This document shows, in pieces, positions 1-64,000 of a DNA stretch of 64,000 bases. Positions within the stretch are counted from its first letter, which is position 1, and every line of letters starts with the position of its first letter. The position numbers and the translations under genes were made by a program. The DNA comes from an uncultured virus (IMG/VR IMGVR_UViG_3300031565_013700) (Duplodnaviria > Heunggongvirae > Uroviricota > Caudoviricetes). The notes beneath the pieces were generated by a model. It was not told where the DNA came from. It did not search any database and saw only the letters and a list, made by a program, of their open reading frames with translations. The stretch is taken from IMG/VR virus record IMGVR_UViG_3300031565_013700. One strand, given 5' to 3'.

Positions 1-47
1 GTCATGGAATATACGGGAGCCATGGATGACGACGAGGAAGAGGAGAA

Positions 48-236
48 ATGAGTTTCAGCCACAGATTCGGCGTAGGCATAGGCGGTAGTCCTGAGGACCC
101 TTATGAACCTCCGGTTTGTAGGGAATGTAAGAAGCCTTACTGCAGCGGCAAATGCTACAAACTCAAGATCTGGTGGCTTAAACAAGAGAAGGCCATCCAA
201 GAGCTCGAGGAGAAACAGCAACCCTTCAAGGAGTAA
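48..236 (+). CDS. small Cys-rich hypothetical protein
   Basis: GAGGAG before ATG; CxxC..C...C. Confidence 0.55.
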   Translation: MSFSHRFGVGIGGSPEDPYEPPVCRECKKPYCSGKCYKLKIWWLKQEKAIQELEEKQQPFKE

Positions 237-241
237 CAAGG

Positions 242-682
242 ATGTCGATAACCGAGGACACGGACTTACATTCAATGGCATTGAGGCACCATTACGTCGA
301 AATAGAGGGAGAGAAGTGGGAAATTGACACCGTCCAACTTGTGAAGGACCCTGAGCCCGATGACATTGTGAGCATCTTCTTGGTGCTAACCGATCATCTA
401 CTCGACATCCATTGGAAATACGAAACCATGATATTCAAGATTGAAAACGAGAAAAGGGTCACAACCATAGAGGATGGCGCCACCAGCTTTGGTTACTATC
501 GAAGCAATGAGTCCGAGGACATCGTGAAGGCGCATGATCAGATAGTCCAGCTCGTCGCAGAGGGACGGCTAAAGCCCGTCAAGGATGAGGAACCCAGCAA
601 TCTGCAGATATCGCCGGCCATAGTGAAAGCCATGACTCAGTTCGACACTGAGCACCCGGCCCTAAAAGAAGTGAACGGGTGA
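242..682 (+). CDS. hypothetical protein
   Basis: 146 aa ORF tightly packed with neighbours. Confidence 0.7.
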   Translation: MSITEDTDLHSMALRHHYVEIEGEKWEIDTVQLVKDPEPDDIVSIFLVLTDHLLDIHWKYETMIFKIENEKRVTTIEDGATSFGYYRSNESEDIVKAHDQIVQLVAEGRLKPVKDEEPSNLQISPAIVKAMTQFDTEHPALKEVNG

Positions 683-686
683 AAAC

Positions 687-956
687 ATGGAAGTAACCGA
701 GATACACAACGCAGAACAGATACAGGAGCTCATCATGAAGGCGGGGTTTAAGATGGACCCATATGCTAAGACCTACTTCAATGCCATGAAAGAAGCGGAG
801 AACACAGCCTACCAATTCGGGGCAACACCCGAAGAGGGGTTGAAGACACAGGTCCTCTACTTCTTCAGCAACGCCAAGGCCCGGACGCCCGAGCAGAAGC
901 AGCTCAAGAAAGACTTGTTAGCCTGGGCCAACTACACAGGATACAGGGTGAGGTGA
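687..956 (+). CDS. hypothetical protein
   Basis: GGTGA SD then ATG. Confidence 0.7.
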   Translation: MEVTEIHNAEQIQELIMKAGFKMDPYAKTYFNAMKEAENTAYQFGATPEEGLKTQVLYFFSNAKARTPEQKQLKKDLLAWANYTGYRVR

Positions 957-958
957 CT

Positions 959-1126
959 ATGGCGCAAGAGCCCCAATATCCTCTGCTTAGGTGTACTAAA
1001 TGCGGCTTTGAGGACATCCTTATTCAAGGAGTATTCGCAAACTGCCCTAAATGCGGCGGTAAACTAGAGTTAGTTGAGATGGTAACTCCAAACAGTCTAT
1101 ATTGGAAAGCTTCAGTTCACAACTGA
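959..1126 (+). CDS. small zinc-ribbon protein (not in ORF track)
   Basis: GAGGTGA SD; MAQEPQYPLLRCTKCG...CPKCGGKL; stop lies inside hairpin element at 1112. Confidence 0.65.
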   Translation: MAQEPQYPLLRCTKCGFEDILIQGVFANCPKCGGKLELVEMVTPNSLYWKASVHN

Positions 1127-1150
1127 GCACCTGGAGTACGCGTACAGGTG
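1112..1150 (+). promoter_or_regulatory. two-hairpin leader element, copy 1
   Basis: TCAG-TTCACAA-CTGA G CACCTG-11nt-CAGGTG. Confidence 0.8.
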
Positions 1151-1155
1151 AAAGC

Positions 1156-1323
1156 ATGACCGACTACAAAAAAGAGTTCAAACAAAGAGCGGAAACCTTT
1201 AGGGCATTCTCTCAAATGCTAAGCGACGATACCATAGAAATCAGCAACACACGCCTGCTCCAGATGGTCTGTGACCAGCTGGCTGAGCTCGCAGACTACT
1301 TAGCTGAACAGGTGGGAAAGTGA
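1156..1323 (+). CDS. hypothetical protein
   Basis: ATG after element SD; track start 1102 runs through the element. Confidence 0.6.
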   Translation: MTDYKKEFKQRAETFRAFSQMLSDDTIEISNTRLLQMVCDQLAELADYLAEQVGK

Positions 1324-1665
1324 ATGGGCGACATCATTTGCCGCAATTGCGGCGAGCCATGGGATGCCTATGGCGCCAGGCACGGCGACGATATGAGCCC
1401 TAGCGAATATCAGATGCTCATTAAGGGCATCGGTTGCCCCTCCTGTGAAGGCAAAACCATATACATCTGTAAAGCCAAAGATGAAGGCTGCTCAGACTAC
1501 AAGGATGGCAGATGTTACCGACCGGACCCTCTGGGGTGCAAGGACAAGACCCGTTGGAGGCCAAACAATGACGCTTTCTTGTCCAGTCTATCAGAGAGCA
1601 CGGATGGCGATGAGGCCCTGGACGCAGTCATGGATCTCGAGTTCCAGGAGAGGCGCAAAGGATGA
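1324..1665 (+). CDS. Cys-rich zinc-binding hypothetical protein
   Basis: CRNCGEPWD, GCPSC motifs. Confidence 0.7.
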   Translation: MGDIICRNCGEPWDAYGARHGDDMSPSEYQMLIKGIGCPSCEGKTIYICKAKDEGCSDYKDGRCYRPDPLGCKDKTRWRPNNDAFLSSLSESTDGDEALDAVMDLEFQERRKG

Positions 1666-1810
1666 TAACCGTTTTCAGCGACGACCCTGATGGATTCTGG
1701 TGGGTTCACCTATTCAATAGGGAGGAGCTGCGAAACCACGTGCACCGCAGGGAGATCGTAAGGCACAACAGGATCGCCTATAACTGGAGCCCATACTGGG
1801 AGTAAAGATC

Positions 1811-2101
1811 ATGACAACCACATATCCCACGGAGAAGACAGCCATAAAGATGGGTGTCTACTTTGCCACGGGAAGCAGGGATGGAGAGCCTACTTTCGTA
1901 GAGGAGCAGGAGATGACAACTGCGCTGTCCGAGATGATGCCTGAGATGGCCAAGCACTTCGGAGACCAGCCTGTGAAGAAGGTGAAGGTCTACGAGATCG
2001 TGAATAGCAAGGGCGGTAAAGCACAATTCGCGGTGGGCCCATTCAGGGATGGCTACGAGTTATGGCTCATCGGACCTGGAGGCATGATGCTGAGAACATG
2101 A
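1811..2101 (+). CDS. hypothetical protein
   Basis: GGAG SD, packed ORF. Confidence 0.65.
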   Translation: MTTTYPTEKTAIKMGVYFATGSRDGEPTFVEEQEMTTALSEMMPEMAKHFGDQPVKKVKVYEIVNSKGGKAQFAVGPFRDGYELWLIGPGGMMLRT

Positions 2102-2201
2102 CCACATTGATCGTATGTAAGAAAGGCCGACACTATCCCAGCTGCCCCAAAAACAAGAAGAACAAGCTCGGCTGCGCTAGATGTAAGGATGGAAGAAAGG
2201 C

Positions 2202-2378
2202 GTGACAAAGACACGGGAACAGCTCGAGGCTGAGTGGGCCCGACTCTATCCTATGCACAAAAAGGAAACACTTGAGGCCTACAATGACACTGTGAGGAGA
2301 GGAAATAAGCAGACCTACTCCGAGTTCGTTGAGGCTGTCCGAAAGGATTGGGTCGAGGAAATGCTAAAGAAACCATGA
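2202..2378 (+). CDS. 58 aa hypothetical protein (not in ORF track)
   Basis: GTG...TGA, MTKTREQLEAEWARLYP...EEMLKKP. Confidence 0.5.
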   Translation: MTKTREQLEAEWARLYPMHKKETLEAYNDTVRRGNKQTYSEFVEAVRKDWVEEMLKKP

Positions 2379-2472
2379 CAGTCCACATGGACAACCCGGA
2401 GTAAAGCAGCATCCTGCAGCCGATGGAAACATCGGGGAGCCGGGTTAACTCGAATGTGAACAGGTGAATAAC

Positions 2473-2667
2473 ATGTCTGTAAGAGAAGAGATCATAGAGA
2501 TCCTCAAGAAAAGCGGCGACTGGATGACGACGCATGAGATCAACTTCAAGCGGCGGGGCTGCTCAAGTATCACGGGAGCAGAGTTGGCCATGATGCTAAG
2601 GGCAGACCTCGTGGAGAGGAAATATGAGGATTCTCAGAACCACTATAGGCTAACGAAATCCGTGTAA
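2473..2667 (+). CDS. small winged-helix protein
   Basis: EIIEILKK..WMTTHEI...ELAMMLRADLVER pattern. Confidence 0.6.
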   Translation: MSVREEIIEILKKSGDWMTTHEINFKRRGCSSITGAELAMMLRADLVERKYEDSQNHYRLTKSV

Positions 2668-2668
2668 C

Positions 2669-2708
2669 CTCGGCTCACTACCGGGCACCTGGTGAATGCG
2701 TACAGGTG
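2669..2708 (+). promoter_or_regulatory. two-hairpin leader element
   Basis: CTCGG-CTCACTA-CCGGG CACCTG-GTGAATGCGTA-CAGGTG. Confidence 0.85.
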
Positions 2709-2713
2709 ATGAC

Positions 2714-3025
2714 TTGCCAACATGGATATATCCTGAGCGGGATGAGGCTTTCCTAAAGAAGCTGCTTGAAACATTCAGATCAAAACCAGGGTGGGAACAT
2801 ACTGAGATATACCAATCCCAGCATGTCCTGAAACACAGAACAAACGGTGAGTTGACCAACCCCCAATATCTAGCCACGATGGACCCCAAAGGCATCGGAG
2901 GTGACAAGGTTCATCTCTGGCGAGACGGGCAGACATGGTGGCCTATGAGTGGGGATTTTTCATTCGCTGATGAGGATTTGATCGAGTCAACACTCAGTTC
3001 CTTGCTCAGTTCAGAACTGAAGTAA
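2714..3025 (+). CDS. hypothetical protein
   Basis: TTG after element SD. Confidence 0.6.
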   Translation: MPTWIYPERDEAFLKKLLETFRSKPGWEHTEIYQSQHVLKHRTNGELTNPQYLATMDPKGIGGDKVHLWRDGQTWWPMSGDFSFADEDLIESTLSSLLSSELK

Positions 3026-3041
3026 CAAAGGAGCAGATGAA

Positions 3042-3398
3042 ATGTCCGATACAGTTTACGCCTATGGAGCTGGCTGTGCTAATGGCGCCGTCAAGATCGT
3101 CAGGCGACCACCCTCGAGGGGTTTAGGAAAGAACAGATACTACGTCTATCCCCTCGAGAAGATAGAACGTGTCTACGTCTTAGGCAGTGGGGTAATGTAT
3201 AGCCTCATTTGGAGCAAGGCCCCGGTGAGGGAGCGCGGCTCAAACTTCTACACCTACAAGCCTTATGAGGACAAAGATGTGGCTAAAGACATCACACTAG
3301 CCCTCATAAACCACGTTATCAAAATGCATAACGCCCTATGGCACACGACCAGAAGCCTGATGCCAAACGAGGTCCCTAAAGGATTTAGATCCTACTAA
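3042..3398 (+). CDS. hypothetical protein
   Basis: ORF bounded by elements on both sides. Confidence 0.65.
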   Translation: MSDTVYAYGAGCANGAVKIVRRPPSRGLGKNRYYVYPLEKIERVYVLGSGVMYSLIWSKAPVRERGSNFYTYKPYEDKDVAKDITLALINHVIKMHNALWHTTRSLMPNEVPKGFRSY

Positions 3399-3438
3399 CC
3401 GGGTTCACTACCCGGCACCTGGTGAATGAGTACAGGTG
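3399..3438 (+). promoter_or_regulatory. two-hairpin leader element
   Basis: CCGGG-TTCACTA-CCCGG CACCTG-GTGAATGAGTA-CAGGTG. Confidence 0.85.
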
Positions 3439-3444
3439 ATAAGG

Positions 3445-3729
3445 ATGAAGATAGATGCAAAGCTACTGGAAACCCAGAGACTACTAGGAATCGCTGAAGC
3501 ATACAACAAGATCGATGCCCTCAGAAACGAGAACCCGGGCTTCGGCCCGACACTCGACGCAGCCTTGAAGGAGATCGATGTTCTCATCAAGTCAGTTCTC
3601 CACACAGACATGGTGAAGGCTAAGGTCTACTCTGAAGAGGACTATGATGCACTGCCAGATGAGATTTGGATTAGGTTCGCCTCCGCCCACCTCAACAGGT
3701 ACTGGCGGCTCGGAGCCCAACCCAAATAG
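3445..3729 (+). CDS. hypothetical protein
   Basis: ATG after element SD. Confidence 0.65.
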   Translation: MKIDAKLLETQRLLGIAEAYNKIDALRNENPGFGPTLDAALKEIDVLIKSVLHTDMVKAKVYSEEDYDALPDEIWIRFASAHLNRYWRLGAQPK

Positions 3730-3735
3730 GTACGG

Positions 3736-4380
3736 GTGAAACTAATGCCAAAGAAACCGAAGATGACTAAGCAACGTGAACGACTTCTAGCTGACCTGAC
3801 ACGTCTAGCCATTCTCAGAAGCGGCGAGAAGGATAGCCTAAGCGCCCCGATGAGGATCGGGAGCAGGTGTTTCCTGTGGTTGGGCGTCGGGATAGTGGGA
3901 ATAGAGTCAGTGATCCAAGCCGACTACCACGCCAAGACCTTCACCACTAGACGGCGACACATCATCGAGATCGATGAACAGACAGGCGAGGTCTTACACA
4001 TCCATGCCGATCAGCTGGTGGGTTTTAAGGCCGGCTCATGGGAATCCCTCAAGAAATCTGTGGGCATAGAGCAGGACATAGGCTACCCATACATCTTCTG
4101 GCTCTACTGGACCCCCGGCGGAGATGAGATGATGTTTGGTTACCGGACTACCTATGGCTACTTTGAGGCAGATGGAAACTGGCCTGTGTGGTTGGAGCTT
4201 CAACGGCTCAACCCCAAAGTCTTCTACAACCACGAGATTGCCCCGCTTCTAGGCAGCAGTGAGGAAGAGGGAACCCATGCCCTGCTAATCGAGCGGGAAG
4301 GAGAGAGAGCCTCGGATCCGCCCACCGTCTACCTAGCCGAGAAGAAGTTCATCTACGACTACTTCGGCCCTACCAGTTAG
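3736..4380 (+). CDS. hypothetical protein
   Basis: 214 aa packed ORF. Confidence 0.65.
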   Translation: MKLMPKKPKMTKQRERLLADLTRLAILRSGEKDSLSAPMRIGSRCFLWLGVGIVGIESVIQADYHAKTFTTRRRHIIEIDEQTGEVLHIHADQLVGFKAGSWESLKKSVGIEQDIGYPYIFWLYWTPGGDEMMFGYRTTYGYFEADGNWPVWLELQRLNPKVFYNHEIAPLLGSSEEEGTHALLIEREGERASDPPTVYLAEKKFIYDYFGPTS

Positions 4381-4480
4381 TTTCAGGTTTCGGATTATGC
4401 CCCGGGGCATAATTTTCCTGAGAATACAGGCTCTTTCCAGAAAGCAGGCAAATATAGCAGAGAAGCTTTCCTGACAGTCT

Positions 4481-4520
4481 GCGGTGTCAAAAGCCGCCCT
4501 CTGGTGAATGCGTACAGAGG
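4481..4520 (+). promoter_or_regulatory. two-hairpin leader element (GTCAAA loop variant)
   Basis: GCGGT-GTCAAAA-GCCGC CCTCTG-GTGAATGCGTA-CAGAGG. Confidence 0.8.
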
Positions 4521-4528
4521 AATGACTA

Positions 4529-4825
4529 ATGGCCGAATATACACCGGACAAACCAGAGAAGATCGAGTGGAATGAGCACCCCGCCGTCCAGGGACTGGAT
4601 GAGTTTGTGCGTGTCGAGCTAGACAGACAGTGCGAGGGATCCTTCTTCAGTGAGGCTTACGCAGATGCCCACTCTATCAACGACCTCAAGACCGGCGCCA
4701 GGAACTGGGCAGAGGAGCAGATCGAGACCTTCCAGAGGTTGCTCAAAAAGATCGAGAGCCTGCCCGACAGTGATGAGGAGGAGATTGAAGTTGAAGACAT
4801 GGAGCATAGTGGCAGCGAATCCTGA
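4529..4825 (+). CDS. acidic hypothetical protein
   Basis: ATG after element SD. Confidence 0.65.
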   Translation: MAEYTPDKPEKIEWNEHPAVQGLDEFVRVELDRQCEGSFFSEAYADAHSINDLKTGARNWAEEQIETFQRLLKKIESLPDSDEEEIEVEDMEHSGSES

Positions 4826-5583
4826 GGATAAGAGATCCGAGAGCACAGCCATATCCCACGAAGAGGTCCTGCAGTGCGTAAGGAAGGCCCTGGAGCGCGA
4901 GGATACTCTGATAACCATAACGAGGGAATCATGATGAGCATAAACCAAGACCAAGCGAGGCTCCTAACCAGAGCCATACAATATGGCTTCAAACAACTGG
5001 AGCCACTACGCAACATCGGGAACGAGGAGTTCTTCGATCAAACCACGGACCTAGCAATGGTTGAGCTGGCTCACAGCATGAACAGGAAGGGCCTGTTACT
5101 CAACGACGAGGTAGAGCAGTTCGTCAAGATGCTGAAAGAGGAGCCAACACCATGACCAGAGGAGAGCTAGAGGAAGCCTATGTCAACTACTATCGCCGAG
5201 CATGGGATACAAATAGTGGCCTCACCACAGAAAAGATAAAAGAGATGACCGATGATGAGCTCAGAAAAGCCACAAGATCGCTCAAAGAAATCTCCGAAAG
5301 AAGGTAAGACGTACTGGAGAGGCGCCCTAGCGGACATCGTTGTGAAGGCTGAGAAATTCGACGAAGCCGAGAAACTGATCTTAGAGAAGATCAAAGACGG
5401 CGACGTCCCATTACTCAGCGTGGAACAGGACTCCGCCTTGGACGATCCAGACTACATCTTCCGAGACATAGATGAGGAGCCGAAGATCTTTGAGGACCAG
5501 ACCTGCCAAGATGCTCCATGCGGAGCAGCTCCGCTAGGCTGCTCCGATAAGCGTTACTGTCCACGAGCATAGTCAAGCATAAC

Positions 5584-5623
5584 CCAGGTTCACGACCTGG
5601 CACCTGGTGAACGCGTACAGGTG
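5584..5623 (+). promoter_or_regulatory. two-hairpin leader element
   Basis: CCAGG-TTCACGA-CCTGG CACCTG-GTGAACGCGTA-CAGGTG. Confidence 0.85.
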
Positions 5624-5629
5624 AATGAA

Positions 5630-5935
5630 TTGTTTCCAGAATATGAGGGATTTCTAGTACTGCCTGTAGATGGGGGGCTTCCCGATTGGGGGCAAACCCG
5701 ACTCTACAAAGCTGAAGACAGAGATGAGGCTATTGCTTATGCCAAAGAACTTCTCTCCAACCGAGACATACCAGTACCCGAGGACGTCGACGAGGATGAT
5801 TGGTACAAAGGAGTGGACGTCAATACACACTCCGAGGAAATCGGAGAGTCCAAAGACTGTGTGCACATCATCTTCTTTACACCCTCCAGCGCTTGGCGAT
5901 GGTGGGTACCGGCTGACTGGCCGAAAGAGGAGTAA
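5630..5935 (+). CDS. hypothetical protein
   Basis: In-frame TTG after element SD. Confidence 0.6.
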   Translation: MFPEYEGFLVLPVDGGLPDWGQTRLYKAEDRDEAIAYAKELLSNRDIPVPEDVDEDDWYKGVDVNTHSEEIGESKDCVHIIFFTPSSAWRWWVPADWPKEE

Positions 5936-5937
5936 CC

Positions 5938-6174
5938 ATGAACCCGCACAACAAGAAGTTAGCAGCACACATCATCGACAAGGTTGAAGAAGCCATTAGG
6001 GACGAGTGGCCCGTGATCGACAAGATCGCCCAGGCCAACATCGTCGACGGCGAGCATGTCAACACCCTGCTCCATGGCGCAGTCTACTATGCCCTCGAGG
6101 ACGAGATAGCTGAAGAGATGGTCACCGGCGTCGATGTTCTCGGAGACTATGATGACATGGAGAAGGAGGAATAG
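5938..6174 (+). CDS. hypothetical protein
   Basis: GAGGAG SD. Confidence 0.65.
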   Translation: MNPHNKKLAAHIIDKVEEAIRDEWPVIDKIAQANIVDGEHVNTLLHGAVYYALEDEIAEEMVTGVDVLGDYDDMEKEE

Positions 6175-6504
6175 ATGTGCCGACAAAGAGAGAGATCCGC
6201 ATCTACATCAGCACGCCGATAACTGATCACGAGATCGACAAACTGATGGCCGCAATCGAGAAGGTTGCCCACGTCCTTATCTTACCTGAATACATCAGCG
6301 TCGTGGAGGTTCAGTAACATGGGATGCCCATATGTCAGAAACGAAACCGCGCAGGTAATGACCCCGAAGGGTCCGAGAACCATCACAGTAAGCAGCGCAA
6401 CACACTGCCCCGAATGTGACAGCACAAACATCAGGATGACAGACGCCGAGTGCAAGTGCATGAACTGTGGACACGTCCTGTGCGGCGCCATACCCCAATG
6501 TTAG

Positions 6505-6768
6505 GTGGCAGATAGAATGTCGATTAAGGTATGCCCCAACTGTGGAAAAGAGTATGAAACCGACCTCGAGGCCCGTGATCCACGGGATCCTCGTCCAATA
6601 CAGAAAATCTACCCTGACGCTGAGCCATATCAACGCGAGCAACTGAAATTAGGGCTCTGTTCTGACAAATGCTTCGATGAATACGTAGGTACAGAGGAAG
6701 AGTATACCTACGACGAGAAGGGAAGACGTTTCAAGGACGGAGAAAGGAAGCTTTACGCAGGCGGTTAA
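6505..6768 (+). CDS. zinc-binding hypothetical protein
   Basis: CPNCG...CSDKC. Confidence 0.65.
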   Translation: MADRMSIKVCPNCGKEYETDLEARDPRDPRPIQKIYPDAEPYQREQLKLGLCSDKCFDEYVGTEEEYTYDEKGRRFKDGERKLYAGG

Positions 6769-7034
6769 CCATGAGCCTAATCCAGACCTTCACAACCATA
6801 GGACCACCGGATTCTCATGGCTCCTACTCGAAGCAGAGAATAAAATGCCATCTAGTCAACAAAGAAGTCATTCTAACGGCCCAACAGCAGGGCATAGTGA
6901 CCTGCAGCGAATGGAAGAAGTGCCAAAAGCACAGACAGCGTGGCATCAAGCCCTGCCCCGAGCTTTTCGCGGAGGCCGTGCTTAGAAAAACGTTGATAGA
7001 CTCCGGAAAGGTAGGTCTAAAGTATGGCAAACGA

Positions 7035-7077
7035 CCCGACGGAAACGCGGGCTCCCGGCCTAAACACTGAACGGGAG
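7035..7077 (+). promoter_or_regulatory. two-hairpin leader element (GAAA loop variant)
   Basis: CCCG-ACGGAAACG-CGGG CTCCCG-GCCTAAACACTGAA-CGGGAG. Confidence 0.65.
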
Positions 7078-7085
7078 AAAAAGAT

Positions 7086-7664
7086 ATGAAGATACTATAC
7101 TTCCGACCGGATACAGTGGATTGCACAGCCGATCCACACGTGGTAAACTACAGCGACAGGCAGGTAATGCTAGACGATGTGCTGAAGGTACTAGAATCAA
7201 AGCTAGTGAAGTCGATAACAAGCATCACTGTCTACAATGGCAGCAACACGGTCCTAGAGTCAGACGACTACTCGGTTTTCAGTGGCTCCTACAGCAAGGA
7301 CGAGCCCCCGACAAGGAAACTGGCCACCGGCGAGTATGCCAAGATCCACAAGGTGGAAGGACTCTACTTCTCGGAGGACGCGGCAGACGACAGGAAGATC
7401 CCAGTTGGCTTAACGGGGTTCAGGCATCTCATGAAAGTCATTCCCGAGATTCTTCCCTGGGAATCCTTCGACTCCATCAAGATTGGGGTCGTCTGGGCCT
7501 TTTCCAATGACCACAGCTGCTCGGACTACATCACCGCCGACTTCGCAGAGAGCACCGTCGATTACAGCAACCAGGACTGGTGGATGAGCAACATAAGCTA
7601 CAAGCAGCACTGCCGGGAGCTTTCCGAGCTCATAGGCCAAGAGATAGAGGCGAACGAGGAGTAA
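7086..7664 (+). CDS. hypothetical protein
   Basis: 192 aa, ATG after variant element. Confidence 0.7.
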   Translation: MKILYFRPDTVDCTADPHVVNYSDRQVMLDDVLKVLESKLVKSITSITVYNGSNTVLESDDYSVFSGSYSKDEPPTRKLATGEYAKIHKVEGLYFSEDAADDRKIPVGLTGFRHLMKVIPEILPWESFDSIKIGVVWAFSNDHSCSDYITADFAESTVDYSNQDWWMSNISYKQHCRELSELIGQEIEANEE

Positions 7665-7822
7665 ACGATGGTCGAAGAAGATCCCCATCTCATTGCTCTG
7701 AGCATGGCCGAGAAGATCAAGGATCCCCAGACTAGGGCCACTCTCAGCTACATGCTGGGTATGCTCAAATTCCTAGATATAAAAGTCCAGGACCTCGAGG
7801 CAAAGGTGGTTGCGTTAAGCAA

Positions 7823-8632
7823 ATGATGCAGATACCACATGAATGCATTAACCGAATACCCTTCGATAACCCCAAGCCACTTACTGCCCACATACTGCTG
7901 AACACCGAGTGCAACCTTGGTTGCGATGGATGTTTCTACAGAAAGCGGGAGCCGAAGGAAATTAGGCTTCAGGATCTGACACTGCTGCTGAAGGACCTCG
8001 CCTTGGGCGGGGTGCGATCGGTCGCCTTTGGAGGCGGGGAGCCCATGCTTTACAGCATGATCGACTCCGCAGTGGCGGAGGCAAGGAGCCTTGGCCTGTA
8101 TGTGGCTGTGACCACGAATCCCACGACCAGGCATGTTTTCAGCATACCACCGGACAGGATTCATGTCAGTTACAGCGCGATGCACTACCGAGCCATACGA
8201 AAGACCGGCGCCCTGCCCTTCGATGAGTTGAAGAAGGCCCTGAAGTTCTACGGTGGGCAGGCTATGACGATTGGCATTAACTACATCTACGAGAACTTTG
8301 CCCACTTCAAGCTGCTTAATGAGTTGACGCCGGAGGCGGACACCTTCACTATACTGCTGAAGAAGCCGGTGGAGAAGAGACAGAGGAAGCCCGATTACTG
8401 GGCACCGATGTTCGAGTACATCAAGGAAGACAGGGAGAGGTTCTGGATTGACGCTTGCCTAGTGAAACTGGTTAAGGGCACCCACTGCAGACAGGGCATA
8501 TCCAGCCTCAGCATCGACCAAAATCTCTTTGCTCACAGATGTTCAAACACCGAGCGGGCATGGCCATATACCACGCTGAAGGAAACCTGGGAACAGGTCA
8601 AGACATTCGACGAGTGCATATTATCGGGTTAA
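7823..8632 (+). CDS. radical SAM protein
   Basis: CNLGCDGC (CxxxCxxC), GGGEP, TTN, C-terminal SPASM/twitch-like Cys. Confidence 0.85.
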   Translation: MMQIPHECINRIPFDNPKPLTAHILLNTECNLGCDGCFYRKREPKEIRLQDLTLLLKDLALGGVRSVAFGGGEPMLYSMIDSAVAEARSLGLYVAVTTNPTTRHVFSIPPDRIHVSYSAMHYRAIRKTGALPFDELKKALKFYGGQAMTIGINYIYENFAHFKLLNELTPEADTFTILLKKPVEKRQRKPDYWAPMFEYIKEDRERFWIDACLVKLVKGTHCRQGISSLSIDQNLFAHRCSNTERAWPYTTLKETWEQVKTFDECILSG

Positions 8633-8667
8633 CTACCCGACTCCTGGCCTAAAAAACTAAGCAGGAG
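8624..8667 (+). promoter_or_regulatory. two-hairpin leader element
   Basis: TCGGG-TTAACTA-CCCGA CTCCTG-15nt-CAGGAG. Confidence 0.85.
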
Positions 8668-8673
8668 TTAGAT

Positions 8674-9168
8674 ATGACAACACACGCAGCGGTCCTGATC
8701 CAGGACTGGAATAGCCCATGGCAAGTATACTACGCCAAGATGGATGGCTACCCATTCGGCCTGGGGGTGAAACTGATCAGAGAATTAGCGAAATACGATA
8801 ACGTGCAGAGGATCAGTGAACCCTTGAAGGCAGAGGAGGAGATCACTAAGGCTCTCGGCCTTAACAAATGCTTCAGGTTGGAGAGACACGAAGTCGAGAA
8901 GGTCTTCACGGAGAACTTCACCGACCTCGAGTGGGTCTATACCGTCGACAACTTTGCACATCCGCCGGATATCCTAGGCATCAACATCTACAAGACAAGC
9001 AACCTAGTTGCCGGGCCACCTTTCATCTGGCAGGTCTATGATAGAATCCTCTCATATATTGAGCTGGATAAACTCGAGGACCTGATGGAAGAGTTGGAGC
9101 GCACAGGGAATGCAACCAAAAACATGCTGATGGCCTACGTTAACAGCCGCCCATGCTTCATACCCTAA
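8674..9168 (+). CDS. conserved viral hypothetical protein (DGYP motif)
   Basis: YYAKMDGYPFGLG...DLEWVYTVD. Confidence 0.65.
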   Translation: MTTHAAVLIQDWNSPWQVYYAKMDGYPFGLGVKLIRELAKYDNVQRISEPLKAEEEITKALGLNKCFRLERHEVEKVFTENFTDLEWVYTVDNFAHPPDILGINIYKTSNLVAGPPFIWQVYDRILSYIELDKLEDLMEELERTGNATKNMLMAYVNSRPCFIP

Positions 9169-9208
9169 CTCGGTTCACTACCGAGCACCTGAAGTATGCG
9201 AGCAGGTG
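9169..9208 (+). promoter_or_regulatory. two-hairpin leader element
   Basis: CTCGG-TTCACTA-CCGAG CACCTG-AAGTATGCGAG-CAGGTG. Confidence 0.85.
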
Positions 9209-9213
9209 AATAA

Positions 9214-9933
9214 ATGGAAACAGCTAAAGAGTACGACCCATGGCCATTGGACAACAACAGGAAATTCAAGAGCAGGTTCTTCACCAAAAAGGAGCTCACA
9301 GAGAAGCAGCAGCAGAATGACTGGCTCAAACACGGCGGCATAGACTTCGAGGAGGGCGGCCTCATGGGCCCCTACCAGGACTACCATGACTACTCCTATT
9401 CATACTACGAGTGCATGACGATCGAGGAGCTGAAGCGTGCCTTCCTCTACGGAAACTGGTCCATCAGACAGGGATTCACGTACAAGAACCTGGCCTTCAT
9501 CAACCAGGTCAACGCCGGCGATGAATGGTGGACACTGAAGAAGTTCGAGGACGGCAGACTCCTGGCCTTCGAGAGCATAACAATGATCCGGACGATCAAC
9601 CATGAGGTAGAATCATGGGCTCAAGACTTCCGATGCGAAGAGGCCTCCGATAAAGATGGCCGCTTCCGCATAATACGGAAGGGAGATGCTGAGAGAAAGG
9701 CAGAGGAGATGACCAATAGCTTCCATGCAGAGTATCCGGAGTATGCCAATAAGAGGGCAAGATACAAGGTAGGTGATCCCAAGGACCCCTCAAACGACTT
9801 CGGGATCTACTTCGTTGACGTCGCCGTATACTACTTCCCGGAGTACATTGAGCAGCTACTGAACGCCACATATGAGCAATGCAAGGGCCTCAAATACACC
9901 AGCGAGGAATTTAACAAGAAGTGGAAAGAGTAG
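9214..9933 (+). CDS. hypothetical protein of mobile elements
   Basis: GNWSIRQGF...AFINQVNAGDEWWTLK. Confidence 0.7.
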   Translation: METAKEYDPWPLDNNRKFKSRFFTKKELTEKQQQNDWLKHGGIDFEEGGLMGPYQDYHDYSYSYYECMTIEELKRAFLYGNWSIRQGFTYKNLAFINQVNAGDEWWTLKKFEDGRLLAFESITMIRTINHEVESWAQDFRCEEASDKDGRFRIIRKGDAERKAEEMTNSFHAEYPEYANKRARYKVGDPKDPSNDFGIYFVDVAVYYFPEYIEQLLNATYEQCKGLKYTSEEFNKKWKE

Positions 9934-10023
9934 CAGCGCTACGATTTCCCTCTGTTTTGGGAGGCCTCCCAACTGCGGAATCCGTGGGTGGAATGGGGTT
10001 CCTCGCCCCCACTCCACCAATTT

Positions 10024-10063
10024 CTAGGTTCACTACCTAGCGCCTGAAGTATGCGAGCAGGCG
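10024..10063 (+). promoter_or_regulatory. two-hairpin leader element
   Basis: CTAGG-TTCACTA-CCTAG CGCCTG-AAGTATGCGAG-CAGGCG. Confidence 0.85.
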
Positions 10064-10070
10064 AAAGAAA

Positions 10071-10325
10071 ATGCCAGAGAAACAGATCTACGAACTAACA
10101 GCAGAGATCCTTGTATTAGCCTACAGCCCAGAGGATGCGAAGGAGACAGCACACAAACAGGTATTCATCAACGACCTGTTAGAGGAACCAAAGTTAACTG
10201 ATTGGTCGCACCTCAGCGAGCCGAACAGATACTTCCCACAGACTCCAGAGGACAGGGAGAAGCTGAAGCAGGCAACGATCGCCCGGATAACGCGGGACAT
10301 CCAGCGAATCCAGGGTAACAGGTGA
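10071..10325 (+). CDS. hypothetical protein, paralog of 19825..20070
   Basis: Shared QIYxLTAEILVLAY, AHKQVF, DWSHxxEPN, TIARIT. Confidence 0.8.
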   Translation: MPEKQIYELTAEILVLAYSPEDAKETAHKQVFINDLLEEPKLTDWSHLSEPNRYFPQTPEDREKLKQATIARITRDIQRIQGNR

Positions 10326-10332
10326 AATAAAT

Positions 10333-10680
10333 TTGCCATATAGATCGACAATACTAGATGAGGCGGATAAAGGTAGACGAGTCGAACTCGTACACACTGA
10401 CGATCCTTACACAAAGCTCAAGCCAGGAGACAAGGGAACCTACCTATTCCTACTGAAGCAAACCAACCCCAAGGAGAATGAGCACCACATCGAATGGGAC
10501 AGCGGCAGCAAGCTGTCCATGATACCAGGTCTGGGGGATCGCTTCAAGTTTGTAGAAGAGTCCGACTTCTGCAGCAAAGGCTTCACCGTCGCAAACGCCC
10601 TAACCGAATGCCCCAAGCGCATAGAGTTGGAGGAAGAGGGTGAAGGTTGCGAGAAGTGCAGATGTTATATAGGGAAGTAA
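10333..10680 (+). CDS. DUF4314-like protein with Cys-rich tail
   Basis: GRRVELVHTDDPY..L.PGDKGT...EWDSGSKLSMIPG..DRF. Confidence 0.75.
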   Translation: MPYRSTILDEADKGRRVELVHTDDPYTKLKPGDKGTYLFLLKQTNPKENEHHIEWDSGSKLSMIPGLGDRFKFVEESDFCSKGFTVANALTECPKRIELEEEGEGCEKCRCYIGK

Positions 10681-10704
10681 CCGAAATCCAGCGCTTACAG
10701 TAAC

Positions 10705-10739
10705 TTATTTATTACAGTGTTCTATACCACAGTATAGAC
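10705..10739 (+). promoter_or_regulatory. TATA-like box plus operator-like dyad
   Basis: TTATTTATTA then TTCTATAC-CACA-GTATAGAC. Confidence 0.6.
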
Positions 10740-10744
10740 TCATT

Positions 10745-10787
10745 GCGGTGTCAAAGCCGCTCGGTGGCCTAAATATGCGAACACCGA
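10745..10787 (+). promoter_or_regulatory. two-hairpin leader element (GTCAAA loop variant)
   Basis: GCGGT-GTCAAA-GCCGC TCGGTG-GCCTAAATATGCGAA-CACCGA. Confidence 0.8.
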
Positions 10788-10802
10788 AAGGTGAGTGAGA
10801 AA

Positions 10803-11729
10803 ATGACAGCAGTAAAACTATCTGGTATGCACATACTCTTCGATAACAACTACATCAAAGTGAAGCGTAAGAAGATCCAGGCAGACAACATCAGACCCCA
10901 ACCCGCAATCCGATACGGAGTAAAGGAGGAGGACCGGGTCACCCTAGTGAGTTCCGCAACCACTCCTAAGTTTAAGGAGAACATCGCCACGAATGTCGTC
11001 AACCGCTTCGAGCGGGAGGGCGTTCTGGTCCCTGTGAAGTCCTGGCTTAAGGAGGAGTTTCAGAACAAACTCAGCGACATACTAACGATAGCCTTCGCAG
11101 CAGCACAGGAAGAGCCTCTAGATGGATACAGCCGAGTCTACATCGACGCGGCAGGAGCCATCAGGGCCGGTGGAGAAGTCAAGAAGTTCCAAGTGGCAGA
11201 CGTCAAGGAGGACGGCACTGAGGTGCTGGATGAATTCCCATACACGAACACCACGCAGGTCTTCAAGATCGACGAGTCCACTGTCCAGCCCAGGATATAC
11301 TGGGATGAGATGCTGCAGGCAAGCGACATGGTTTACGAGGTCTACGCAGAGGACGACGTGGGCAGGTTTGCGCTGTGGAAGGTAGCGAACCAGCTCAACA
11401 ACTGGTCAGCAGATCCAAGCGATCCCAAGTCTCCAACAGAGGAGATGATGGCAGTAATCCAACCCATCTATCTCACCTCGGGTACAACTCAGGAGTACAT
11501 AGCCCTGATCGCGCCCAAGAGGATCGTAGAGAGGGATGGGTCGGAGAAGTTCGTCCTAGTGATGAAGTGCTGCCAATCCAATATAGCCTACCTCAACGCG
11601 ATGAAGAGGCCGGCGGAAGGCGAGGTCCCGATAACCATCCAGGCCGAGCAGAAGCCGCTGCGACTAGCATCATTCGCGCAGATGGTACAGGCATTGGCGA
11701 AAGAGGGAGCGCAGGAGTCACAAGAATGA
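10803..11729 (+). CDS. possible divergent Ku-like DNA end-binding protein
   Basis: C-terminal half resembles the Ku core pattern (VYEVYAE...FALWKVANQL...AVIQ...IALIAP...FVLVM); close to the ligase gene. Confidence 0.4.
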   Translation: MTAVKLSGMHILFDNNYIKVKRKKIQADNIRPQPAIRYGVKEEDRVTLVSSATTPKFKENIATNVVNRFEREGVLVPVKSWLKEEFQNKLSDILTIAFAAAQEEPLDGYSRVYIDAAGAIRAGGEVKKFQVADVKEDGTEVLDEFPYTNTTQVFKIDESTVQPRIYWDEMLQASDMVYEVYAEDDVGRFALWKVANQLNNWSADPSDPKSPTEEMMAVIQPIYLTSGTTQEYIALIAPKRIVERDGSEKFVLVMKCCQSNIAYLNAMKRPAEGEVPITIQAEQKPLRLASFAQMVQALAKEGAQESQE

Positions 11730-12316
11730 TCCAAGTGCCAATCTACATACCGCCCATCATAGTGCCAGAGCACGTCATGAACCAACTGACCAAAGAGGAC
11801 GCCGTCATCAAACTCTTCTTGATAGAGTGGGTCAACAAGAAGCATAACGGAGAGCTGCAGGAGTGGCCCTTCAACTGCTCGATACTGCGGACCATCATCA
11901 AGAAGCAGGGCGATATTCCTCTGATCTTCGTTAGGAGAGACTACCTTACCAACTTTGGCGAAGCCCTCGTCATGAGCCGTTACCCCGGAGTGCGGGAGGC
12001 TCAATACGAGGCAGCCGTCGAGAAGGTTGGCGACAAAAAGGTGAAGGTCGAGGGGTTGGACATCGTCTTCCGGTTCATGCAATGTGGGGATACACATACG
12101 CAGCTACTCTGGGACACCCGTTTCATACACGATTATCCCAAGGAGCTGGCGGCGTACAATCAGAACAACAAGGACTCCATCATTACAACCCACGTCTGGA
12201 TCGAAACCAACATCGAGATCGTGAAGAGCATGCTGCATAAGCAGGGCTTCCGAGAGGGAAGCGTAGACACAGCCGAGATCTCAGCTAATTTAGCTGAATG
12301 GCTAGCAAACGAGTAA
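11726..12316 (+). CDS. hypothetical protein
   Basis: ATGA overlap with upstream stop; track start 11375 overlaps the previous gene. Confidence 0.65.
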   Translation: MIQVPIYIPPIIVPEHVMNQLTKEDAVIKLFLIEWVNKKHNGELQEWPFNCSILRTIIKKQGDIPLIFVRRDYLTNFGEALVMSRYPGVREAQYEAAVEKVGDKKVKVEGLDIVFRFMQCGDTHTQLLWDTRFIHDYPKELAAYNQNNKDSIITTHVWIETNIEIVKSMLHKQGFREGSVDTAEISANLAEWLANE

Positions 12317-12330
12317 AAAGGAGGGAGAAC

Positions 12331-12687
12331 ATGGAAACAAAATTCACCGTGGACCTGTCCCAAGAGGGGCTGGCGATGCTCTTCAAAGATTACCAAGAGG
12401 TCGCCATGAAGCTACTCTGGAACACAGATAACCTGCAATCCTCGCGTGACGTGTGGATCCATGTCAACAAGCAGCTGGAGAGTACCGGGGGCCGCAACAA
12501 AAGCAAGTACCGGGGCATCAGCAGAGCATCCATCATCAACTTCTGTAATGCGATGGTGGAGGAGGGTGCCCTGGCCTTCTCCGAGACAACGGGCAAAGGT
12601 GGCCACCGGCGGCTCTACTATGCTGAGCTCACCGAGGAACAACTGTGGGCTAAGTTGACAGGGATCGTCCATAGCAAGTTTCCCTAG
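12331..12687 (+). CDS. BlaI/MecI-like winged-helix regulator (archaeal type)
   Basis: SSRDVW..V...ISRASIINFCNAMVEEG...TGKGGHRRLY. Confidence 0.75.
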   Translation: METKFTVDLSQEGLAMLFKDYQEVAMKLLWNTDNLQSSRDVWIHVNKQLESTGGRNKSKYRGISRASIINFCNAMVEEGALAFSETTGKGGHRRLYYAELTEEQLWAKLTGIVHSKFP

Positions 12688-12707
12688 GGAGGCTAGGGAG
12701 GACACAC

Positions 12708-13172
12708 ATCACGACCAAACCGAAGGCAGGATCTCAACAGCAACTCGCTAAGCAAGGGCTGCGAAGATGCAGGACCTGTGGAGAGATTAAGCCTCTTCCA
12801 GATTTCTATCAACGGGCTAATGGACATTATCTATCAGAATGCAAAGTCTGTCTTAGAACCAAGATCAACAAGGGATACAGAGAAAAGCACGCTGAAATTA
12901 AGAAAGCAAGGCAGAGACAGTATTACAAGGAGAACCCGGAATACTATAAAGACTATGCGGCTAAAGGCGCACATGTTAGAAATGTAGCAAAGAGTGTGCC
13001 AATGAAAGATTACTGTGAAGAATGTCTACGAACGAAAGAAGAACTCCTCAAATTGAATATCATACTAACAAGGCATCATGAGGATTATAGCAGACCTAGG
13101 GAGTTTGAGACTCTGTGTTCGGAATGTCATGGCAAACAAAGAAGAAAAAAGGAGGAAATGAAAAATGAGTAG
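12708..13172 (+). CDS. zinc-finger/HNH-like endonuclease with probable ATC start (not in ORF track)
   Basis: 154-codon open frame CRTCGEIKPLPDFY...CKVC...CEEC...HHEDYSRP...LCSECH; GGAGG just before ATC; no ATG/GTG/TTG between upstream in-frame stop (12672) and the zinc finger. Confidence 0.75.
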   Translation: MTTKPKAGSQQQLAKQGLRRCRTCGEIKPLPDFYQRANGHYLSECKVCLRTKINKGYREKHAEIKKARQRQYYKENPEYYKDYAAKGAHVRNVAKSVPMKDYCEECLRTKEELLKLNIILTRHHEDYSRPREFETLCSECHGKQRRKKEEMKNE

Positions 13173-14184
13173 TTTAATGTTATGTGAGACAGGCAGTGAG
13201 AAAGACCTGGACAATCCCCTTATGGCCGCGGAGTTGAAGGCGGATGGAACCCACGTCATGGCAAAGAAGGCGGACGGGAAGATCAAGATATTCGGGCGCC
13301 CCAAGAAGACGGGCATACCTGAGTACACTGATCGTCTGCCAGACTTGATCGAGTCGCTGGAGGTTCTTTCCGCAAGCAGCTTCGAGATCGTGGGGGAGGC
13401 CGTGGTCTACGATGAGAACAACAGGACCTGGTTCGAAGGCAGTCAGCGACGCTGCAGCACACAGGATCCCGCAAAGATACGGCTCTACCAAGCACAGTAT
13501 CCGATCATCCTTCTAGCATTCGATATCACTGAGCTGGACGGAAAGGACACCACGGGATATACCTACCAGTCGAGAAAGGAAATGCTCCTGGACCTCATAG
13601 AGGAAACACCACAGACCCATGTGGAATGGCTGCCGCATGTAGTTGATAACAAGAGAGACTACTACAACAACGTGATAGCCCAGGGTGAAGAAGGAGTCAT
13701 CCTCAAACGACTCAATAGCACCTACGAGCGACGCAGATCAAAGAGCTGGCTTAAAGTGAAGAAATGGGATGCCGAGCGACTCAAGGTCGTCGGCTTCACA
13801 GAGGGCACGGGAGACAGGGCAAGCACCTTCGGCAGTCTGGTCCTCGCTAAGCTCGAGGACGATGGCAGTCTGCGGTACAGAGGCAAAGTTGGTACAGGCT
13901 TTAATGACATAGAGGTGAAGAAACTGTATACATTGCTTACAGCGAATGTGGCAGATGTGACAAAGATCATAACACCTGAACCGTATACGCCCGTGGAACT
14001 ACCACTCGAGGTTACAGTAAAGTTCTTCGAGGAAACCAAGAACCACGTCATAAGGTTCCCGTCGATGCTCAAAGACGAGCGGGGGAAGAACATGATCCAC
14101 TACGAGTCGACCATCGAAGGCAAATCTCAGAAGACGATCAAGCAGAGAGACTTGAAGGCCCTCCTGGAGAGCTTAACCAAGTAA
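13165..14184 (+). CDS. ATP-dependent DNA ligase (LigC/LigD ligase-domain type)
   Basis: ELKADG (KxDG), GEAV, AFDI, EGVILK, WLKVK, GKVGTGF, RFP. Confidence 0.92.
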   Translation: MSSLMLCETGSEKDLDNPLMAAELKADGTHVMAKKADGKIKIFGRPKKTGIPEYTDRLPDLIESLEVLSASSFEIVGEAVVYDENNRTWFEGSQRRCSTQDPAKIRLYQAQYPIILLAFDITELDGKDTTGYTYQSRKEMLLDLIEETPQTHVEWLPHVVDNKRDYYNNVIAQGEEGVILKRLNSTYERRRSKSWLKVKKWDAERLKVVGFTEGTGDRASTFGSLVLAKLEDDGSLRYRGKVGTGFNDIEVKKLYTLLTANVADVTKIITPEPYTPVELPLEVTVKFFEETKNHVIRFPSMLKDERGKNMIHYESTIEGKSQKTIKQRDLKALLESLTK

Positions 14185-14202
14185 ACCTTTTTCCGTGATT
14201 CT

Positions 14203-15855
14203 ATGGAAGATAAGATACGAATATTTCTAACAGATCAAGCGAGGAGTAGGACAGGCAGCAATAGCGTAGTGAAGCTCAGCAAAGAGATCATGATCGCCGT
14301 ATCGGATTTCTATAAGAAACCAGATGAAGCAAATGGGTTCAGAAAATCCTACGGCATGACGTCCAGACATACGGCCGGCCTAGACAGTGGCGGCTTTCAG
14401 TTCCTCATGGGGAAGCTCAGATTAGCGGAATCGGAGATGTTGCCCTGTGGAATAGAGGTCCCCGCAACGGCCAAGGAAACCGTTGAGATATACAAGAGGA
14501 TCGGGGTCCTGAAGAAAGACTACCCGATCCAGCTAGATCTTCCACCAAGGTTCGACCAGGCACCGGAGACGAGGAGACAGCTCATCACCAGAACGGCCGG
14601 ATATTATTATGAGATGGCTGAGGAGTTGCCCTGGGTTATTCCCGTGGTTCATGGCTGGAACCTCGAAGAGATGAAGTACAACCTGGAGTTGTTAACGGAC
14701 CCGGATAAAGCGAGGATAGCGATGGGAACATATGCCGCAGAAACTCGAGGCGTCTGGACGATGGGTAACCTCAACCCACACAAGCCAAAGAGCCTCGGCG
14801 TAGGTAGCATGAAGGCCTTCCACAATAGCGAGAACTACCTGCCATTCACAGATAACCCCGCCAATAAAGAGAGGGATAAACTTGCGGTGGGATCCTACAA
14901 AGCCCTCACACACAACAACTACTACAAGGATCATGTGAAACAAGGCGCGGTGGCGAGCCCGGCCCCAGGGTGTGTTGATGCTGGGATGCAGATACCTCAA
15001 ACCACGCCCATGGTGGCGGCGCCGTCAAGAAAACCCGTTGCAGTGGGCTCTTTCATAGCCTCAGCTGTAGGAGCTGACGGTGGAGCAGCCGTGAATCCGA
15101 ACCGAAAGAGAGTGGCTGTAGGCACATTCATAGCCAATACAACGGGACCGCTTGGCGAGAAACTTGCAGTCGGCACATACGCAGCCACGGCCACGACGCC
15201 CGTTGGTGAACTGATCAGCAAAGAGAAGACCCCGACCAAGAACAGGGTCAGCTTCACGATCATCCTGGATAGGATCGCCATGGCGCTTAACCTGTTGAAG
15301 CAGGACTACGGGGTGTTCATGCTGGGTGGCGCCAGCCCACACATGATTCACCAGATATTCATGTCCGGTGCCAGCTGGACAGACACCTCGGCCTGGCGTA
15401 TCAAAGCACTCATGGCAGAGATCTATCTGTGGGGTCACAGCACAGGCCACAGCAGCTTCAACATAGGCTACTCGACGAAGAACAAGCAGATTGACGATGA
15501 AGGAATAGGTATCCTGAGAGAATATCTGCAGGATTCTACACACCCGCTTAATGGCATGAGTGTTGACCGCTTCCTCGCCATCGGCAAAATGAACATGACG
15601 GAATGGCGAGACACCTGGAACGAAAACCAGTGGGAGGTGAAGCCCTTCAAACTCAGGGCCCAGCACAACGCCTGGGTGTTGAAGGAAGTCGTGGAACCCG
15701 TGGCAAGAGACTATGCCACCGACCCCGATGGCTACTATCAGTACCTGTCCAAGTGCCTGGGGCCTAGGCCGATACTGTCCAGAAGGTTGAGGTATCTGTA
15801 CGAGAAACTGCATCAGCCCTATGTGCAGACGGACTTGGAGGTATATCTGAAATGA
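14203..15855 (+). CDS. TGT/DpdA-like guanine transglycosylase with internal repeats
   Basis: LDSGGFQ, QLDLP, PVVHGW, MLGG, DTSAW, HN near C-terminus. Confidence 0.7.
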   Translation: MEDKIRIFLTDQARSRTGSNSVVKLSKEIMIAVSDFYKKPDEANGFRKSYGMTSRHTAGLDSGGFQFLMGKLRLAESEMLPCGIEVPATAKETVEIYKRIGVLKKDYPIQLDLPPRFDQAPETRRQLITRTAGYYYEMAEELPWVIPVVHGWNLEEMKYNLELLTDPDKARIAMGTYAAETRGVWTMGNLNPHKPKSLGVGSMKAFHNSENYLPFTDNPANKERDKLAVGSYKALTHNNYYKDHVKQGAVASPAPGCVDAGMQIPQTTPMVAAPSRKPVAVGSFIASAVGADGGAAVNPNRKRVAVGTFIANTTGPLGEKLAVGTYAATATTPVGELISKEKTPTKNRVSFTIILDRIAMALNLLKQDYGVFMLGGASPHMIHQIFMSGASWTDTSAWRIKALMAEIYLWGHSTGHSSFNIGYSTKNKQIDDEGIGILREYLQDSTHPLNGMSVDRFLAIGKMNMTEWRDTWNENQWEVKPFKLRAQHNAWVLKEVVEPVARDYATDPDGYYQYLSKCLGPRPILSRRLRYLYEKLHQPYVQTDLEVYLK

Positions 15856-16060
15856 GTGAAGTAAGAAAATGCCCTTATGAGCCAGAGGTAAACTGTCTGG
15901 GAAAACGCTGTGATATACCAAAACTAGTAACCTTGGAACGCTGTTGGATGGTCAAAGATGAGAAGGCGAAGAGGAGGAACAAGACTCGAAAGTAACCCCG
16001 GTGCAACTCCGAGCTCACCGAAAGCGTGGGTGAGAAAATGGAATACTGGAGAGTGAGATA

Positions 16061-16348
16061 GTGTCGATCGTTAGACCGATTAGAGGAGCAGACACAGACG
16101 AACTCATCGAGTGGCATGAACACCCGATGCTCACGAAGATAGACGAGTGGGCTGAGGAAAACCTGAGCAGAGACGGGAAGAAAAGCTACTACAACATCTA
16201 TGAAGGATGCAAGTGCTTGGCCGACATGAAGATGAGCATCGAGGAATGGATACGGACCCGCAGAGAGATGCTTGACACCCTCGAGAAGATGGCTAAGGAT
16301 CTCCCAGACGAAACCTATGGAGACTATTGGCTAGTCGAAGAGGGCTGA
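16061..16348 (+). CDS. hypothetical protein
   Basis: Packed ORF; IEWHEHP resembles IEWNEHP of 4529..4825. Confidence 0.6.
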   Translation: MSIVRPIRGADTDELIEWHEHPMLTKIDEWAEENLSRDGKKSYYNIYEGCKCLADMKMSIEEWIRTRREMLDTLEKMAKDLPDETYGDYWLVEEG

Positions 16349-16351
16349 TCG

Positions 16352-16753
16352 ATGTTTGAGTTCGAAGGAGTCGAATTTCTTGGCCCGAGCCTCGTCATGG
16401 GCAACAAGGAAGGGAGACCCGTTTTCGAGATGAAGCGCAAGGATCCGAGTGGGGGCAAGATGTATTACATCTTCAAGGTCCATGAGGAGAACATGACGGC
16501 TGAGGAGAAGACAGGATTCAAGGTAGTCTTCGAGACTCTGATATTGCCCGCAGCAGCCAAGCTGGATCTCCCAATGTATTCATTCGATGAGATCCTCGAG
16601 AGAAGCACCGAGAAGATCGAGGAGATAGGAGTGGAGAACTTCCCAAAGGATGGCAGTCAGATCGATGTCAAGATAGAGGTCTATGATCACGCGGCGAAGA
16701 ACTTAGACAACCTGACGGTTGGATTGAATGTCGGACAGAGTAAACCATCATAG
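16352..16753 (+). CDS. hypothetical protein
   Basis: Packed ORF ending at an element. Confidence 0.65.
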   Translation: MFEFEGVEFLGPSLVMGNKEGRPVFEMKRKDPSGGKMYYIFKVHEENMTAEEKTGFKVVFETLILPAAAKLDLPMYSFDEILERSTEKIEEIGVENFPKDGSQIDVKIEVYDHAAKNLDNLTVGLNVGQSKPS

Positions 16754-16790
16754 AGTTCACTACTCTACCTTCGATGAATGCGTGCGGAGG
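16751..16790 (+). promoter_or_regulatory. two-hairpin leader element
   Basis: TAGAG-TTCACTA-CTCTA CCTTCG-ATGAATGCGTG-CGGAGG. Confidence 0.85.
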
Positions 16791-16797
16791 GATGGAA

Positions 16798-17190
16798 ATG
16801 GATTACCGATTTGAGAGCATACCCGTGGATTCGGGCGTGATCGTCATCGCCGACCCGGACCACTACCTGAGATCAGAGCCAGGGAAACAACCCTATGGCT
16901 TCAAACGAAGGCCGTCACACTGCGTTTCAGTAGAAGAAGGCGAGTATGAGGCGGAGTGGTCAATGCCGGACAGCTGGCAAGGGGCGGTCGAAGGCAAGGG
17001 CGCCCTGAAGGTAACTTCAGGTAAGGTGTGGGTGAGCGATCCCTGCTACGTAGTGTCGGACAAGGATTGGGAGAGATACCTAAAGGAACAGATCTTCCCT
17101 AAGAAGAAGCCTGAAGGTGTTCTCATCCTAGATAAGCATGGCGGCGACGGCCAGTTCACGGTTCTGCTGAAACTACTTAAGAAGGAATAA
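16798..17190 (+). CDS. DUF4241-like protein
   Basis: VDSGVIVIADP and VTSGKVWVSDPCY, GGDG. Confidence 0.6.
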   Translation: MDYRFESIPVDSGVIVIADPDHYLRSEPGKQPYGFKRRPSHCVSVEEGEYEAEWSMPDSWQGAVEGKGALKVTSGKVWVSDPCYVVSDKDWERYLKEQIFPKKKPEGVLILDKHGGDGQFTVLLKLLKKE

Positions 17191-17191
17191 C

Positions 17192-17231
17192 CCGGGTTCA
17201 CTACCCGGCGCCTGGTGTAAGCGTACAGGTG
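17192..17231 (+). promoter_or_regulatory. two-hairpin leader element
   Basis: CCGGG-TTCACTA-CCCGG CGCCTG-GTGTAAGCGTA-CAGGTG. Confidence 0.85.
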
Positions 17232-17236
17232 AAAAT

Positions 17237-18352
17237 ATGAAGATAACAGCAAAGGACTACATCCAAGCAAGGGACAAACTAGCAGACCTAGAGGAAGGGA
17301 TCAGCCTCTTCAGAAACAGGGCCACTAGAGAAGAGATGGCGTTTGATGCGAAGATCAAGGAGCGCATCCGACTGCTGGAGGAGGAATTCCATTCGGCACG
17401 CACCAGGATAATCGATGCGAGGGACAAAATGAAGGCTCCATTAGTGGAGGAGAAGGAAAAGGCTGAGGCCTATATCCGGAAAGCGAAAGAGATCCTCCAC
17501 CACCTATCGCTCCAAGGGACCATTGAGGAGACCAGCCTGACAGAGCCGCACCCAGACTTCTACAATACCGAGATCGAGGCTGAAGGCGAGTATTACAAGG
17601 ATGACTACACATGGATTCGCTACTTCATAGTCAAGAACAGGAAACCCAAGAATTGCTACACGCTTCTGATAGCAGGTAGATCACGGTTGTGGAAGCTATT
17701 TTCAGAAGGCTCACGCTCACGCCTACTATATGATTACGGACTCCCGAATACCAAAGACGATTACACAATCTGGATCGGCATAAAGGATCTGCCCAGCGTC
17801 AAAGAACTCGTCGCATACAAGAGCAAGTATGATAAAACCAGCCGACTACAGGAATACTTCCGGGTCAGGGACGAGTATCTTGAAAACGTAACCAACTACA
17901 GCCTCAAGGACTTCGAGGAACTCAAGGTAATCAGAGATGTGCCAGAGGCCGATGCCCCGATCATCTTCGATATAAAAGGCCACGAGAAGATCAGCACCTT
18001 CCGCCTCTACAAAGGCTTCTACTATGCATCGGTAGAGGGCAAGGCAGAGGACAAGGACAAGCTGGAATATCTCAAGATAAGCGGCGAACTCTACCTCAGG
18101 GGAGGTAGAGCTGAGGGCTACACTATAAAGCAGACAGGCAACCTCGTGTTTGGGGATTGGTGGTCATTCGGCTTCGAGGCTGGTGGCTACGGAGTTCCCT
18201 TCAACAAGGAGAACTGGGAGAAGGAACTGGCTGAAGCGACCGCCTTTGTCAACGAGACAAGACGTGACAAGGGCTCAAAGACCAGCTTCACCCCACCACA
18301 GATAACCTGGATTCATCCTGAGTTAATCCCCGCTATTCCATCTTTTTTCTAG
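17237..18352 (+). CDS. hypothetical protein with N-terminal coiled coil
   Basis: 371 aa ORF bounded by elements. Confidence 0.75.
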   Translation: MKITAKDYIQARDKLADLEEGISLFRNRATREEMAFDAKIKERIRLLEEEFHSARTRIIDARDKMKAPLVEEKEKAEAYIRKAKEILHHLSLQGTIEETSLTEPHPDFYNTEIEAEGEYYKDDYTWIRYFIVKNRKPKNCYTLLIAGRSRLWKLFSEGSRSRLLYDYGLPNTKDDYTIWIGIKDLPSVKELVAYKSKYDKTSRLQEYFRVRDEYLENVTNYSLKDFEELKVIRDVPEADAPIIFDIKGHEKISTFRLYKGFYYASVEGKAEDKDKLEYLKISGELYLRGGRAEGYTIKQTGNLVFGDWWSFGFEAGGYGVPFNKENWEKELAEATAFVNETRRDKGSKTSFTPPQITWIHPELIPAIPSFF

Positions 18353-18413
18353 TGGGTTCATTACCCACCCTCTGACCACAATGGCACTACCTAGATAAAG
18401 AAGCCGTGCAGAG
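18352..18413 (+). promoter_or_regulatory. two-hairpin element with disrupted or expanded second hairpin
   Basis: GTGGG-TTCATTA-CCCAC CCTCTG then 34 nt before CAGAG. Confidence 0.6.
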
Positions 18414-18984
18414 ATTCAAACCCAAATGGGATCAACCCAAGACGGGTTTAGAGAAATTTATGGATATGCCCAGAAATGACAAAACCCCCCAAAGACGAAT
18501 CACCTTCCGAAGACCCCAACCAGAACAAAGACCTTCAAACCCTAAATATGAACGACTCTCCAGCTACCTAGACGAAGAGAACAAGAAGGCCGAGATCCTA
18601 GATGACAGGACCGCCCGGATTCCCTGCGAGAGCAGCAGCCCCTCAGGGTGGTGTTTGCTAAGACGCACTCCACCGGGGCAGAAGACAGTGGACCAGCTCC
18701 TCTTTGTTGGAGACATCATTGATACAAACTATAGCACAGGCGGAAAAGTGATCTATATCGCACGTCATGAATACTACGGTCTGTTCGCCTACTCTCTGAT
18801 CTATGTGGACGTCGACGCTCCAGCTAACAAGGATGGCAACTATCGAGAGAATCATCAATGTTACATCAACGAATTGGTGGCCCAGGATGATAGAATACTG
18901 AAACTCTTCAAGGCAAATGAGGATGAAGTGTTCATCAAAGGAAAAGCAGCGGGACAGCAGACCCTTCTCAGGTTCACTACCTGA
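18406..18984 (+). CDS. hypothetical protein
   Basis: ORF bounded by elements; start uncertain. Confidence 0.6.
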   Translation: MQRFKPKWDQPKTGLEKFMDMPRNDKTPQRRITFRRPQPEQRPSNPKYERLSSYLDEENKKAEILDDRTARIPCESSSPSGWCLLRRTPPGQKTVDQLLFVGDIIDTNYSTGGKVIYIARHEYYGLFAYSLIYVDVDAPANKDGNYRENHQCYINELVAQDDRILKLFKANEDEVFIKGKAAGQQTLLRFTT

Positions 18985-19010
18985 CACCTGACCTAACACG
19001 TGAGCAGGTG
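18968..19010 (+). promoter_or_regulatory. two-hairpin leader element
   Basis: TCAGG-TTCACTA-CCTGA CACCTG-ACCTAACACGTGAG-CAGGTG. Confidence 0.85.
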
Positions 19011-19016
19011 AAAATT

Positions 19017-19352
19017 ATGGGAGGCACAACCATCACCGTATATGGTGACACAGAGAAAGACATCTTGGATAAACTCCGAAAACAGATTGTTCACAGCGCT
19101 ACAATTGGACTTTACCCGGATAGTGCCGCAGTTATCATCCGAGGTGACGATCTGACAGCTGGTGAAGGCGACGAGAAAGTTGCTGACAAGAAGAAAGCCA
19201 AGCTGTTCAATGTCAAGCTGAATGAATGGGAGATGACAGTCGAGTTCGAGGAAGTAGAGAAGGGCAGAATCTTCCATGTTGGAGTGGCAGCCGCATTCAG
19301 TAAAGCACCAGAGCCAGGCCAGTTACTCGGCACAGTCCATCTTCATACGTGA
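19017..19352 (+). CDS. hypothetical protein
   Basis: ATG after element SD. Confidence 0.65.
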   Translation: MGGTTITVYGDTEKDILDKLRKQIVHSATIGLYPDSAAVIIRGDDLTAGEGDEKVADKKKAKLFNVKLNEWEMTVEFEEVEKGRIFHVGVAAAFSKAPEPGQLLGTVHLHT

Positions 19353-19354
19353 TC

Positions 19355-19393
19355 TCAGTTCACAACTGATCCTCCGATGAATGTGTGCGGAGG
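19355..19393 (+). promoter_or_regulatory. two-hairpin leader element
   Basis: TCAG-TTCACAA-CTGA T CCTCCG-ATGAATGTGTG-CGGAGG. Confidence 0.85.
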
Positions 19394-19401
19394 AAAAACC
19401 T

Positions 19402-19821
19402 ATGAAGAACAGACGCATAAACAGCGAAGGTGGCCAAGAGTTCTCTATACTTGTCCAGGAAAAGATACCCGTCGAGAGAGGTGGAATAGATGCCCCTCTT
19501 GGCAGAGTGTCCATCCAGGACGTGAGAGGCGACGGGCTCCTCGGCGAGATCTACCGTATCGAGGTAGAAGTCGAGGACAAGTCCTTCCAGAAGCTACGGC
19601 TGCACTGCTCGACAGGACACAAGATTGCCCTATGGGTAAAACCACTACCACGACCGCTTGACATCATTACCTATGAGGATATCAAGCGGGTGTTTGACCA
19701 TCATGTTCGCCGGCCTTTATTGGAAGGTGAAGTGGAAAAGGTGGCCGAGTGGATCGGAAAGCACTTCGAACCCATCGACGAACTGATAGAGCGAGCAGTC
19801 AAAGATATCTGGAAGTGTTAA
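19402..19821 (+). CDS. hypothetical protein
   Basis: ATG after element SD. Confidence 0.65.
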   Translation: MKNRRINSEGGQEFSILVQEKIPVERGGIDAPLGRVSIQDVRGDGLLGEIYRIEVEVEDKSFQKLRLHCSTGHKIALWVKPLPRPLDIITYEDIKRVFDHHVRRPLLEGEVEKVAEWIGKHFEPIDELIERAVKDIWKC

Positions 19822-19824
19822 GCA

Positions 19825-20070
19825 TTGGCAAAGAACAGGCAGATTTACCAACTAACAGCAGAGATCCTTGTGCTAGCCTATGATCCGAAGGATGCGGAAG
19901 AGAGGGCCCATAAACAGGTGTTTGTCAACGATGTGTTGAAGGACCCTGTGCCAGCCGATTGGTCGCACTTCGACGAACCCAATAAATTCTTCTCGTCCGA
20001 AGAGAGGGAAAGGAATAAGCAAAGGACCATAGCTAGGATAACACAGGAAATCCAACAACTCGAGAAATAG
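19825..20070 (+). CDS. hypothetical protein, paralog of 10071..10325
   Basis: Obvious protein similarity. Confidence 0.8.
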   Translation: MAKNRQIYQLTAEILVLAYDPKDAEERAHKQVFVNDVLKDPVPADWSHFDEPNKFFSSEERERNKQRTIARITQEIQQLEK

Positions 20071-20186
20071 CATCCCCAGAATCAGGTCCAAACCACCAAT
20101 TTCGCCCGGATTCGCTATTCTCTTATTCTCATAATCTCAGGCAAAAGACAAAGTAGATGATCGAATACTTGATCATGATCATTGAC

Positions 20187-20230
20187 GAGAGTTCACCACT
20201 CTCCCTCTGACCCGAAAATACGAGCAGAGG
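20187..20230 (+). promoter_or_regulatory. two-hairpin leader element
   Basis: GAGAG-TTCACCA-CTCTC CCTCTG-15nt-CAGAGG. Confidence 0.85.
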
Positions 20231-20238
20231 TGAAAGAC

Positions 20239-20574
20239 ATGAGCAAGACACATCCAGCACAGCTTACAGACAAATGGCAAGACCAGACATTAACCGTTGA
20301 GGACATCATACCCAAAGTCATAGAATACAGCCAAGATAGAAGGATCCCCATAACTGATGACGAGGCCGCGAGTATAGCTCGGCAGATACATAGAGCATAT
20401 AAGAAATACCACAATCCAAGTTCATACGCGGGAGATTTCATGGTTGAGTTTGCTGGCGATAGCATCAGGCGCGTGATGGCGGCAGGGGATAACCTCAACT
20501 TACGAACCCTGAACATCTACCATTATTACTTCTACAACTGTGCACCGGGAGACTGGAGAGAGAAGATCAGATAG
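20239..20574 (+). CDS. hypothetical protein
   Basis: ATG after element SD; track N-terminus MTRVHHSP is the translated element. Confidence 0.7.
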   Translation: MSKTHPAQLTDKWQDQTLTVEDIIPKVIEYSQDRRIPITDDEAASIARQIHRAYKKYHNPSSYAGDFMVEFAGDSIRRVMAAGDNLNLRTLNIYHYYFYNCAPGDWREKIR

Positions 20575-20579
20575 TTGAC

Positions 20580-20623
20580 GAGAGTTCACCACTCTCCCTC
20601 TGGCCTAAAAATGCGAGCAGAGG
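20580..20623 (+). promoter_or_regulatory. two-hairpin leader element (before ParB)
   Basis: GAGAG-TTCACCA-CTCTC CCTCTG-GCCTAAAAATGCGAG-CAGAGG. Confidence 0.85.
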
Positions 20624-20625
20624 AT

Positions 20626-21861
20626 ATGCCAAAAGAACTACCAAAGCCAGGAGACAAACTAAGTATCAATAAGCTGAAGGACCCTGAAGTTGTTTTACAT
20701 CCCCAAATATCCAAGTGGAGGGATGACCTTGTCTTTGACCCTTTACTGTATAACAGTTTAGAGCAAGGACAGATACAGCCAATAGTGTTCAGAAAGCTGA
20801 AGGATAGGTTTGAGCTCCTTGCTGGCTCTAGGAGATACTTCCATCAGAAGTTACGCGGAGTATCTTGGGATGACTTGTATAAAGACATCCGCGAAAACGT
20901 ATCAGACCGTGACGCCCTGCTATTAGCGGCGTCAGAGAACATCTTCCGAGAAGACTTCACCCCATGGGAGGAAGCCCGTGCAATCAACGATATGCTCGTG
21001 GTGGGTAAGATGAGCATCAAAGACGTTGCCACACACCTGGGGAAAAGCGAGGCCTATGTAACCAGCAGAAGAGCTCTACTCAGCCTACCTGAGAAGACAC
21101 AGAAACGCTTCGAGAAACAGGGCATCCCCATCGGCTTTGCTACACCAGTGAAGAAGCTATCTAAATTCCCTAAAGCACAGGCAGATATGCTTGAGAAAAT
21201 CATTGAAGGAAGAAAGAGCAGATACAACGGCATCAGCAAAATCGAGGAGGCCGAGGAATATGTATCCAAGCTTCTGGGGAGGGTGAAAGAAGTAGAGGCC
21301 CTGGTGAACGCCTACGGACCATGCCCAGCCTGCGGAAGCAAGAATATTACTCAAGCTCAATACGATGAAGGCAACCAACTATCATGCAACGACTGCAACC
21401 ATAGGTGGCACAAAGACACAAAGGAACCATGGAAACTCTACGAACTAAAGCAGGAGGCTGAGGAAATGGGCTTCAAAGTGGATGCGGGCCCAGAGACCCT
21501 GACGCTAACACCGAAAGACGTGGCCAACATACAGGCTCGGCAGGAACAAGAACGGAGGGAAGAGATGGACGCAGAGGCTGAGAAAGAGGCTGAGAAATTC
21601 GCTGAGAAGTTCCGGTCACCAGTCTACATCGAAGAGATCGTGATACCTTTGCTACCTGGTAACGTGCAGAAGATGAGCGTCGACGGCAACACCATCGAGA
21701 TCGAGTTGATCGAGGACTCTGGTCTACACTTCAAGGGATTGAAGAAAGACTACACAACAGGAGAGAAGGGAAGGATAGAGATCACCTACGGCTACGGGGA
21801 CACAACCCAGAAAATAGCCGAGAAAGTGCATGGCATCATAGCCAAACTTAAGAAATCCTAA
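20626..21861 (+). CDS. ParB/Spo0J-like protein with zinc ribbon
   Basis: GQIQPIV, LLAGSRR, ENIFREDFTPWEEA, HTH (IKDVATHLGKSEAYV), CPAC/CNDC. Confidence 0.85.
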   Translation: MPKELPKPGDKLSINKLKDPEVVLHPQISKWRDDLVFDPLLYNSLEQGQIQPIVFRKLKDRFELLAGSRRYFHQKLRGVSWDDLYKDIRENVSDRDALLLAASENIFREDFTPWEEARAINDMLVVGKMSIKDVATHLGKSEAYVTSRRALLSLPEKTQKRFEKQGIPIGFATPVKKLSKFPKAQADMLEKIIEGRKSRYNGISKIEEAEEYVSKLLGRVKEVEALVNAYGPCPACGSKNITQAQYDEGNQLSCNDCNHRWHKDTKEPWKLYELKQEAEEMGFKVDAGPETLTLTPKDVANIQARQEQERREEMDAEAEKEAEKFAEKFRSPVYIEEIVIPLLPGNVQKMSVDGNTIEIELIEDSGLHFKGLKKDYTTGEKGRIEITYGYGDTTQKIAEKVHGIIAKLKKS

Positions 21862-21868
21862 TCCTAAC

Positions 21869-21913
21869 GAGAGTTCATTACTCTCCCTCTGACCTAAAAC
21901 GTGTGAGCAGAGG
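21869..21913 (+). promoter_or_regulatory. two-hairpin leader element
   Basis: GAGAG-TTCATTA-CTCTC CCTCTG-16nt-CAGAGG. Confidence 0.85.
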
Positions 21914-21914
21914 C

Positions 21915-23570
21915 ATGGAAAAACCAACATTCGGTTTAGCAGACATCCCGGAACAATGGGAGATACGATTACACGATGGCTTGATAGAACAACTGGATAA
22001 ACTCAATCGACCCTGGGCCCATGATGGATCGGGACGCAGACATGGTGACACTGTCTACTGGTACCGTAGCACTCTACGAAAACGAACCCTGGACCGCATG
22101 ACCGAGAAAGAGAAAGAATACTTCTACGCATCCTATCGCATCTCTGAACGTTTGTGGGGAACTCCGAAACGGAAAGGAAAAACATTCGGTCCCTTCATCA
22201 GAAAGGACATGATCCCCATCATCAGAGTAGGCGTAGACATCTCCGACTCCGAGCTGGAGAGAGCCATAACGGGCATCAAAGTCTCATCCAGTTCAGACCG
22301 AATCCTCAACTGTGAGAGACTTCCAATAACCGCTAACAAATACTGGGCCTGGTTCATGGGACTCTATTACAGCTCAGGAAGCATAAGATTCAGAGATCCA
22401 GCAACTAGCACCAGGGCCACAAATGAATCAATCGAGATGGCGTTCAAACTTCATAATCCTGTACTGGAACTTGGACAGGAATACGCCAAGGAAATCGGCA
22501 TCAACTTCAGATACTTCGACAGAATACAGGACCGGATAACGACATCAGGAAAGACCAAAGGCATGCGAACAAGCCGGCTCAGCAGAGCCGGACTAGGGTG
22601 GCCAGAGTACCGGATACTAGAGAAATTCGGCATGTCAAACCACTACCGAACCGATCACCCAAAGATAACTGCCCGCTACTGGAAACCCATTATCCCCGAG
22701 TGGATAAAGCAAGACGATGAGTGTATGACCATGTTCATCGCCGGATTGCTCAATGGAGGCTACGGGGTGAGCTCTATATCAAGAGCCGGTGCACAAAAGA
22801 GGAACCTCGCCCTATCTGTCTGCCTGAGGATAACAGGCCTGCCTGAGGAATACATCAAGAAATTCGCGGAGGAGCTGTACAACTGGCTTATCGCCCAGGA
22901 GTTGAGGCCTAGCTTCAGACAAATGTTTAGCGGCTATGCCAGTAAGTTACGAGGCAAATACGTCTATGAGGCATCCCTCAATAATTGGGATTCTATATGG
23001 TTCCTCCTCACGAAGATGACCATAGCACGGCCGGATCTCAGGGCACGGCTGATGGCGAAGGTTCAGGCATCACAGGATCCCTTCTTTAATGAAGCGATGA
23101 TTCAGCTGAGGTCACCACACAACGTCATCCTCAGCATGTTAGCGGAGGGTCCTATGACGGTGGACGAGCTGGACTGGAGCCTGCAGGTGAAGCGAGAAGG
23201 AATCGTGGACGTCCTGAAATCTCTCCAGATGCGAGGTTTAGTCACAAAACGCAGAAATCGCTATAGTTATGACTCAATTAAATTCCAGGAATTTGAGCTC
23301 AGGCGCAAGGAGAACCGCATTGAAATCCTAGCCAAACGTGCTTTAAGATACGCCACCAGATTACTCTATAAATGCTCTCAGTGTGGAAAGGTGTATGTAA
23401 TAGGCAGGGAAATCTGTGGGATGTGTGGAAGTACAGTCATACCCGTTCCAAGATTATCGGTGCTTCAGAGCATCCATCAACAGAGAAGCCATGCTTTGCT
23501 TCGGTATCGTAAATTAGTAAAGGAGAATGGAAAATGCAAGGAAGAGAAAAACGAATCGGACGAATACTAG
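21915..23570 (+). CDS. degenerate LAGLIDADG-fold protein with wHTH and zinc ribbon
   Basis: WAWFMGLYYSSGSI and IPEWI...FIAGLLNGGYG resemble the two LAGLIDADG helices without acidic residues; GPMTVDEL...LKSLQMRGLV wHTH; CSQC/CGMC. Confidence 0.55.
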   Translation: MEKPTFGLADIPEQWEIRLHDGLIEQLDKLNRPWAHDGSGRRHGDTVYWYRSTLRKRTLDRMTEKEKEYFYASYRISERLWGTPKRKGKTFGPFIRKDMIPIIRVGVDISDSELERAITGIKVSSSSDRILNCERLPITANKYWAWFMGLYYSSGSIRFRDPATSTRATNESIEMAFKLHNPVLELGQEYAKEIGINFRYFDRIQDRITTSGKTKGMRTSRLSRAGLGWPEYRILEKFGMSNHYRTDHPKITARYWKPIIPEWIKQDDECMTMFIAGLLNGGYGVSSISRAGAQKRNLALSVCLRITGLPEEYIKKFAEELYNWLIAQELRPSFRQMFSGYASKLRGKYVYEASLNNWDSIWFLLTKMTIARPDLRARLMAKVQASQDPFFNEAMIQLRSPHNVILSMLAEGPMTVDELDWSLQVKREGIVDVLKSLQMRGLVTKRRNRYSYDSIKFQEFELRRKENRIEILAKRALRYATRLLYKCSQCGKVYVIGREICGMCGSTVIPVPRLSVLQSIHQQRSHALLRYRKLVKENGKCKEEKNESDEY

Positions 23571-24859
23571 ACTCGACGGACAAACATTCTAGGGCAGAAC
23601 TCACAGACGACGCCATGGAAGGGATGCTCGTCTCGGTTAATCGCCAAGGATACACATTCCTAGGTAGAATCGAGAAGATAGAGTCCCAGAAGTTCGGAGG
23701 CCTGATTGGATATATATATTGGCTCGACTATCTTGGAAGACCCTTTAGCAGCATGACGGAGATCTTCATGGCTGAAGAGGAAACCGAGACAGGGCACATC
23801 TACATAGGCGAGGACCAGAGAAACATCAAAGTGAAGCTCCCCGTCAACCCCCTATTCGGGCATGTTCTCGTGGCGGGGATGACTACCGTGGGAAAGACAC
23901 ACCTTCTGATCGTTATCGCGGAGGAGCTGGGGCAACTTGGGGTGCCTTGTCTGATAATCGATCCCCAGGGCGAGTTCATCAACTTACCAGTCATCGATAG
24001 GGAGAGATATGTCGTGGTCGAAGAACTCAGGATAGAGAACCTCATCAATCACATGCAGCAAAAGAGAATCGTGGTGTACAATCTTTTAGGATACTCTAAA
24101 ATAACAAAAATTTCACGGGTTGCCGAATTGCTGCAGGAATTGATGAATGCCAAAGAGAAGGACTACCAGCAGGCTGCCGCAGATCCAAGGTTGCTTCAGA
24201 TGCCGCCCATCTTAATAATCATAGACGAAGCAGACATTTTTGCACCCAACCTCATCAAAGGTCAAGGAGAAGGAGCCAGAGAATCCGTAGGCCCTGTCGT
24301 AGATCTCCTTGAAAGGGGAGCCAAATTCGGTTTAGGAACAATCGTGGCGACACAAAGAATCACGAGATTGGATATTGATGTGAGAAGCCAATGCAACTCA
24401 GCAATGATATTCAGAATGATAGATGCAGGAAGTGTTCAGGCGGCCCACAACATCGATTATATTCCCGAACAGGAGATCCACAGAATCCGCGCTCTAGAAA
24501 AGGGGGCGGCCATCATCGCAGGCAATCTAGTCAAGAGAGTCAGACGCGTCCAAATACGGGACATCAAAACGCCCCGGGCCAAACACAGAGACTTCGAGAA
24601 GATGCTGGGGATACAGCCACCGGAGGAAGTGGAGTTCGAGACACGGCTTGAAGAAACTGCTGAAGGCGATATTGTGGACTTAATCACCAAAGAAGTGATT
24701 CGCGATGCAGCGGATAAACTGGCAGATGCGGACAAGGCCGCTTTCGAGAAGGCTGAAGATGATGGTGTTGTAATACGATCTCACATCACTCCAGAGGAGC
24801 AGAAGGTTCTCAATCGGCTACGGAAACCCGATAAAAACGGAGACCGACTTATTGGATAA
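23534..24859 (+). CDS. HerA/FtsK-like ATPase
   Basis: HVLVAGMTTVGKT, IIDPQGEF, IIIDEAD, RGAKFG, ATQR. Confidence 0.88.
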   Translation: MQGREKRIGRILDSTDKHSRAELTDDAMEGMLVSVNRQGYTFLGRIEKIESQKFGGLIGYIYWLDYLGRPFSSMTEIFMAEEETETGHIYIGEDQRNIKVKLPVNPLFGHVLVAGMTTVGKTHLLIVIAEELGQLGVPCLIIDPQGEFINLPVIDRERYVVVEELRIENLINHMQQKRIVVYNLLGYSKITKISRVAELLQELMNAKEKDYQQAAADPRLLQMPPILIIIDEADIFAPNLIKGQGEGARESVGPVVDLLERGAKFGLGTIVATQRITRLDIDVRSQCNSAMIFRMIDAGSVQAAHNIDYIPEQEIHRIRALEKGAAIIAGNLVKRVRRVQIRDIKTPRAKHRDFEKMLGIQPPEEVEFETRLEETAEGDIVDLITKEVIRDAADKLADADKAAFEKAEDDGVVIRSHITPEEQKVLNRLRKPDKNGDRLIG

Positions 24860-25265
24860 ACTTATTGAATGTGCTTGCGGTTGTGGGCAACTCATATCTC
24901 CAACGGATAACAGAAGACGTCCACGCCGATTTATTCGAGGACATAATTGGCGAGGCAAGAAACGCACAGAAAAAACAAAGACCAAAATAAAGAAGACATT
25001 GGCAAACCATCCTGATTATGATGGAGTGACAATGAAGGATGGATATGTCCGTATTCGAGATCTGAATCATCCAAATACCGATGCCCGAGGATATGTCAAA
25101 AGAGCAAGACTTGTAATGGAAGAGAAACTGGGACGTTATCTAACTAGAGATGAGGTAGTGCATCACATCAATGGGGATAAAGCCGATGACCGGTGTGAAA
25201 ATCTTGAACTCACGACTTATCCAAAACATATGAGTCACCACAGGAGATTACACCAAATTGGATGA
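24852..25265 (+). CDS. HNH endonuclease with CACGCG N-terminus
   Basis: RLVMEEKLGRYL...VVHHINGDKADDRCENL. Confidence 0.85.
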   Translation: MDKLIECACGCGQLISPTDNRRRPRRFIRGHNWRGKKRTEKTKTKIKKTLANHPDYDGVTMKDGYVRIRDLNHPNTDARGYVKRARLVMEEKLGRYLTRDEVVHHINGDKADDRCENLELTTYPKHMSHHRRLHQIG

Positions 25266-25587
25266 CTTCCAGTTAAAGCCAAAGAAAGGCAGAGAAACAG
25301 ATAGAGGCCCTACGGAGAAAGGCAGGAAGCTGATGAGCGAAGCAGGACAAAAACCCAAACCACCCAGCCAAGGACTAGCGATACGTCAAAATTGGCAAAG
25401 ATCATTCATCAAACGAAATCCTCTGAGGGAGGGCGAAGTCTATATCCGCTACACGAACTTACGGAAACCCACCGTACAGGAAGTGATCGTCATAGCATCA
25501 GACTCCAACCGGATCGAATACAGCAGGGATGGCATCGAGTGGAAGACAGCGAAAAAGCGCAACTACCACGCCGATAAAACCAAATGA
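25258..25587 (+). CDS. hypothetical protein
   Basis: Packed ORF with TTG start. Confidence 0.6.
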   Translation: MDDFQLKPKKGRETDRGPTEKGRKLMSEAGQKPKPPSQGLAIRQNWQRSFIKRNPLREGEVYIRYTNLRKPTVQEVIVIASDSNRIEYSRDGIEWKTAKKRNYHADKTK

Positions 25588-25589
25588 GC

Positions 25590-25624
25590 AAAACATATAT
25601 TCCATTCTATACCTCAGTCTATAC
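25590..25624 (+). promoter_or_regulatory. BRE/TATA-like box plus operator-like dyad
   Basis: AAAACATATATT then TTCTATAC-CTCA-GTCTATAC. Confidence 0.6.
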
Positions 25625-25724
25625 TGCGGCAGGAGGGGCATAGTATACCTGAAGCCTGGATCCAACTCGCCAAGTCTAGGATTCTAGCCAAGGTGTTTCT
25701 CCCTAAATCCTGACCGCGGCCTTC

Positions 25725-25762
25725 TCAGGTTCACGACCTGACGGGGGAAGAGAGAGCCCCTG
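25725..25762 (+). promoter_or_regulatory. two-hairpin leader element variant (before MCM)
   Basis: TCAGG-TTCACGA-CCTGA CGGGGG-9nt-CCCCTG. Confidence 0.7.
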
Positions 25763-25777
25763 AAAGAGGGAGTAGAA

Positions 25778-27619
25778 ATGGGAGAGAAAAATAACAAGGA
25801 TATCGGAGTTTCTAAAGACTGGATCATAGCTGTACTAGAACAGAACCTAACAAAGCCAAAGAAATGGACGGAAAAGGACGTTGAACAGATCGCGGCAGCC
25901 AAACCAAAGTCGAGACTTCAAGAGCTCATAGTGGATGTCTATGAGGGGCTGCTTGAAGCCAAGAGCGCAAAGAACATAACCACGCACTTCGAGGCAGATG
26001 GAGTGCCGGAGATCATAAACCTACCCGACGAGGATTTCTTCGACAAATGGTACGAGAACAACGAACTCGAGGATTATCCACAGAAATACAAATTCGGCAC
26101 CTTCTTGAACCGCTTAGCGGCTCGCGTCGGTAAGACAGGCGGCAGCTCATATAGCGAAGAGGGCATACAGGAAACCCTCTCCAAACTAGTGAATGCCGTC
26201 ATGGAGGACCAGGACGCAATATCAATCATCGCGGAAACCATAAATACAACTTATCCTCGGCTCGCTCAGCCACCGATGGCTATGCCACAGCCAGAGAAAA
26301 TCTCTGAGTACGAGCAAACACAGTACGATAAACAAGTCGACGTTTTGCGCGAAAGCGTGGAATCCAATATAGATCAGTACCAGGACCTCATACAAGACTT
26401 AAAATCGGCAGCCAAGACAGACTTCGAGGAAATGGCCTACCAACTCAACCAGATAGTTATATTTGGGGAAGCATGCTGGGAACTTATACTTTATTCGATT
26501 ATGTCGCCTAAGGCTCCAAGAATACTGATCAATGGCCTTGACTATAGAGCAAACTTACACACATTACTTGAAGGAGACATCAGCACAGCGAAGTCGAAGA
26601 TCCTGGAGATAGCGAAGATCATATCCCCGAAGATGGTTGTAGTGGATGAAACCACGAAAGCCAGTCTTGAGGGGGTGGCGCTACCAGGTAACTCGCAGGA
26701 AATAGCTGATGGTGTCATAGACATCGCTAATGCCGGCAACATCATCATAGAGGAATTCAACCAAGCATGGGCAAAGATGTCCCTGTTCAGACGCATCATG
26801 GATGGCAAACGCATACAGATCTTCAAGAAAGGCATACCTAAAACCATAGACGTCAACACCACAATAATAGCGGCCTGCAACCCAGAGGAAGATTTCTTCC
26901 ACGAGGACCAACTATTCAGAGACCAGATCGTCTTCAAGGAAGGCATCCTCAGCAGATTCGACATACAGATACCATTGACAGCAACTACAACAGCCAACAA
27001 GATACTCGTGGATAGGCTCAACCTATTCGGTGAGGCAGAGGAAGGCATTGACCTCGACAGCCTCAAGAGACGATTGGAGCTTATCGCGTTTGGCATGGGT
27101 AGCATAAAGCGCGTCAGAATCACCGGGGATCAGCTGAATATGATCAGAGACGTCTTCAAAGAACACAACGAAACGGATCATCGCAGACGCATCTTGAAAT
27201 GGAGACCACTAATTCTTCTTAGAGACCTGGAAACTTTGGCGAGACTTGTAAACATCATAGTATCAGTGAACTTCAACAAGCGCAAAGTCGATAATGGCAT
27301 ACTCTATGCTGAAGACGAGGACGTGGAGAAAGCCATCAGGCTGTGGGAGAATCTGCTATACATGAGAATACAGCTCTACGCGAACCAAAGCAGATTACTG
27401 AAGTCACCGGCTGATGAAATAGTCCTTTACATTGTCATGGAACAGCAGAGAAGAGACGGCGGAGAAGTGCCGATAGCCGAGGTCTACACACACATAGTCG
27501 AAGTGAGCAGAATGATCAGCAGGGCAACGTTCTACAGGGAAGTCGAGAGACTCAGAAGCTCCGGAAGAATCATCCAGAATGGACTAAGAGACAGCATGTT
27601 AAAGGTGATAATAGAGTAG
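25778..27619 (+). CDS. MCM-like AAA+ helicase with C-terminal wHTH
   Basis: LHTLLEGDISTAKS, IIIEEFN, AACNP, LSRFD, RDLETLARL. Confidence 0.85.
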   Translation: MGEKNNKDIGVSKDWIIAVLEQNLTKPKKWTEKDVEQIAAAKPKSRLQELIVDVYEGLLEAKSAKNITTHFEADGVPEIINLPDEDFFDKWYENNELEDYPQKYKFGTFLNRLAARVGKTGGSSYSEEGIQETLSKLVNAVMEDQDAISIIAETINTTYPRLAQPPMAMPQPEKISEYEQTQYDKQVDVLRESVESNIDQYQDLIQDLKSAAKTDFEEMAYQLNQIVIFGEACWELILYSIMSPKAPRILINGLDYRANLHTLLEGDISTAKSKILEIAKIISPKMVVVDETTKASLEGVALPGNSQEIADGVIDIANAGNIIIEEFNQAWAKMSLFRRIMDGKRIQIFKKGIPKTIDVNTTIIAACNPEEDFFHEDQLFRDQIVFKEGILSRFDIQIPLTATTTANKILVDRLNLFGEAEEGIDLDSLKRRLELIAFGMGSIKRVRITGDQLNMIRDVFKEHNETDHRRRILKWRPLILLRDLETLARLVNIIVSVNFNKRKVDNGILYAEDEDVEKAIRLWENLLYMRIQLYANQSRLLKSPADEIVLYIVMEQQRRDGGEVPIAEVYTHIVEVSRMISRATFYREVERLRSSGRIIQNGLRDSMLKVIIE

Positions 27620-27627
27620 CGAGGAAA

Positions 27628-28170
27628 ATGAAGAAAACAACACAGTTTCAGTGCACACGATGCGGTGTATGCTGCAAAAATCATCGGGGGCCCATGCTTG
27701 GCCAACTCCACGGATTGATGCTTCTGCCGAGCGAGATCAAGTTATTCCCGTCAGAACTGATTAAACCCATGTTCAGATATCACCCCGACACAGATCCAGG
27801 GATCGCCGGGATGGTATGGATGTACCAACTGGATTCAGATGGATGTCCTCATTATGATGAGGAGCTGCATGAGTGTAAAATCTATGTCAAAAGACCAAAC
27901 ACATGCAGATCATTCCCGTTTGAATCCCGGGGCGATAAGATGATCTGCCATGGATCATGTCCCGAAATAGAGCGGGTCAGGAAGCTCGGCGTTAAACTCT
28001 CGATCCACGGAAGAGAAGTAAAGGCAACCGCGGCCATGCAGGAATACCAGTACCAGTGTATGAGAAGAGAAATTAATGTGGAGAGGTTTGATTTGCGGAC
28101 ACAGACCTGGCGTGGCATCCTCGAAGGCCTCAGCCCCGAACACTGGAAGTGGTTGAAAGAGAGCGCTTAA
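27628..28170 (+). CDS. YkgJ-family Cys-cluster protein
   Basis: CTRCGVCC, CPHY, CKIYVKRPNTCRSFPF. Confidence 0.85.
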   Translation: MKKTTQFQCTRCGVCCKNHRGPMLGQLHGLMLLPSEIKLFPSELIKPMFRYHPDTDPGIAGMVWMYQLDSDGCPHYDEELHECKIYVKRPNTCRSFPFESRGDKMICHGSCPEIERVRKLGVKLSIHGREVKATAAMQEYQYQCMRREINVERFDLRTQTWRGILEGLSPEHWKWLKESA

Positions 28171-28285
28171 CATGAGGAAATCACATAAGTACGCCAAGAA
28201 AATCTACATCTGCAAAGCCAATGATAACAATTTTTGCGATTCAGATCAACCGGACTGCAGAAACTGTCCAATCGCCAAACAATAC

Positions 28286-28328
28286 GAGGCGTCAAAACCT
28301 CCCTCTGGCCCATAAAATTGAACAGAGG
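28286..28328 (+). promoter_or_regulatory. two-hairpin leader element (before PCNA)
   Basis: GAGG-CGTCAAAA-CCTC CCTCTG-15nt-CAGAGG. Confidence 0.75.
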
Positions 28329-28336
28329 AAAGAAAA

Positions 28337-29107
28337 ATGGAAATAAAACTAGGACAGAACTACTCTGTGTTCAAGGACTGGATTAGCTTCTTGAAAATAG
28401 CCGGCGAGGAACATACTCTCGAGGCTAATGAGGAAACGATAAGGGTCCGGACCATGGATCCCAGTCATGTCCTCATGGTTGATACCACCGTTCAGAAGGC
28501 ATTATTCGAGGAGTACGACCTCGGAGGTGTGCCTGAAAAGAAGGTGACTATCAACGTCACTGAGCTATCCAAAGTCTTTGACAGAATCGGGAGCGGGAAA
28601 GACGAAAGGGTGAAATTGACCTATTCTGATGAGAAGGCCAAGTTCATCGTCAACAACACCAAAGCAGGCTACCGCAGAAACTTCGAGCTACCGGTAATAG
28701 ACACCGTGGATTCCGAGGTCCCAGAGCCCAAGATCCTCTTCAAGAGCAAGACGAGGATGATCATCAAGGCTGTGGAGACCGCCATCAAGGATGCCCTATT
28801 GGTCGGTGACCACGTGATACTCAGCCTCGATGCAAAACAGGCGACAATCAGAGGCGAAGGCGACATGGGTTCATCGCTCAGTGAATGGGAGAAAGACAGC
28901 GATGACATGCTCAGCCTCGAATCGACGGAAGACAGCAAAGCGACATACACACTCAGCCTGATCGTAGACACTGTCGGCGCCATGAAGGCCCTTGCCGATG
29001 TCATGATGATCGAACTCAGCACGGACATGCCTCTCAGAGCAGAGGCTGAGTGCACAAACCAGAACGTCAAGGCAATCGTCTACGTGGCTCCCTGCATCGG
29101 TGTCTAA
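28337..29107 (+). CDS. pcn: PCNA sliding clamp
   Basis: MDPSHV, 256 aa, archaeal PCNA pattern to YVAP. Confidence 0.92.
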   Translation: MEIKLGQNYSVFKDWISFLKIAGEEHTLEANEETIRVRTMDPSHVLMVDTTVQKALFEEYDLGGVPEKKVTINVTELSKVFDRIGSGKDERVKLTYSDEKAKFIVNNTKAGYRRNFELPVIDTVDSEVPEPKILFKSKTRMIIKAVETAIKDALLVGDHVILSLDAKQATIRGEGDMGSSLSEWEKDSDDMLSLESTEDSKATYTLSLIVDTVGAMKALADVMMIELSTDMPLRAEAECTNQNVKAIVYVAPCIGV

Positions 29108-29508
29108 AATGGATAAGGCCGAGAAGCAGGACCTCATATCCCGCATCCAGTCAAGTATCGAGAGCCTCAACAAGGTGATCGAATCAGCCACCGCCGCGAA
29201 AGTGGCCCTAGGGAATGAGATACGGAGGTTCACAGGGCAGAAGAAGATAGATGAAATAGTAGATAAATGAAATAGTGAAACAGCTTGAATACTCCTTTCA
29301 CATTCGAACCGGTAGACGAAAAACCGGAAAAAAAGAAGAGGAAAGCCACTCACAATCTAGGGAGCCTGCCTCGAAATTCGATGGTCCTGTGGTTGGAAGA
29401 AGATGGCAATAGAATACCTCTGCGATTATACATCAAGAATGGGAAGGGATTAGATTACCTGGAGTTCCAAATGATCACAAAGATCAGAAACAAGAGAGTA
29501 GAAAAAAG

Positions 29509-30000
29509 ATGGGTGTTAAAGAAAGCTATGGAGCGATAGGTTTCACAGGAACAACTAAGGCTGGGCGCTTCGATGGCCAGATCCGAGAAGGCCGCAAGAC
29601 TCAGACTATTCGGGAGCCCCGGAAAGATGGGCGCCCTCATGTCAAAGTAGGGCATCTGACTAAACTCTATTGGAAGATGAGGGCAAAGGAATGCTTCCTG
29701 ATTGCCACCGTCGAAGTTACGGCCTACGAAAAATTGGATCTGCTCGATGTCTGGTGGGACGAGGAAAATGCCAAAGCCGATGGCTTCAAGGACCTCGAAG
29801 AATTTCGTGATTGGTTCTGCCCCAATTGGTTCAAGCTTCAATCAGTAAGCAAAGAAGCGATTGAAATCGCGGCCACTCTCGATAGGGACATAACTTCAGG
29901 CATCATTGAACTCGGGAAACTTGGTAAAAGCACCACGGCTCAAGTTTTTGAGAAACTGATCCAGCCGTATTATAGAATCAAGTGGAAGCTAAGTGATTAG
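29509..30000 (+). CDS. ASCH-domain protein
   Basis: IREGRKTQTIR, AKADGF. Confidence 0.75.
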   Translation: MGVKESYGAIGFTGTTKAGRFDGQIREGRKTQTIREPRKDGRPHVKVGHLTKLYWKMRAKECFLIATVEVTAYEKLDLLDVWWDEENAKADGFKDLEEFRDWFCPNWFKLQSVSKEAIEIAATLDRDITSGIIELGKLGKSTTAQVFEKLIQPYYRIKWKLSD

Positions 30001-30355
30001 ATTGCTCAAATTTTATGTGAAAGAATCCCTGATATATCGTGATTATCGTACCTGGCCTTATGATATAACTAGAGAACAGACGGTGAAAGCAGTTCAAGTC
30101 GTCTGTCAGAGATATGGCTTGAAAATACCCGAGGTAAAATTTACAGGAAGAACACGACATTTCTGTTTATGGGCTGAAGATGTTCTCAGATTTGTTCCAG
30201 GATGCATCACGGTGGAAGATGTGGCGCACGAGCTGGCTCACTATATCCGTTCGAGAGTCTATGGTTGTCATAGACATTTCGAGCCTCTGATGGATCTGAT
30301 AGGCGAATTGATCCCTATTGTGCTTGAAGCAGTTGGCAAGAAACCGCTTTCATAA
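29993..30355 (+). CDS. HExxH metallopeptidase-like protein
   Basis: VAHELAHY...H...F. Confidence 0.55.
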   Translation: MIRLLKFYVKESLIYRDYRTWPYDITREQTVKAVQVVCQRYGLKIPEVKFTGRTRHFCLWAEDVLRFVPGCITVEDVAHELAHYIRSRVYGCHRHFEPLMDLIGELIPIVLEAVGKKPLS

Positions 30356-30382
30356 GCGGCACCTGAAGTATGCGAGCAGGTG
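30344..30382 (+). promoter_or_regulatory. two-hairpin leader element
   Basis: CCGCT-TTCATA-AGCGG CACCTG-AAGTATGCGAG-CAGGTG. Confidence 0.8.
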
Positions 30383-30539
30383 AAAACATGCCAGAATTGA
30401 AAGAAGAGCTGAAGACTGCCCTAAATATCCTAGTGGATGGTATGTACCAAAGACACAGCATACAATACTATGAAATAATCCATGAAATCAAAGACGTGCT
30501 AAACGAAATGAACCGGGAAAGAGCTCAGGAACACGCTGT

Positions 30540-31175
30540 TTGGGAAATAGTTTATCCGGAAGGATAGGACTGAAAGTGGGAACCTCCGATCAAATCATTC
30601 TAGAGTTACGGAAATACTACACCGAAAATCCACCGGATAGCATTGAAGACGAAAAGCTGAGATTGGAAACATTCGCTCTGGACTATCTATTGAAGAAAAT
30701 AGGTCCGTTGTTTCCAACCATTAAACGCAGAGAAGTTCTGAATACGCTTGAAGGGCCGAGAGAAGTAGGGAAACCGTGGTTCACAAAAGGCGGAATAATA
30801 GCAGTCTTCGAGAAGGCGGTGGTCTATGATGCTCCCCGGGATGCGATAAGCTATTGGCTCAATAAGAGAGGGCGCAAGAAGGCCTTTGGAGAATTCAAGG
30901 GATGGATGTTTGGAGAGATCCCCCTCATGGAATCCGGGGGCAGGCTGATCTTCGAATACACAATGGATGAGGTCCCCATAGAAGCTAGAAAACAATTAAG
31001 AAGGACGCTCCGCGAACACAGGATTCCTCGATGGGCTTACAACAAATACCACGCCAGGAACACTCTGAACCACTATGCTAGCCCCGGCTTCAAGCCTAAA
31101 ACGCCAAGGGAACGGGACCAGGAGATTCAAGCCAGACTTGAACGCCGGAAGCAGAGAGACTTGAAGAAGAAGTAA
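30540..31175 (+). CDS. hypothetical protein
   Basis: 211 aa ORF; start uncertain. Confidence 0.6.
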   Translation: MGNSLSGRIGLKVGTSDQIILELRKYYTENPPDSIEDEKLRLETFALDYLLKKIGPLFPTIKRREVLNTLEGPREVGKPWFTKGGIIAVFEKAVVYDAPRDAISYWLNKRGRKKAFGEFKGWMFGEIPLMESGGRLIFEYTMDEVPIEARKQLRRTLREHRIPRWAYNKYHARNTLNHYASPGFKPKTPRERDQEIQARLERRKQRDLKKK

Positions 31176-31204
31176 TTAATGTTATTACATACCATAGTCT
31201 ATAC
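31173..31204 (+). promoter_or_regulatory. AT-rich box plus operator-like dyad
   Basis: TAATTAAT then TTACATAC-CATA-GTCTATAC. Confidence 0.5.
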
Positions 31205-31573
31205 CAAAGTGATTGAAATGGAAAAGGAATTCCAATTCCTAGAGATAGACCAGATAGCCGTCCTCGAGGAGGAGTTCGAGAAGGGAGGGCGACCCTTCCC
31301 AGCCTACCTGATGAGGAAGGTCTTGGACCACATAGACCCAGAGTGGAGAAAGACGCACCCACAGTACAAGAAGATAGAGGGGTTTTAGATGATGGCGCAC
31401 TCTATCAAGAACCCAGAAAAGATACACCTGGTTGAGGAGGATGGGCGCTATCTCTGCATCAAAGCATGCAGCACCACCCCCTCAAAGTCTACAACCGATC
31501 CCCTGAAGATAACATGCAAGAGATGCCTCAGCCTCATAGAGAAGAAATAGGTGTAACAAGACGGCTCACCAAG

Positions 31574-31612
31574 CCGGAGTCACAGCCGGTCCGTGATAAA
31601 AGCGTGCACGGA
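31574..31612 (+). promoter_or_regulatory. two-hairpin leader element variant
   Basis: CCGG-AGTCACAG-CCGG TCCGTG-ATAAAAGCGTG-CACGGA. Confidence 0.65.
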
Positions 31613-31625
31613 AACAGGTGAGAAG

Positions 31626-32273
31626 ATGCCAGCACTAGCTAAGAGAGTCGTGCTTGAATGGTATCCTGAGGGCACGATGGATCGGAAAATGCCCAAGAGC
31701 TACAAATGGGGCTGCCCGGTCTGCAAAAATGTCTATGAGATGCAGACCCATGCCCAGGCCTGCTGCAAAGAAAAGAAGGAAAATCCTCCAGACTGGTTGA
31801 ACAACATCGAGATAGCCCTGCCAGTCGGGACCTACGATGAGGATGGTTACCATCCTCTCGACTTCACCAGAACTGGGTTACAGCACATGGCCAAGAAAAT
31901 CCTGGCCGGAGAAGTCAGTGATGAAACTTTCCAAATCATGGCAGCCAACACAGAGAAAATCGTAGGTATGCCCGTCAAATATATGGGTGCCCCACCAGGA
32001 CAGGAATTCGCCGACACCCTCAACAAGAGGATCCGCCAAGAAATGGTCATCCGCCTCGGGGAGGACCTCACTAATCTCGTCGACGAGATCATAGACAAGT
32101 GTAATAAACTCGAGACAGAAGGCACCGACCCCGATAAATGGGAAGGTTGGGGGCCGTGGAAGGAGAAGCTCAAACAGTTAAACGAGGATTCCGATGTACG
32201 GCTCGTAGGCATATTGAAGTCCCGGAAGTTCACACAGAGCCCTGAGCAGAAGACCCTAGACGTGTATTGCTAA
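31626..32273 (+). CDS. hypothetical protein with zinc finger
   Basis: CPVC...ACC; ATG after variant element. Confidence 0.7.
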   Translation: MPALAKRVVLEWYPEGTMDRKMPKSYKWGCPVCKNVYEMQTHAQACCKEKKENPPDWLNNIEIALPVGTYDEDGYHPLDFTRTGLQHMAKKILAGEVSDETFQIMAANTEKIVGMPVKYMGAPPGQEFADTLNKRIRQEMVIRLGEDLTNLVDEIIDKCNKLETEGTDPDKWEGWGPWKEKLKQLNEDSDVRLVGILKSRKFTQSPEQKTLDVYC

Positions 32274-32350
32274 ATGATTTGCGGCATACTGACTTTATCG
32301 CAAAAATATGAGTTTGTTTTATATTCTAGTAATCGGTAGTTTGTTTAGAG

Positions 32351-32905
32351 ATGACTACCGAAAGAGAGTTACCGAGGAAAGTGCTCACCGACCATGGCGA
32401 AACTGATGGGTTCCGTTTCGCCTCAGAACTACCTCGAACTCAAAATAAGTGGGAGCCTCAGCCAGAGGACTCTCATAAACAAAAGAAAAGGGAACCCGCC
32501 CCTAGGGTAGAGTCTCTACGTGAAGCCATAGAATTGTTCAGATACGAGGCAGATGCAACCAAACTCGACGACATTGCCCTCGAAGGGTCCAGGGTGGCCG
32601 CGCTCTTCAGACGCGACACGGACAACAAGATCTTCGTGGTGATGTTTAAGCGAGAATTCTACAAGCATTTCAGTCGCCACTTTATGCATGTTCCAGATCA
32701 GGGTTACGGTGTGCTGGCCAATCACAAGCTAGTCCATTGGGCTGCTCTGCAGGGATACGCAATAGCCGCTGTTTTCCCTGATAGCCGGGCCTATTGGATT
32801 GACGCGCTCGCCTTCATCAGATATTTTGAAGAATACGAGACTGAATGCCCGACTCTGCCAGGCGAAATAGCTACGCCCCTCGCAAAGTGGATAAGGTTAT
32901 TCTAA
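32351..32905 (+). CDS. hypothetical protein
   Basis: Preceded by TTTATA box (~32317). Confidence 0.7.
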   Translation: MTTERELPRKVLTDHGETDGFRFASELPRTQNKWEPQPEDSHKQKKREPAPRVESLREAIELFRYEADATKLDDIALEGSRVAALFRRDTDNKIFVVMFKREFYKHFSRHFMHVPDQGYGVLANHKLVHWAALQGYAIAAVFPDSRAYWIDALAFIRYFEEYETECPTLPGEIATPLAKWIRLF

Positions 32906-33092
32906 ACATCTTAAGTTTTACCGAATCAGATGTGAGAAAGGAGAATGAGAGTCAGATGCTACGAATACGATACGTGCCTTTTCGCGGGTGATCTGTGCCT
33001 CAATTGCACCGGCAATCAGCTCAATGAGAACCCGGGTGCAGTGGATTTATATGAGAGAAAAACATCTGAAATTATTTCCACCCAGAAAAGAT

Positions 33093-33680
33093 TTAAGAAG
33101 TCTGCTTCAAGGTGTCTTTAACGGACATCTTAGCCCGCCACCAGTTCTGGAAGTCCTTCAGGATCTCGGGTCCAAATTTCTCACTCATGTAGTCTATCAT
33201 GGCCATAGTCTGTTCATCTGCTTTTATCTGGGCTTCAGGCGCAGTCGGAGATTGTGTATAGCGCTCTAGGATTGTCTGATTTATTTCCCGGATCTCTCCC
33301 AGGAGTCGTTGGACGTGGTCATATCTCACAGGCTTAACTGCCTTGGCTTCGGCAATCGTGGTTTTGATATCCTGCTCCAACAGTTTCAAACTCAGCAGAG
33401 CTTCCTGCCTGATCTGCTCCATGCTGCGCGGGTGAAGCTCCAGCTCTCCTCGAATGTAGTTGAGATCTTCCCAAATGGTTGTTCGTTCCCAGCCAGTGAG
33501 TTCTTCTATTTCCCTTAGTTTATATCCTCTGAGCCAGTAGAAATAGTGAAGTTCTCTCCTAGCCTCGATTTTCATGTCTAGGTTTTTTGCATATCGAGGT
33601 TGCGGCGCCATAACTTCCCTGTCGCTAGGTTCTTCTGCTTTGATAACCATCTGTAATGAATTAAGTTTCTGGCAATTCAA
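33093..33680 (-). CDS. HTH protein, possibly terminase small subunit-like
   Basis: GYKLREIEELTGWERTTIWEDL followed by helical region. Confidence 0.55.
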   Translation of the reverse strand: MNCQKLNSLQMVIKAEEPSDREVMAPQPRYAKNLDMKIEARRELHYFYWLRGYKLREIEELTGWERTTIWEDLNYIRGELELHPRSMEQIRQEALLSLKLLEQDIKTTIAEAKAVKPVRYDHVQRLLGEIREINQTILERYTQSPTAPEAQIKADEQTMAMIDYMSEKFGPEILKDFQNWWRAKMSVKDTLKQTS

Positions 33681-33692
33681 AAGTCTTCACCC

Positions 33693-33728
33693 GAAAACGT
33701 CTTAAAAAGTATAGACCGTAGTGTATAC
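33693..33728 (+). promoter_or_regulatory. BRE/TATA box plus operator-like dyad at AbrB-like gene
   Basis: GAAAACGTCTTAAAAA then GTATAGAC-CGTA-GTGTATAC, 1 nt before ATG. Confidence 0.65.
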
Positions 33729-33729
33729 T

Positions 33730-34008
33730 ATGAGCGCGAAAGAACCGAGAAAGATAACGAGTAACAAGTTTGTCGTCACTCTGCCTAAGGATTGGAGGGA
33801 TAGCCTAGGGCTTACGCCTCAGGACGAACTGATACCCCATTACCAGGATGGTAGTCCGCTGATCCTCACGCCTAGCAAAATGAAGCTCGACCCACTGGAG
33901 TCTCAGCTGATAACTCTTTTAGTAAGCTACCGTAGCGTCAAAGAGGCGAGGGATGTGGCCGATACTCTCCAGAGAATAATCGACGTCATCAGGGAAGGGG
34001 CTCAATGA
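33730..34008 (+). CDS. AbrB/MazE-like regulator
   Basis: RKIT...FVVTLPKDWRDSLGL...LILTP. Confidence 0.8.
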   Translation: MSAKEPRKITSNKFVVTLPKDWRDSLGLTPQDELIPHYQDGSPLILTPSKMKLDPLESQLITLLVSYRSVKEARDVADTLQRIIDVIREGAQ

Positions 34009-34262
34009 GTATAATCTACATCGGAAAAAAGCCGGTCATGAACTACGTCGTGGCCTGCATGACTTCTCTCAACCAGGACCAGCATGCGATCCTCAAAGCC
34101 AGAGGTCAAACCATATCAAGGCTGGTCGACGCCGTCGAGGTCTTGCGAAACCAGTTCAGGAAAGACGTCGAAATCACCGGTATAGAGATCGGTACCGAAG
34201 TACTGGACACTGAAGAGGGCCCTCGCAGAGTCAGTACTATGGAAATCACTCTTAGATCGTGA
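34005..34262 (+). CDS. albA: Alba nucleic-acid-binding protein
   Basis: IYIGKKPVMNYV, LKARG..ISR.VD..E, IEIGTE, VSTMEI. Confidence 0.92.
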   Translation: MSIIYIGKKPVMNYVVACMTSLNQDQHAILKARGQTISRLVDAVEVLRNQFRKDVEITGIEIGTEVLDTEEGPRRVSTMEITLRS

Positions 34263-34268
34263 CTTCTT

Positions 34269-34601
34269 TTGAGACACAGCTGGAAAAAGGATAATCCCAA
34301 GAAAGGGCTTTCAACCTGCGATAACTGTGGTCTCCAGGTCAAAAACTATAAGATCAAGAAAGGCAAACTTCCCCGCTGCGAAGCTATACTCCCCGTACTT
34401 GACAAACCTAAAGTTGACTGTGAAAGGCACGACATGGCAGCCATAGCCGGCGCCAGGCAGTGCTGGAACTGCGGGATCTTTTACAGCCCCGCTGAATTGG
34501 AGGCGGGTCGCATTAAACGAGAGAGACTCATGCGGATCCAGGCTGAAAAAGAGAGACAAGATTCAATTGCAGCTCAAAATCCACCCGTCATTAGTATATA
34601 A
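34269..34601 (+). CDS. zinc-binding hypothetical protein
   Basis: CDNCG, CWNCG. Confidence 0.55.
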   Translation: MRHSWKKDNPKKGLSTCDNCGLQVKNYKIKKGKLPRCEAILPVLDKPKVDCERHDMAAIAGARQCWNCGIFYSPAELEAGRIKRERLMRIQAEKERQDSIAAQNPPVISI

Positions 34602-34777
34602 AGAAACGCGTCAATAATCTCGTTTCTTTGAGATAAAGCTTCCAAAATATAGATTGTTTTTGCTAATTGAAAGTTTGGGCGAATGGTCTAGATTGCTTTA
34701 GCTCGGTTTTCAATGGTTAATTAGTATAACTGTCCCGTATTCTTAGACAGTTTGTTTATATATTTTAGCCAGTTTAA

Positions 34778-35044
34778 TTGTTAGTAATGGAAACCAGTGT
34801 AGATAATAGTCAGAATCCACCTCGAAGGCGGTCTGCACACGAAATAATTGACGCAATTTACGGTGCATTGCCAGTCCAGGACTTTGATCCGATCGCTCAC
34901 ATAGCTGAGAAAGCCGATTTAGATTGGAAAACTACTAAACGATACTTGGAATTGATTCTTCACATTCAACAGAAGCAAAAGGGAGACTGGCTCCTGGAGA
35001 TGGATGTCGGAGAGAATACGGCCTATGCCAGGAGGAAGAAGTAA
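34778..35044 (+). CDS. small winged-helix protein
   Basis: IAEKADLDWKTTKRYLELI. Confidence 0.7.
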   Translation: MLVMETSVDNSQNPPRRRSAHEIIDAIYGALPVQDFDPIAHIAEKADLDWKTTKRYLELILHIQQKQKGDWLLEMDVGENTAYARRKK

Positions 35045-35848
35045 TTGGCGCAAGTTAGACAGAAAAAAAACATCGAATGGAGCGAGGCCTCCATCAATGC
35101 CATCACCGGCTGCAATGGCCCGGGAGGGGTTCGGTGCTCCTTCTGTTATGCTCAGAGAATAGCCTGCAGGTTCAAAGGCGGCGTCCATGGTTATCCCCAG
35201 CCAGATCCTTTCGCCCCAGCATTCCACCCCAAGAGGATGGATCCGGTCCGGACGAGAAAGAAGCCAACTCTATACTTCTTTGGGTCCATGTGTGATTGGC
35301 TTGATGATGGTGTTAAGCCTGGTTGGAGGTTCTACTGCTTAAGTGCCATGGCCGAAAACGACCGACATATTTTCATTACTCTGACGAAGCAGTACAAAAA
35401 TCTCTGGAAAATTGCATATGATTCGCCCTGGAAAATTGCAGGTTCGCCCTCAGGCATGATTCCTTGGAATGTCTGGGTCGGTATCAGCATCTGTTATCGA
35501 AGCCAAGTCTGGGGCTTAAAGGAGCTGCGCAAGGTTGACGCCTCAGTCAAATTTGTCAGCTTCGAGCCATTGAAAGAGGACGTCAGCAACATCATTCAGC
35601 TCGAGGATGTGGACTGGATCATCATAGGGGCTCAATCAAAGCAGCCGAAAATAGACAATCTGCCCGCCGTCCCATATTTTAGACCAGAGAAGACATGGGT
35701 TCAGAGGCTCGTCGAAAAGGCGAGAGAGGCCGAGATACCGGTTTTCTTGAAGCCAAACTTAGGTGACTATGTTGCTGATGGCTGGTTCGACAAGAAGATC
35801 GAGGAAAGACCAGATCCCTATGAACATGCACCGGAGGTCCAGAAATGA
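35045..35848 (+). CDS. phage Gp37/Gp68-family (DUF5131) radical SAM-like protein
   Basis: IEWSEASINAITGC...CSFCYA, SMCD, LTK, NVWVG, FVSFEPL, DWIIIGAQS, PVFLK. Confidence 0.9.
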   Translation: MAQVRQKKNIEWSEASINAITGCNGPGGVRCSFCYAQRIACRFKGGVHGYPQPDPFAPAFHPKRMDPVRTRKKPTLYFFGSMCDWLDDGVKPGWRFYCLSAMAENDRHIFITLTKQYKNLWKIAYDSPWKIAGSPSGMIPWNVWVGISICYRSQVWGLKELRKVDASVKFVSFEPLKEDVSNIIQLEDVDWIIIGAQSKQPKIDNLPAVPYFRPEKTWVQRLVEKAREAEIPVFLKPNLGDYVADGWFDKKIEERPDPYEHAPEVQK

Positions 35849-36549
35849 ATCTGATCAGAATTACTTTCGATAAAAAGGACCCCTCAACATTAATCGTGGA
35901 ATACGGGGAATGGATTGCCAGGGAGATAAACCTCGAGGAGAAGGCCGAGATGGAGAAATTGAATACTGAGCTCATAGAATTCAGTGACTTCTCGACTGCC
36001 TCAGAATTAGCTGATGCTAAGAGGCAGGAACTCATGATCAAGAAAAAGCGGCTGGAGGAACTGGAGGAGAAAAGGGACGGTGTGCCCGAGCTCATTTGGA
36101 AACAGAGGGAGATCGACGGTCAAACGACGGTTCTACTGATATACCGAAGAGATCAGTTACCCATCTATGTCGAAGATCTTCCAGGAGAACTCATCGATAA
36201 ACTCCTCGACAGCCATATACACTTGAATATAACACAGGGATCGCCCATGGCGCCACAGCCACAAGTGCCGGCTCCTCCAATAGCAGATTCCAAATTAACT
36301 GAAGTACAGAGAGCTATAGACACAATTGACAAGAAAAGTAACGACGGTGCGCCCTGGCTTCAACTAGTGGAAATCTCCATGGAGAATCCGGCCCCGGGCC
36401 AGAAGACTCTCACTGGTACGGTTTACATTATGCCTGTGAAATTCTTAAAAGGCGATTGGGACCTCATCAATGTCAAGTTAAAAGAAGCATTCGGCGATAA
36501 ACTGAATTGGACTAGGGCTGGTAAACAAAGTTTCTGGAGTGTGACCTAA
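35845..36549 (+). CDS. hypothetical protein
   Basis: 234 aa packed ORF. Confidence 0.7.
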   Translation: MNLIRITFDKKDPSTLIVEYGEWIAREINLEEKAEMEKLNTELIEFSDFSTASELADAKRQELMIKKKRLEELEEKRDGVPELIWKQREIDGQTTVLLIYRRDQLPIYVEDLPGELIDKLLDSHIHLNITQGSPMAPQPQVPAPPIADSKLTEVQRAIDTIDKKSNDGAPWLQLVEISMENPAPGQKTLTGTVYIMPVKFLKGDWDLINVKLKEAFGDKLNWTRAGKQSFWSVT

Positions 36550-38168
36550 TGAAGTTTGCATTCAGTTCGGAATATGTAATCAATACAGAGCATGAGCCGT
36601 GGGCGACCAAAGGACTCAGAGTTGGTTTCTACGCTACGAGCGGCCAGGGCAAAAGCCTGAACGCGGCGATACTAGCCGAACAGTGGTTAGATCAGGGTGG
36701 GACCGTCGTCATATTCGAGCCATTAGCCGAATGGCATACACTGAAACAGGCCTATCAGATTCAGGTAATCGGTGGACCACACGCACAGGATCTCCCCCTA
36801 GTCGAATCCCAACCGAAACTCTATGCCCACGCCGTAATAGAGCAGGGCATTAGCATGATCTTCTATACCCGCGACATCGAGGATGAAGAGCAGCTCGTAG
36901 AGTTTGTTAGAGTCTTCATCCATGAGATGATGACCCTCGAGGAACTTCATCACAGACCGGTCTTGCTGATCCTCGAGGAAACGCACGAATACGCACCGAA
37001 GACTTCTCGAGGCCACGTTGCGCCACCGTGGGTTTATAGCAGAATGACCAAGGTTCTAAAAGACTGCTTTACGCAAGGAAGAAAACTCAACATCACTCCA
37101 GTAGCCATAACTCAACGACCCCAGGAAGTCAATTTCACGATCCGTCAGCTTGTCAACTATGCCTGGTTCGGCGGTTTCAGCTCGCAGGACGCAAATTACA
37201 TAGACAAGGAGATACTAGCCGACTACCGAAAAGAAGGATATGACATCAGTAAAAGCGATCTCATCAATGTCCCAACAGGCCATTGGACGGTAGTAGCTGA
37301 AGGCGATATCTACAAAGTAGATGTACCCAGAGCGATGAGAAAAACGCCGCATGGCGCCGACACTCCGAAACTAGAATATGTGCAGCCAGTCGATGTAAGC
37401 ACACAGGAGGCCATCTCCAATCTAAGTGAAAAACTTTCCAAGATGCTTGAGAAAGCTCAGGAGGAGAAAACTGAACTCGAGAGAGTGAAGCGGCAGCTTA
37501 GAGAAGCCCAGAAGAAGATAGAGGAACACGAACAGCGGACAAGAACAGGAGAGGATCTGAAGAAACTTCTGCAAAACGTGATGAATACTGATGGCGGAGG
37601 AGGAGTCGATAAAGAGGTCATAAATAAACTAGAAGAACAGCACAGACAGAAATTTAGTGAAATAAACGAGGAGCTGCAAAACATCAAAAATACCTGGACA
37701 TCACCGGAGGAGGCAAACGAGATGGAGAAACACGTGGCTGAACTTGAATCCCAGATGACAACTGTGGATTTACTTGCCGAAGTCTTGACCCCGATTATCG
37801 AGCCGGTGGTAAGGAAAATGATGCCGACTGAAATACCAAGTGTCCTCACAGAGAAAGATGTGGAAAGCATTATAGAGAGAAAAATCGCATCACTCCCAGC
37901 ACAGAAAAGGCAACGGATTGAAACCCCAGGAGACACGGGCATCCCGTGGGTCGACCTCTATATGCCGAAACTCAAATCTAATGAGGCCAAGATCCTGAGA
38001 TACATAGCCGTCAAACATCCCCTAAAGGTCACGAAGAGAGATATCAGTATGAGTACAGGAATCAGCTTCACCAGCAGCGGCTTAACTGCGGGACTTACCA
38101 AACTCAAAAAATGGAGGCTGATAGAACAAATTGGCAGCGATTTCAAGTTAATGGAGGCCCCACCATGA
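36549..38168 (+). CDS. HerA/DUF87-like ATPase with coiled coil and C-terminal wHTH
   Basis: ATSGQGKS, IFEPLAE, LILEETHEYAP, QGRK, TQRP. Confidence 0.8.
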   Translation: MKFAFSSEYVINTEHEPWATKGLRVGFYATSGQGKSLNAAILAEQWLDQGGTVVIFEPLAEWHTLKQAYQIQVIGGPHAQDLPLVESQPKLYAHAVIEQGISMIFYTRDIEDEEQLVEFVRVFIHEMMTLEELHHRPVLLILEETHEYAPKTSRGHVAPPWVYSRMTKVLKDCFTQGRKLNITPVAITQRPQEVNFTIRQLVNYAWFGGFSSQDANYIDKEILADYRKEGYDISKSDLINVPTGHWTVVAEGDIYKVDVPRAMRKTPHGADTPKLEYVQPVDVSTQEAISNLSEKLSKMLEKAQEEKTELERVKRQLREAQKKIEEHEQRTRTGEDLKKLLQNVMNTDGGGGVDKEVINKLEEQHRQKFSEINEELQNIKNTWTSPEEANEMEKHVAELESQMTTVDLLAEVLTPIIEPVVRKMMPTEIPSVLTEKDVESIIERKIASLPAQKRQRIETPGDTGIPWVDLYMPKLKSNEAKILRYIAVKHPLKVTKRDISMSTGISFTSSGLTAGLTKLKKWRLIEQIGSDFKLMEAPP

Positions 38169-38533
38169 GAAAGCTAAGCATCGCAGCCGTCGAGCTCTGG
38201 GGCCTCGAGGACCAGATGATGATGGTGGCCGAGGAGGCCGTCGAGGTAGCCCACGCAGTCATGAAGTGGAGGCGAGCCAACAAACGCTACAACAAGGCAG
38301 GAGTCACCCTCTCCAGGGAGAACTTATCAGAAAACGAGGTCCTACAAAAAAAGGCCCACGAGAACGCTCTTGCCCAAAGGGTATACAACCTACAAAAGGA
38401 GGCCATGCAGATGCTCTACATGATCGACCAGCTTCAGGTGATGCTGCCAGGAAAATACGAGGACATCCTCGAGGAGGTCCTAATGGATGCACGGGACAAG
38501 ATAACGGAGCGAGGAGGTAACCTCCATGAGTGA
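38165..38533 (+). CDS. possible degenerate MazG-like protein
   Basis: WGLEDQMMMVAEEAVEV...K. Confidence 0.45.
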   Translation: MRKLSIAAVELWGLEDQMMMVAEEAVEVAHAVMKWRRANKRYNKAGVTLSRENLSENEVLQKKAHENALAQRVYNLQKEAMQMLYMIDQLQVMLPGKYEDILEEVLMDARDKITERGGNLHE

Positions 38534-38819
38534 TCTCCGAATAGTCAAAGAGCTTTACAAGATCACCAAGGACAAGGTATTCACCGTCGAGGATCTCAGA
38601 GAACACGGACTCCACAACCGTTTTCATCACAAAAATCAGATAGGCAGCTTCTTCCACTGGATGAATACGGCCGGCTATACTGAAGCCATGGGCGTCGGGA
38701 GAACTACACACGAAGCGGCCAACAAACGGTGGATCTGGCGATGGAGATGGACAGGGAAAGCCCATGGAGAATTCGGTGGATCTTCGCCCCAAGGACAGCT
38801 CACCCTGGAGGCTTTCTAA
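38526..38819 (+). CDS. hypothetical protein
   Basis: GGAGGT SD. Confidence 0.6.
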   Translation: MSDLRIVKELYKITKDKVFTVEDLREHGLHNRFHHKNQIGSFFHWMNTAGYTEAMGVGRTTHEAANKRWIWRWRWTGKAHGEFGGSSPQGQLTLEAF

Positions 38820-39331
38820 TGGCAGAATATTGCACTGTTTTTGCCACAGGTGACTATGAGGGGGATGAATGGGCGCCCTGCAGATGTCCTAAATGCAAAG
38901 GCTATCTGCCTCAAAATTTCCCTGATGAAGAGGGGATACAGTTCCAATGCCGAAGATGTGGGATTGTCCTTGAGATTATTCTCGATCCACCAGAACCCGA
39001 GGAAATGGAATGGTGGAATGAACAACACAGCGGCATCATATACGAGCTAGGGCTAGAACCGATCCCAGAATATGAACCGGAATATAATTCAGGGCGGATC
39101 TGCGTGGTGCCTGATTACGCAGTCAGGATAGAAAAAGTGGATTATAAGGCCCTGCGCAAAACGCTGCCATCACGCAAGCATGCCACCGATGGATGGGCAT
39201 ATGGCCTTGGATTCAGCCGTCGGGTATGGCGAGACAAGGCCGGTGAATTCATCATGATTAATGGGGAACGCCTCGGTATCGGAGATAGTCGAATCTCCAT
39301 TGTAGAAACAGGCAAGAAGGGATCGAGATGA
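38819..39331 (+). CDS. zinc-ribbon hypothetical protein
   Basis: CPKC, CRRC. Confidence 0.6.
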   Translation: MAEYCTVFATGDYEGDEWAPCRCPKCKGYLPQNFPDEEGIQFQCRRCGIVLEIILDPPEPEEMEWWNEQHSGIIYELGLEPIPEYEPEYNSGRICVVPDYAVRIEKVDYKALRKTLPSRKHATDGWAYGLGFSRRVWRDKAGEFIMINGERLGIGDSRISIVETGKKGSR

Positions 39332-39499
39332 ATGAATACCTAGAAGAGGATGCAGAAAGACGGGCCAGTTGTAGGGAATGTAAACTGAAAATCTGCCTAG
39401 AAGTTCATGGTGAATGTCCCCTCGAGGAGCCACATCCAGCGATCCGGGAGGATCAGAAAGCTCCGAATCCTATTTTATCCAATTGATAAGGTGAAGTGA

Positions 39500-40273
39500 A
39501 TGGAAGAGAGAGATCTGTTTTCAAAATATCTGCTCGAAAAAGGGCTCTGCTGTACCTGCAATTCTCCATTAAAAGATTCAAAGCATGTCAATCTTGTTCA
39601 GCTAAATAGAGTGGCAACGTGGAAGACGCCCATCTGGGGAAACATACTCAGTGAGAGCCAGGAGCTCAAGTACGCCCTCGCCGTCGTCTGCGATAACTGC
39701 ATAAGCCCAGAAAAGATGAATGAGATAAAATTTGCCATCGAAATCGAAATGTCCGGAAATACACCAAGCAACATCTACTATCATGCCGTGGAAAATCTCG
39801 AGAAAGGTTCGCCCACTTTCAGTGAAGAGGTCAAAATGCAGTTAGAGGCTGATGCCCAAAGAGACGAGTTATTGAATATTATGTATGCAACAATCCCGGG
39901 AGACGAAATTGCCTTGGCAACACGTGGTCTTGAAACGGCTGAAGAGATTAACGCGAAAGCACTCAGACAGTCTGGACACTATGTCATGTTGGTAAACAAA
40001 GGATATATCAAAGGCCTAAAAAATCCTAAAGACCGTCAACATCACGATTTCATCAACCAACTAATGATAGTTAAAGAAGAAAAGAAACAAACCATTGTAA
40101 TTCAGGATATTCATGTCACAGAGGATGAGGTTATATACCTGAAAGAGATGATGGCTGGAATAGAAATTATTGCTTGGATTGTCGAAGATATGAAGAATCC
40201 AACAGAGGAAGCAACTGAGAAAATAATACAGATCATTAAGAAATTGAAAGAAGATGGGAATGATGTTCGATAA
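39500..40273 (+). CDS. hypothetical protein with N-terminal Cys motifs
   Basis: CCTC...CDNC. Confidence 0.65.
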   Translation: MEERDLFSKYLLEKGLCCTCNSPLKDSKHVNLVQLNRVATWKTPIWGNILSESQELKYALAVVCDNCISPEKMNEIKFAIEIEMSGNTPSNIYYHAVENLEKGSPTFSEEVKMQLEADAQRDELLNIMYATIPGDEIALATRGLETAEEINAKALRQSGHYVMLVNKGYIKGLKNPKDRQHHDFINQLMIVKEEKKQTIVIQDIHVTEDEVIYLKEMMAGIEIIAWIVEDMKNPTEEATEKIIQIIKKLKEDGNDVR

Positions 40274-40787
40274 AATAGATTTGAATGAGAAAGAAATCCC
40301 CTTCAACCCGAGACTCAATGAGACAGTTGTTGGATTTCTGTCCAGGCAGAGAATCGCTGGGGACCGTGATCCTGATATAGAATATAAATGTCGCCGTTGC
40401 GGCGATTGTTGTAAATGGAATTATTACAAACTGGATACTCCACAGAATCTAATTGACCAACTCTATATGATCGGGCCAAAGTACCCGAACGGTTATTGGG
40501 TTCTCCTCGAGGGAAAGCTGCATTGTTATATGCCCACGTGGGCGCCGAAAGAAGGGGAGGCAAAACTATTCCATTTTGATGGAAATATCCCCGAAAATCA
40601 CGTCGACTTTTGTTGGAGATCCGGGAGAACACATGGTTATTGGGTCCTGGATTCTAAGGGCAAGATCGTGATCTATTGTCCTACGGCCTGCCAGCATCTC
40701 ACAGAAGATGATCTCTGTGGCATCTACAAGGATAGGCCACTGATATGTAGAGAATATCTCTGCGGCCGTTATCCTAAGGAGGAATGA
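40254..40787 (+). CDS. YkgJ-family Cys-cluster protein
   Basis: CRRCGDCC, CQHL, CGIYKDRPLICREY. Confidence 0.85.
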   Translation: MGMMFDKIDLNEKEIPFNPRLNETVVGFLSRQRIAGDRDPDIEYKCRRCGDCCKWNYYKLDTPQNLIDQLYMIGPKYPNGYWVLLEGKLHCYMPTWAPKEGEAKLFHFDGNIPENHVDFCWRSGRTHGYWVLDSKGKIVIYCPTACQHLTEDDLCGIYKDRPLICREYLCGRYPKEE

Positions 40788-41809
40788 TTATGTCACATGA
40801 ACGTGAAGAAGAACATGTAGATGAAGAAGAACGTGTAGCGGATACTCGTGATTACTACAAAGCAAAATACCAGAAATTAGAAGACCTTCCTGGTATCGGA
40901 CCATCTGTACTTTCAAAACTGAAAGAGCTAGGTTATCATACGGTTGAGGCGATATCCACTGCGCATCCTAAGGAGCTTGTTTCCGAAGGGATCGGTGAAG
41001 CCACTGCTGATACGATAGTTAAAGCCGCGAGAAAGGCCATGAGCATCGAATTCGTTACCGCATCCGAATTAGTGAAGATGAGGGCGGGCCGAAAAAAGCT
41101 CACCACAGGAAGTGATGCCCTCGATAAACTCTTCAACGGAGGATTAGAAACCGATTCCATCACGGAATTTTACGGCGAATTCGGGGCAGGCAAATCTCAG
41201 CTCTGCCATCAGCTCGCAGCAACGGTTCAACTGCCAATAGAAGAGGGAGGGCTGAATGGTAAATGCCTCTATATAGACACAGAACAGGTCTTCCGGCCTA
41301 ACAGAGTGATCACCATGGCGAAGCGATTAGGGCTTAATGACGAAAAGAAGCTGCTGGATAACATTATTTTTGCTGAAGCCTATTCAAGCAGCCATCAGAT
41401 GATTCTTTTAGAAAATTCTGACGAAATTATCAAGACGCATAATATAAAACTGATTATAATAGATAGCCTCACAAGCCATTTTCGCTCCGAATATATAGGT
41501 AGAGAGATGCTCGCTCCAAGACAGCAGCAGCTCAACAAACATATGACTAAACTCAGGAAATTAGCTGGAGCTTTCAACGCCGTTGCAGTGGTCACAAACC
41601 AGGTACTTGCCACCCCAGACGCGTATTCATTTGAACCAAAACCAATCGGAGGAAATATCGTAGGCCACATCGCACACAGCAGATGCTATATCAGAAAAGG
41701 TCGGAATAACGTGAGGATAATTAAAATTGTAGCCAGCCCCTTTTTACCCGAAGGAGAAACTCCGGTGAGAATCACTGAAGATGGCATCGTAAGTGATGAA
41801 GTTCTATGA
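40784..41809 (+). CDS. radA: archaeal RadA recombinase
   Basis: LEDLPGIG, GEFGAGKSQ, YIDTE..FRP, IIDSLTSHFRSEY, RQQQL, TNQV, PIGGNIVGH. Confidence 0.95.
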   Translation: MIMSHEREEEHVDEEERVADTRDYYKAKYQKLEDLPGIGPSVLSKLKELGYHTVEAISTAHPKELVSEGIGEATADTIVKAARKAMSIEFVTASELVKMRAGRKKLTTGSDALDKLFNGGLETDSITEFYGEFGAGKSQLCHQLAATVQLPIEEGGLNGKCLYIDTEQVFRPNRVITMAKRLGLNDEKKLLDNIIFAEAYSSSHQMILLENSDEIIKTHNIKLIIIDSLTSHFRSEYIGREMLAPRQQQLNKHMTKLRKLAGAFNAVAVVTNQVLATPDAYSFEPKPIGGNIVGHIAHSRCYIRKGRNNVRIIKIVASPFLPEGETPVRITEDGIVSDEVL

Positions 41810-42005
41810 GTCTCTTGTCAGGATTCGTCGTGACAACCCTCATCCTTTATGCTCTTCTAATTCTTTACACGATTTACACCATCGAAAAAAAGAAGAAAAA
41901 TCAAATGCGTAATCGAGCAGGTAAAAAAACATAGAGAATTTGTCACTGTTTCCTAGACACTTTCTTTAAAACTATTTGGAATGATAGATATCTAGGCGAG
42001 TTGGA

Positions 42006-43727
42006 TTGAAGATTCTGGGGATACATGACGGCCACTGCGCTTCGGCTGCTCTGCTCGAAGACGGAGTGATTACCTGGGCCATCCAGGAAGAGAGAATGGT
42101 TAACCAGAAAAATGAACCGGGGATGCCTCGGCATGCCATCGAGTATATCCTGAAACAGATCGATACTCTCGATGAGGTCGTGCTGGCCACCAAATTCATT
42201 CACGAACCTCAATGGTATCGAGATCAGAGCTTCTGGGAAAAATCGAGAATAGATTATTACACCAACAAACTCACATGGCCATTTAGAAAAAGATTTAGTT
42301 CATATTTCACAAACCGACTGGGGGACAGGAAGAAACAGTTACGGGGATTGCTTCTCCGCAACGGTTTTCCGCTCAGATTGGAAGACATCAAAGTGGTCGA
42401 GCATCACGAGGCCCACGCAGCCTCCGCCTTTTATGGCAGTCATTATAAACCAGGCGAGGAGATTACCGTCATTACTGCAGATGGAAGCGGAGATGGGTTA
42501 TCCGCCACCGTGTCGACGGGCACAGTTGATGGTGAGCTCCTCAGAGATCCTACGAAAAATTCCACAAGAGATGAGTCCATAGGGGAAATCTATAGCTTAA
42601 CCACCCACTATCTCGGCTTCACACCCTGGGAACATGAGTATAAACTGATGGGAATGGCGCCATATTCATTTGCAGATAAGGCAATCCTAGCGGGATTATT
42701 TGATCTGATAAAGGTCCACAATGGTAAATTTGTAACCAGACTGTCAGCAGATTTCGCATATGACTACCTGAAGAAGCTTTACTACCGCAAGCGTTTCGAC
42801 AGACTCTGTGCCTCACTTCAGATGTGGTTCGAAGAGATGATGCGCGTATGGATCGTGTCTGAACTCCTGCAGAAATATAAGATGCCCAGAAAGATCGCCT
42901 GTGCTGGCGGGGACTTCATGAACGTGAAAGCCAACATGGTTGTCGCCAATCCGCCCGAGGTTGAGGACATGTTCATCGTGCCCAGCGCCGGCGACGAATC
43001 CACGAGTATAGGCGCCGCGATGAAAGTCTACGCTGATATCTGTCTTCAAAATGACATCCATCCTAAGGAAGCCATCAAGCCGCTGGGTCCGCTGTATCTC
43101 GGCCCATATGCAGATCCCTCAAAGATCGAGGACACATTAAAAACCCAGGGAACTGAACAGTGGTTGGTCTGGCAGGAAGATAACATAGAGAAATACATCG
43201 CCGAACTACTAGAACAGAACAAGATCGTGGCCCGGTGCTCAGGTCGTCTCGAATTCGGCGCCAGGGCCTTAGGCAATAGAAGCATACTTTCCAACGCCTC
43301 GGATCTCGACAATATCACCGAGCTCAATGCGCAGATTAAACACCGGGATTTCTGGATGCCTTTCACCCCATCGATCATGTTCGAGGAAAGAAAATATCTC
43401 ATCAATAATCCGAAGGACCTCAAAGCACCTTACATGATTATGGCCTTTCCCAGCCTACCAACAGCTCAAAGTCAACTTAAAGCTGCCATGCATAGATATG
43501 ATTTCACTATCAGGCCGCAGATAGTTGAGAAGGAATGGAATCCGAATTACTGGGAAACTCTTAGACAATGGCATCGAGCTAGTGGTAATGGAGGATTCTT
43601 GAATACTAGTTTCAATCTCCATGGTTATCCAATTGTCAAAGACTCAGTATATGCCTTGGATACTATGTTAAAATCGGGATTGGAATATCTGGTCGTAGAT
43701 AATTACGTCATCCAAAAGACCCAATGA
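42006..43727 (+). CDS. CmcH/NodU-family carbamoyltransferase
   Basis: ILGIHDGH, EERM, HHEAHAASA, DGSGD, EYKLMGMA, EFGARALGNRSIL, NTSFNLHG.PIV. Confidence 0.93.
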   Translation: MKILGIHDGHCASAALLEDGVITWAIQEERMVNQKNEPGMPRHAIEYILKQIDTLDEVVLATKFIHEPQWYRDQSFWEKSRIDYYTNKLTWPFRKRFSSYFTNRLGDRKKQLRGLLLRNGFPLRLEDIKVVEHHEAHAASAFYGSHYKPGEEITVITADGSGDGLSATVSTGTVDGELLRDPTKNSTRDESIGEIYSLTTHYLGFTPWEHEYKLMGMAPYSFADKAILAGLFDLIKVHNGKFVTRLSADFAYDYLKKLYYRKRFDRLCASLQMWFEEMMRVWIVSELLQKYKMPRKIACAGGDFMNVKANMVVANPPEVEDMFIVPSAGDESTSIGAAMKVYADICLQNDIHPKEAIKPLGPLYLGPYADPSKIEDTLKTQGTEQWLVWQEDNIEKYIAELLEQNKIVARCSGRLEFGARALGNRSILSNASDLDNITELNAQIKHRDFWMPFTPSIMFEERKYLINNPKDLKAPYMIMAFPSLPTAQSQLKAAMHRYDFTIRPQIVEKEWNPNYWETLRQWHRASGNGGFLNTSFNLHGYPIVKDSVYALDTMLKSGLEYLVVDNYVIQKTQ

Positions 43728-43733
43728 AAAAGA

Positions 43734-44000
43734 TTACGGAATCCATTCCACGAAGGTGCTTTTGATTTCTCCGCCTTCGCCTATGGTGCGTAATTTGATT
43801 CCTGGATCAAAAGCCAATAATCCAAAGAGTCCTTCCCGGCCAATCTTGATGCTGATGAGAGTGCCCAGATTATAGGAAACTCTGCCTCGTCTCATTTTCA
43901 CAGGAATCTGATCGGATTTTAATTGCTTGGCGATTGCTTCAAACTCTTCAGGAGTTACCTCTTCGCGCTTGAGTAGAAAAACCTCTGCTTCTATCGGCAT
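43734..44000 (-). CDS. hypothetical protein
   Basis: Isolated minus ORF with upstream AT-rich box. Confidence 0.5.
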   Translation of the reverse strand: MPIEAEVFLLKREEVTPEEFEAIAKQLKSDQIPVKMRRGRVSYNLGTLISIKIGREGLFGLLAFDPGIKLRTIGEGGEIKSTFVEWIP

Positions 44001-44142
44001 GCATCAGAATATATTTATGAGATTAAAGGAGTTGCGCCAGGGAAGCCTGAAACCTGGCGTACTCCTCGCCACAAGGCTCAAAGATATTATGTCAGTAGGC
44101 TGTTTAAAATCTGCGTTTGGTTTTACATGACGCAGCGAAAGT

Positions 44143-44466
44143 TTGAAATTTCAAGACGTAACTATTATTTTGATTGCTTTGGTAAGGAAACAGGTATTGA
44201 ATAATCGAGAAAGAGAAGAAATAACTGATTATTTACAGAATAAACCTCCGGTAATGCCTCCCTATGTCCGAATGGTGAGGATGCTTGCACGGAAATTCGA
44301 TCTCAAGCAGATGCATGATGATATCAAATTACTGGAGGAGTTGGCGACTTTGAATCCAAAGGTGGGCCGCAAGACCAATGCTTACAAAGAACTGCATGCA
44401 GAACTTAAGCTCAGAAGAAGCGGTTCGCGTGACACCAAAGCAGTCTTAGAGGTGAGACAAAAATGA
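44143..44466 (+). CDS. hypothetical protein
   Basis: Packed ORF; start uncertain. Confidence 0.55.
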   Translation: MKFQDVTIILIALVRKQVLNNREREEITDYLQNKPPVMPPYVRMVRMLARKFDLKQMHDDIKLLEELATLNPKVGRKTNAYKELHAELKLRRSGSRDTKAVLEVRQK

Positions 44467-44711
44467 TTTCAGTGAAATTTATCCATCCTCTGTCAGGTGA
44501 TGAGCCGATCGAATGGGACCCCAAAGTACCCGGAGAACTCGAACGAATGAGGGAATGGTTCAAGGGAAAACTGGCTGCGGGATTCCGAGCTTTCGCCTTC
44601 AAAAAAGGCGAGAAATTAGGCAGGCTCATCACTAAGTTTGATGAGGAAGCCGAGCGAATCATCCTCACATCCGAACAGATCAGAATGACACAGCCATTGT
44701 GTGGAGGTTAG
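44463..44711 (+). CDS. small protein ending in Gly-Gly
   Basis: GD.PIEWDP...GF.AF...G..I.KFD.EAERII...PLCGG-stop. Confidence 0.7.
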   Translation: MISVKFIHPLSGDEPIEWDPKVPGELERMREWFKGKLAAGFRAFAFKKGEKLGRLITKFDEEAERIILTSEQIRMTQPLCGG

Positions 44712-45141
44712 GCCTCTGGGCAAACAAGGGCTTATCACCGAATATCCCCCGAAAGATTGGGTCTGCCCCAGTTGCGGAAAAGAGCACTCAGGATCTCATT
44801 ATTCGATCCCTGGTCAAATAGATTATACAAAAAAGCCTGGTGAGAAAGGAAGGATCCTGTTCAACCGCCGTGGCAAGGACGACAACCTGACCAATGATAC
44901 ACCAATAGACAACGATAAACCGGTGGGAGGAGAGCAACTCGACGAAATAGGCACACAGCGACCCCTCTTTTGCCCTCACTGCGGCTACGAGGATGAGATC
45001 ATCGTGGCCCTCAGGATGGGCGATCTGCCAGATCTCGTTGATCGATTCTTCCAAGAGGAAGGCGTCGACCCAAAAAAGACGTGGAGAAAACTGCTCAGTG
45101 AATTCCTCAGTTGGTTCAAGAAACGGGAGGCAGGACAATGA
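44701..45141 (+). CDS. zinc-ribbon hypothetical protein
   Basis: CPSC, CPHC. Confidence 0.6.
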   Translation: MEVRPLGKQGLITEYPPKDWVCPSCGKEHSGSHYSIPGQIDYTKKPGEKGRILFNRRGKDDNLTNDTPIDNDKPVGGEQLDEIGTQRPLFCPHCGYEDEIIVALRMGDLPDLVDRFFQEEGVDPKKTWRKLLSEFLSWFKKREAGQ

Positions 45142-45524
45142 GCGCAAAAGAACTCAGCATTGAAACCCAGAACAAAATCATCAAGATACAGCAGCTGGCT
45201 GAAAGAGGAGAAATCACTATCCCTGAATATCACGAACAACTTCGTGCCCTGGGGTTACACCCAGAAGAAGCCGAACTAGGACTATGCGATCCTGATGTCA
45301 AAACAGGAAACAGGGTTGGCAGATTTATGCTGTTTCTCAGAAAAGCCAAACATACTCTCACGGATGAGTCTCATTATTATCTCATACTAACCTGGGAGGA
45401 AATACAGGCCCTTATTGATACCTGTGACGATCTCTCCGGCACATACACAGAACACGTGGATTTCAATAAATTAGCCTCAAAGCTCAGCGAGCAGTTGAAA
45501 TGGCAAGCGGAGGGGCCAAGATGA
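45138..45524 (+). CDS. hypothetical protein
   Basis: ATGA overlap. Confidence 0.6.
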   Translation: MSAKELSIETQNKIIKIQQLAERGEITIPEYHEQLRALGLHPEEAELGLCDPDVKTGNRVGRFMLFLRKAKHTLTDESHYYLILTWEEIQALIDTCDDLSGTYTEHVDFNKLASKLSEQLKWQAEGPR

Positions 45525-46489
45525 GCCAGTTAACCGAAACCATTAACTCCAGCACCAACTCCAGTGCCAGCACTTCCACTCTCATATCCTGGTGGGGGAT
45601 AAAAGAGTCCTGGGCTGATGGCTATGAATATGATGGCCCCGACGAATGGACACAATTCACAGTTGATACAAATGGCTGGCCCAATAAAATCGAGTGGGGA
45701 AGCCGCCATCACAGTTGGATCAAGGTCTATGTAACCAATAACACAACATCATCAACGGCGACTGAATACAAGACCTTCTGCTTCTATTACCGCTGGACCG
45801 GCGGATACCCAACACCCTGGCCCAACTACAATCACATAGACGACTTCACTGTAAACTTCGGCCCCATAGATGAAGAACAAGAAGTGGCTCCAGAAACTTT
45901 CCTCAAATGGCTCGAACATCTAGGCCACGATCAGGCTTTCGTCCGTATACAGTACAAGATGCAGAAAAAAATGATGAAGCACACCAAACATCTGCCACCA
46001 TGGGATCCACGAAAAATAGAGGAACTGGAACAGAAGCGGGTCAAGTTCCAGCAATGGGTTGACAGCCTTGAGCCGGAAGGGATCGAGAAGATCAAGACTG
46101 AGCGGCTTAAGCAACGCTGGGACATAGAGGAAATCCCACCACTGACGCCGGAGCTTCTAGATCAGATAGCCGAAAGCAGCCTCAACTTCCTGAAGGAGTG
46201 CCTGAGTTCTGAGGAACAGAAGTTCTTCGATGAACACGGACACTGCAAGATAAGAAGCCCCAATGAACCACAGGTCTATTACATCATCAAGGCCTCGGAC
46301 AGCGAAAGAGTGGAGCGTTATGAGAAGGATGAGCTCGCGGAACTTATCTGTGTCCATTCTGCCTGGGGTGGGCTCCCTGCATATGATACTGTGGCTGCCA
46401 AAGTGTTGCACATAAAATGCGCTGAAAAGGTCTTTCTCAAAGAGGGGAACAGAACCAGAATAAAATCGAAAGAGTCAGTCCTATTCTAA
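45521..46489 (+). CDS. hypothetical protein with C-terminal Cys/LPxxD domain
   Basis: LS.EEQ.FF...G...ICVH...LPAYD...E..FL..GN. Confidence 0.7.
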   Translation: MSQLTETINSSTNSSASTSTLISWWGIKESWADGYEYDGPDEWTQFTVDTNGWPNKIEWGSRHHSWIKVYVTNNTTSSTATEYKTFCFYYRWTGGYPTPWPNYNHIDDFTVNFGPIDEEQEVAPETFLKWLEHLGHDQAFVRIQYKMQKKMMKHTKHLPPWDPRKIEELEQKRVKFQQWVDSLEPEGIEKIKTERLKQRWDIEEIPPLTPELLDQIAESSLNFLKECLSSEEQKFFDEHGHCKIRSPNEPQVYYIIKASDSERVERYEKDELAELICVHSAWGGLPAYDTVAAKVLHIKCAEKVFLKEGNRTRIKSKESVLF

Positions 46490-46911
46490 ACCTTTTTTTC
46501 TAATGTTTCAATCCGTTTAGCCAACTGATTAACTGTTTCCTGCAGTTGGGTTTTCTCTTCTTGAAGCGCTTTTATCTGAATCCGCAATTTCTCCGGGGGT
46601 TTGGCTAGAGGCGCCGCAGTATTGTCAATGCCTACTTCTTCAAAGATTCTTCGAGGGCATATTGTGTATCCGCAATTTCGTCCTTCCCAGGCGCAATAAA
46701 TACCATTGGGTCCTTTAGCAGCAGCACAGTTTTTCTGCATAACGGCCCATAAGAGGAACTTCTTCATCCACAGAGGTTGGGCTCCAACTTCTTCTAGCAC
46801 GGGTTCACTTGCTACTTCCAAGTTTGGGTGCCTCCCACTGATTTCTATTCTCCCAATTACTTTCCCAAAGTTGATGTTCTTTATTACTAGAGAACAACAT
46901 AAGATTTTCAA
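46486..46911 (-). CDS. hypothetical protein, Cys motif and coiled-coil tail
   Basis: Start uncertain (overlaps HNH end). Confidence 0.5.
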   Translation of the reverse strand: MKILCCSLVIKNINFGKVIGRIEISGRHPNLEVASEPVLEEVGAQPLWMKKFLLWAVMQKNCAAAKGPNGIYCAWEGRNCGYTICPRRIFEEVGIDNTAAPLAKPPEKLRIQIKALQEEKTQLQETVNQLAKRIETLEKKV

Positions 46912-47215
46912 TTCTATTATCTGATTTATCTCCGTTAATATGGTGTGTTGATTCCTCAGGTTCGAGAAATCTATTGAGCTGTTTCTCTAACACCAATCTA
47001 TGCTCATACACATAACCACTACTGTTTTTTCTAGGATGGTCAGGAGACCAAATTAATATATAACCATCTTCTTGAATAAATTGTCCTCCATTCCATCCTG
47101 GAGGATGCGCGTTGATTCGATTATGCCCCATTATATATCGTCGTGCTCTATTTCTATTATCAAATTTCGGGAGAATGGTTCCGCATCCGCAGGCACATTC
47201 TATTAATTCGGTTAT
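46805..47215 (-). CDS. HNH endonuclease with CACGCG N-terminus, probable ATA start
   Basis: Frame extends upstream of track ATG to ITELIECACGCG, matching 24852..25265; YEHRLVLE...HHINGDKSDNRIENL. Confidence 0.8.
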   Translation of the reverse strand: MTELIECACGCGTILPKFDNRNRARRYIMGHNRINAHPPGWNGGQFIQEDGYILIWSPDHPRKNSSGYVYEHRLVLEKQLNRFLEPEESTHHINGDKSDNRIENLMLFSSNKEHQLWESNWENRNQWEAPKLGSSK

Positions 47216-47354
47216 AATTTCACTTCCCTCGATTTGTTGATGTGTCGCTCGATTGAAATCTTAGGTTTCTTAGTAGGAATAATTTCTGTGTAAGCCGTGT
47301 GGGATTTGATGTCATCCCGGGTTGTTACGCCGCTGTCTTTAGACTGTTCTTCAG

Positions 47355-50300
47355 TCATGACTGCCACAGCTTCCTTCCGCGTCTGGCGATCTTGCTCAAG
47401 TTTAGATTTGTTCTGTCTAAATTATTAAAGTCGTTTATCTCCCTGGGCTTAATCGAAGTTGTTGTGGGAGTCAAGGTCAGGATCTGTTCGAGCTGGACGG
47501 TTTCGAGAGCATAATCGACATTATCTATAATCATCGGTATATTCTGAAAGATGCCTCCGGAGGGATCAAGATATACGCGAACGCGGCAGCCAATCTCCTT
47601 CTCAGGATCGCCATCGATGGCGATCTTAACCCATTGTTTGGCCTGGGCATCCATATTCATCGCCTCTTCTGCTTTACCTTCCGCCTGGGACTGATATGAC
47701 AGCGCATCCAGGTCATAGATCCTGTACCGTTTAGGCCCTAAATCATAATCAGCCGAGTTTGTCTCCTGGTAATTTTTCTCGAAATGGAGTTGGCTTAGGC
47801 TCCAGCTCTTTCCGCCCAGAACATAGAGGACGGCGGCGCCGCTCAGATAGGAATTCAATAGAGGTTTATCTAAAAGTATATTCTCTGTGCCTGGTGTGCT
47901 TGGGGGATAAATCATGCGCATCCAGTTTTCTTCTCGGGTAGTTGCCGGACTTCCCACGATCCTGCATTGCACAGGTCTTGACAGGCTTCTTGTGGTAGTT
48001 ACTAGACCTGTAGGATAGCCCGCCAGGTTCTCGGGTGCCAAGACTTTCAGGAAAAATGTGCCGGAATTGGCATTTGCCTGTAAAGTTTTTCCTGGAGTGG
48101 CAGCATATCCGGGATCGGCTTCATTGATATCCAAGAAGAAAGATGCCCAATGTACATGAACCGGATCAGGATTTCCAGTGTACTGCCATCCTTTCATCTG
48201 GTTGGTGTCTGACAGATCGATATTTCCATCGATGTCCGGCTCGGGCAACAGAAGATCTATCTCATGCCATTCTCGATCATTTATCGTGTCCGCTTTTGAG
48301 TGCCCCAACGTCTCTTGGGTGCCTGCACCAAATTTGAAGAAGAAATGATTATTCAGATTAATTTCACCGGTTATTTTATTGGCTGTGTGAAGTTCAATTG
48401 TATAAGTGTTTGATGCTGCCGGATCTCTTGTCGCATGTCGCCAGCGGAATTTGATTTTTCGGTAAACCCGAAGATCCACGTCAAGTCGAGTGCCACTGAC
48501 GCTCGTTGTGCCAGATTCAATAAGCCAGAAACCTAAATGTATCTGAAATTGGGGCTGGGAAGGATAGCCATACGGTGGTTGGTATTGGAAATTCAGTGCT
48601 GGAAAGCCCTGATCGTCGATTATCAAAGTTGAATCTGTATATGCCTTTTTGTATGAATTGGGCGGATAAGGCTGCAAAATGGGATCGTAAGTTCGTATGC
48701 CCCAATCGCTTATCTCGTTCCAGAGCCCGCTAACCATCCATGCTGTGACTGGATCGGGTTTTGTCGTCGGAAGGCCATCTTTTATGATTGGATCCGTTAC
48801 GATATCATCGGTGTCCCCCATGACCATTTCAAGGATCTCGCGGATATTGGTCGTATAACGGATATGTTCATTTGTCGGAAGCGGGGGATCGCTTTTGGAA
48901 TAAAATAATATTTGCTTCAGGTGATTTATTTTCCATTCATAGACCTGTTCTTCACACGCTTCCTGCATAATGTCGAAGGGCTTATCTTCCACAAATTCCC
49001 TCTGCCACAGAACAGCCCCTGTGCCTGAAAGTTCCGAAACTGAGGCACTTATCTTATCATATCCCTGAATATATTGAATTCCCGTATTCCATGGCTCTAA
49101 CGGATATTCTGGGTTTAGCGGATTGTTATAGGCCTGGATTGAAAGTTGCGGAGGTGCACTTGTCAGACCAGTCACCTGAAGAAGCTCTCCTATTGGATTT
49201 TCGGTGTCCCAGATCTTCACAATATCCCCGATGTCGAATAAGGTTTCATCTAGGACTTCAAGGACAGTGTCGCTATAACTTGCATTTATTCTCAGGGCGG
49301 TTGTGGCCACCCCATCAAAATAGACCGGGTGAGGTGTGAATCTATATTCTTCATCTTGCTGGGTATTAACGTCGTTTAAGACGTCGGTGACGATCACATC
49401 CAGACTTGTGGGAGTTTCATAGTTTCTGGGAATGATATCTGTACCAAATCTCTGATCCTTCCAGACATCCATGTAATCTTTGCCCATGATGTGAGCGGTT
49501 ACTCTCTTCCTCCGACTACGTGAATGATATCGTTTGGTGATATAACCTCCCATAATCCACTTGCGACCCGAACCTTTTCCGTCGCTGCCCCCTGACGGGT
49601 TCCAGGCATCATTTTGTGGATCGTAGCGTTTATTGACAGAGCCTCTCTGAAGACCGAGCCAGTATTCATCCTGATCTAATATGAAGGGTTTGTTTGGCCC
49701 GAATAGATAGTAGTCATGCTGAAGTATGCCCTCATTATCCTTCTGATTGTCGTTAAGTTCACCATAGAAGCTGCCGCTCTTGTTCGTGAGTCCAGGCTTT
49801 GGAATGGCAGAATCTAAGAGATAATAAATCGGCCCTCCTCTTATTGCATTAGGATCAATGCAGAGTATCCAACCATAGCAGTCGGTTTCAGCTTCTTCGG
49901 GTTGCGGATACTTAAAACCCCATATTTTCAATTCTTTACCTGACGCAGAACCCACATGTGAGGCAAGATAGAGCTGACTCTCGAGGTACATCAGTTTAAT
50001 AGAGTATTCATCGGGGTCCGCGAATAACCAAGGAACTGAGAATTTACCGGTGGAATCTGTAACAACGGAACTCTGAGTTACTCCATCTACCTGAAAATAG
50101 ATCGTCTGGCCCGAGATCCCATATCCCTGATACATATAATCCGGGACATCGTTGAGCAGATAACCATGGAAGACAGCATATTGATCTTCAGGAAAATCAG
50201 AGGGTATTGCCGTCTGTATTTTGCTGGGCATCTGGGATAGCTTGAAATTGAAGGTTCCTGAACTGGGATCATAAGTTCCATCGCCGGCGAAGTTGGCTGT

Positions 50301-50549
50301 CAGAATATAAGCTCCTGGAGCTACAGGAGGGTCAAGTGTCTGATTACTGAGTTCATATTTGCCGTTAGAATCTGTTACGACTGAACCCAGGGATGTGCCA
50401 TCATAAACAAGCGTGATAGTTTTGCCAGGGACTCCGAAACCTCCAGCCCAGAGATACCCATAAATGGAAAAAGGGACTGTCAAATAAGTTTGTATATCTA
50501 TTATATTGTTTCTCGTCATGTAGACGACGAGAGTTGTCGGAGTAGGCAT
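47355..50549 (-). CDS. large tail/baseplate-hub-like protein with N-terminal Ig-like domains
   Basis: Follows tape measure; TDSNG.Y/F repeats, GKDYMD, C-terminal G..V.V...I..V.Y pattern. Confidence 0.7.
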   Translation of the reverse strand: MPTPTTLVVYMTRNNIIDIQTYLTVPFSIYGYLWAGGFGVPGKTITLVYDGTSLGSVVTDSNGKYELSNQTLDPPVAPGAYILTANFAGDGTYDPSSGTFNFKLSQMPSKIQTAIPSDFPEDQYAVFHGYLLNDVPDYMYQGYGISGQTIYFQVDGVTQSSVVTDSTGKFSVPWLFADPDEYSIKLMYLESQLYLASHVGSASGKELKIWGFKYPQPEEAETDCYGWILCIDPNAIRGGPIYYLLDSAIPKPGLTNKSGSFYGELNDNQKDNEGILQHDYYLFGPNKPFILDQDEYWLGLQRGSVNKRYDPQNDAWNPSGGSDGKGSGRKWIMGGYITKRYHSRSRRKRVTAHIMGKDYMDVWKDQRFGTDIIPRNYETPTSLDVIVTDVLNDVNTQQDEEYRFTPHPVYFDGVATTALRINASYSDTVLEVLDETLFDIGDIVKIWDTENPIGELLQVTGLTSAPPQLSIQAYNNPLNPEYPLEPWNTGIQYIQGYDKISASVSELSGTGAVLWQREFVEDKPFDIMQEACEEQVYEWKINHLKQILFYSKSDPPLPTNEHIRYTTNIREILEMVMGDTDDIVTDPIIKDGLPTTKPDPVTAWMVSGLWNEISDWGIRTYDPILQPYPPNSYKKAYTDSTLIIDDQGFPALNFQYQPPYGYPSQPQFQIHLGFWLIESGTTSVSGTRLDVDLRVYRKIKFRWRHATRDPAASNTYTIELHTANKITGEINLNNHFFFKFGAGTQETLGHSKADTINDREWHEIDLLLPEPDIDGNIDLSDTNQMKGWQYTGNPDPVHVHWASFFLDINEADPGYAATPGKTLQANANSGTFFLKVLAPENLAGYPTGLVTTTRSLSRPVQCRIVGSPATTREENWMRMIYPPSTPGTENILLDKPLLNSYLSGAAVLYVLGGKSWSLSQLHFEKNYQETNSADYDLGPKRYRIYDLDALSYQSQAEGKAEEAMNMDAQAKQWVKIAIDGDPEKEIGCRVRVYLDPSGGIFQNIPMIIDNVDYALETVQLEQILTLTPTTTSIKPREINDFNNLDRTNLNLSKIARRGRKLWQS

Positions 50550-50553
50550 GGTC

Positions 50554-51636
50554 TCACCTCAAACCCTGGCTTGTGCGCGAGCGCCGCATATATTCCAGTT
50601 CTTGTTTCATCTGTGCTGAACCTGCCATAAGAGCCTCTTCAACACCTTCGGATCCATAAATATTTGCGCCTGCCAAACTGACAGTCAGATTAATCTCGCC
50701 ACCACCTAATCCTCCACCAGCTCCGGCTGGTGTAGCTTCGCCGCCTAATCCGAGAAAATCCATGATGGGACTGCCAATCTGATGTGGCAATTGTTTGAAA
50801 GCCTCCGTCCTCGTTTCTTCTATGGCTTTTTTCAGCTGCTCCTGTTGATATTTGTCTTTTTCAGCAGTTCCCGTAAGTATTATTTCGCTTAATGCAAGAT
50901 CCTGAGTTGCGGATCTGTTCAGGACTTTCTGGATTGACAAAGCTTCCATTGCTTTGTCATACTGAGCTTGGGTAATAAGGCCAGTCTTAAGCTGGGCATC
51001 CAGGTCTGCTTCCGCTTTGGCTAAGGCAGCACTCGTAATACTGAGTGAAGATTGTTCTATCCGAACAGCCTTTATTGCATCCTCGACCGCTACGAGATCC
51101 TCCTCGAGTGATTTGAGCTGGTTGCGATAGGCCTCTATGCCGGTCACTCTTTCAAAGGCAAGATTAAGAACATAAACGGCGGCCGCAACTGCAAGAATCG
51201 CTGCGATATATGGTGCAAGCATCCAGAGCGTAGCGGCGAGCTGTGCCCCAATGGCGCCCAGAGCGGTTCCAAAGGCGATAGTTGCTCCCGAAGCTGTTGT
51301 CGTCAACCTCGTATAGATGTTAAAAGCAGAGATTATGCCTGTGATGGAACTTGCTGTGATTACCGCAGCACTTGTAATTGTGGCCATCGCTCCTTCTGAT
51401 ATGCCGAGCTCACGGGCAACAGTTCTAATCGAGGTCGACAGTAACCTAAAATCCAGGGCTAATCGCCTGAGTGACATAGCCATCTGGGCTGACATCTGCC
51501 CCGCGGTGCTCACGGAAACCTGATACTGGTTGATGGCGCCGATGTTCTGCTCTATTACAGACGTGGCCCCAGGCCCGGTTTGGACAGTATTAAAGAAGAA
51601 GTCGATGTAAGCGCCAAACCTGGTATTTGAACTCAC
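50554..51636 (-). CDS. short tape measure protein
   Basis: Ala/Gly-rich hydrophobic helices and coiled coil; directly after chaperone. Confidence 0.7.
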   Translation of the reverse strand: MSSNTRFGAYIDFFFNTVQTGPGATSVIEQNIGAINQYQVSVSTAGQMSAQMAMSLRRLALDFRLLSTSIRTVARELGISEGAMATITSAAVITASSITGIISAFNIYTRLTTTASGATIAFGTALGAIGAQLAATLWMLAPYIAAILAVAAAVYVLNLAFERVTGIEAYRNQLKSLEEDLVAVEDAIKAVRIEQSSLSITSAALAKAEADLDAQLKTGLITQAQYDKAMEALSIQKVLNRSATQDLALSEIILTGTAEKDKYQQEQLKKAIEETRTEAFKQLPHQIGSPIMDFLGLGGEATPAGAGGGLGGGEINLTVSLAGANIYGSEGVEEALMAGSAQMKQELEYMRRSRTSQGLR

Positions 51637-51806
51637 TTATCCTTCCTCCTCAATTCATCTCCTACGATCATCAATATCTCTAACCACTTCGGGTCCTGCT
51701 CCCAGACCGGTTTCGTCGGCTCGGGAAAGCTCGCGAGATTTGTACACGCCCAATATATTGTCAGCCAAGGGTGAGCTTTTCCAAGCCTGGCTGCTCGGAA
51801 AAATCC
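51633..51806 (-). other. -1 programmed frameshift extension (GT-like) of tail chaperone
   Basis: -1 frame after GGATTTTT reads FRAARLGKAHPWLTIYW...VWEQDPKWLEILMIVGDELRRKDK and stops in a GTGA overlap with the tape-measure start. Confidence 0.75.
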
Positions 51807-52135
51807 GCTTTCTCTTTCCCCGTGACACCGGTGACCTTCTGCAGCTCATCGAAGAGCAGATCACCTATATCCGAATCGAGTTGATCTCTTATGGTTTCAT
51901 AGGTCAGGGGTAGAGGTGACTCGGCTAGGCATGCTAAGAGTGAGTGTGTGTTGAAGTCAGGAAGGCTAACTTGTGTAATTCCTCTGACAGAATCTATAAT
52001 AGTGGTAGATTTCTGGATGGCCATCTGTTTTTTGTACCAGGTCCAACGCACCAGTTTATAAATACCCAGCTGTTCCTTTGGTGCTAGGGGCGCCATTGCC
52101 TCAGTGATTTCGATTGTGCTCTCCTTCTCCATCAT
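51761..52135 (-). CDS. tail assembly chaperone (G-like)
   Basis: Between tube and tape measure; slippery GGATTTTT near 3' end. Confidence 0.7.
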   Translation of the reverse strand: MMEKESTIEITEAMAPLAPKEQLGIYKLVRWTWYKKQMAIQKSTTIIDSVRGITQVSLPDFNTHSLLACLAESPLPLTYETIRDQLDSDIGDLLFDELQKVTGVTGKEKADFSEQPGLEKLTLG

Positions 52136-52144
52136 GGATGATCA

Positions 52145-52936
52145 CTATGATATATCCAACAGTGTGAAGGGAAAACGTTTTGCGATCAGATCCTCTGGAC
52201 CATGTGGAGCTTCTATCCCCCCCCATCTTCCATCGGAATTGATGAGAATGCTTCCGGCAAGCGTTATGGTGATACTTGTATCTGCCTGTTCTGAGGCCGT
52301 ATTCATCATACCGATGAACTCAGACCAGCTCCTCAGGTCTTTGACCAGCGATCCTGTTACGGCCCTATGTTTGGCGACGATTTCCCGAGTGGCGCCTGAA
52401 AGGACGTTGCCTAACCGTTGAAGATTATTATTGATTTCGTAACGCCATTCCCACCATTGCGTCTCGGTTACTCCACCGATAGCTAATAGAGTGTCAAGCC
52501 AGCGATAGAAAGTCACCGAAGGATTCCCCCAGGTTTGTATGGCCAAAGACTCACCGGATTCCGCCCAGAGTTCAAGTGTGGCCGTCAAACCTTCATTATG
52601 CCTACAGATGACGCTACACCGATTAACGTAGACATTAGTGAGTGTGATGCCTATTGACCCAGTCTTAATATGAAGGAATGGCATAGCCGTCTGGCCGTTC
52701 TGATAAGTAGTCAGAAGGGTCTTGTCATTCAGCAAAATATCAAGCGTCAATCGAGGCTCTATCATGCCGAGGAGGATATTATAAAGTCCTCTCCGCCCGG
52801 TTCCTCTCGCTTCTATATTATTCGGTTCAACGATCGGGGTAATTCTGGTTGTGATGCCTACATGATTGGCGGCAGTGGAACCTCCTTTTACAGCGCTCTG
52901 GTATACATTGGCTTGAAACCCGCCTTGGATCGACAT
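52145..52936 (-). CDS. major tail tube protein
   Basis: 263 aa beta-rich; EINNNL, AVTGSL motifs; gene position. Confidence 0.7.
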   Translation of the reverse strand: MSIQGGFQANVYQSAVKGGSTAANHVGITTRITPIVEPNNIEARGTGRRGLYNILLGMIEPRLTLDILLNDKTLLTTYQNGQTAMPFLHIKTGSIGITLTNVYVNRCSVICRHNEGLTATLELWAESGESLAIQTWGNPSVTFYRWLDTLLAIGGVTETQWWEWRYEINNNLQRLGNVLSGATREIVAKHRAVTGSLVKDLRSWSEFIGMMNTASEQADTSITITLAGSILINSDGRWGGIEAPHGPEDLIAKRFPFTLLDIS

Positions 52937-52984
52937 TTAACTGTTTCTCCCTATGAAACCATTTCGCTGTAGACTTAAAACAGT

Positions 52985-53422
52985 TTAGGAAGGGAGAGGA
53001 TAGAATTGGGTAAAGTGGCAGATATGTTGAATCAGCACTCCCACCGTTAAGATATCACCCATATTCATGTATCCTGGATGAAACAGAGCGGGGAGTGCCC
53101 ACATGCAAGTTCCACCATGTGTGACGTCTTCCATGAGTTTGTCGTAAGCCTGGTGGCCAACTTTCCTCAATTCGGCCTGAGTTGAATTTTCGGCGGAATT
53201 GAATATGATGATGTTTATTTCTAAATAATGTCGGAGCATGTGCATGCCGGCGCTCTCTATTCTGTCTCGTCCAGGTATAACCCATGCTTCTAATTTGCCC
53301 TCCTCGTAGAGATCTTCTCCTTCAGAAATTTTATCGAAAATTTCCAAGGCTTCGAGCTCTTGTTTGTAGGCTTCTATGAGGGGTTCATAGAGAGTTTCGA
53401 GATTGATGTAAGGATCACTCAT
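52985..53422 (-). CDS. tail terminator-like protein
   Basis: Size and position; LMEDVTHGG. Confidence 0.55.
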   Translation of the reverse strand: MSDPYINLETLYEPLIEAYKQELEALEIFDKISEGEDLYEEGKLEAWVIPGRDRIESAGMHMLRHYLEINIIIFNSAENSTQAELRKVGHQAYDKLMEDVTHGGTCMWALPALFHPGYMNMGDILTVGVLIQHICHFTQFYPLPS

Positions 53423-53946
53423 GGTATGGGCGGCGCTCCTTTGCCTTTGTTAATCGCATTGGTCCATCCCTTATTTAGATACTTGCCGGCGATACGATCA
53501 AGATTATTCTCTATTGCTGCCACTGCATCCTCCAGAAAAGGATGGGACGGTCGGGGTCCTCGGTTGCCTATGAAAGTCCAGATGAATTTTGGTTGATAGC
53601 CGGCCCATTTTAAAGAAGAAGGCCAAATCTGCACATTTTTATTCTGTACCGCATCACCCGCGCCTCTTGATACGTGCTCGGCATAATCTATATCACTGCC
53701 TATCACTACCTGGTGATGTTCGTCATTGATTTCGTTGATTAGACCGTGAAGATCTTTCTCGAGGTGTCCTGTAGAATAAATGCCCACTGAGCCTCTGAGG
53801 CTGGCTTTACCGGCTTCCACCCCCATGTCCTTAAGCTCCATGACGATCAGAGGGAAGGCAAAAAGGGGAATGGTATCTGAGGCACTGATGAATTCCTTGA
53901 TCTGAGTAAGGCCCCGAGTTTTGACTTCTATCCGCCCTTCTGCCAT
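53419..53946 (-). CDS. HK97 gp10-like neck/tail completion protein
   Basis: STGHL, IGSDIDYAEHV..G, GPRPSHPFLEDA. Confidence 0.7.
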   Translation of the reverse strand: MAEGRIEVKTRGLTQIKEFISASDTIPLFAFPLIVMELKDMGVEAGKASLRGSVGIYSTGHLEKDLHGLINEINDEHHQVVIGSDIDYAEHVSRGAGDAVQNKNVQIWPSSLKWAGYQPKFIWTFIGNRGPRPSHPFLEDAVAAIENNLDRIAGKYLNKGWTNAINKGKGAPPIP

Positions 53947-55259
53947 TAACTGACCCTCTGATTAAGCCAATCGTGCCATTCTTTGTCTTCATCAGATGCG
54001 GTGGCTCCATATTGTGAAGTGGGGATGTCGGCCATGCTGAAGATTGGTTCCTCATCCGCTGTGCTGACCCAGAGCCTGCTAGATCCACGTGAAGTGAGAT
54101 AATTAGATAGGGCCGTCTGCATCTTTTCTTCCCAGAAATTCATGGCCCTTTCCTCGTCGCCTATCGTAGTTATGGTGACAGGAGCGGCCGAGGTTATCAC
54201 GCGGCTTTTGAAAGTCCTGCTATGTCTCGCATAGAGAGCAGCAACCGTGCCATATGTTGTCGCCCTCCTAATGAGAACAGGGACCCGGTTTATATCTGTC
54301 CAACTATCATAGCTTTCCTGATTAACATCCAAATATCCCTGGATATCTTCCATGACTCCTTGCACAACATCTTCAAAGGTCGCATCTCCTATGAGGTCTT
54401 CAGAAGCGGAAACCACCCCATTCAAGTATCGCCGGGTAGTCCAGAGCCAATACGGGTGCCGAATATAGAAATCACAGTGAAGATCTTTCGTTGAGGAATG
54501 TCTGACAATTAAGGTGGCTTTTAAGTCCACGTTAGGCATCGCATAGAATTGGGCAAATAGATCTAGTGGGATTCCCATATGCCGGATTATTATCAGACCT
54601 TTGAGGTCTGCTGCAGCACTGTGCCTTACGATAAATATCCCTTTCAGGTCGGTTGAAGCGGAGTGCCTAATCACGGTCGTCGCAAAAAGATCTATAGAAT
54701 CGGAGTGCCGGACGATGAGAGTTCCTTTGAAGTCGACGAAACCACTCTGCCTGATTATTCCCTCGGCTAAGAGATCTGCTGAACCAATTCGGGTTACAAC
54801 GAATTCCGCCTTAACATCTTCCCAGCCTTCAACGAAAAATATTTTGACTTTGAATTTGTTGAACAGATTTTTCGTCGCTGAGTGCCGAATGATCAGAGTT
54901 GCTTTCAGATTTTTGGTGGCTTGTGTGGTGAATTTCGCGTAAAGGTCTTTCGAAGAATCAGCTCCGCGGAAGAAAGTTGCGCGAAGATCTCGAGGTTTCC
55001 CCGAAAATAGTATGGCTGCCTTGAAATGAGCGTAGAGGTTCTTGGTAGCCGAATGCCTCACGACGAAATCGCAATACAGATCTTTAGTAGCTGGGTGTCT
55101 TACGGCGAAGTCAGAATGCAAACTCTTGGTGGTTGAATGCCTTACGATGAAAAAAGCGGGCAATTCTTGATTTCCCTGGCCTACCTCAAACCGAGCCAGA
55201 AGATTAGAAGATCCTTGGCCTACCTCAAACCGAGCTAGAAGATCCTTTGTTCCGCTCAT
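53946..55259 (-). CDS. head-tail adaptor-like domain fused to ~19 N-terminal DLxAxFxVRH repeats
   Basis: C-terminal helical domain with VPVLIRRATTYGTVAALY; first ~270 aa repetitive. Confidence 0.65.
   Translation of the reverse strand: MSGTKDLLARFEVGQGSSNLLARFEVGQGNQELPAFFIVRHSTTKSLHSDFAVRHPATKDLYCDFVVRHSATKNLYAHFKAAILFSGKPRDLRATFFRGADSSKDLYAKFTTQATKNLKATLIIRHSATKNLFNKFKVKIFFVEGWEDVKAEFVVTRIGSADLLAEGIIRQSGFVDFKGTLIVRHSDSIDLFATTVIRHSASTDLKGIFIVRHSAAADLKGLIIIRHMGIPLDLFAQFYAMPNVDLKATLIVRHSSTKDLHCDFYIRHPYWLWTTRRYLNGVVSASEDLIGDATFEDVVQGVMEDIQGYLDVNQESYDSWTDINRVPVLIRRATTYGTVAALYARHSRTFKSRVITSAAPVTITTIGDEERAMNFWEEKMQTALSNYLTSRGSSRLWVSTADEEPIFSMADIPTSQYGATASDEDKEWHDWLNQRVS
55176..55243. repeat. 39-nt-period tandem duplication in adaptor N-terminus
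   Basis: TGGCCTACCTCAAACCGAGC(C/T)AGAAGAT twice (LLARFEVGQG x2). Confidence 0.8.
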
Positions 55260-55696
55260 TCTTCCACCTTCACATTGGGAGCTATAGTCGCGGGATCGCG
55301 ATTGATATAGGGGCGTCTAGCATCCTTGATAATGAAGGGAAACTTGCTACTATTCCAGCCCTCGAGCGGAGTATACCACTCGAATTCAGCAATCCAATCC
55401 CCCAAAGTCATCGATGTGGAGATCTTAATGTCGGCGCCCCAGTATCCAGTCGTCCCGGTCTTTTTGCAGGGATATTTCTGTGAAGGAGAATCGTAGGAAT
55501 AACTGCCTTCTTTGAATAGGGTGACGTTGCACTCATTTGGATCTTGGGGGTTACCGCTGAGATCTGTGATGTAAACTTCGAAACGTCTCTTTGTCCCTCG
55601 GTCGATTTTTTCCTTCACAGGCAATGCTATCAATGAAATAATTGTTTCGAGATATAAAACAGTTATAATGAGATTCAGAGTAATAAGAATTAGCAA
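55256..55696 (-). CDS. small Ig/BppU-like virion protein (true start probably near 55625)
   Basis: RG...F.V.ITD.SG.P.DP, TGYW, GDW. Confidence 0.55.
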   Translation of the reverse strand: MLILITLNLIITVLYLETIISLIALPVKEKIDRGTKRRFEVYITDLSGNPQDPNECNVTLFKEGSYSYDSPSQKYPCKKTGTTGYWGADIKISTSMTLGDWIAEFEWYTPLEGWNSSKFPFIIKDARRPYINRDPATIAPNVKVEE

Positions 55697-55705
55697 CTAT
55701 CCGAG
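55630..55705. promoter_or_regulatory. divergent promoter region between tail operon and fibre genes
   Basis: AT-rich, TATAAAA/TTATAA boxes at the strand switch. Confidence 0.5.
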
Positions 55706-55716
55706 GCTTGGCGAAG

Positions 55717-56043
55717 ATGTCGGCTACAATTGATCTAACGGGCGAATTCGTGATCAGGCACGCGGCGAGCTCTGATCTTCTCGTCGAAGCAATTATCAGG
55801 CATTCCACATCAGTAAATCTCCATGGTTTTTTCTATGTGGGCCAGGGCTCAAAACAGTTATTATCGATCTTCATTGTAAGGCATGCAGCATCTCTCGATT
55901 TATCTGCGAAATTCATTCCAAGACGCTCGGCCGAGAGAGATCTTCGTGTGTTCTTCCACGTTGGACAGAATTCGGAGCTATTGAAAGCCCTTGCTTTACT
56001 TAATGGCATCGGCTGCATTGTGAAGGGGGCGTATGTATTTTGA
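55717..56043 (+). CDS. repeat-only small protein or N-terminal fragment of next gene
   Basis: ~6 DLxxxFxxRH repeats; TTGA overlap with next ORF. Confidence 0.55.
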   Translation: MSATIDLTGEFVIRHAASSDLLVEAIIRHSTSVNLHGFFYVGQGSKQLLSIFIVRHAASLDLSAKFIPRRSAERDLRVFFHVGQNSELLKALALLNGIGCIVKGAYVF

Positions 56044-59000
56044 TTGATGGGTACATATTCGGCAGCCGCTTCACCATGGGCGCCAACGCCGGCATGCTCA
56101 GATACCTCTATTTCTACCATGAACATACAGGTATACCGAACAATTATGCGCGGCCGGCCATTTATACAGTCAGCGGGGATCGCCCAGGGACTCTGATAAA
56201 ACAGGGAAATCTCACACTTCTCACAAAAGGTTGGGTGGAGCTCACCTTTCCCATTACAACTAGACTCGACCCTGGCACGGAATATTTCCTTCTCGTCTGG
56301 ATTAACGAAAGCACTACCGGGATAAGTACGGTGAGGTATTCGCTTCCCGGCGGGGCCCAGGGCTTCACAAGAAACATGGGTGCGGGACCGGTAGGTAACT
56401 TCCCAGCGACCATGGTCGGTGGCGCAGTGAGGGGTTATCGCTTCACCATGTATGCCACCTATGACGTCGTCCTCGGCACAGTTACAGAAAATCTCAAAGC
56501 CATCTTCCATGTTGGCCAAGGCTTCCGGGACCTCAAGGCCATATTCAGGACAACCCAAGAAATCCTGTTCGCACAATTCCGTCTACGTCAAGAGATCTAT
56601 GATCTCCATGCAAAGGCCACTGTGAGACATACAGCCACGCAGGATCTGAAAGCAATCTTTTCAGTTGTGCATACTGGTACAGTCAGTCTCTTCTCTAAAC
56701 TCACAGTGAAAAAGGTCTCCATAGCAAATCTTTTCGCAAAAATGCACGTTATCCGCGTCCATGTCGATCTTCACGCGGAATTTATAGTCCGTGGAATAAA
56801 TATTTTGGAAATTCCAGCCGAGGTAATTATACGCCATACAGAAAGTCTGGACCTAAAAACAGAATTCGTCGTCCGATATTCCGCGATCAAGGACTTGCTC
56901 GGGAAAACCACCATCAGGCATTCGGCCACCGGGGATCTCTATGCTTCTTTCTGGGTTGGCGGAAGTGCAGATCTCAAAGCAATATTCTATTTACCAACCA
57001 GGAGAAACAAAGATGCCTATTATCCGGTTATTCTCGATGATATAGATTGGTGGCTTAACCATTTATCTCTGGATGGGAGAGGCTTCATCGGATGGCCTGT
57101 TTTCAAGAAAGACGCCGTGGATAAACGAGAGGGAAAAAATAGCCTCAAAATAACCTCAGATGAAGTGCCTAAAGGCTTCAAAGAAGTCACCTTTGGGTGG
57201 CTCTATGAGCCAGTGGAGCTTACCTACTGGCAACCACCGCCCTGTGTCCTGGGCTTGGATTTTGATTTGCTCGTCCGGGAAGATTGGAGTGGTTATGAAG
57301 AGGCAACTATCGATTATAATGCAATAGAGAAAGATAACACGCTGATGTGTGAATACCACGAACATTTTGGAGCTGGGGGATTAACTGATGTTCTTGACAA
57401 CCACGGTGCTGCTGAATGGTTGGGCCTCAGCTCTTTTGAAGGATGGCTGGCTGGAGAAATACCGTCTTATCGGCATCAGTGGTGGGTTACAATAGCCATG
57501 AAATGGACCTTCGACGGATTTGCAGGCATCGATCTCAATAGATTCGCGTGGGCAAGATGCGAAATGTACCGATATAGCGACACGGGTACTATCCGCGGAG
57601 GCCCGATAAGAATCTACAGGATGCCTGATTGTCAGTATATTGAAGAAAGAGGCAGCCCCGTGGTTATGGGGGGTTGTAACACGGGGAACCATTCAAGCAC
57701 AGGAATAGGCTTGGAGGGCACATGGACAGAGTTGTCCTCAGATTATCAGAAGATGGGATATTCAGAGATCGATCACAGTTTCAATAGACACTATGGAAAC
57801 TTATCCTTCTACGCCGATCCCAGTGATGGAATCGGGTTCTCTTGGGAAAACGCTGATTGGGATAAGATTGATCTTTCCACCTTAATGCTTGGCTGGTTGA
57901 ATGGCACATATAACAATCACGGAATGTTTCTCCATATGGATTATGATATTGTTAATTTTGTCCCATATAGCTATTATAACTTCCTCGATTATCTTCTCTA
58001 TTATTCACGGCATTCGCCTAATGCCAATAAACCAATCATCCGGATCATGCTTCAGCCTTTAGATCAGAAATGGTTGTTCCAGAATCAAAGGAAATGGAGC
58101 ATTAACACAGTTGATCCGTATTCGGGTTCAGCATGTCTACGCTTAAAAGACTGGTCTAAAAAGTCATATACCGACATTGGGACAGAACATGGTGGCAGGC
58201 CCGGATTTTCCTTAAAAAATGAGACCCCTGCAGAAGGTTATATTGACACCGCTTTCAGATTAAACAACGCAACAGTGAAAAGAGTGGATCAACATACTGA
58301 TCATACGGTTGTAGACTGGTGGGTCTACCAAGAAGGCACACCACGAGATAATTATTTCAACGTCTACTTCAGATACCAAGATGAAAGCAACCATTATCGA
58401 GTGGTATTCAACAAAAAAGGAACTAATTGCAGAATAGAAAGAGAAGTAAATGGCGTCTCAAAGACATTGAATACTTTCAACGGGAATTTCAATGTTGGCG
58501 TCTGGAATAAAATCAGAGTAACATTCGCTAAAATCAATGCCAAAAATTTCAAAATCTGTTGCTATAAATGGAATGAATATAGTAATATCTGGACCTATCT
58601 AGCGGGAGCCATAGAATTAACTGAATACTGGCCTAGTGGCGGAACAGTACAGTTCGAGGGATTAGATTGTGATGTTGATGAAACAGACATCTGGGAAACA
58701 ATTTCTAGACCTCCGCCTCTATACATATACAATCAGAGAAAGGATCTTTTCTGCCAATTCCGGGTAGCTGAGTTAATAGAAGGCGAACAGGATCTAAAGG
58801 CAGTCTTTGAAGTCAGGCCCATACTCAGGGGACGTCTTCTAGGCAATACGAATTATCCCTATTATTACAATGGAGTAAAATATGTTTTCTGGGAATTCAA
58901 TGCCTACCAACCCTATTATAGTGATACCTTTTATTGGCTCCAGGATGTTCGCATAGATCAGAAAGGCAACATTCCTAGACCTGGTTACCGCATCCTGCTT

Positions 59001-59972
59001 GTCAGCGGAAATCTCATAGGTGCTGGAAATTCATTTGGCCTCGGAGACAAGATATTTGGCACTTATTATGAATCCGATTCAGACGTCCCCAGAACTCGCA
59101 TTGGAAGTATTGGGGTTGATGGGAGCATTGCCTGGGCAAATTTCGGCTCAGTTACCAGTATCTGGTCAGGTTACGGAGACACAAGCAGCATTGGCTGGAT
59201 GGAAACAGGTGAGCGTCGATGGATATGCAATTTCAGTTATACAGAAATAGATGGTCCTGGCGATACCGTTTGGGTTAGAACCGATGACGTCACCTGGACA
59301 AGATATGTCAAATGTGCATCTGCCAGTACTAAATACAGATTAATGCCTCTAGGAAACGGATATGGACTAAAAATTGTTGAAGCATATCTCACACCCACAA
59401 ATCCAACCATACTCCGAGTGATAGATAGAGACCTCGAAACAGGAGACTGTGGCACATCAAATATTTTAAGTAACAACGCCGAGGAGGAAACAGTTTCTCT
59501 AGCCAGCGATACATCGAATAACCTGATCCACATTGTTTTCCTGGACAAGGATACCGGTGCCCTAGAACATTACTCAATGCCAAAGGCCTCACCCGGCATC
59601 TGGAATTATAGAGGAAAAATTAAAGACATGTTGTCCAGCGAAACATGCGTTGGGATCTCGTTTGACTCTACCACAGAAAGACTTTACATCCTCTACTCAA
59701 TAGGCAATAAAATTTATCGCAAATATTGGGGATTCGGTGGATATAGTTCAGAGAAGCTCATCTATACGGAGAGAAGTGAAATATCCGATCTTTCAGTGCA
59801 CCCTAACTCGCTGGAAGGAAAAATAGTATATGCGTGGCAATTTGATTATCCTCCTGAACCTGAATTCTGGTATAGACTTGGACGATACGGTGTAGCCGAT
59901 CAGTATCCATATTATGATCCATTAAAAGCGGTGTGGGTTGAAACGTTAGATATCTCAGGAGATGGGCCTTAA
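56040..59972 (+). CDS. multidomain adhesin/fibre-like protein (repeats, DNRLRE-like, lectin-like, propeller-like)
   Basis: DLKAxF repeats; IDLSTLMLGWLNGTYNNHG...YSR...KP pattern; aromatic beta-rich composition. Confidence 0.7.
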   Translation: MIDGYIFGSRFTMGANAGMLRYLYFYHEHTGIPNNYARPAIYTVSGDRPGTLIKQGNLTLLTKGWVELTFPITTRLDPGTEYFLLVWINESTTGISTVRYSLPGGAQGFTRNMGAGPVGNFPATMVGGAVRGYRFTMYATYDVVLGTVTENLKAIFHVGQGFRDLKAIFRTTQEILFAQFRLRQEIYDLHAKATVRHTATQDLKAIFSVVHTGTVSLFSKLTVKKVSIANLFAKMHVIRVHVDLHAEFIVRGINILEIPAEVIIRHTESLDLKTEFVVRYSAIKDLLGKTTIRHSATGDLYASFWVGGSADLKAIFYLPTRRNKDAYYPVILDDIDWWLNHLSLDGRGFIGWPVFKKDAVDKREGKNSLKITSDEVPKGFKEVTFGWLYEPVELTYWQPPPCVLGLDFDLLVREDWSGYEEATIDYNAIEKDNTLMCEYHEHFGAGGLTDVLDNHGAAEWLGLSSFEGWLAGEIPSYRHQWWVTIAMKWTFDGFAGIDLNRFAWARCEMYRYSDTGTIRGGPIRIYRMPDCQYIEERGSPVVMGGCNTGNHSSTGIGLEGTWTELSSDYQKMGYSEIDHSFNRHYGNLSFYADPSDGIGFSWENADWDKIDLSTLMLGWLNGTYNNHGMFLHMDYDIVNFVPYSYYNFLDYLLYYSRHSPNANKPIIRIMLQPLDQKWLFQNQRKWSINTVDPYSGSACLRLKDWSKKSYTDIGTEHGGRPGFSLKNETPAEGYIDTAFRLNNATVKRVDQHTDHTVVDWWVYQEGTPRDNYFNVYFRYQDESNHYRVVFNKKGTNCRIEREVNGVSKTLNTFNGNFNVGVWNKIRVTFAKINAKNFKICCYKWNEYSNIWTYLAGAIELTEYWPSGGTVQFEGLDCDVDETDIWETISRPPPLYIYNQRKDLFCQFRVAELIEGEQDLKAVFEVRPILRGRLLGNTNYPYYYNGVKYVFWEFNAYQPYYSDTFYWLQDVRIDQKGNIPRPGYRILLVSGNLIGAGNSFGLGDKIFGTYYESDSDVPRTRIGSIGVDGSIAWANFGSVTSIWSGYGDTSSIGWMETGERRWICNFSYTEIDGPGDTVWVRTDDVTWTRYVKCASASTKYRLMPLGNGYGLKIVEAYLTPTNPTILRVIDRDLETGDCGTSNILSNNAEEETVSLASDTSNNLIHIVFLDKDTGALEHYSMPKASPGIWNYRGKIKDMLSSETCVGISFDSTTERLYILYSIGNKIYRKYWGFGGYSSEKLIYTERSEISDLSVHPNSLEGKIVYAWQFDYPPEPEFWYRLGRYGVADQYPYYDPLKAVWVETLDISGDGP

Positions 59973-62956
59973 TGACCGAGGATTTTACCAGTTGGCTTGA
60001 ATCCGATGCTAGTAATAGGCTCAGTCGCACTGTTCCAAGATCAACCTGGACTGGATTGCTTCGTTCTGACTCCAGCACTTATGCCTACAAGGATTATGGA
60101 ATTGGGTTTTTCGTAACTTTCACTCATGAATTCACGTTAGTGCTCACCGCTGGCACAGGAAGAACATCTAGTCAAGTATGGAGGTGTTCTCCTTATGTAA
60201 TCTCCAATAACCTATCCCATCGACCTTCACTGAATACTGCCATCGCATTAACCCTCGAGCAAGATACGGTTGATACGCCGGTTGGAAAAGATTACAGCGT
60301 CTTTATCGAAGAATTTAATGGAGGCACAAATTATAGAAACGAAGTAACTGGAGTAGATTTCAATTATGGTATCCCCTATTATGTCCGTTTAGTTCGAAGC
60401 GGTGTGAATGTCACCGTCTATTATTATACTGATGCCGCTAGGACGGTTCTTTATGGCTCACAATCCATGGTTCTCCACGCGACGCCCGTCTACAGATATC
60501 TCATGGCCCCAACTTCCGTGAGTGCAGCAGGAACACAATATACAAATGGGTATATAGAGGACCTGGACCTCGGCTTAATTTACGATGGATCGCCGCAGGA
60601 TCTGAAAGCGGTCTTTGAAGTAGCGCAGTGGATTGATTTAAAAGCCGAGTTCAGAGTAGCCCAAGACATCGCTGATCTCAAAGCAGAATTCCGAATAAAA
60701 CAGTTATTTCAAAATCTAAAAGCTGTCTTCAAAATCAGAAGATCCGGAATACCTAAAGATTTATTCGCCAAATTCGAGACCAGCACAAAGTTGGATGCGT
60801 CTGAACTTTATGCCAAATTTGGAGTGAGAAGAATCTATGATCTTTCAGACCAGGGCGGGGTGGGCTTTTTCTGGAAAGGCGTCGGCGGAGGCCATGTTGA
60901 TATCCAGATATTTTCATCCACCGGAGCCTGGATTGGCAAATTCCCCGATTTTGGGGAGTGGACGTGGATCAAGTTACTCTGGGAGAACCTGCAAGAAGTT
61001 GACATCGACGGCTCCCGACCAGATAAAAGTCAGATAACGGGCTTCCTCTGGACCTATCATACCCCTGGAGAAAGGCATCTTGATGGTCTTTATGGATTGC
61101 CGATCGGCGGCGATCCTGATGTAAAGGCCCTCATGACCATCAGACATGCAGCATATAATGATCTATCCGCCTATCTATTCCGCAATCTTTTCAGAGAAGA
61201 TCTATACGCCAAAGTTACAGTGCGTCAAAATTCAGTGAAATCGCCTGATTTTAGCGGGGCTATAGCGATAGGAATAACTTCGCCTTATAATTGGGGTAAC
61301 TCGGCCTACCACGTTTATGGGCTGCAGAATCCCAACTCCAAGAAGTCTTTCTCTGCAGCCGGAAGACATTGGTTATTTTATGATCAAGGAGAACTCGACA
61401 ACATAGAAAACAGACAATTATGTTTCGTATCCTCAAAAAAGGGTGCATGGATAGCTAAAACATACGTTCCGGGAGTAACGGGAGTGTGGGGTAGCTACAC
61501 CGAATGGGGCGCCTGGGCCACGTTTTTTGATGGCGTTCATGTTCATCTTGCTTTCACTAGTCTAGGATCCGCTGGAGACTTACAGTATGTGAGAGGAACT
61601 CTTCAAACCGATGGCACAATAATCTGGGGCGCCGTACAAACCATACTCACGTATTCATATTATGCCTGGTTTGACATATCGGTCGACATAAACGGATATC
61701 CTTACATCATATATGCAAATCATAATGGAAGTTATTTCACAGGAGCATATCTCATAAAATCAACCCAAAACGATGGAACTTGGATCACTGAATTCGATAC
61801 CGGATATCATCTCGAGACTAACAAAACACCATATTCACAAATCTTTCGATTAAAAAACGGAAATATGATAATACTCAGAGCTGATACAGACAATGATTTC
61901 GACGAGTATGTTTGGAATGGGATCACTATCACGAATACTAAACTAACTGATCTTGTAAATGAATCCTACACAGCTACAATAGATTCAGAAGATATTATCC
62001 ACGTCGTTGCTTATGGATCTTCCACCATCAAATATAGGAAAAGATTGCCAAATGGTAATTGGACTGATGATGTTGATCTAATAACAGGCCTTACCCAAAC
62101 ATTAATGACACCAACTATCTCAGCAGGAATAAACGGAGAGCTTGTGATATTTTATTATGAAGGAAATGAGGTAAGTTACATTCGGTACACTCCCGATAAC
62201 GGATGGTCTGAGCCAGATAGCAGAGAACTACCTTATGATGTTTATAGAAATAATCTCCAGGCACCATTATCATTCAATGGAAAAATCATGGTATATGCTG
62301 AGGTAGAAGATAACGCGCCGTATTCAGGCACAATATATGCACTATCTTTGAGGACATATAATCCATTAGAATTAAAAGCAGAATTCGTAGTACGGTATGG
62401 TTTCGAGAATCTTAAAGCCGAGTTCGTGGTGAGGTATGGCAAAGCGGATTTATTTGCAGATTTCAGGGTGCCATTCAGGTCTGAAAAGGATCTCTACGCC
62501 CGATTCAAAGTCGAACCACATAAAAACCTGAAAGCAGTATTCACATTGAGGCAGCTGACGGCTGATCTGAAAGCGGAATTCGTGGTGGGTGACTTGGTAG
62601 ATATTTACACAATCTCGTCTGAAGTAACCTATTATAACCCGACCGTTTGGACGGCAGTAACAGGGATGCCCTTAACCATACCAAATGTCAAAATAGGGGA
62701 TAAAATTGTGGTTATCTATGATGGGCAATATTCTACCCTTTACGCTTACCTTAGATTAACTGCAGGAGGCACCCAGCTTGGACCATATTATGCAAAAGCG
62801 GGATTGTCTTATGGGGAATATCTAGTGAGCCTTACCAGATCGTATGTCGCAATAGCCAATGGTAATCTCATAATCCAGCCAGAATGGTATAATGGATCTG
62901 CTAATCAAACCCAGCATTATAAGAGCAACATGGTCATCATGCATTTCCGTGCCTAA
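59972..62956 (+). CDS. multidomain adhesin/fibre-like protein (LamG-like, CBM-like, BNR/propeller-like)
   Basis: Domains separated by DLKAEF repeats. Confidence 0.7.
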   Translation: MTEDFTSWLESDASNRLSRTVPRSTWTGLLRSDSSTYAYKDYGIGFFVTFTHEFTLVLTAGTGRTSSQVWRCSPYVISNNLSHRPSLNTAIALTLEQDTVDTPVGKDYSVFIEEFNGGTNYRNEVTGVDFNYGIPYYVRLVRSGVNVTVYYYTDAARTVLYGSQSMVLHATPVYRYLMAPTSVSAAGTQYTNGYIEDLDLGLIYDGSPQDLKAVFEVAQWIDLKAEFRVAQDIADLKAEFRIKQLFQNLKAVFKIRRSGIPKDLFAKFETSTKLDASELYAKFGVRRIYDLSDQGGVGFFWKGVGGGHVDIQIFSSTGAWIGKFPDFGEWTWIKLLWENLQEVDIDGSRPDKSQITGFLWTYHTPGERHLDGLYGLPIGGDPDVKALMTIRHAAYNDLSAYLFRNLFREDLYAKVTVRQNSVKSPDFSGAIAIGITSPYNWGNSAYHVYGLQNPNSKKSFSAAGRHWLFYDQGELDNIENRQLCFVSSKKGAWIAKTYVPGVTGVWGSYTEWGAWATFFDGVHVHLAFTSLGSAGDLQYVRGTLQTDGTIIWGAVQTILTYSYYAWFDISVDINGYPYIIYANHNGSYFTGAYLIKSTQNDGTWITEFDTGYHLETNKTPYSQIFRLKNGNMIILRADTDNDFDEYVWNGITITNTKLTDLVNESYTATIDSEDIIHVVAYGSSTIKYRKRLPNGNWTDDVDLITGLTQTLMTPTISAGINGELVIFYYEGNEVSYIRYTPDNGWSEPDSRELPYDVYRNNLQAPLSFNGKIMVYAEVEDNAPYSGTIYALSLRTYNPLELKAEFVVRYGFENLKAEFVVRYGKADLFADFRVPFRSEKDLYARFKVEPHKNLKAVFTLRQLTADLKAEFVVGDLVDIYTISSEVTYYNPTVWTAVTGMPLTIPNVKIGDKIVVIYDGQYSTLYAYLRLTAGGTQLGPYYAKAGLSYGEYLVSLTRSYVAIANGNLIIQPEWYNGSANQTQHYKSNMVIMHFRA

Positions 62957-64000
62957 CGTAACCAGTTTCTTCCTCTTTTAACTGGCTCCTCTATTGTGAA
63001 TGTTTTGATGTCGAGCATGTCAGGGCGTATATAGAATTCGGCGCCGAGATTGAGAGAGGCATTAAACTGATTCACGAAGAATTCAGCCTCAAGGTCTTTG
63101 ACTAGCGTCGCTTGACTGACTTTAAATACGGATCTGAGATCCAAAACAGAACTGTGTCGGACCTTGAATTTGCAGTAGATCCGCCTACGGATGAACTGGC
63201 TATGACGGATAACAAAGATTACCCTCAGTTCTTTTGAAGTTGTTTGCCTGATGATTGATTCGGCCGCCAGATCCAAACTTGCAGAATGTCTTATAATGAC
63301 CTCGGCGGGTAGCTCTAGGTTCTCTTGCCTAAGGCGGAAAACGGCCTTGAGATCGAGGCTACCGGAAGAGTAAACACTGAAAACGGCCTTGAGATCACGC
63401 CAGTGGATAACAATGAGTTCGGCCGGAATATCCTTTGAGGCCGAATGCCGAATTACCACGAAGGCCTCGAGATCCTTGCTGGTCGAATGTCTTATGATAG
63501 CTTCAACTAATAAATCTCGGCTGTCTTGGCCAACATGGAAAGTGGCGGAGAGATCATTGATAGCCGAATGCCTTACCTTGAATTCGGCCTTGAGATCACG
63601 CCAGTGGGTAACAATAAATTTGGCGAAAAGGTTGGTATCCCCGCCTACTGTACCGGGAAGAGTGCGATAGGCAAAACCTATTTTTTTATCGGCCGCTCCC
63701 TGATCTCCGGTATAATAAGAAATCACGAGCGTTTTGTTGACATCGCTTATTATGAAACCATTAGGAATGGTGTTGTTTCCTTCCCAGCCCTCTGTCGCTC
63801 TATATGCTGGTTGTGCAGGTCTTTGGATCCAGGCATTAGCAACATGAAAATCTTGTTCTCGGACATATGCTTCATAAGCTCGGCTAGATACATCACCGTT
63901 ATAGAGCCATTCATAAAGCAAGTAATAGATGACTTCGACCCCTTCAATTCTCTTGATCAAACTGGGGTTGGCACAGAAAGTATCAGCTCCATAAGTATTG
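62953..64000 (-). CDS. adhesin/fibre-like protein with C-terminal repeat block, 5' end outside window
   Basis: Frame is open to the window edge; ~15 repeats at C-terminus. Confidence 0.7.
   Translation of the reverse strand, partial: NTYGADTFCANPSLIKRIEGVEVIYYLLYEWLYNGDVSSRAYEAYVREQDFHVANAWIQRPAQPAYRATEGWEGNNTIPNGFIISDVNKTLVISYYTGDQGAADKKIGFAYRTLPGTVGGDTNLFAKFIVTHWRDLKAEFKVRHSAINDLSATFHVGQDSRDLLVEAIIRHSTSKDLEAFVVIRHSASKDIPAELIVIHWRDLKAVFSVYSSGSLDLKAVFRLRQENLELPAEVIIRHSASLDLAAESIIRQTTSKELRVIFVIRHSQFIRRRIYCKFKVRHSSVLDLRSVFKVSQATLVKDLEAEFFVNQFNASLNLGAEFYIRPDMLDIKTFTIEEPVKRGRNWLR
63384..63615. repeat. 31-nt direct repeat, one mismatch (63384-63414, 63585-63615)
   Basis: CGGCCTTGAGATCACGCCAGTGG(A/G)TAACAAT. 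Confidence 0.8.

Follow-up and report, generated by a model that had tools for sequence, protein, structure and literature searches.

In the 64,000-nt window analysed here, which is the whole stretch of DNA from an uncultured Caudoviricetes virus (IMGVR_UViG_3300031565_013700), 22 intact copies of a two-hairpin element were identified at the ribosome-binding sites of genes, together with one broken copy at 18352 and three remnants (Table 1). With a probability of roughly 50%, the element is read as a shared translational operator on a polycistronic early mRNA, whose ribosome site would be kept shut, awaiting a factor or an upstream ribosome to open or lock it.

The copies were 38-46 nt long, spanned positions 636 to 31612 and were all on the + strand, co-oriented with the genes. 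The unit reported in the preliminary description was present at all 21 coordinates given there; one intact copy (636-681) had been missed, which raised the count from about 21 to 22. A covariance model was built from the 22 copies and run on the whole window, on both strands and with filters off. The seed copies were recovered at 27-52 bits, as expected because the model was built from these same copies, and the one non-seed match was found at 18352-18414 (23 bits, E 0.004). No further match with E < 1 was detected in the window, including zero on the - strand and zero beyond 31612, so that the earlier statements that intact copies are confined to the + strand and are absent after 32 kb were borne out. 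Of the degenerate copies proposed earlier, that at 18352 was supported by the model, whereas that at 15998 reached only 12 bits and those at 2440 and 3006 were recognized by eye only. A structural chance scan for a 4 bp stem abutting a 6 bp stem (Watson-Crick pairs only) returned 28 matches on the + strand, 18 of them family copies, against 4 on the - strand.

Table 1. Copies and remnants of the two-hairpin element in the window, with scores against the covariance model.
Positions	Class	Strand	Start codon	Bits	Features
636-681	intact	+	ATG 687	37.3	in 3' end of ORF 242-682; start codon 5 nt past hairpin 2; MFE fold of two hairpins; not in preliminary list
1112-1150	intact	+	ATG 1156	43.9	
2669-2708	intact	+	TTG 2714	47.2	hairpin 1 G-U pair is G-C in relative
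3399-3438	intact	+	ATG 3445	51.6	
4481-4520	intact	+	ATG 4529	44.2	
5584-5623	intact	+	TTG 5630	49.3	hairpin 1 pair 3 is A-U here, G-C in L049, C-G in L053
7035-7077	intact	+	ATG 7086	27.8	overlaps stop of ORF 6771-7070; left border of 1.55 kb cassette missing in relative
8624-8667	intact	+	ATG 8674	40.2	right border of 1.55 kb cassette starting at copy 7035
9169-9208	intact	+	ATG 9214	52.0	
10024-10063	intact	+	ATG 10071	50.2	
10745-10787	intact	+	ATG 10803	27.0	hairpin 2 arm not SD-like; downstream SD pairs with 5' flank; 64 nt non-coding gap upstream
15997-16034	degenerate	+		12.1	E 1.1; hairpin 1 broken, hairpin 2 intact; orthologue in relative (L049 16767-16806) intact, 28.3 bits
16751-16790	intact	+	ATG 16792 or 16798	44.8	
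17192-17231	intact	+	ATG 17237	49.2	
18352-18414	broken	+		23	hairpin 1 and 5' arm of hairpin 2 intact, sequence then diverges; L047 has intact element, then different gene
18968-19010	intact	+	ATG 19017	45.8	
19355-19393	intact	+	ATG 19402	43.2	hairpin 1 of 4 bp, 5 bp in relative (paired insertion)
20187-20230	intact	+	ATG 20239	43.2	116 nt gap upstream
20580-20623	intact	+	ATG 20626	46.7	precedes ParB-like gene
21869-21913	intact	+	ATG 21915	39.3	
25725-25762	intact	+	ATG 25778	29.3	precedes MCM; hairpin 2 arm not SD-like; downstream SD pairs with 5' flank
28286-28328	intact	+	ATG 28337	27.7	precedes PCNA
30344-30382	intact	+	ATG 30388	36.9	
31574-31612	intact, last	+	ATG 31626	33.5	hairpin 2 arm not SD-like; downstream SD pairs with 5' flank
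2440-2478	remnant	+	ATG		hairpin 1 5' arm fused to 3' end of hairpin 2 loop and arm; by eye; no model match at E <= 10
3006-3040	remnant	+	ATG 3042		hairpin 1-like stem-loop without hairpin 2, then SD; by eye; no model match at E <= 10

The minimum free energy fold consisted of two hairpins in all 22 copies (mean -15.2 kcal/mol), and the + strand folded better than its complement (-15.6 versus -14.5 kcal/mol; Wilcoxon p 0.006, n = 40 copies). When the 22 window copies were aligned with MAFFT alone, without fitting to any model, 94.9% of the cells paired, compared with 67.8% in shuffles and only 33-52% in slid controls, and two-sided changes occurred at 10 of 11 pairs. For 40 distinct copies drawn from the window and from its relatives, in an alignment fitted to the covariance model, these values were 97% and 11 of 11; the covariation came from paralogous copies in two related genomes and from small contigs of related samples, not from a deep phylogeny. 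Among orthologous copies (14 pairwise comparisons), every stem difference kept pairing, alignment-register artefacts aside, and the changes comprised one paired insertion, a G-U pair replaced by G-C, and a pair that was A-U, G-C or C-G depending on the copy. The compensatory stem changes noted in the preliminary description were thus confirmed by both alignments and by the orthologues. Loop positions of both hairpins were conserved among copies with differing stems.

In many copies the 5' and 3' flanks also paired with each other, forming a third helix that closes the element. Flanks of the same copy paired better than flanks of different copies (-7.4 versus -5.7 kcal/mol; permutation p < 0.001), and the helix was strong in only about half of the copies. 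This flank-flank pairing was not part of the preliminary description.

A start codon followed hairpin 2 by 1-15 nt in 22/22 intact copies (20 ATG, 2 TTG), in agreement with the location first proposed, and the ORFs so opened encoded 55-613 aa. The 3' arm of hairpin 2 constituted the Shine-Dalgarno (SD) sequence in 19 of the 22 copies, consistent with the earlier claim for most copies; in the other three (10745, 25725 and 31574), a separate downstream SD paired with the 5' flank. An SD of at least 4 nt was present in 21/22 element genes and in 32/58 other + strand genes, and its predicted unpaired probability was 0.20 in the former versus 0.42 in the latter (Mann-Whitney p 4e-4). The 16S rRNA 3' tail in two Bathyarchaeia-class genomes ends GGATCACCTCCT, and the hairpin 2 arms were substrings of the complement of this tail. 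Hairpin 2 alone had a mean predicted energy of -8.0 kcal/mol versus -8.3 kcal/mol for the SD:16S-tail duplex, calculated with 37 °C parameters and bacterial-style rules, from which the initiation rules of the presumed host may differ. Occlusion of the SD by hairpin 2 or by the flank helix is predicted from these folds.

The elements precede genes for a ParB-like protein, MCM and PCNA, as had been stated, and the gene block that carries them is probably early, judging from its content and order. Nearly every roomy intercistronic junction of this block held an element, and genes overlapping their upstream neighbour had none. The host is presumed to be an archaeon from the similarity of RadA. Of two candidate binding proteins named earlier, Alba was present (34005-34262), whereas no ASCH domain was found in the scanned ORFs; apart from this candidate Alba, the ORFs scanned in the window yielded no RNA-binding protein.

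No Rfam family matched the element, in line with the earlier impression that it belongs to no known family, and neither ARAGORN nor Rfam reported anything tRNA-like in it, even at E <= 5. The search of related virus contigs suggested at the outset gave further copies: a second virus contig, ~80-87% identical to the window, contained 15 more, in which both stems covaried as well and an ATG or TTG lay within 16 nt downstream in 15/15 (by eye). Using the covariance model, no match was obtained in any of 151 Bathyarchaeia-class genomes at E <= 0.001, in the IMG/VR loci, or in the 143,855-bp genome of halovirus HGTV-1 at E <= 1, and 508 kb of archaeal genomic loci gave one match (E 0.22).

Recombination breakpoints between strains fell inside elements, a coincidence absent from the preliminary description. 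Strain contig L047 matched the window at 99.85% identity as far as 18381, a position in the loop of hairpin 2 of copy 18352, and differed beyond it. In the relative, the copy at 8619 combined the hairpin 2 known from window copy 7035 with the gene after copy 8624, and the 1.55 kb cassette was absent. A gene replacement began 2 nt past copy 10024, with an aligned stretch of 112 nt beside the joint. Many other inter-strain joints may be repeat artefacts, because the adjoining aligned stretches were only ~40 nt.

From these data, we infer that transcripts carry the element, that translation responds to it and that there is a factor acting on it. It would be a cis-acting RNA module on long + strand early transcripts, folding into two abutting hairpins often closed by the third helix between the flanks. 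Hairpin 2, or the flank helix in three copies, would hold the SD in a duplex about as stable as its pairing with the 16S tail, and the ribosome site would therefore be poised shut. By the conserved nucleotides of both loops, a single trans-acting factor of viral or host origin may recognise all sites and open or lock them in concert. In addition, a ribosome that finishes the upstream gene at an internal junction would melt hairpin 1 and the flank helix. As a by-product, crossovers at the repeats would exchange gene cassettes among strains.

Translational coupling without any trans factor, in which the structure blocks independent initiation and only ribosomes coming from the upstream gene translate each cistron, appears quite unlikely. 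It would fit the absence of elements at overlapping genes and the position of upstream stops: with gene calls that were our own crude ORF choices, the stop of the upstream ORF (at least 57 aa) began no more than 14 nt from where hairpin 1 starts in 13/22 copies and lay inside the element in 2 further copies, and the 5' strand of the flank helix was in the last codons of the upstream ORF. However, copies 10745, 20187, 25725 and 28286 were preceded by 64-137 nt of non-coding sequence, out of reach of any upstream ribosome, and the loop sequence was conserved across differing stems, although coupling requires no such conservation; a trans factor is favoured for these two reasons. Moreover, a ribosome at a stop codon, by its footprint size, reaches hairpin 1 and usually not hairpin 2. 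A possible but unlikely alternative is that the element punctuates RNA, as an endoribonuclease site or stabilising cap that cuts the early transcript into gene-sized mRNAs or protects their ends. This agrees with the location exactly between cistrons and with loops whose nucleotides are conserved although the stems vary, a pattern that recognition by a protein would produce. It also agrees with the outline of hairpin 1, a 5 bp stem with G-C as its closing pair and a 7 nt loop that begins with TTC, which we read as resembling a tRNA T-arm. Yet the T-loop position expected as A was C in most copies, the tRNA-directed searches were negative, and processing alone leaves unexplained why the SD always lies in a helix and why a second SD-flank helix exists where hairpin 2 is not SD-like. 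Such punctuation would resemble that by phage T7 RNase III sites or by tRNAs and could coexist with translational control.

Two further readings were considered. A recombination site, whose single-stranded hairpins would serve a recombinase in cassette exchange as integron attC sites do, could account for the breakpoint at copy 18352, the relative's 8619 junction, the replacement beside copy 10024, the variable stems with kept structure and the single orientation of all copies. We regard it as very unlikely, since neither an integrase nor another site-specific recombinase was found in the scanned ORFs, RadA is encoded by the virus and the copies are similar enough to recombine homologously, and many joints may be artefactual as noted above; the fixed start-codon distance of 1-8 nt, the SD inside an arm and the better + strand fold point to RNA. 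An early promoter cassette, comparable to the HF2 intergenic repeats or the HGTV-1 TATA-plus-inverted-repeat motif, has precedent in the available accounts of archaeal tailed viruses (PMC8707807; PMC3950731), and the element is upstream of early genes; in ~10/22 copies, the loop of hairpin 2 contains a stretch of five or more A/T bases (by eye). It seems scarcely probable: 12/22 copies lacked any A/T-rich box, no such box lay at a fixed distance upstream, the hairpin 2 loop is only ~17-25 nt from the start codon with the SD after it, a promoter does not explain compensatory stem changes, and the model found nothing in HGTV-1.

The element resembles several known systems in part. In phages, translational operators or activators include Com of Mu on mom mRNA, RegA of T4 and the MS2 coat-protein operator. 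Their working principle is likely shared: one hairpin encloses the SD or the start codon, and a neighbouring hairpin binds a protein. With RegA, a single factor acts on many early mRNAs; in contrast, the mom and MS2 replicase sites are single and RegA sites are unstructured. To our knowledge, none of these is a structured module in 22 copies. Integron attC sites are likewise structure-conserved, sequence-variable and co-oriented between promoterless gene cassettes, but each forms a single long, imperfect hairpin that has core sites and extrahelical bases and depends on an integrase. The present element instead consists of two short perfect hairpins in fixed linkage with the SD and the start codon, and the scanned ORFs yielded no integrase.

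As far as the available descriptions go, the promoter-early stem-loop (PeSL) cassettes of T4-type phages are ~100 bp long, comprise a sigma-70-type promoter and one G/C-rich terminator hairpin, and have crossovers mapped inside the repeat, one within the loop (PMC2839356; PMC4122927). Like the present elements, they are dispersed, co-oriented intergenic cassettes among small, mostly unknown early genes, contain a stem-loop, have the SD and start codon of the following gene at their end, flank cassettes inserted, deleted or replaced between close relatives, and have crossovers inside the repeat (PMC2839356; PMC4122927). The present element differs in its length of 38-46 nt, the lack of a promoter motif and T-run, the two hairpins with covarying stems, the SD inside a helix and the presumed archaeal host. 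The class I and II intergenic repeats of halovirus HF2 (7 plus 2 copies) are promoters conserved in sequence, which contain a BRE, a TATA box at -26 and, within the repeat, a mapped transcription start, and the accessible part of that account describes no covarying structure (PMC8707807). They too lie upstream of early-to-middle genes of an archaeal tailed virus, with place and orientation conserved among relatives (PMC8707807), whereas most copies of the present element have no TATA and BRE. In HGTV-1, also an archaeal tailed virus, most ORFs of the left arm are reportedly preceded by a conserved motif with an inverted repeat and a TATA-like region, which has been likened to PeSLs (PMC3950731); this TATA-like region is a feature of HGTV-1, in whose genome the present model had no match.

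Taken as a translational operator, the two-hairpin element, which matches no described RNA family, would mean that about 22 copies of one small RNA element probably act as a shared translation switch for the early genes of this virus.

A unit of 38-46 nt composed of two abutting hairpins (hairpin 1 followed by hairpin 2) was present on the + strand at every one of the 21 coordinates at which the preliminary description had placed it. An additional intact copy was identified at 636-681, and all 22 copies, named here by their start coordinates, were aligned to build a covariance model (R1). When the window was searched with R1 on both strands with filters off, the 22 seed copies scored 27-52 bits, as expected by construction, and the sole non-seed match was a broken copy at 18352-18414 (23 bits), the following matches having E values of at least 1.1. 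No match with an E value below 1 was found on the - strand or beyond 31612 in the whole window, which agreed with the earlier statement that copies are absent after 32 kb; the 6.6 kb of contig sequence 5' of the window (locus L045) contained no copy. A blind structural scan gave 28 instances on the + strand vs. 4 on the - strand, and 18 of the 28 were family members. As a control, 508 kb of archaeal genome loci yielded one R1 match (E = 0.22), and there were no matches in 151 Bathyarchaeia-class genomes. Consistent with the suggestion that the unit belongs to no known family, no Rfam 15 model matched the 64 kb window at gathering score, and a search of 1-33000 at E ≤ 5 returned only an unrelated snoRNA model on the - strand (E = 0.84).

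The minimum-energy fold obtained with ViennaRNA consisted of two abutting hairpins in 22/22 copies, with a mean of -15.2 kcal/mol and a mean z-score of -2.6 against mononucleotide shuffles. In a plain MAFFT alignment of the window copies, unfitted to the structure, standard pairs occupied 94.9% of cells vs. 67.8% after shuffling, pairing dropped to 33-52% when partners were slid by 1-3 columns, and two-sided changes were found at 10 of the 11 pairs. An alignment of 57 R1 matches (40 distinct rows), drawn from the window and its related contigs, which leans towards R1 as it is model-fitted, was 97% paired with two-sided changes at 11/11 pairs. The stem sequences thus vary yet keep pairing, as originally described, in the unfitted and the model-fitted alignment. 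Further, the + strand folded better than its reverse complement (-15.6 vs. -14.5 kcal/mol, Wilcoxon p = 0.006) and G-U pairs exceeded mirror-image A-C mismatches (6 vs. 2), both in keeping with an RNA of + strand sense.

Unpaired bases were conserved in two places: the loop of hairpin 1, with TTCAC.A as consensus, and the 3' portion of the loop of hairpin 2, which reads G, pyrimidine, G, A or T, purine. The closing pairs of hairpin 2 were conserved as well. Several alternative structures and pairings were considered and rejected. A pseudoknot of the hairpin 1 loop with the Shine-Dalgarno (SD) sequence or the spacer showed complementarity at the consensus level and no copy-specific signal (permutation p = 0.29), and kissing of the two loops gave a permutation p of 0.37, the observed value being reached by 6% of shuffles. 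No consistent G-A pairs of a K-turn, K-loop, or box C/D-like hairpin 2 were seen on inspection against the known consensus, and no snoRNA-type Rfam model matched the + strand in 1-33000. The hairpin 1 loop had no complementary 6- or 7-mer in two Bathyarchaeia-class 16S rRNA genes, and its consensus differs at the fifth base from that of the T-loop. Neither tRNA nor tmRNA was detected, and no Rfam model of the tRNA clan matched 1-33000 at E ≤ 5.

A scan of a metagenome collection with a strict 23-base pattern recovered the window's own contig, a second virus contig (Ga0307378_10000184, 116 kb; hereafter the relative), and five short contigs. Metagenome contig Ga0307378_10000280 matched the window exactly in the 100-nt stretches checked. 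Over the 21.1 kb compared, the relative shared 71-91% identity with the window in syntenic blocks (most 80-87%) and carried 15 copies, all on the + strand. In 14 pairwise comparisons of orthologous copies, register-shift artefacts set aside, all stem differences kept pairing: one pair of hairpin 1 was A-U in the window, G-C at contig locus L049, and C-G at contig locus L053, a G-U pair of the window was G-C in the relative, and a 4 bp stem was extended to 5 bp through a paired insertion. Orthologous loops differed at 44 of 277 positions. A pattern scan of IMG/VR gave 44 single matches, which look like chance because only three loci reached an R1 E value ≤ 0.1 and none contained a second copy. 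Searches for IMG/VR loci by MCM (single protein or 33-sequence alignment) and the pattern scan of genome contigs found none, and a blastn search with one copy had no match among 50,697 phage records. No description of such an element was found in the literature searched. The family of structured RNAs formed by these copies is real, well supported, and undescribed.

A start codon was located 1-15 nt after hairpin 2 in 22/22 copies. The 3' end of the 16S rRNA gene was GGATCACCTCCT in two Bathyarchaeia-class genomes, and the 3' arm of hairpin 2 was a substring of the complement of this sequence in 19/22 copies, which bears out the earlier reading of this arm as the SD in most copies. Copies 10745, 25725, and 31574 are the exceptions, and in each of them a separate SD further 3' was predicted to pair with the sequence directly 5' of hairpin 1 (3/3). 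This type of pairing between the sequences 5' of hairpin 1 and 3' of hairpin 2 (flank helix) would also often cover the start codon. Flanks paired better within one copy than between copies (-7.4 vs. -5.7 kcal/mol, permutation p < 0.001; p = 0.0008 with window copies alone). SDs of 4 nt or more preceded 21/22 element genes vs. 32/58 other + strand genes, and the predicted probability of the SD being unpaired was 0.20 in element genes vs. 0.42 in others (p = 4e-4). The mean energy of hairpin 2 alone (-8.0 kcal/mol) was close to that of the predicted duplex between the SD and the 16S tail (-8.3 kcal/mol), so that the ribosome site may be balanced between closed and open states. As in SD-sequestering operators, the SD and/or the start codon were paired in a conserved helix, judged from predicted folds and covariation.

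With a crude ORF list made here, 29 junctions of at least 29 nt between ORFs were counted in 1-32.3 kb; 20 of them contained an intact copy, one the broken copy 18352, and two a remnant. Among the 31 tighter or overlapping junctions of the same region, a copy was present in two, and both copies overlap the upstream ORF at its end. Past 32.3 kb, no copy was associated with any of the 22 + strand genes, even the six that have gaps of 39 nt or more. In 32351-46489, + strand genes past 32.3 kb use other intergenic sequences, such as the A/T-rich TTTATATATTTT just before TTG 34778, which fits a change of expression signals where the elements stop. Copies 10745, 20187, 25725 (before MCM), and 28286 (before PCNA) were preceded by non-coding gaps of 64-137 nt and probably lie in 5' leaders rather than between translated cistrons. 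The 9-mer TTCTATACC occurred at 10720-10728 and 25605-25613, in the non-coding gaps 5' of copies 10745 and 25725 (genes 10803 and MCM), with a partly repeated or inverted copy nearby at both sites; it was not enriched overall (19 matches vs. 12 expected) and may be a promoter or an operator.

Features identified in the window by protein searches are listed in the table, with the element-bounded cassette.

Features identified in the window, with the search that assigned them
Feature	Position	Remark	Search
MCM	25778-27619		Pfam
PCNA	28337-29107		Pfam
ParB-like protein	20575-21861		Pfam
ATP-dependent DNA ligase	13165-14184		Pfam
RadA	40784-41809	full-length	Pfam
HerA-like ATPase			Pfam
HNH nuclease			Pfam
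Alba	34005-34262		Pfam
Tail tube protein		- strand	Pfam
Terminase-like match	36549-38168		PHROGs
Three-gene cassette	7086-8632	element-bounded; products of 192, 52, and 269 aa, the last a radical SAM protein with weak matches of viperin-like and QueE-like type	

The best tblastn matches of MCM were halovirus MCMs (26-32% identity across one quarter of the protein), and no close deposited phage or archaeal virus was found by tblastn of MCM or by megablast of 20 kb, the latter without matches. At E ≤ 1e-20, 98 MCM homologues were obtained with identities of 29%-64% (most at least 45%), several of them on contigs of 87-120 kb, which suggests a sizeable undescribed group of archaeal viruses of roughly 100 kb. 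None of 401 Bathyarchaeia-class genomes contained the viral MCM at E ≤ 1e-40. The best match of RadA was RadA of Bathyarchaeia metagenome-assembled genomes (≤63% identity); from this sole host clue, a Bathyarchaeia-type host is taken as a working guess. An AbrB/MazE-fold protein (33721-34008) overlaps Alba by 4 nt, just 3' of the last element; the two are candidate nucleic-acid binders, and no tie to the element was found. The middle region encodes a DUF5131 protein (35045-35848) and a carbamoyltransferase (42006-43727), which may serve in the modification of nucleotides or DNA. Repeats with a 42 nt period at 55023-55166 and 63326-63597 fall inside - strand ORFs (53946-55259 and 62953-63960) and are probably 14-residue protein repeats.

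Sequence exchange was observed at several elements. Contig locus L047 was 99.85% identical to window 14992-18381, and divergence started within copy 18352, in the loop of its hairpin 2; at this site the element of L047 was intact and was followed by another gene, and hairpin 2 of the window was broken. In the relative, one chimeric copy combined hairpin 2 of window copy 7035 with the downstream gene of 8624, and the intervening 1.55 kb, including the radical SAM gene, was absent. In contigs of two other runs, a gene replacement started 2 nt past copy 10024 (aligned stretches of 112 and 69 nt). No RNA run was among the six sequencing runs listed as containing this DNA. Reads of four DNA runs contained other joints at elements, mostly with aligned stretches of only ~40 nt alongside; as these joints may be repeat mis-joins, they were left uncounted. 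The virus's own RadA provides a virus-encoded means for homologous recombination.

The closest known kind of element is the PeSL cassette. PeSLs of T4-type phages are intergenic, contain a stem-loop, end with an SD and start codon, and mediate cassette shuffling with crossovers within the repeat (PMC2839356, PMC4122927). On these points the element is alike: its 3' end carries the SD and start codon, and it borders cassettes that vary among close relatives, with crossover points inside the element (L047, the L049 chimera, the 1.55 kb cassette). It differs from PeSLs in showing no analogue of the early promoter (TATA box and BRE), an A/T-rich box being missing in 12/22 copies. Promoter function has been proven for the repeats of halovirus HF2, which have a conserved TATA box ~26 nt before a transcription start inside the repeat, and a BRE 5' of the box (PMC8707807); sequence inspection showed neither as a conserved feature of the element. 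In HGTV-1, a TATA-plus-inverted-repeat motif precedes many ORFs (PMC3950731); it is a different family, with no R1 match in the genome (NC_021328) at E ≤ 1. Compared with all three systems, the element lacks the defining promoter feature and adds two covarying hairpins, one of which contains the SD. It is a mobile regulatory cassette in kind, new in that its action would be on the ribosome site and not on the promoter.

Mu mom/Com and the MS2 operator are SD-sequestering operators, and T4 RegA exemplifies a logic of many targets. With a probability of about 0.5, the element is a shared translational operator, and its working principle would be most like that of Mu mom/Com and MS2, with many targets as for RegA. 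The presumably transcribed module would act on translation by holding the ribosome site shut, and the conserved loops would be a common handle for one putative factor. At internal junctions, a terminating upstream ribosome would melt the flank helix as well as hairpin 1 and so assist. Pure translational coupling is an unlikely alternative; copies do stand at junctions between ORFs, and four of them probably belong to 5' leaders. A role in RNA processing or stabilisation, to which conserved stem-loops at gene junctions could also be attributed, is likewise unlikely, slightly less so than coupling, and can coexist with an operator; the predicted occlusion of the SD would be left unexplained by processing alone. 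In PeSLs the stem-loop acts as a transcription terminator or attenuator; no T-run follows the predicted stem-loops here, and intrinsic termination in archaea is said to require oligo-T.

The exchanges at elements would suit a DNA recombination site, a reading that we consider improbable. An integron attC site is a single imperfect hairpin with core sites and a nearby tyrosine integrase, in contrast to the two perfect hairpins of the element, and no recombinase family was found in 98 ORF translations (Pfam), 28 ORFs (PHROGs), or 45 ORFs (NCBIfam); the strand preference of the fold fits RNA. The recurrence of the unit before genes recalls promoter repeats, and a promoter is a very improbable explanation: no promoter box was found 5' of the elements, nor any A/T enrichment at a fixed distance 5' of them.

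To our knowledge, very little is known about the timing of gene expression in archaeal viruses, and almost nothing in those that infect Bathyarchaeia and other uncultivated lineages. In this virus, one small RNA module with strong covariation support marks about one third of the genes in the 31 kb replication and early block, which points to post-transcriptional control of this block, as opposed to the promoter cassettes of haloviruses and T4-type phages. With R1, this control system can be looked for in the numerous related ~100 kb contigs that have homologous MCM genes, and the 40 nt RNA is a concrete experimental handle. The module also suggests how such viruses could plausibly exchange genes and keep the expression signals. 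We tentatively propose a genome-wide translational switch, in which one loop-reading factor would open or shut at least 22 early cistrons together and the module would also plug new genes into the early operon with ready-made, switch-controlled signals. If true, the switch would be the first regulon of this type (structured, multi-copy, and translational) to be described for an archaeal virus, and it would parallel PeSLs and similar promoter cassettes at the RNA level.
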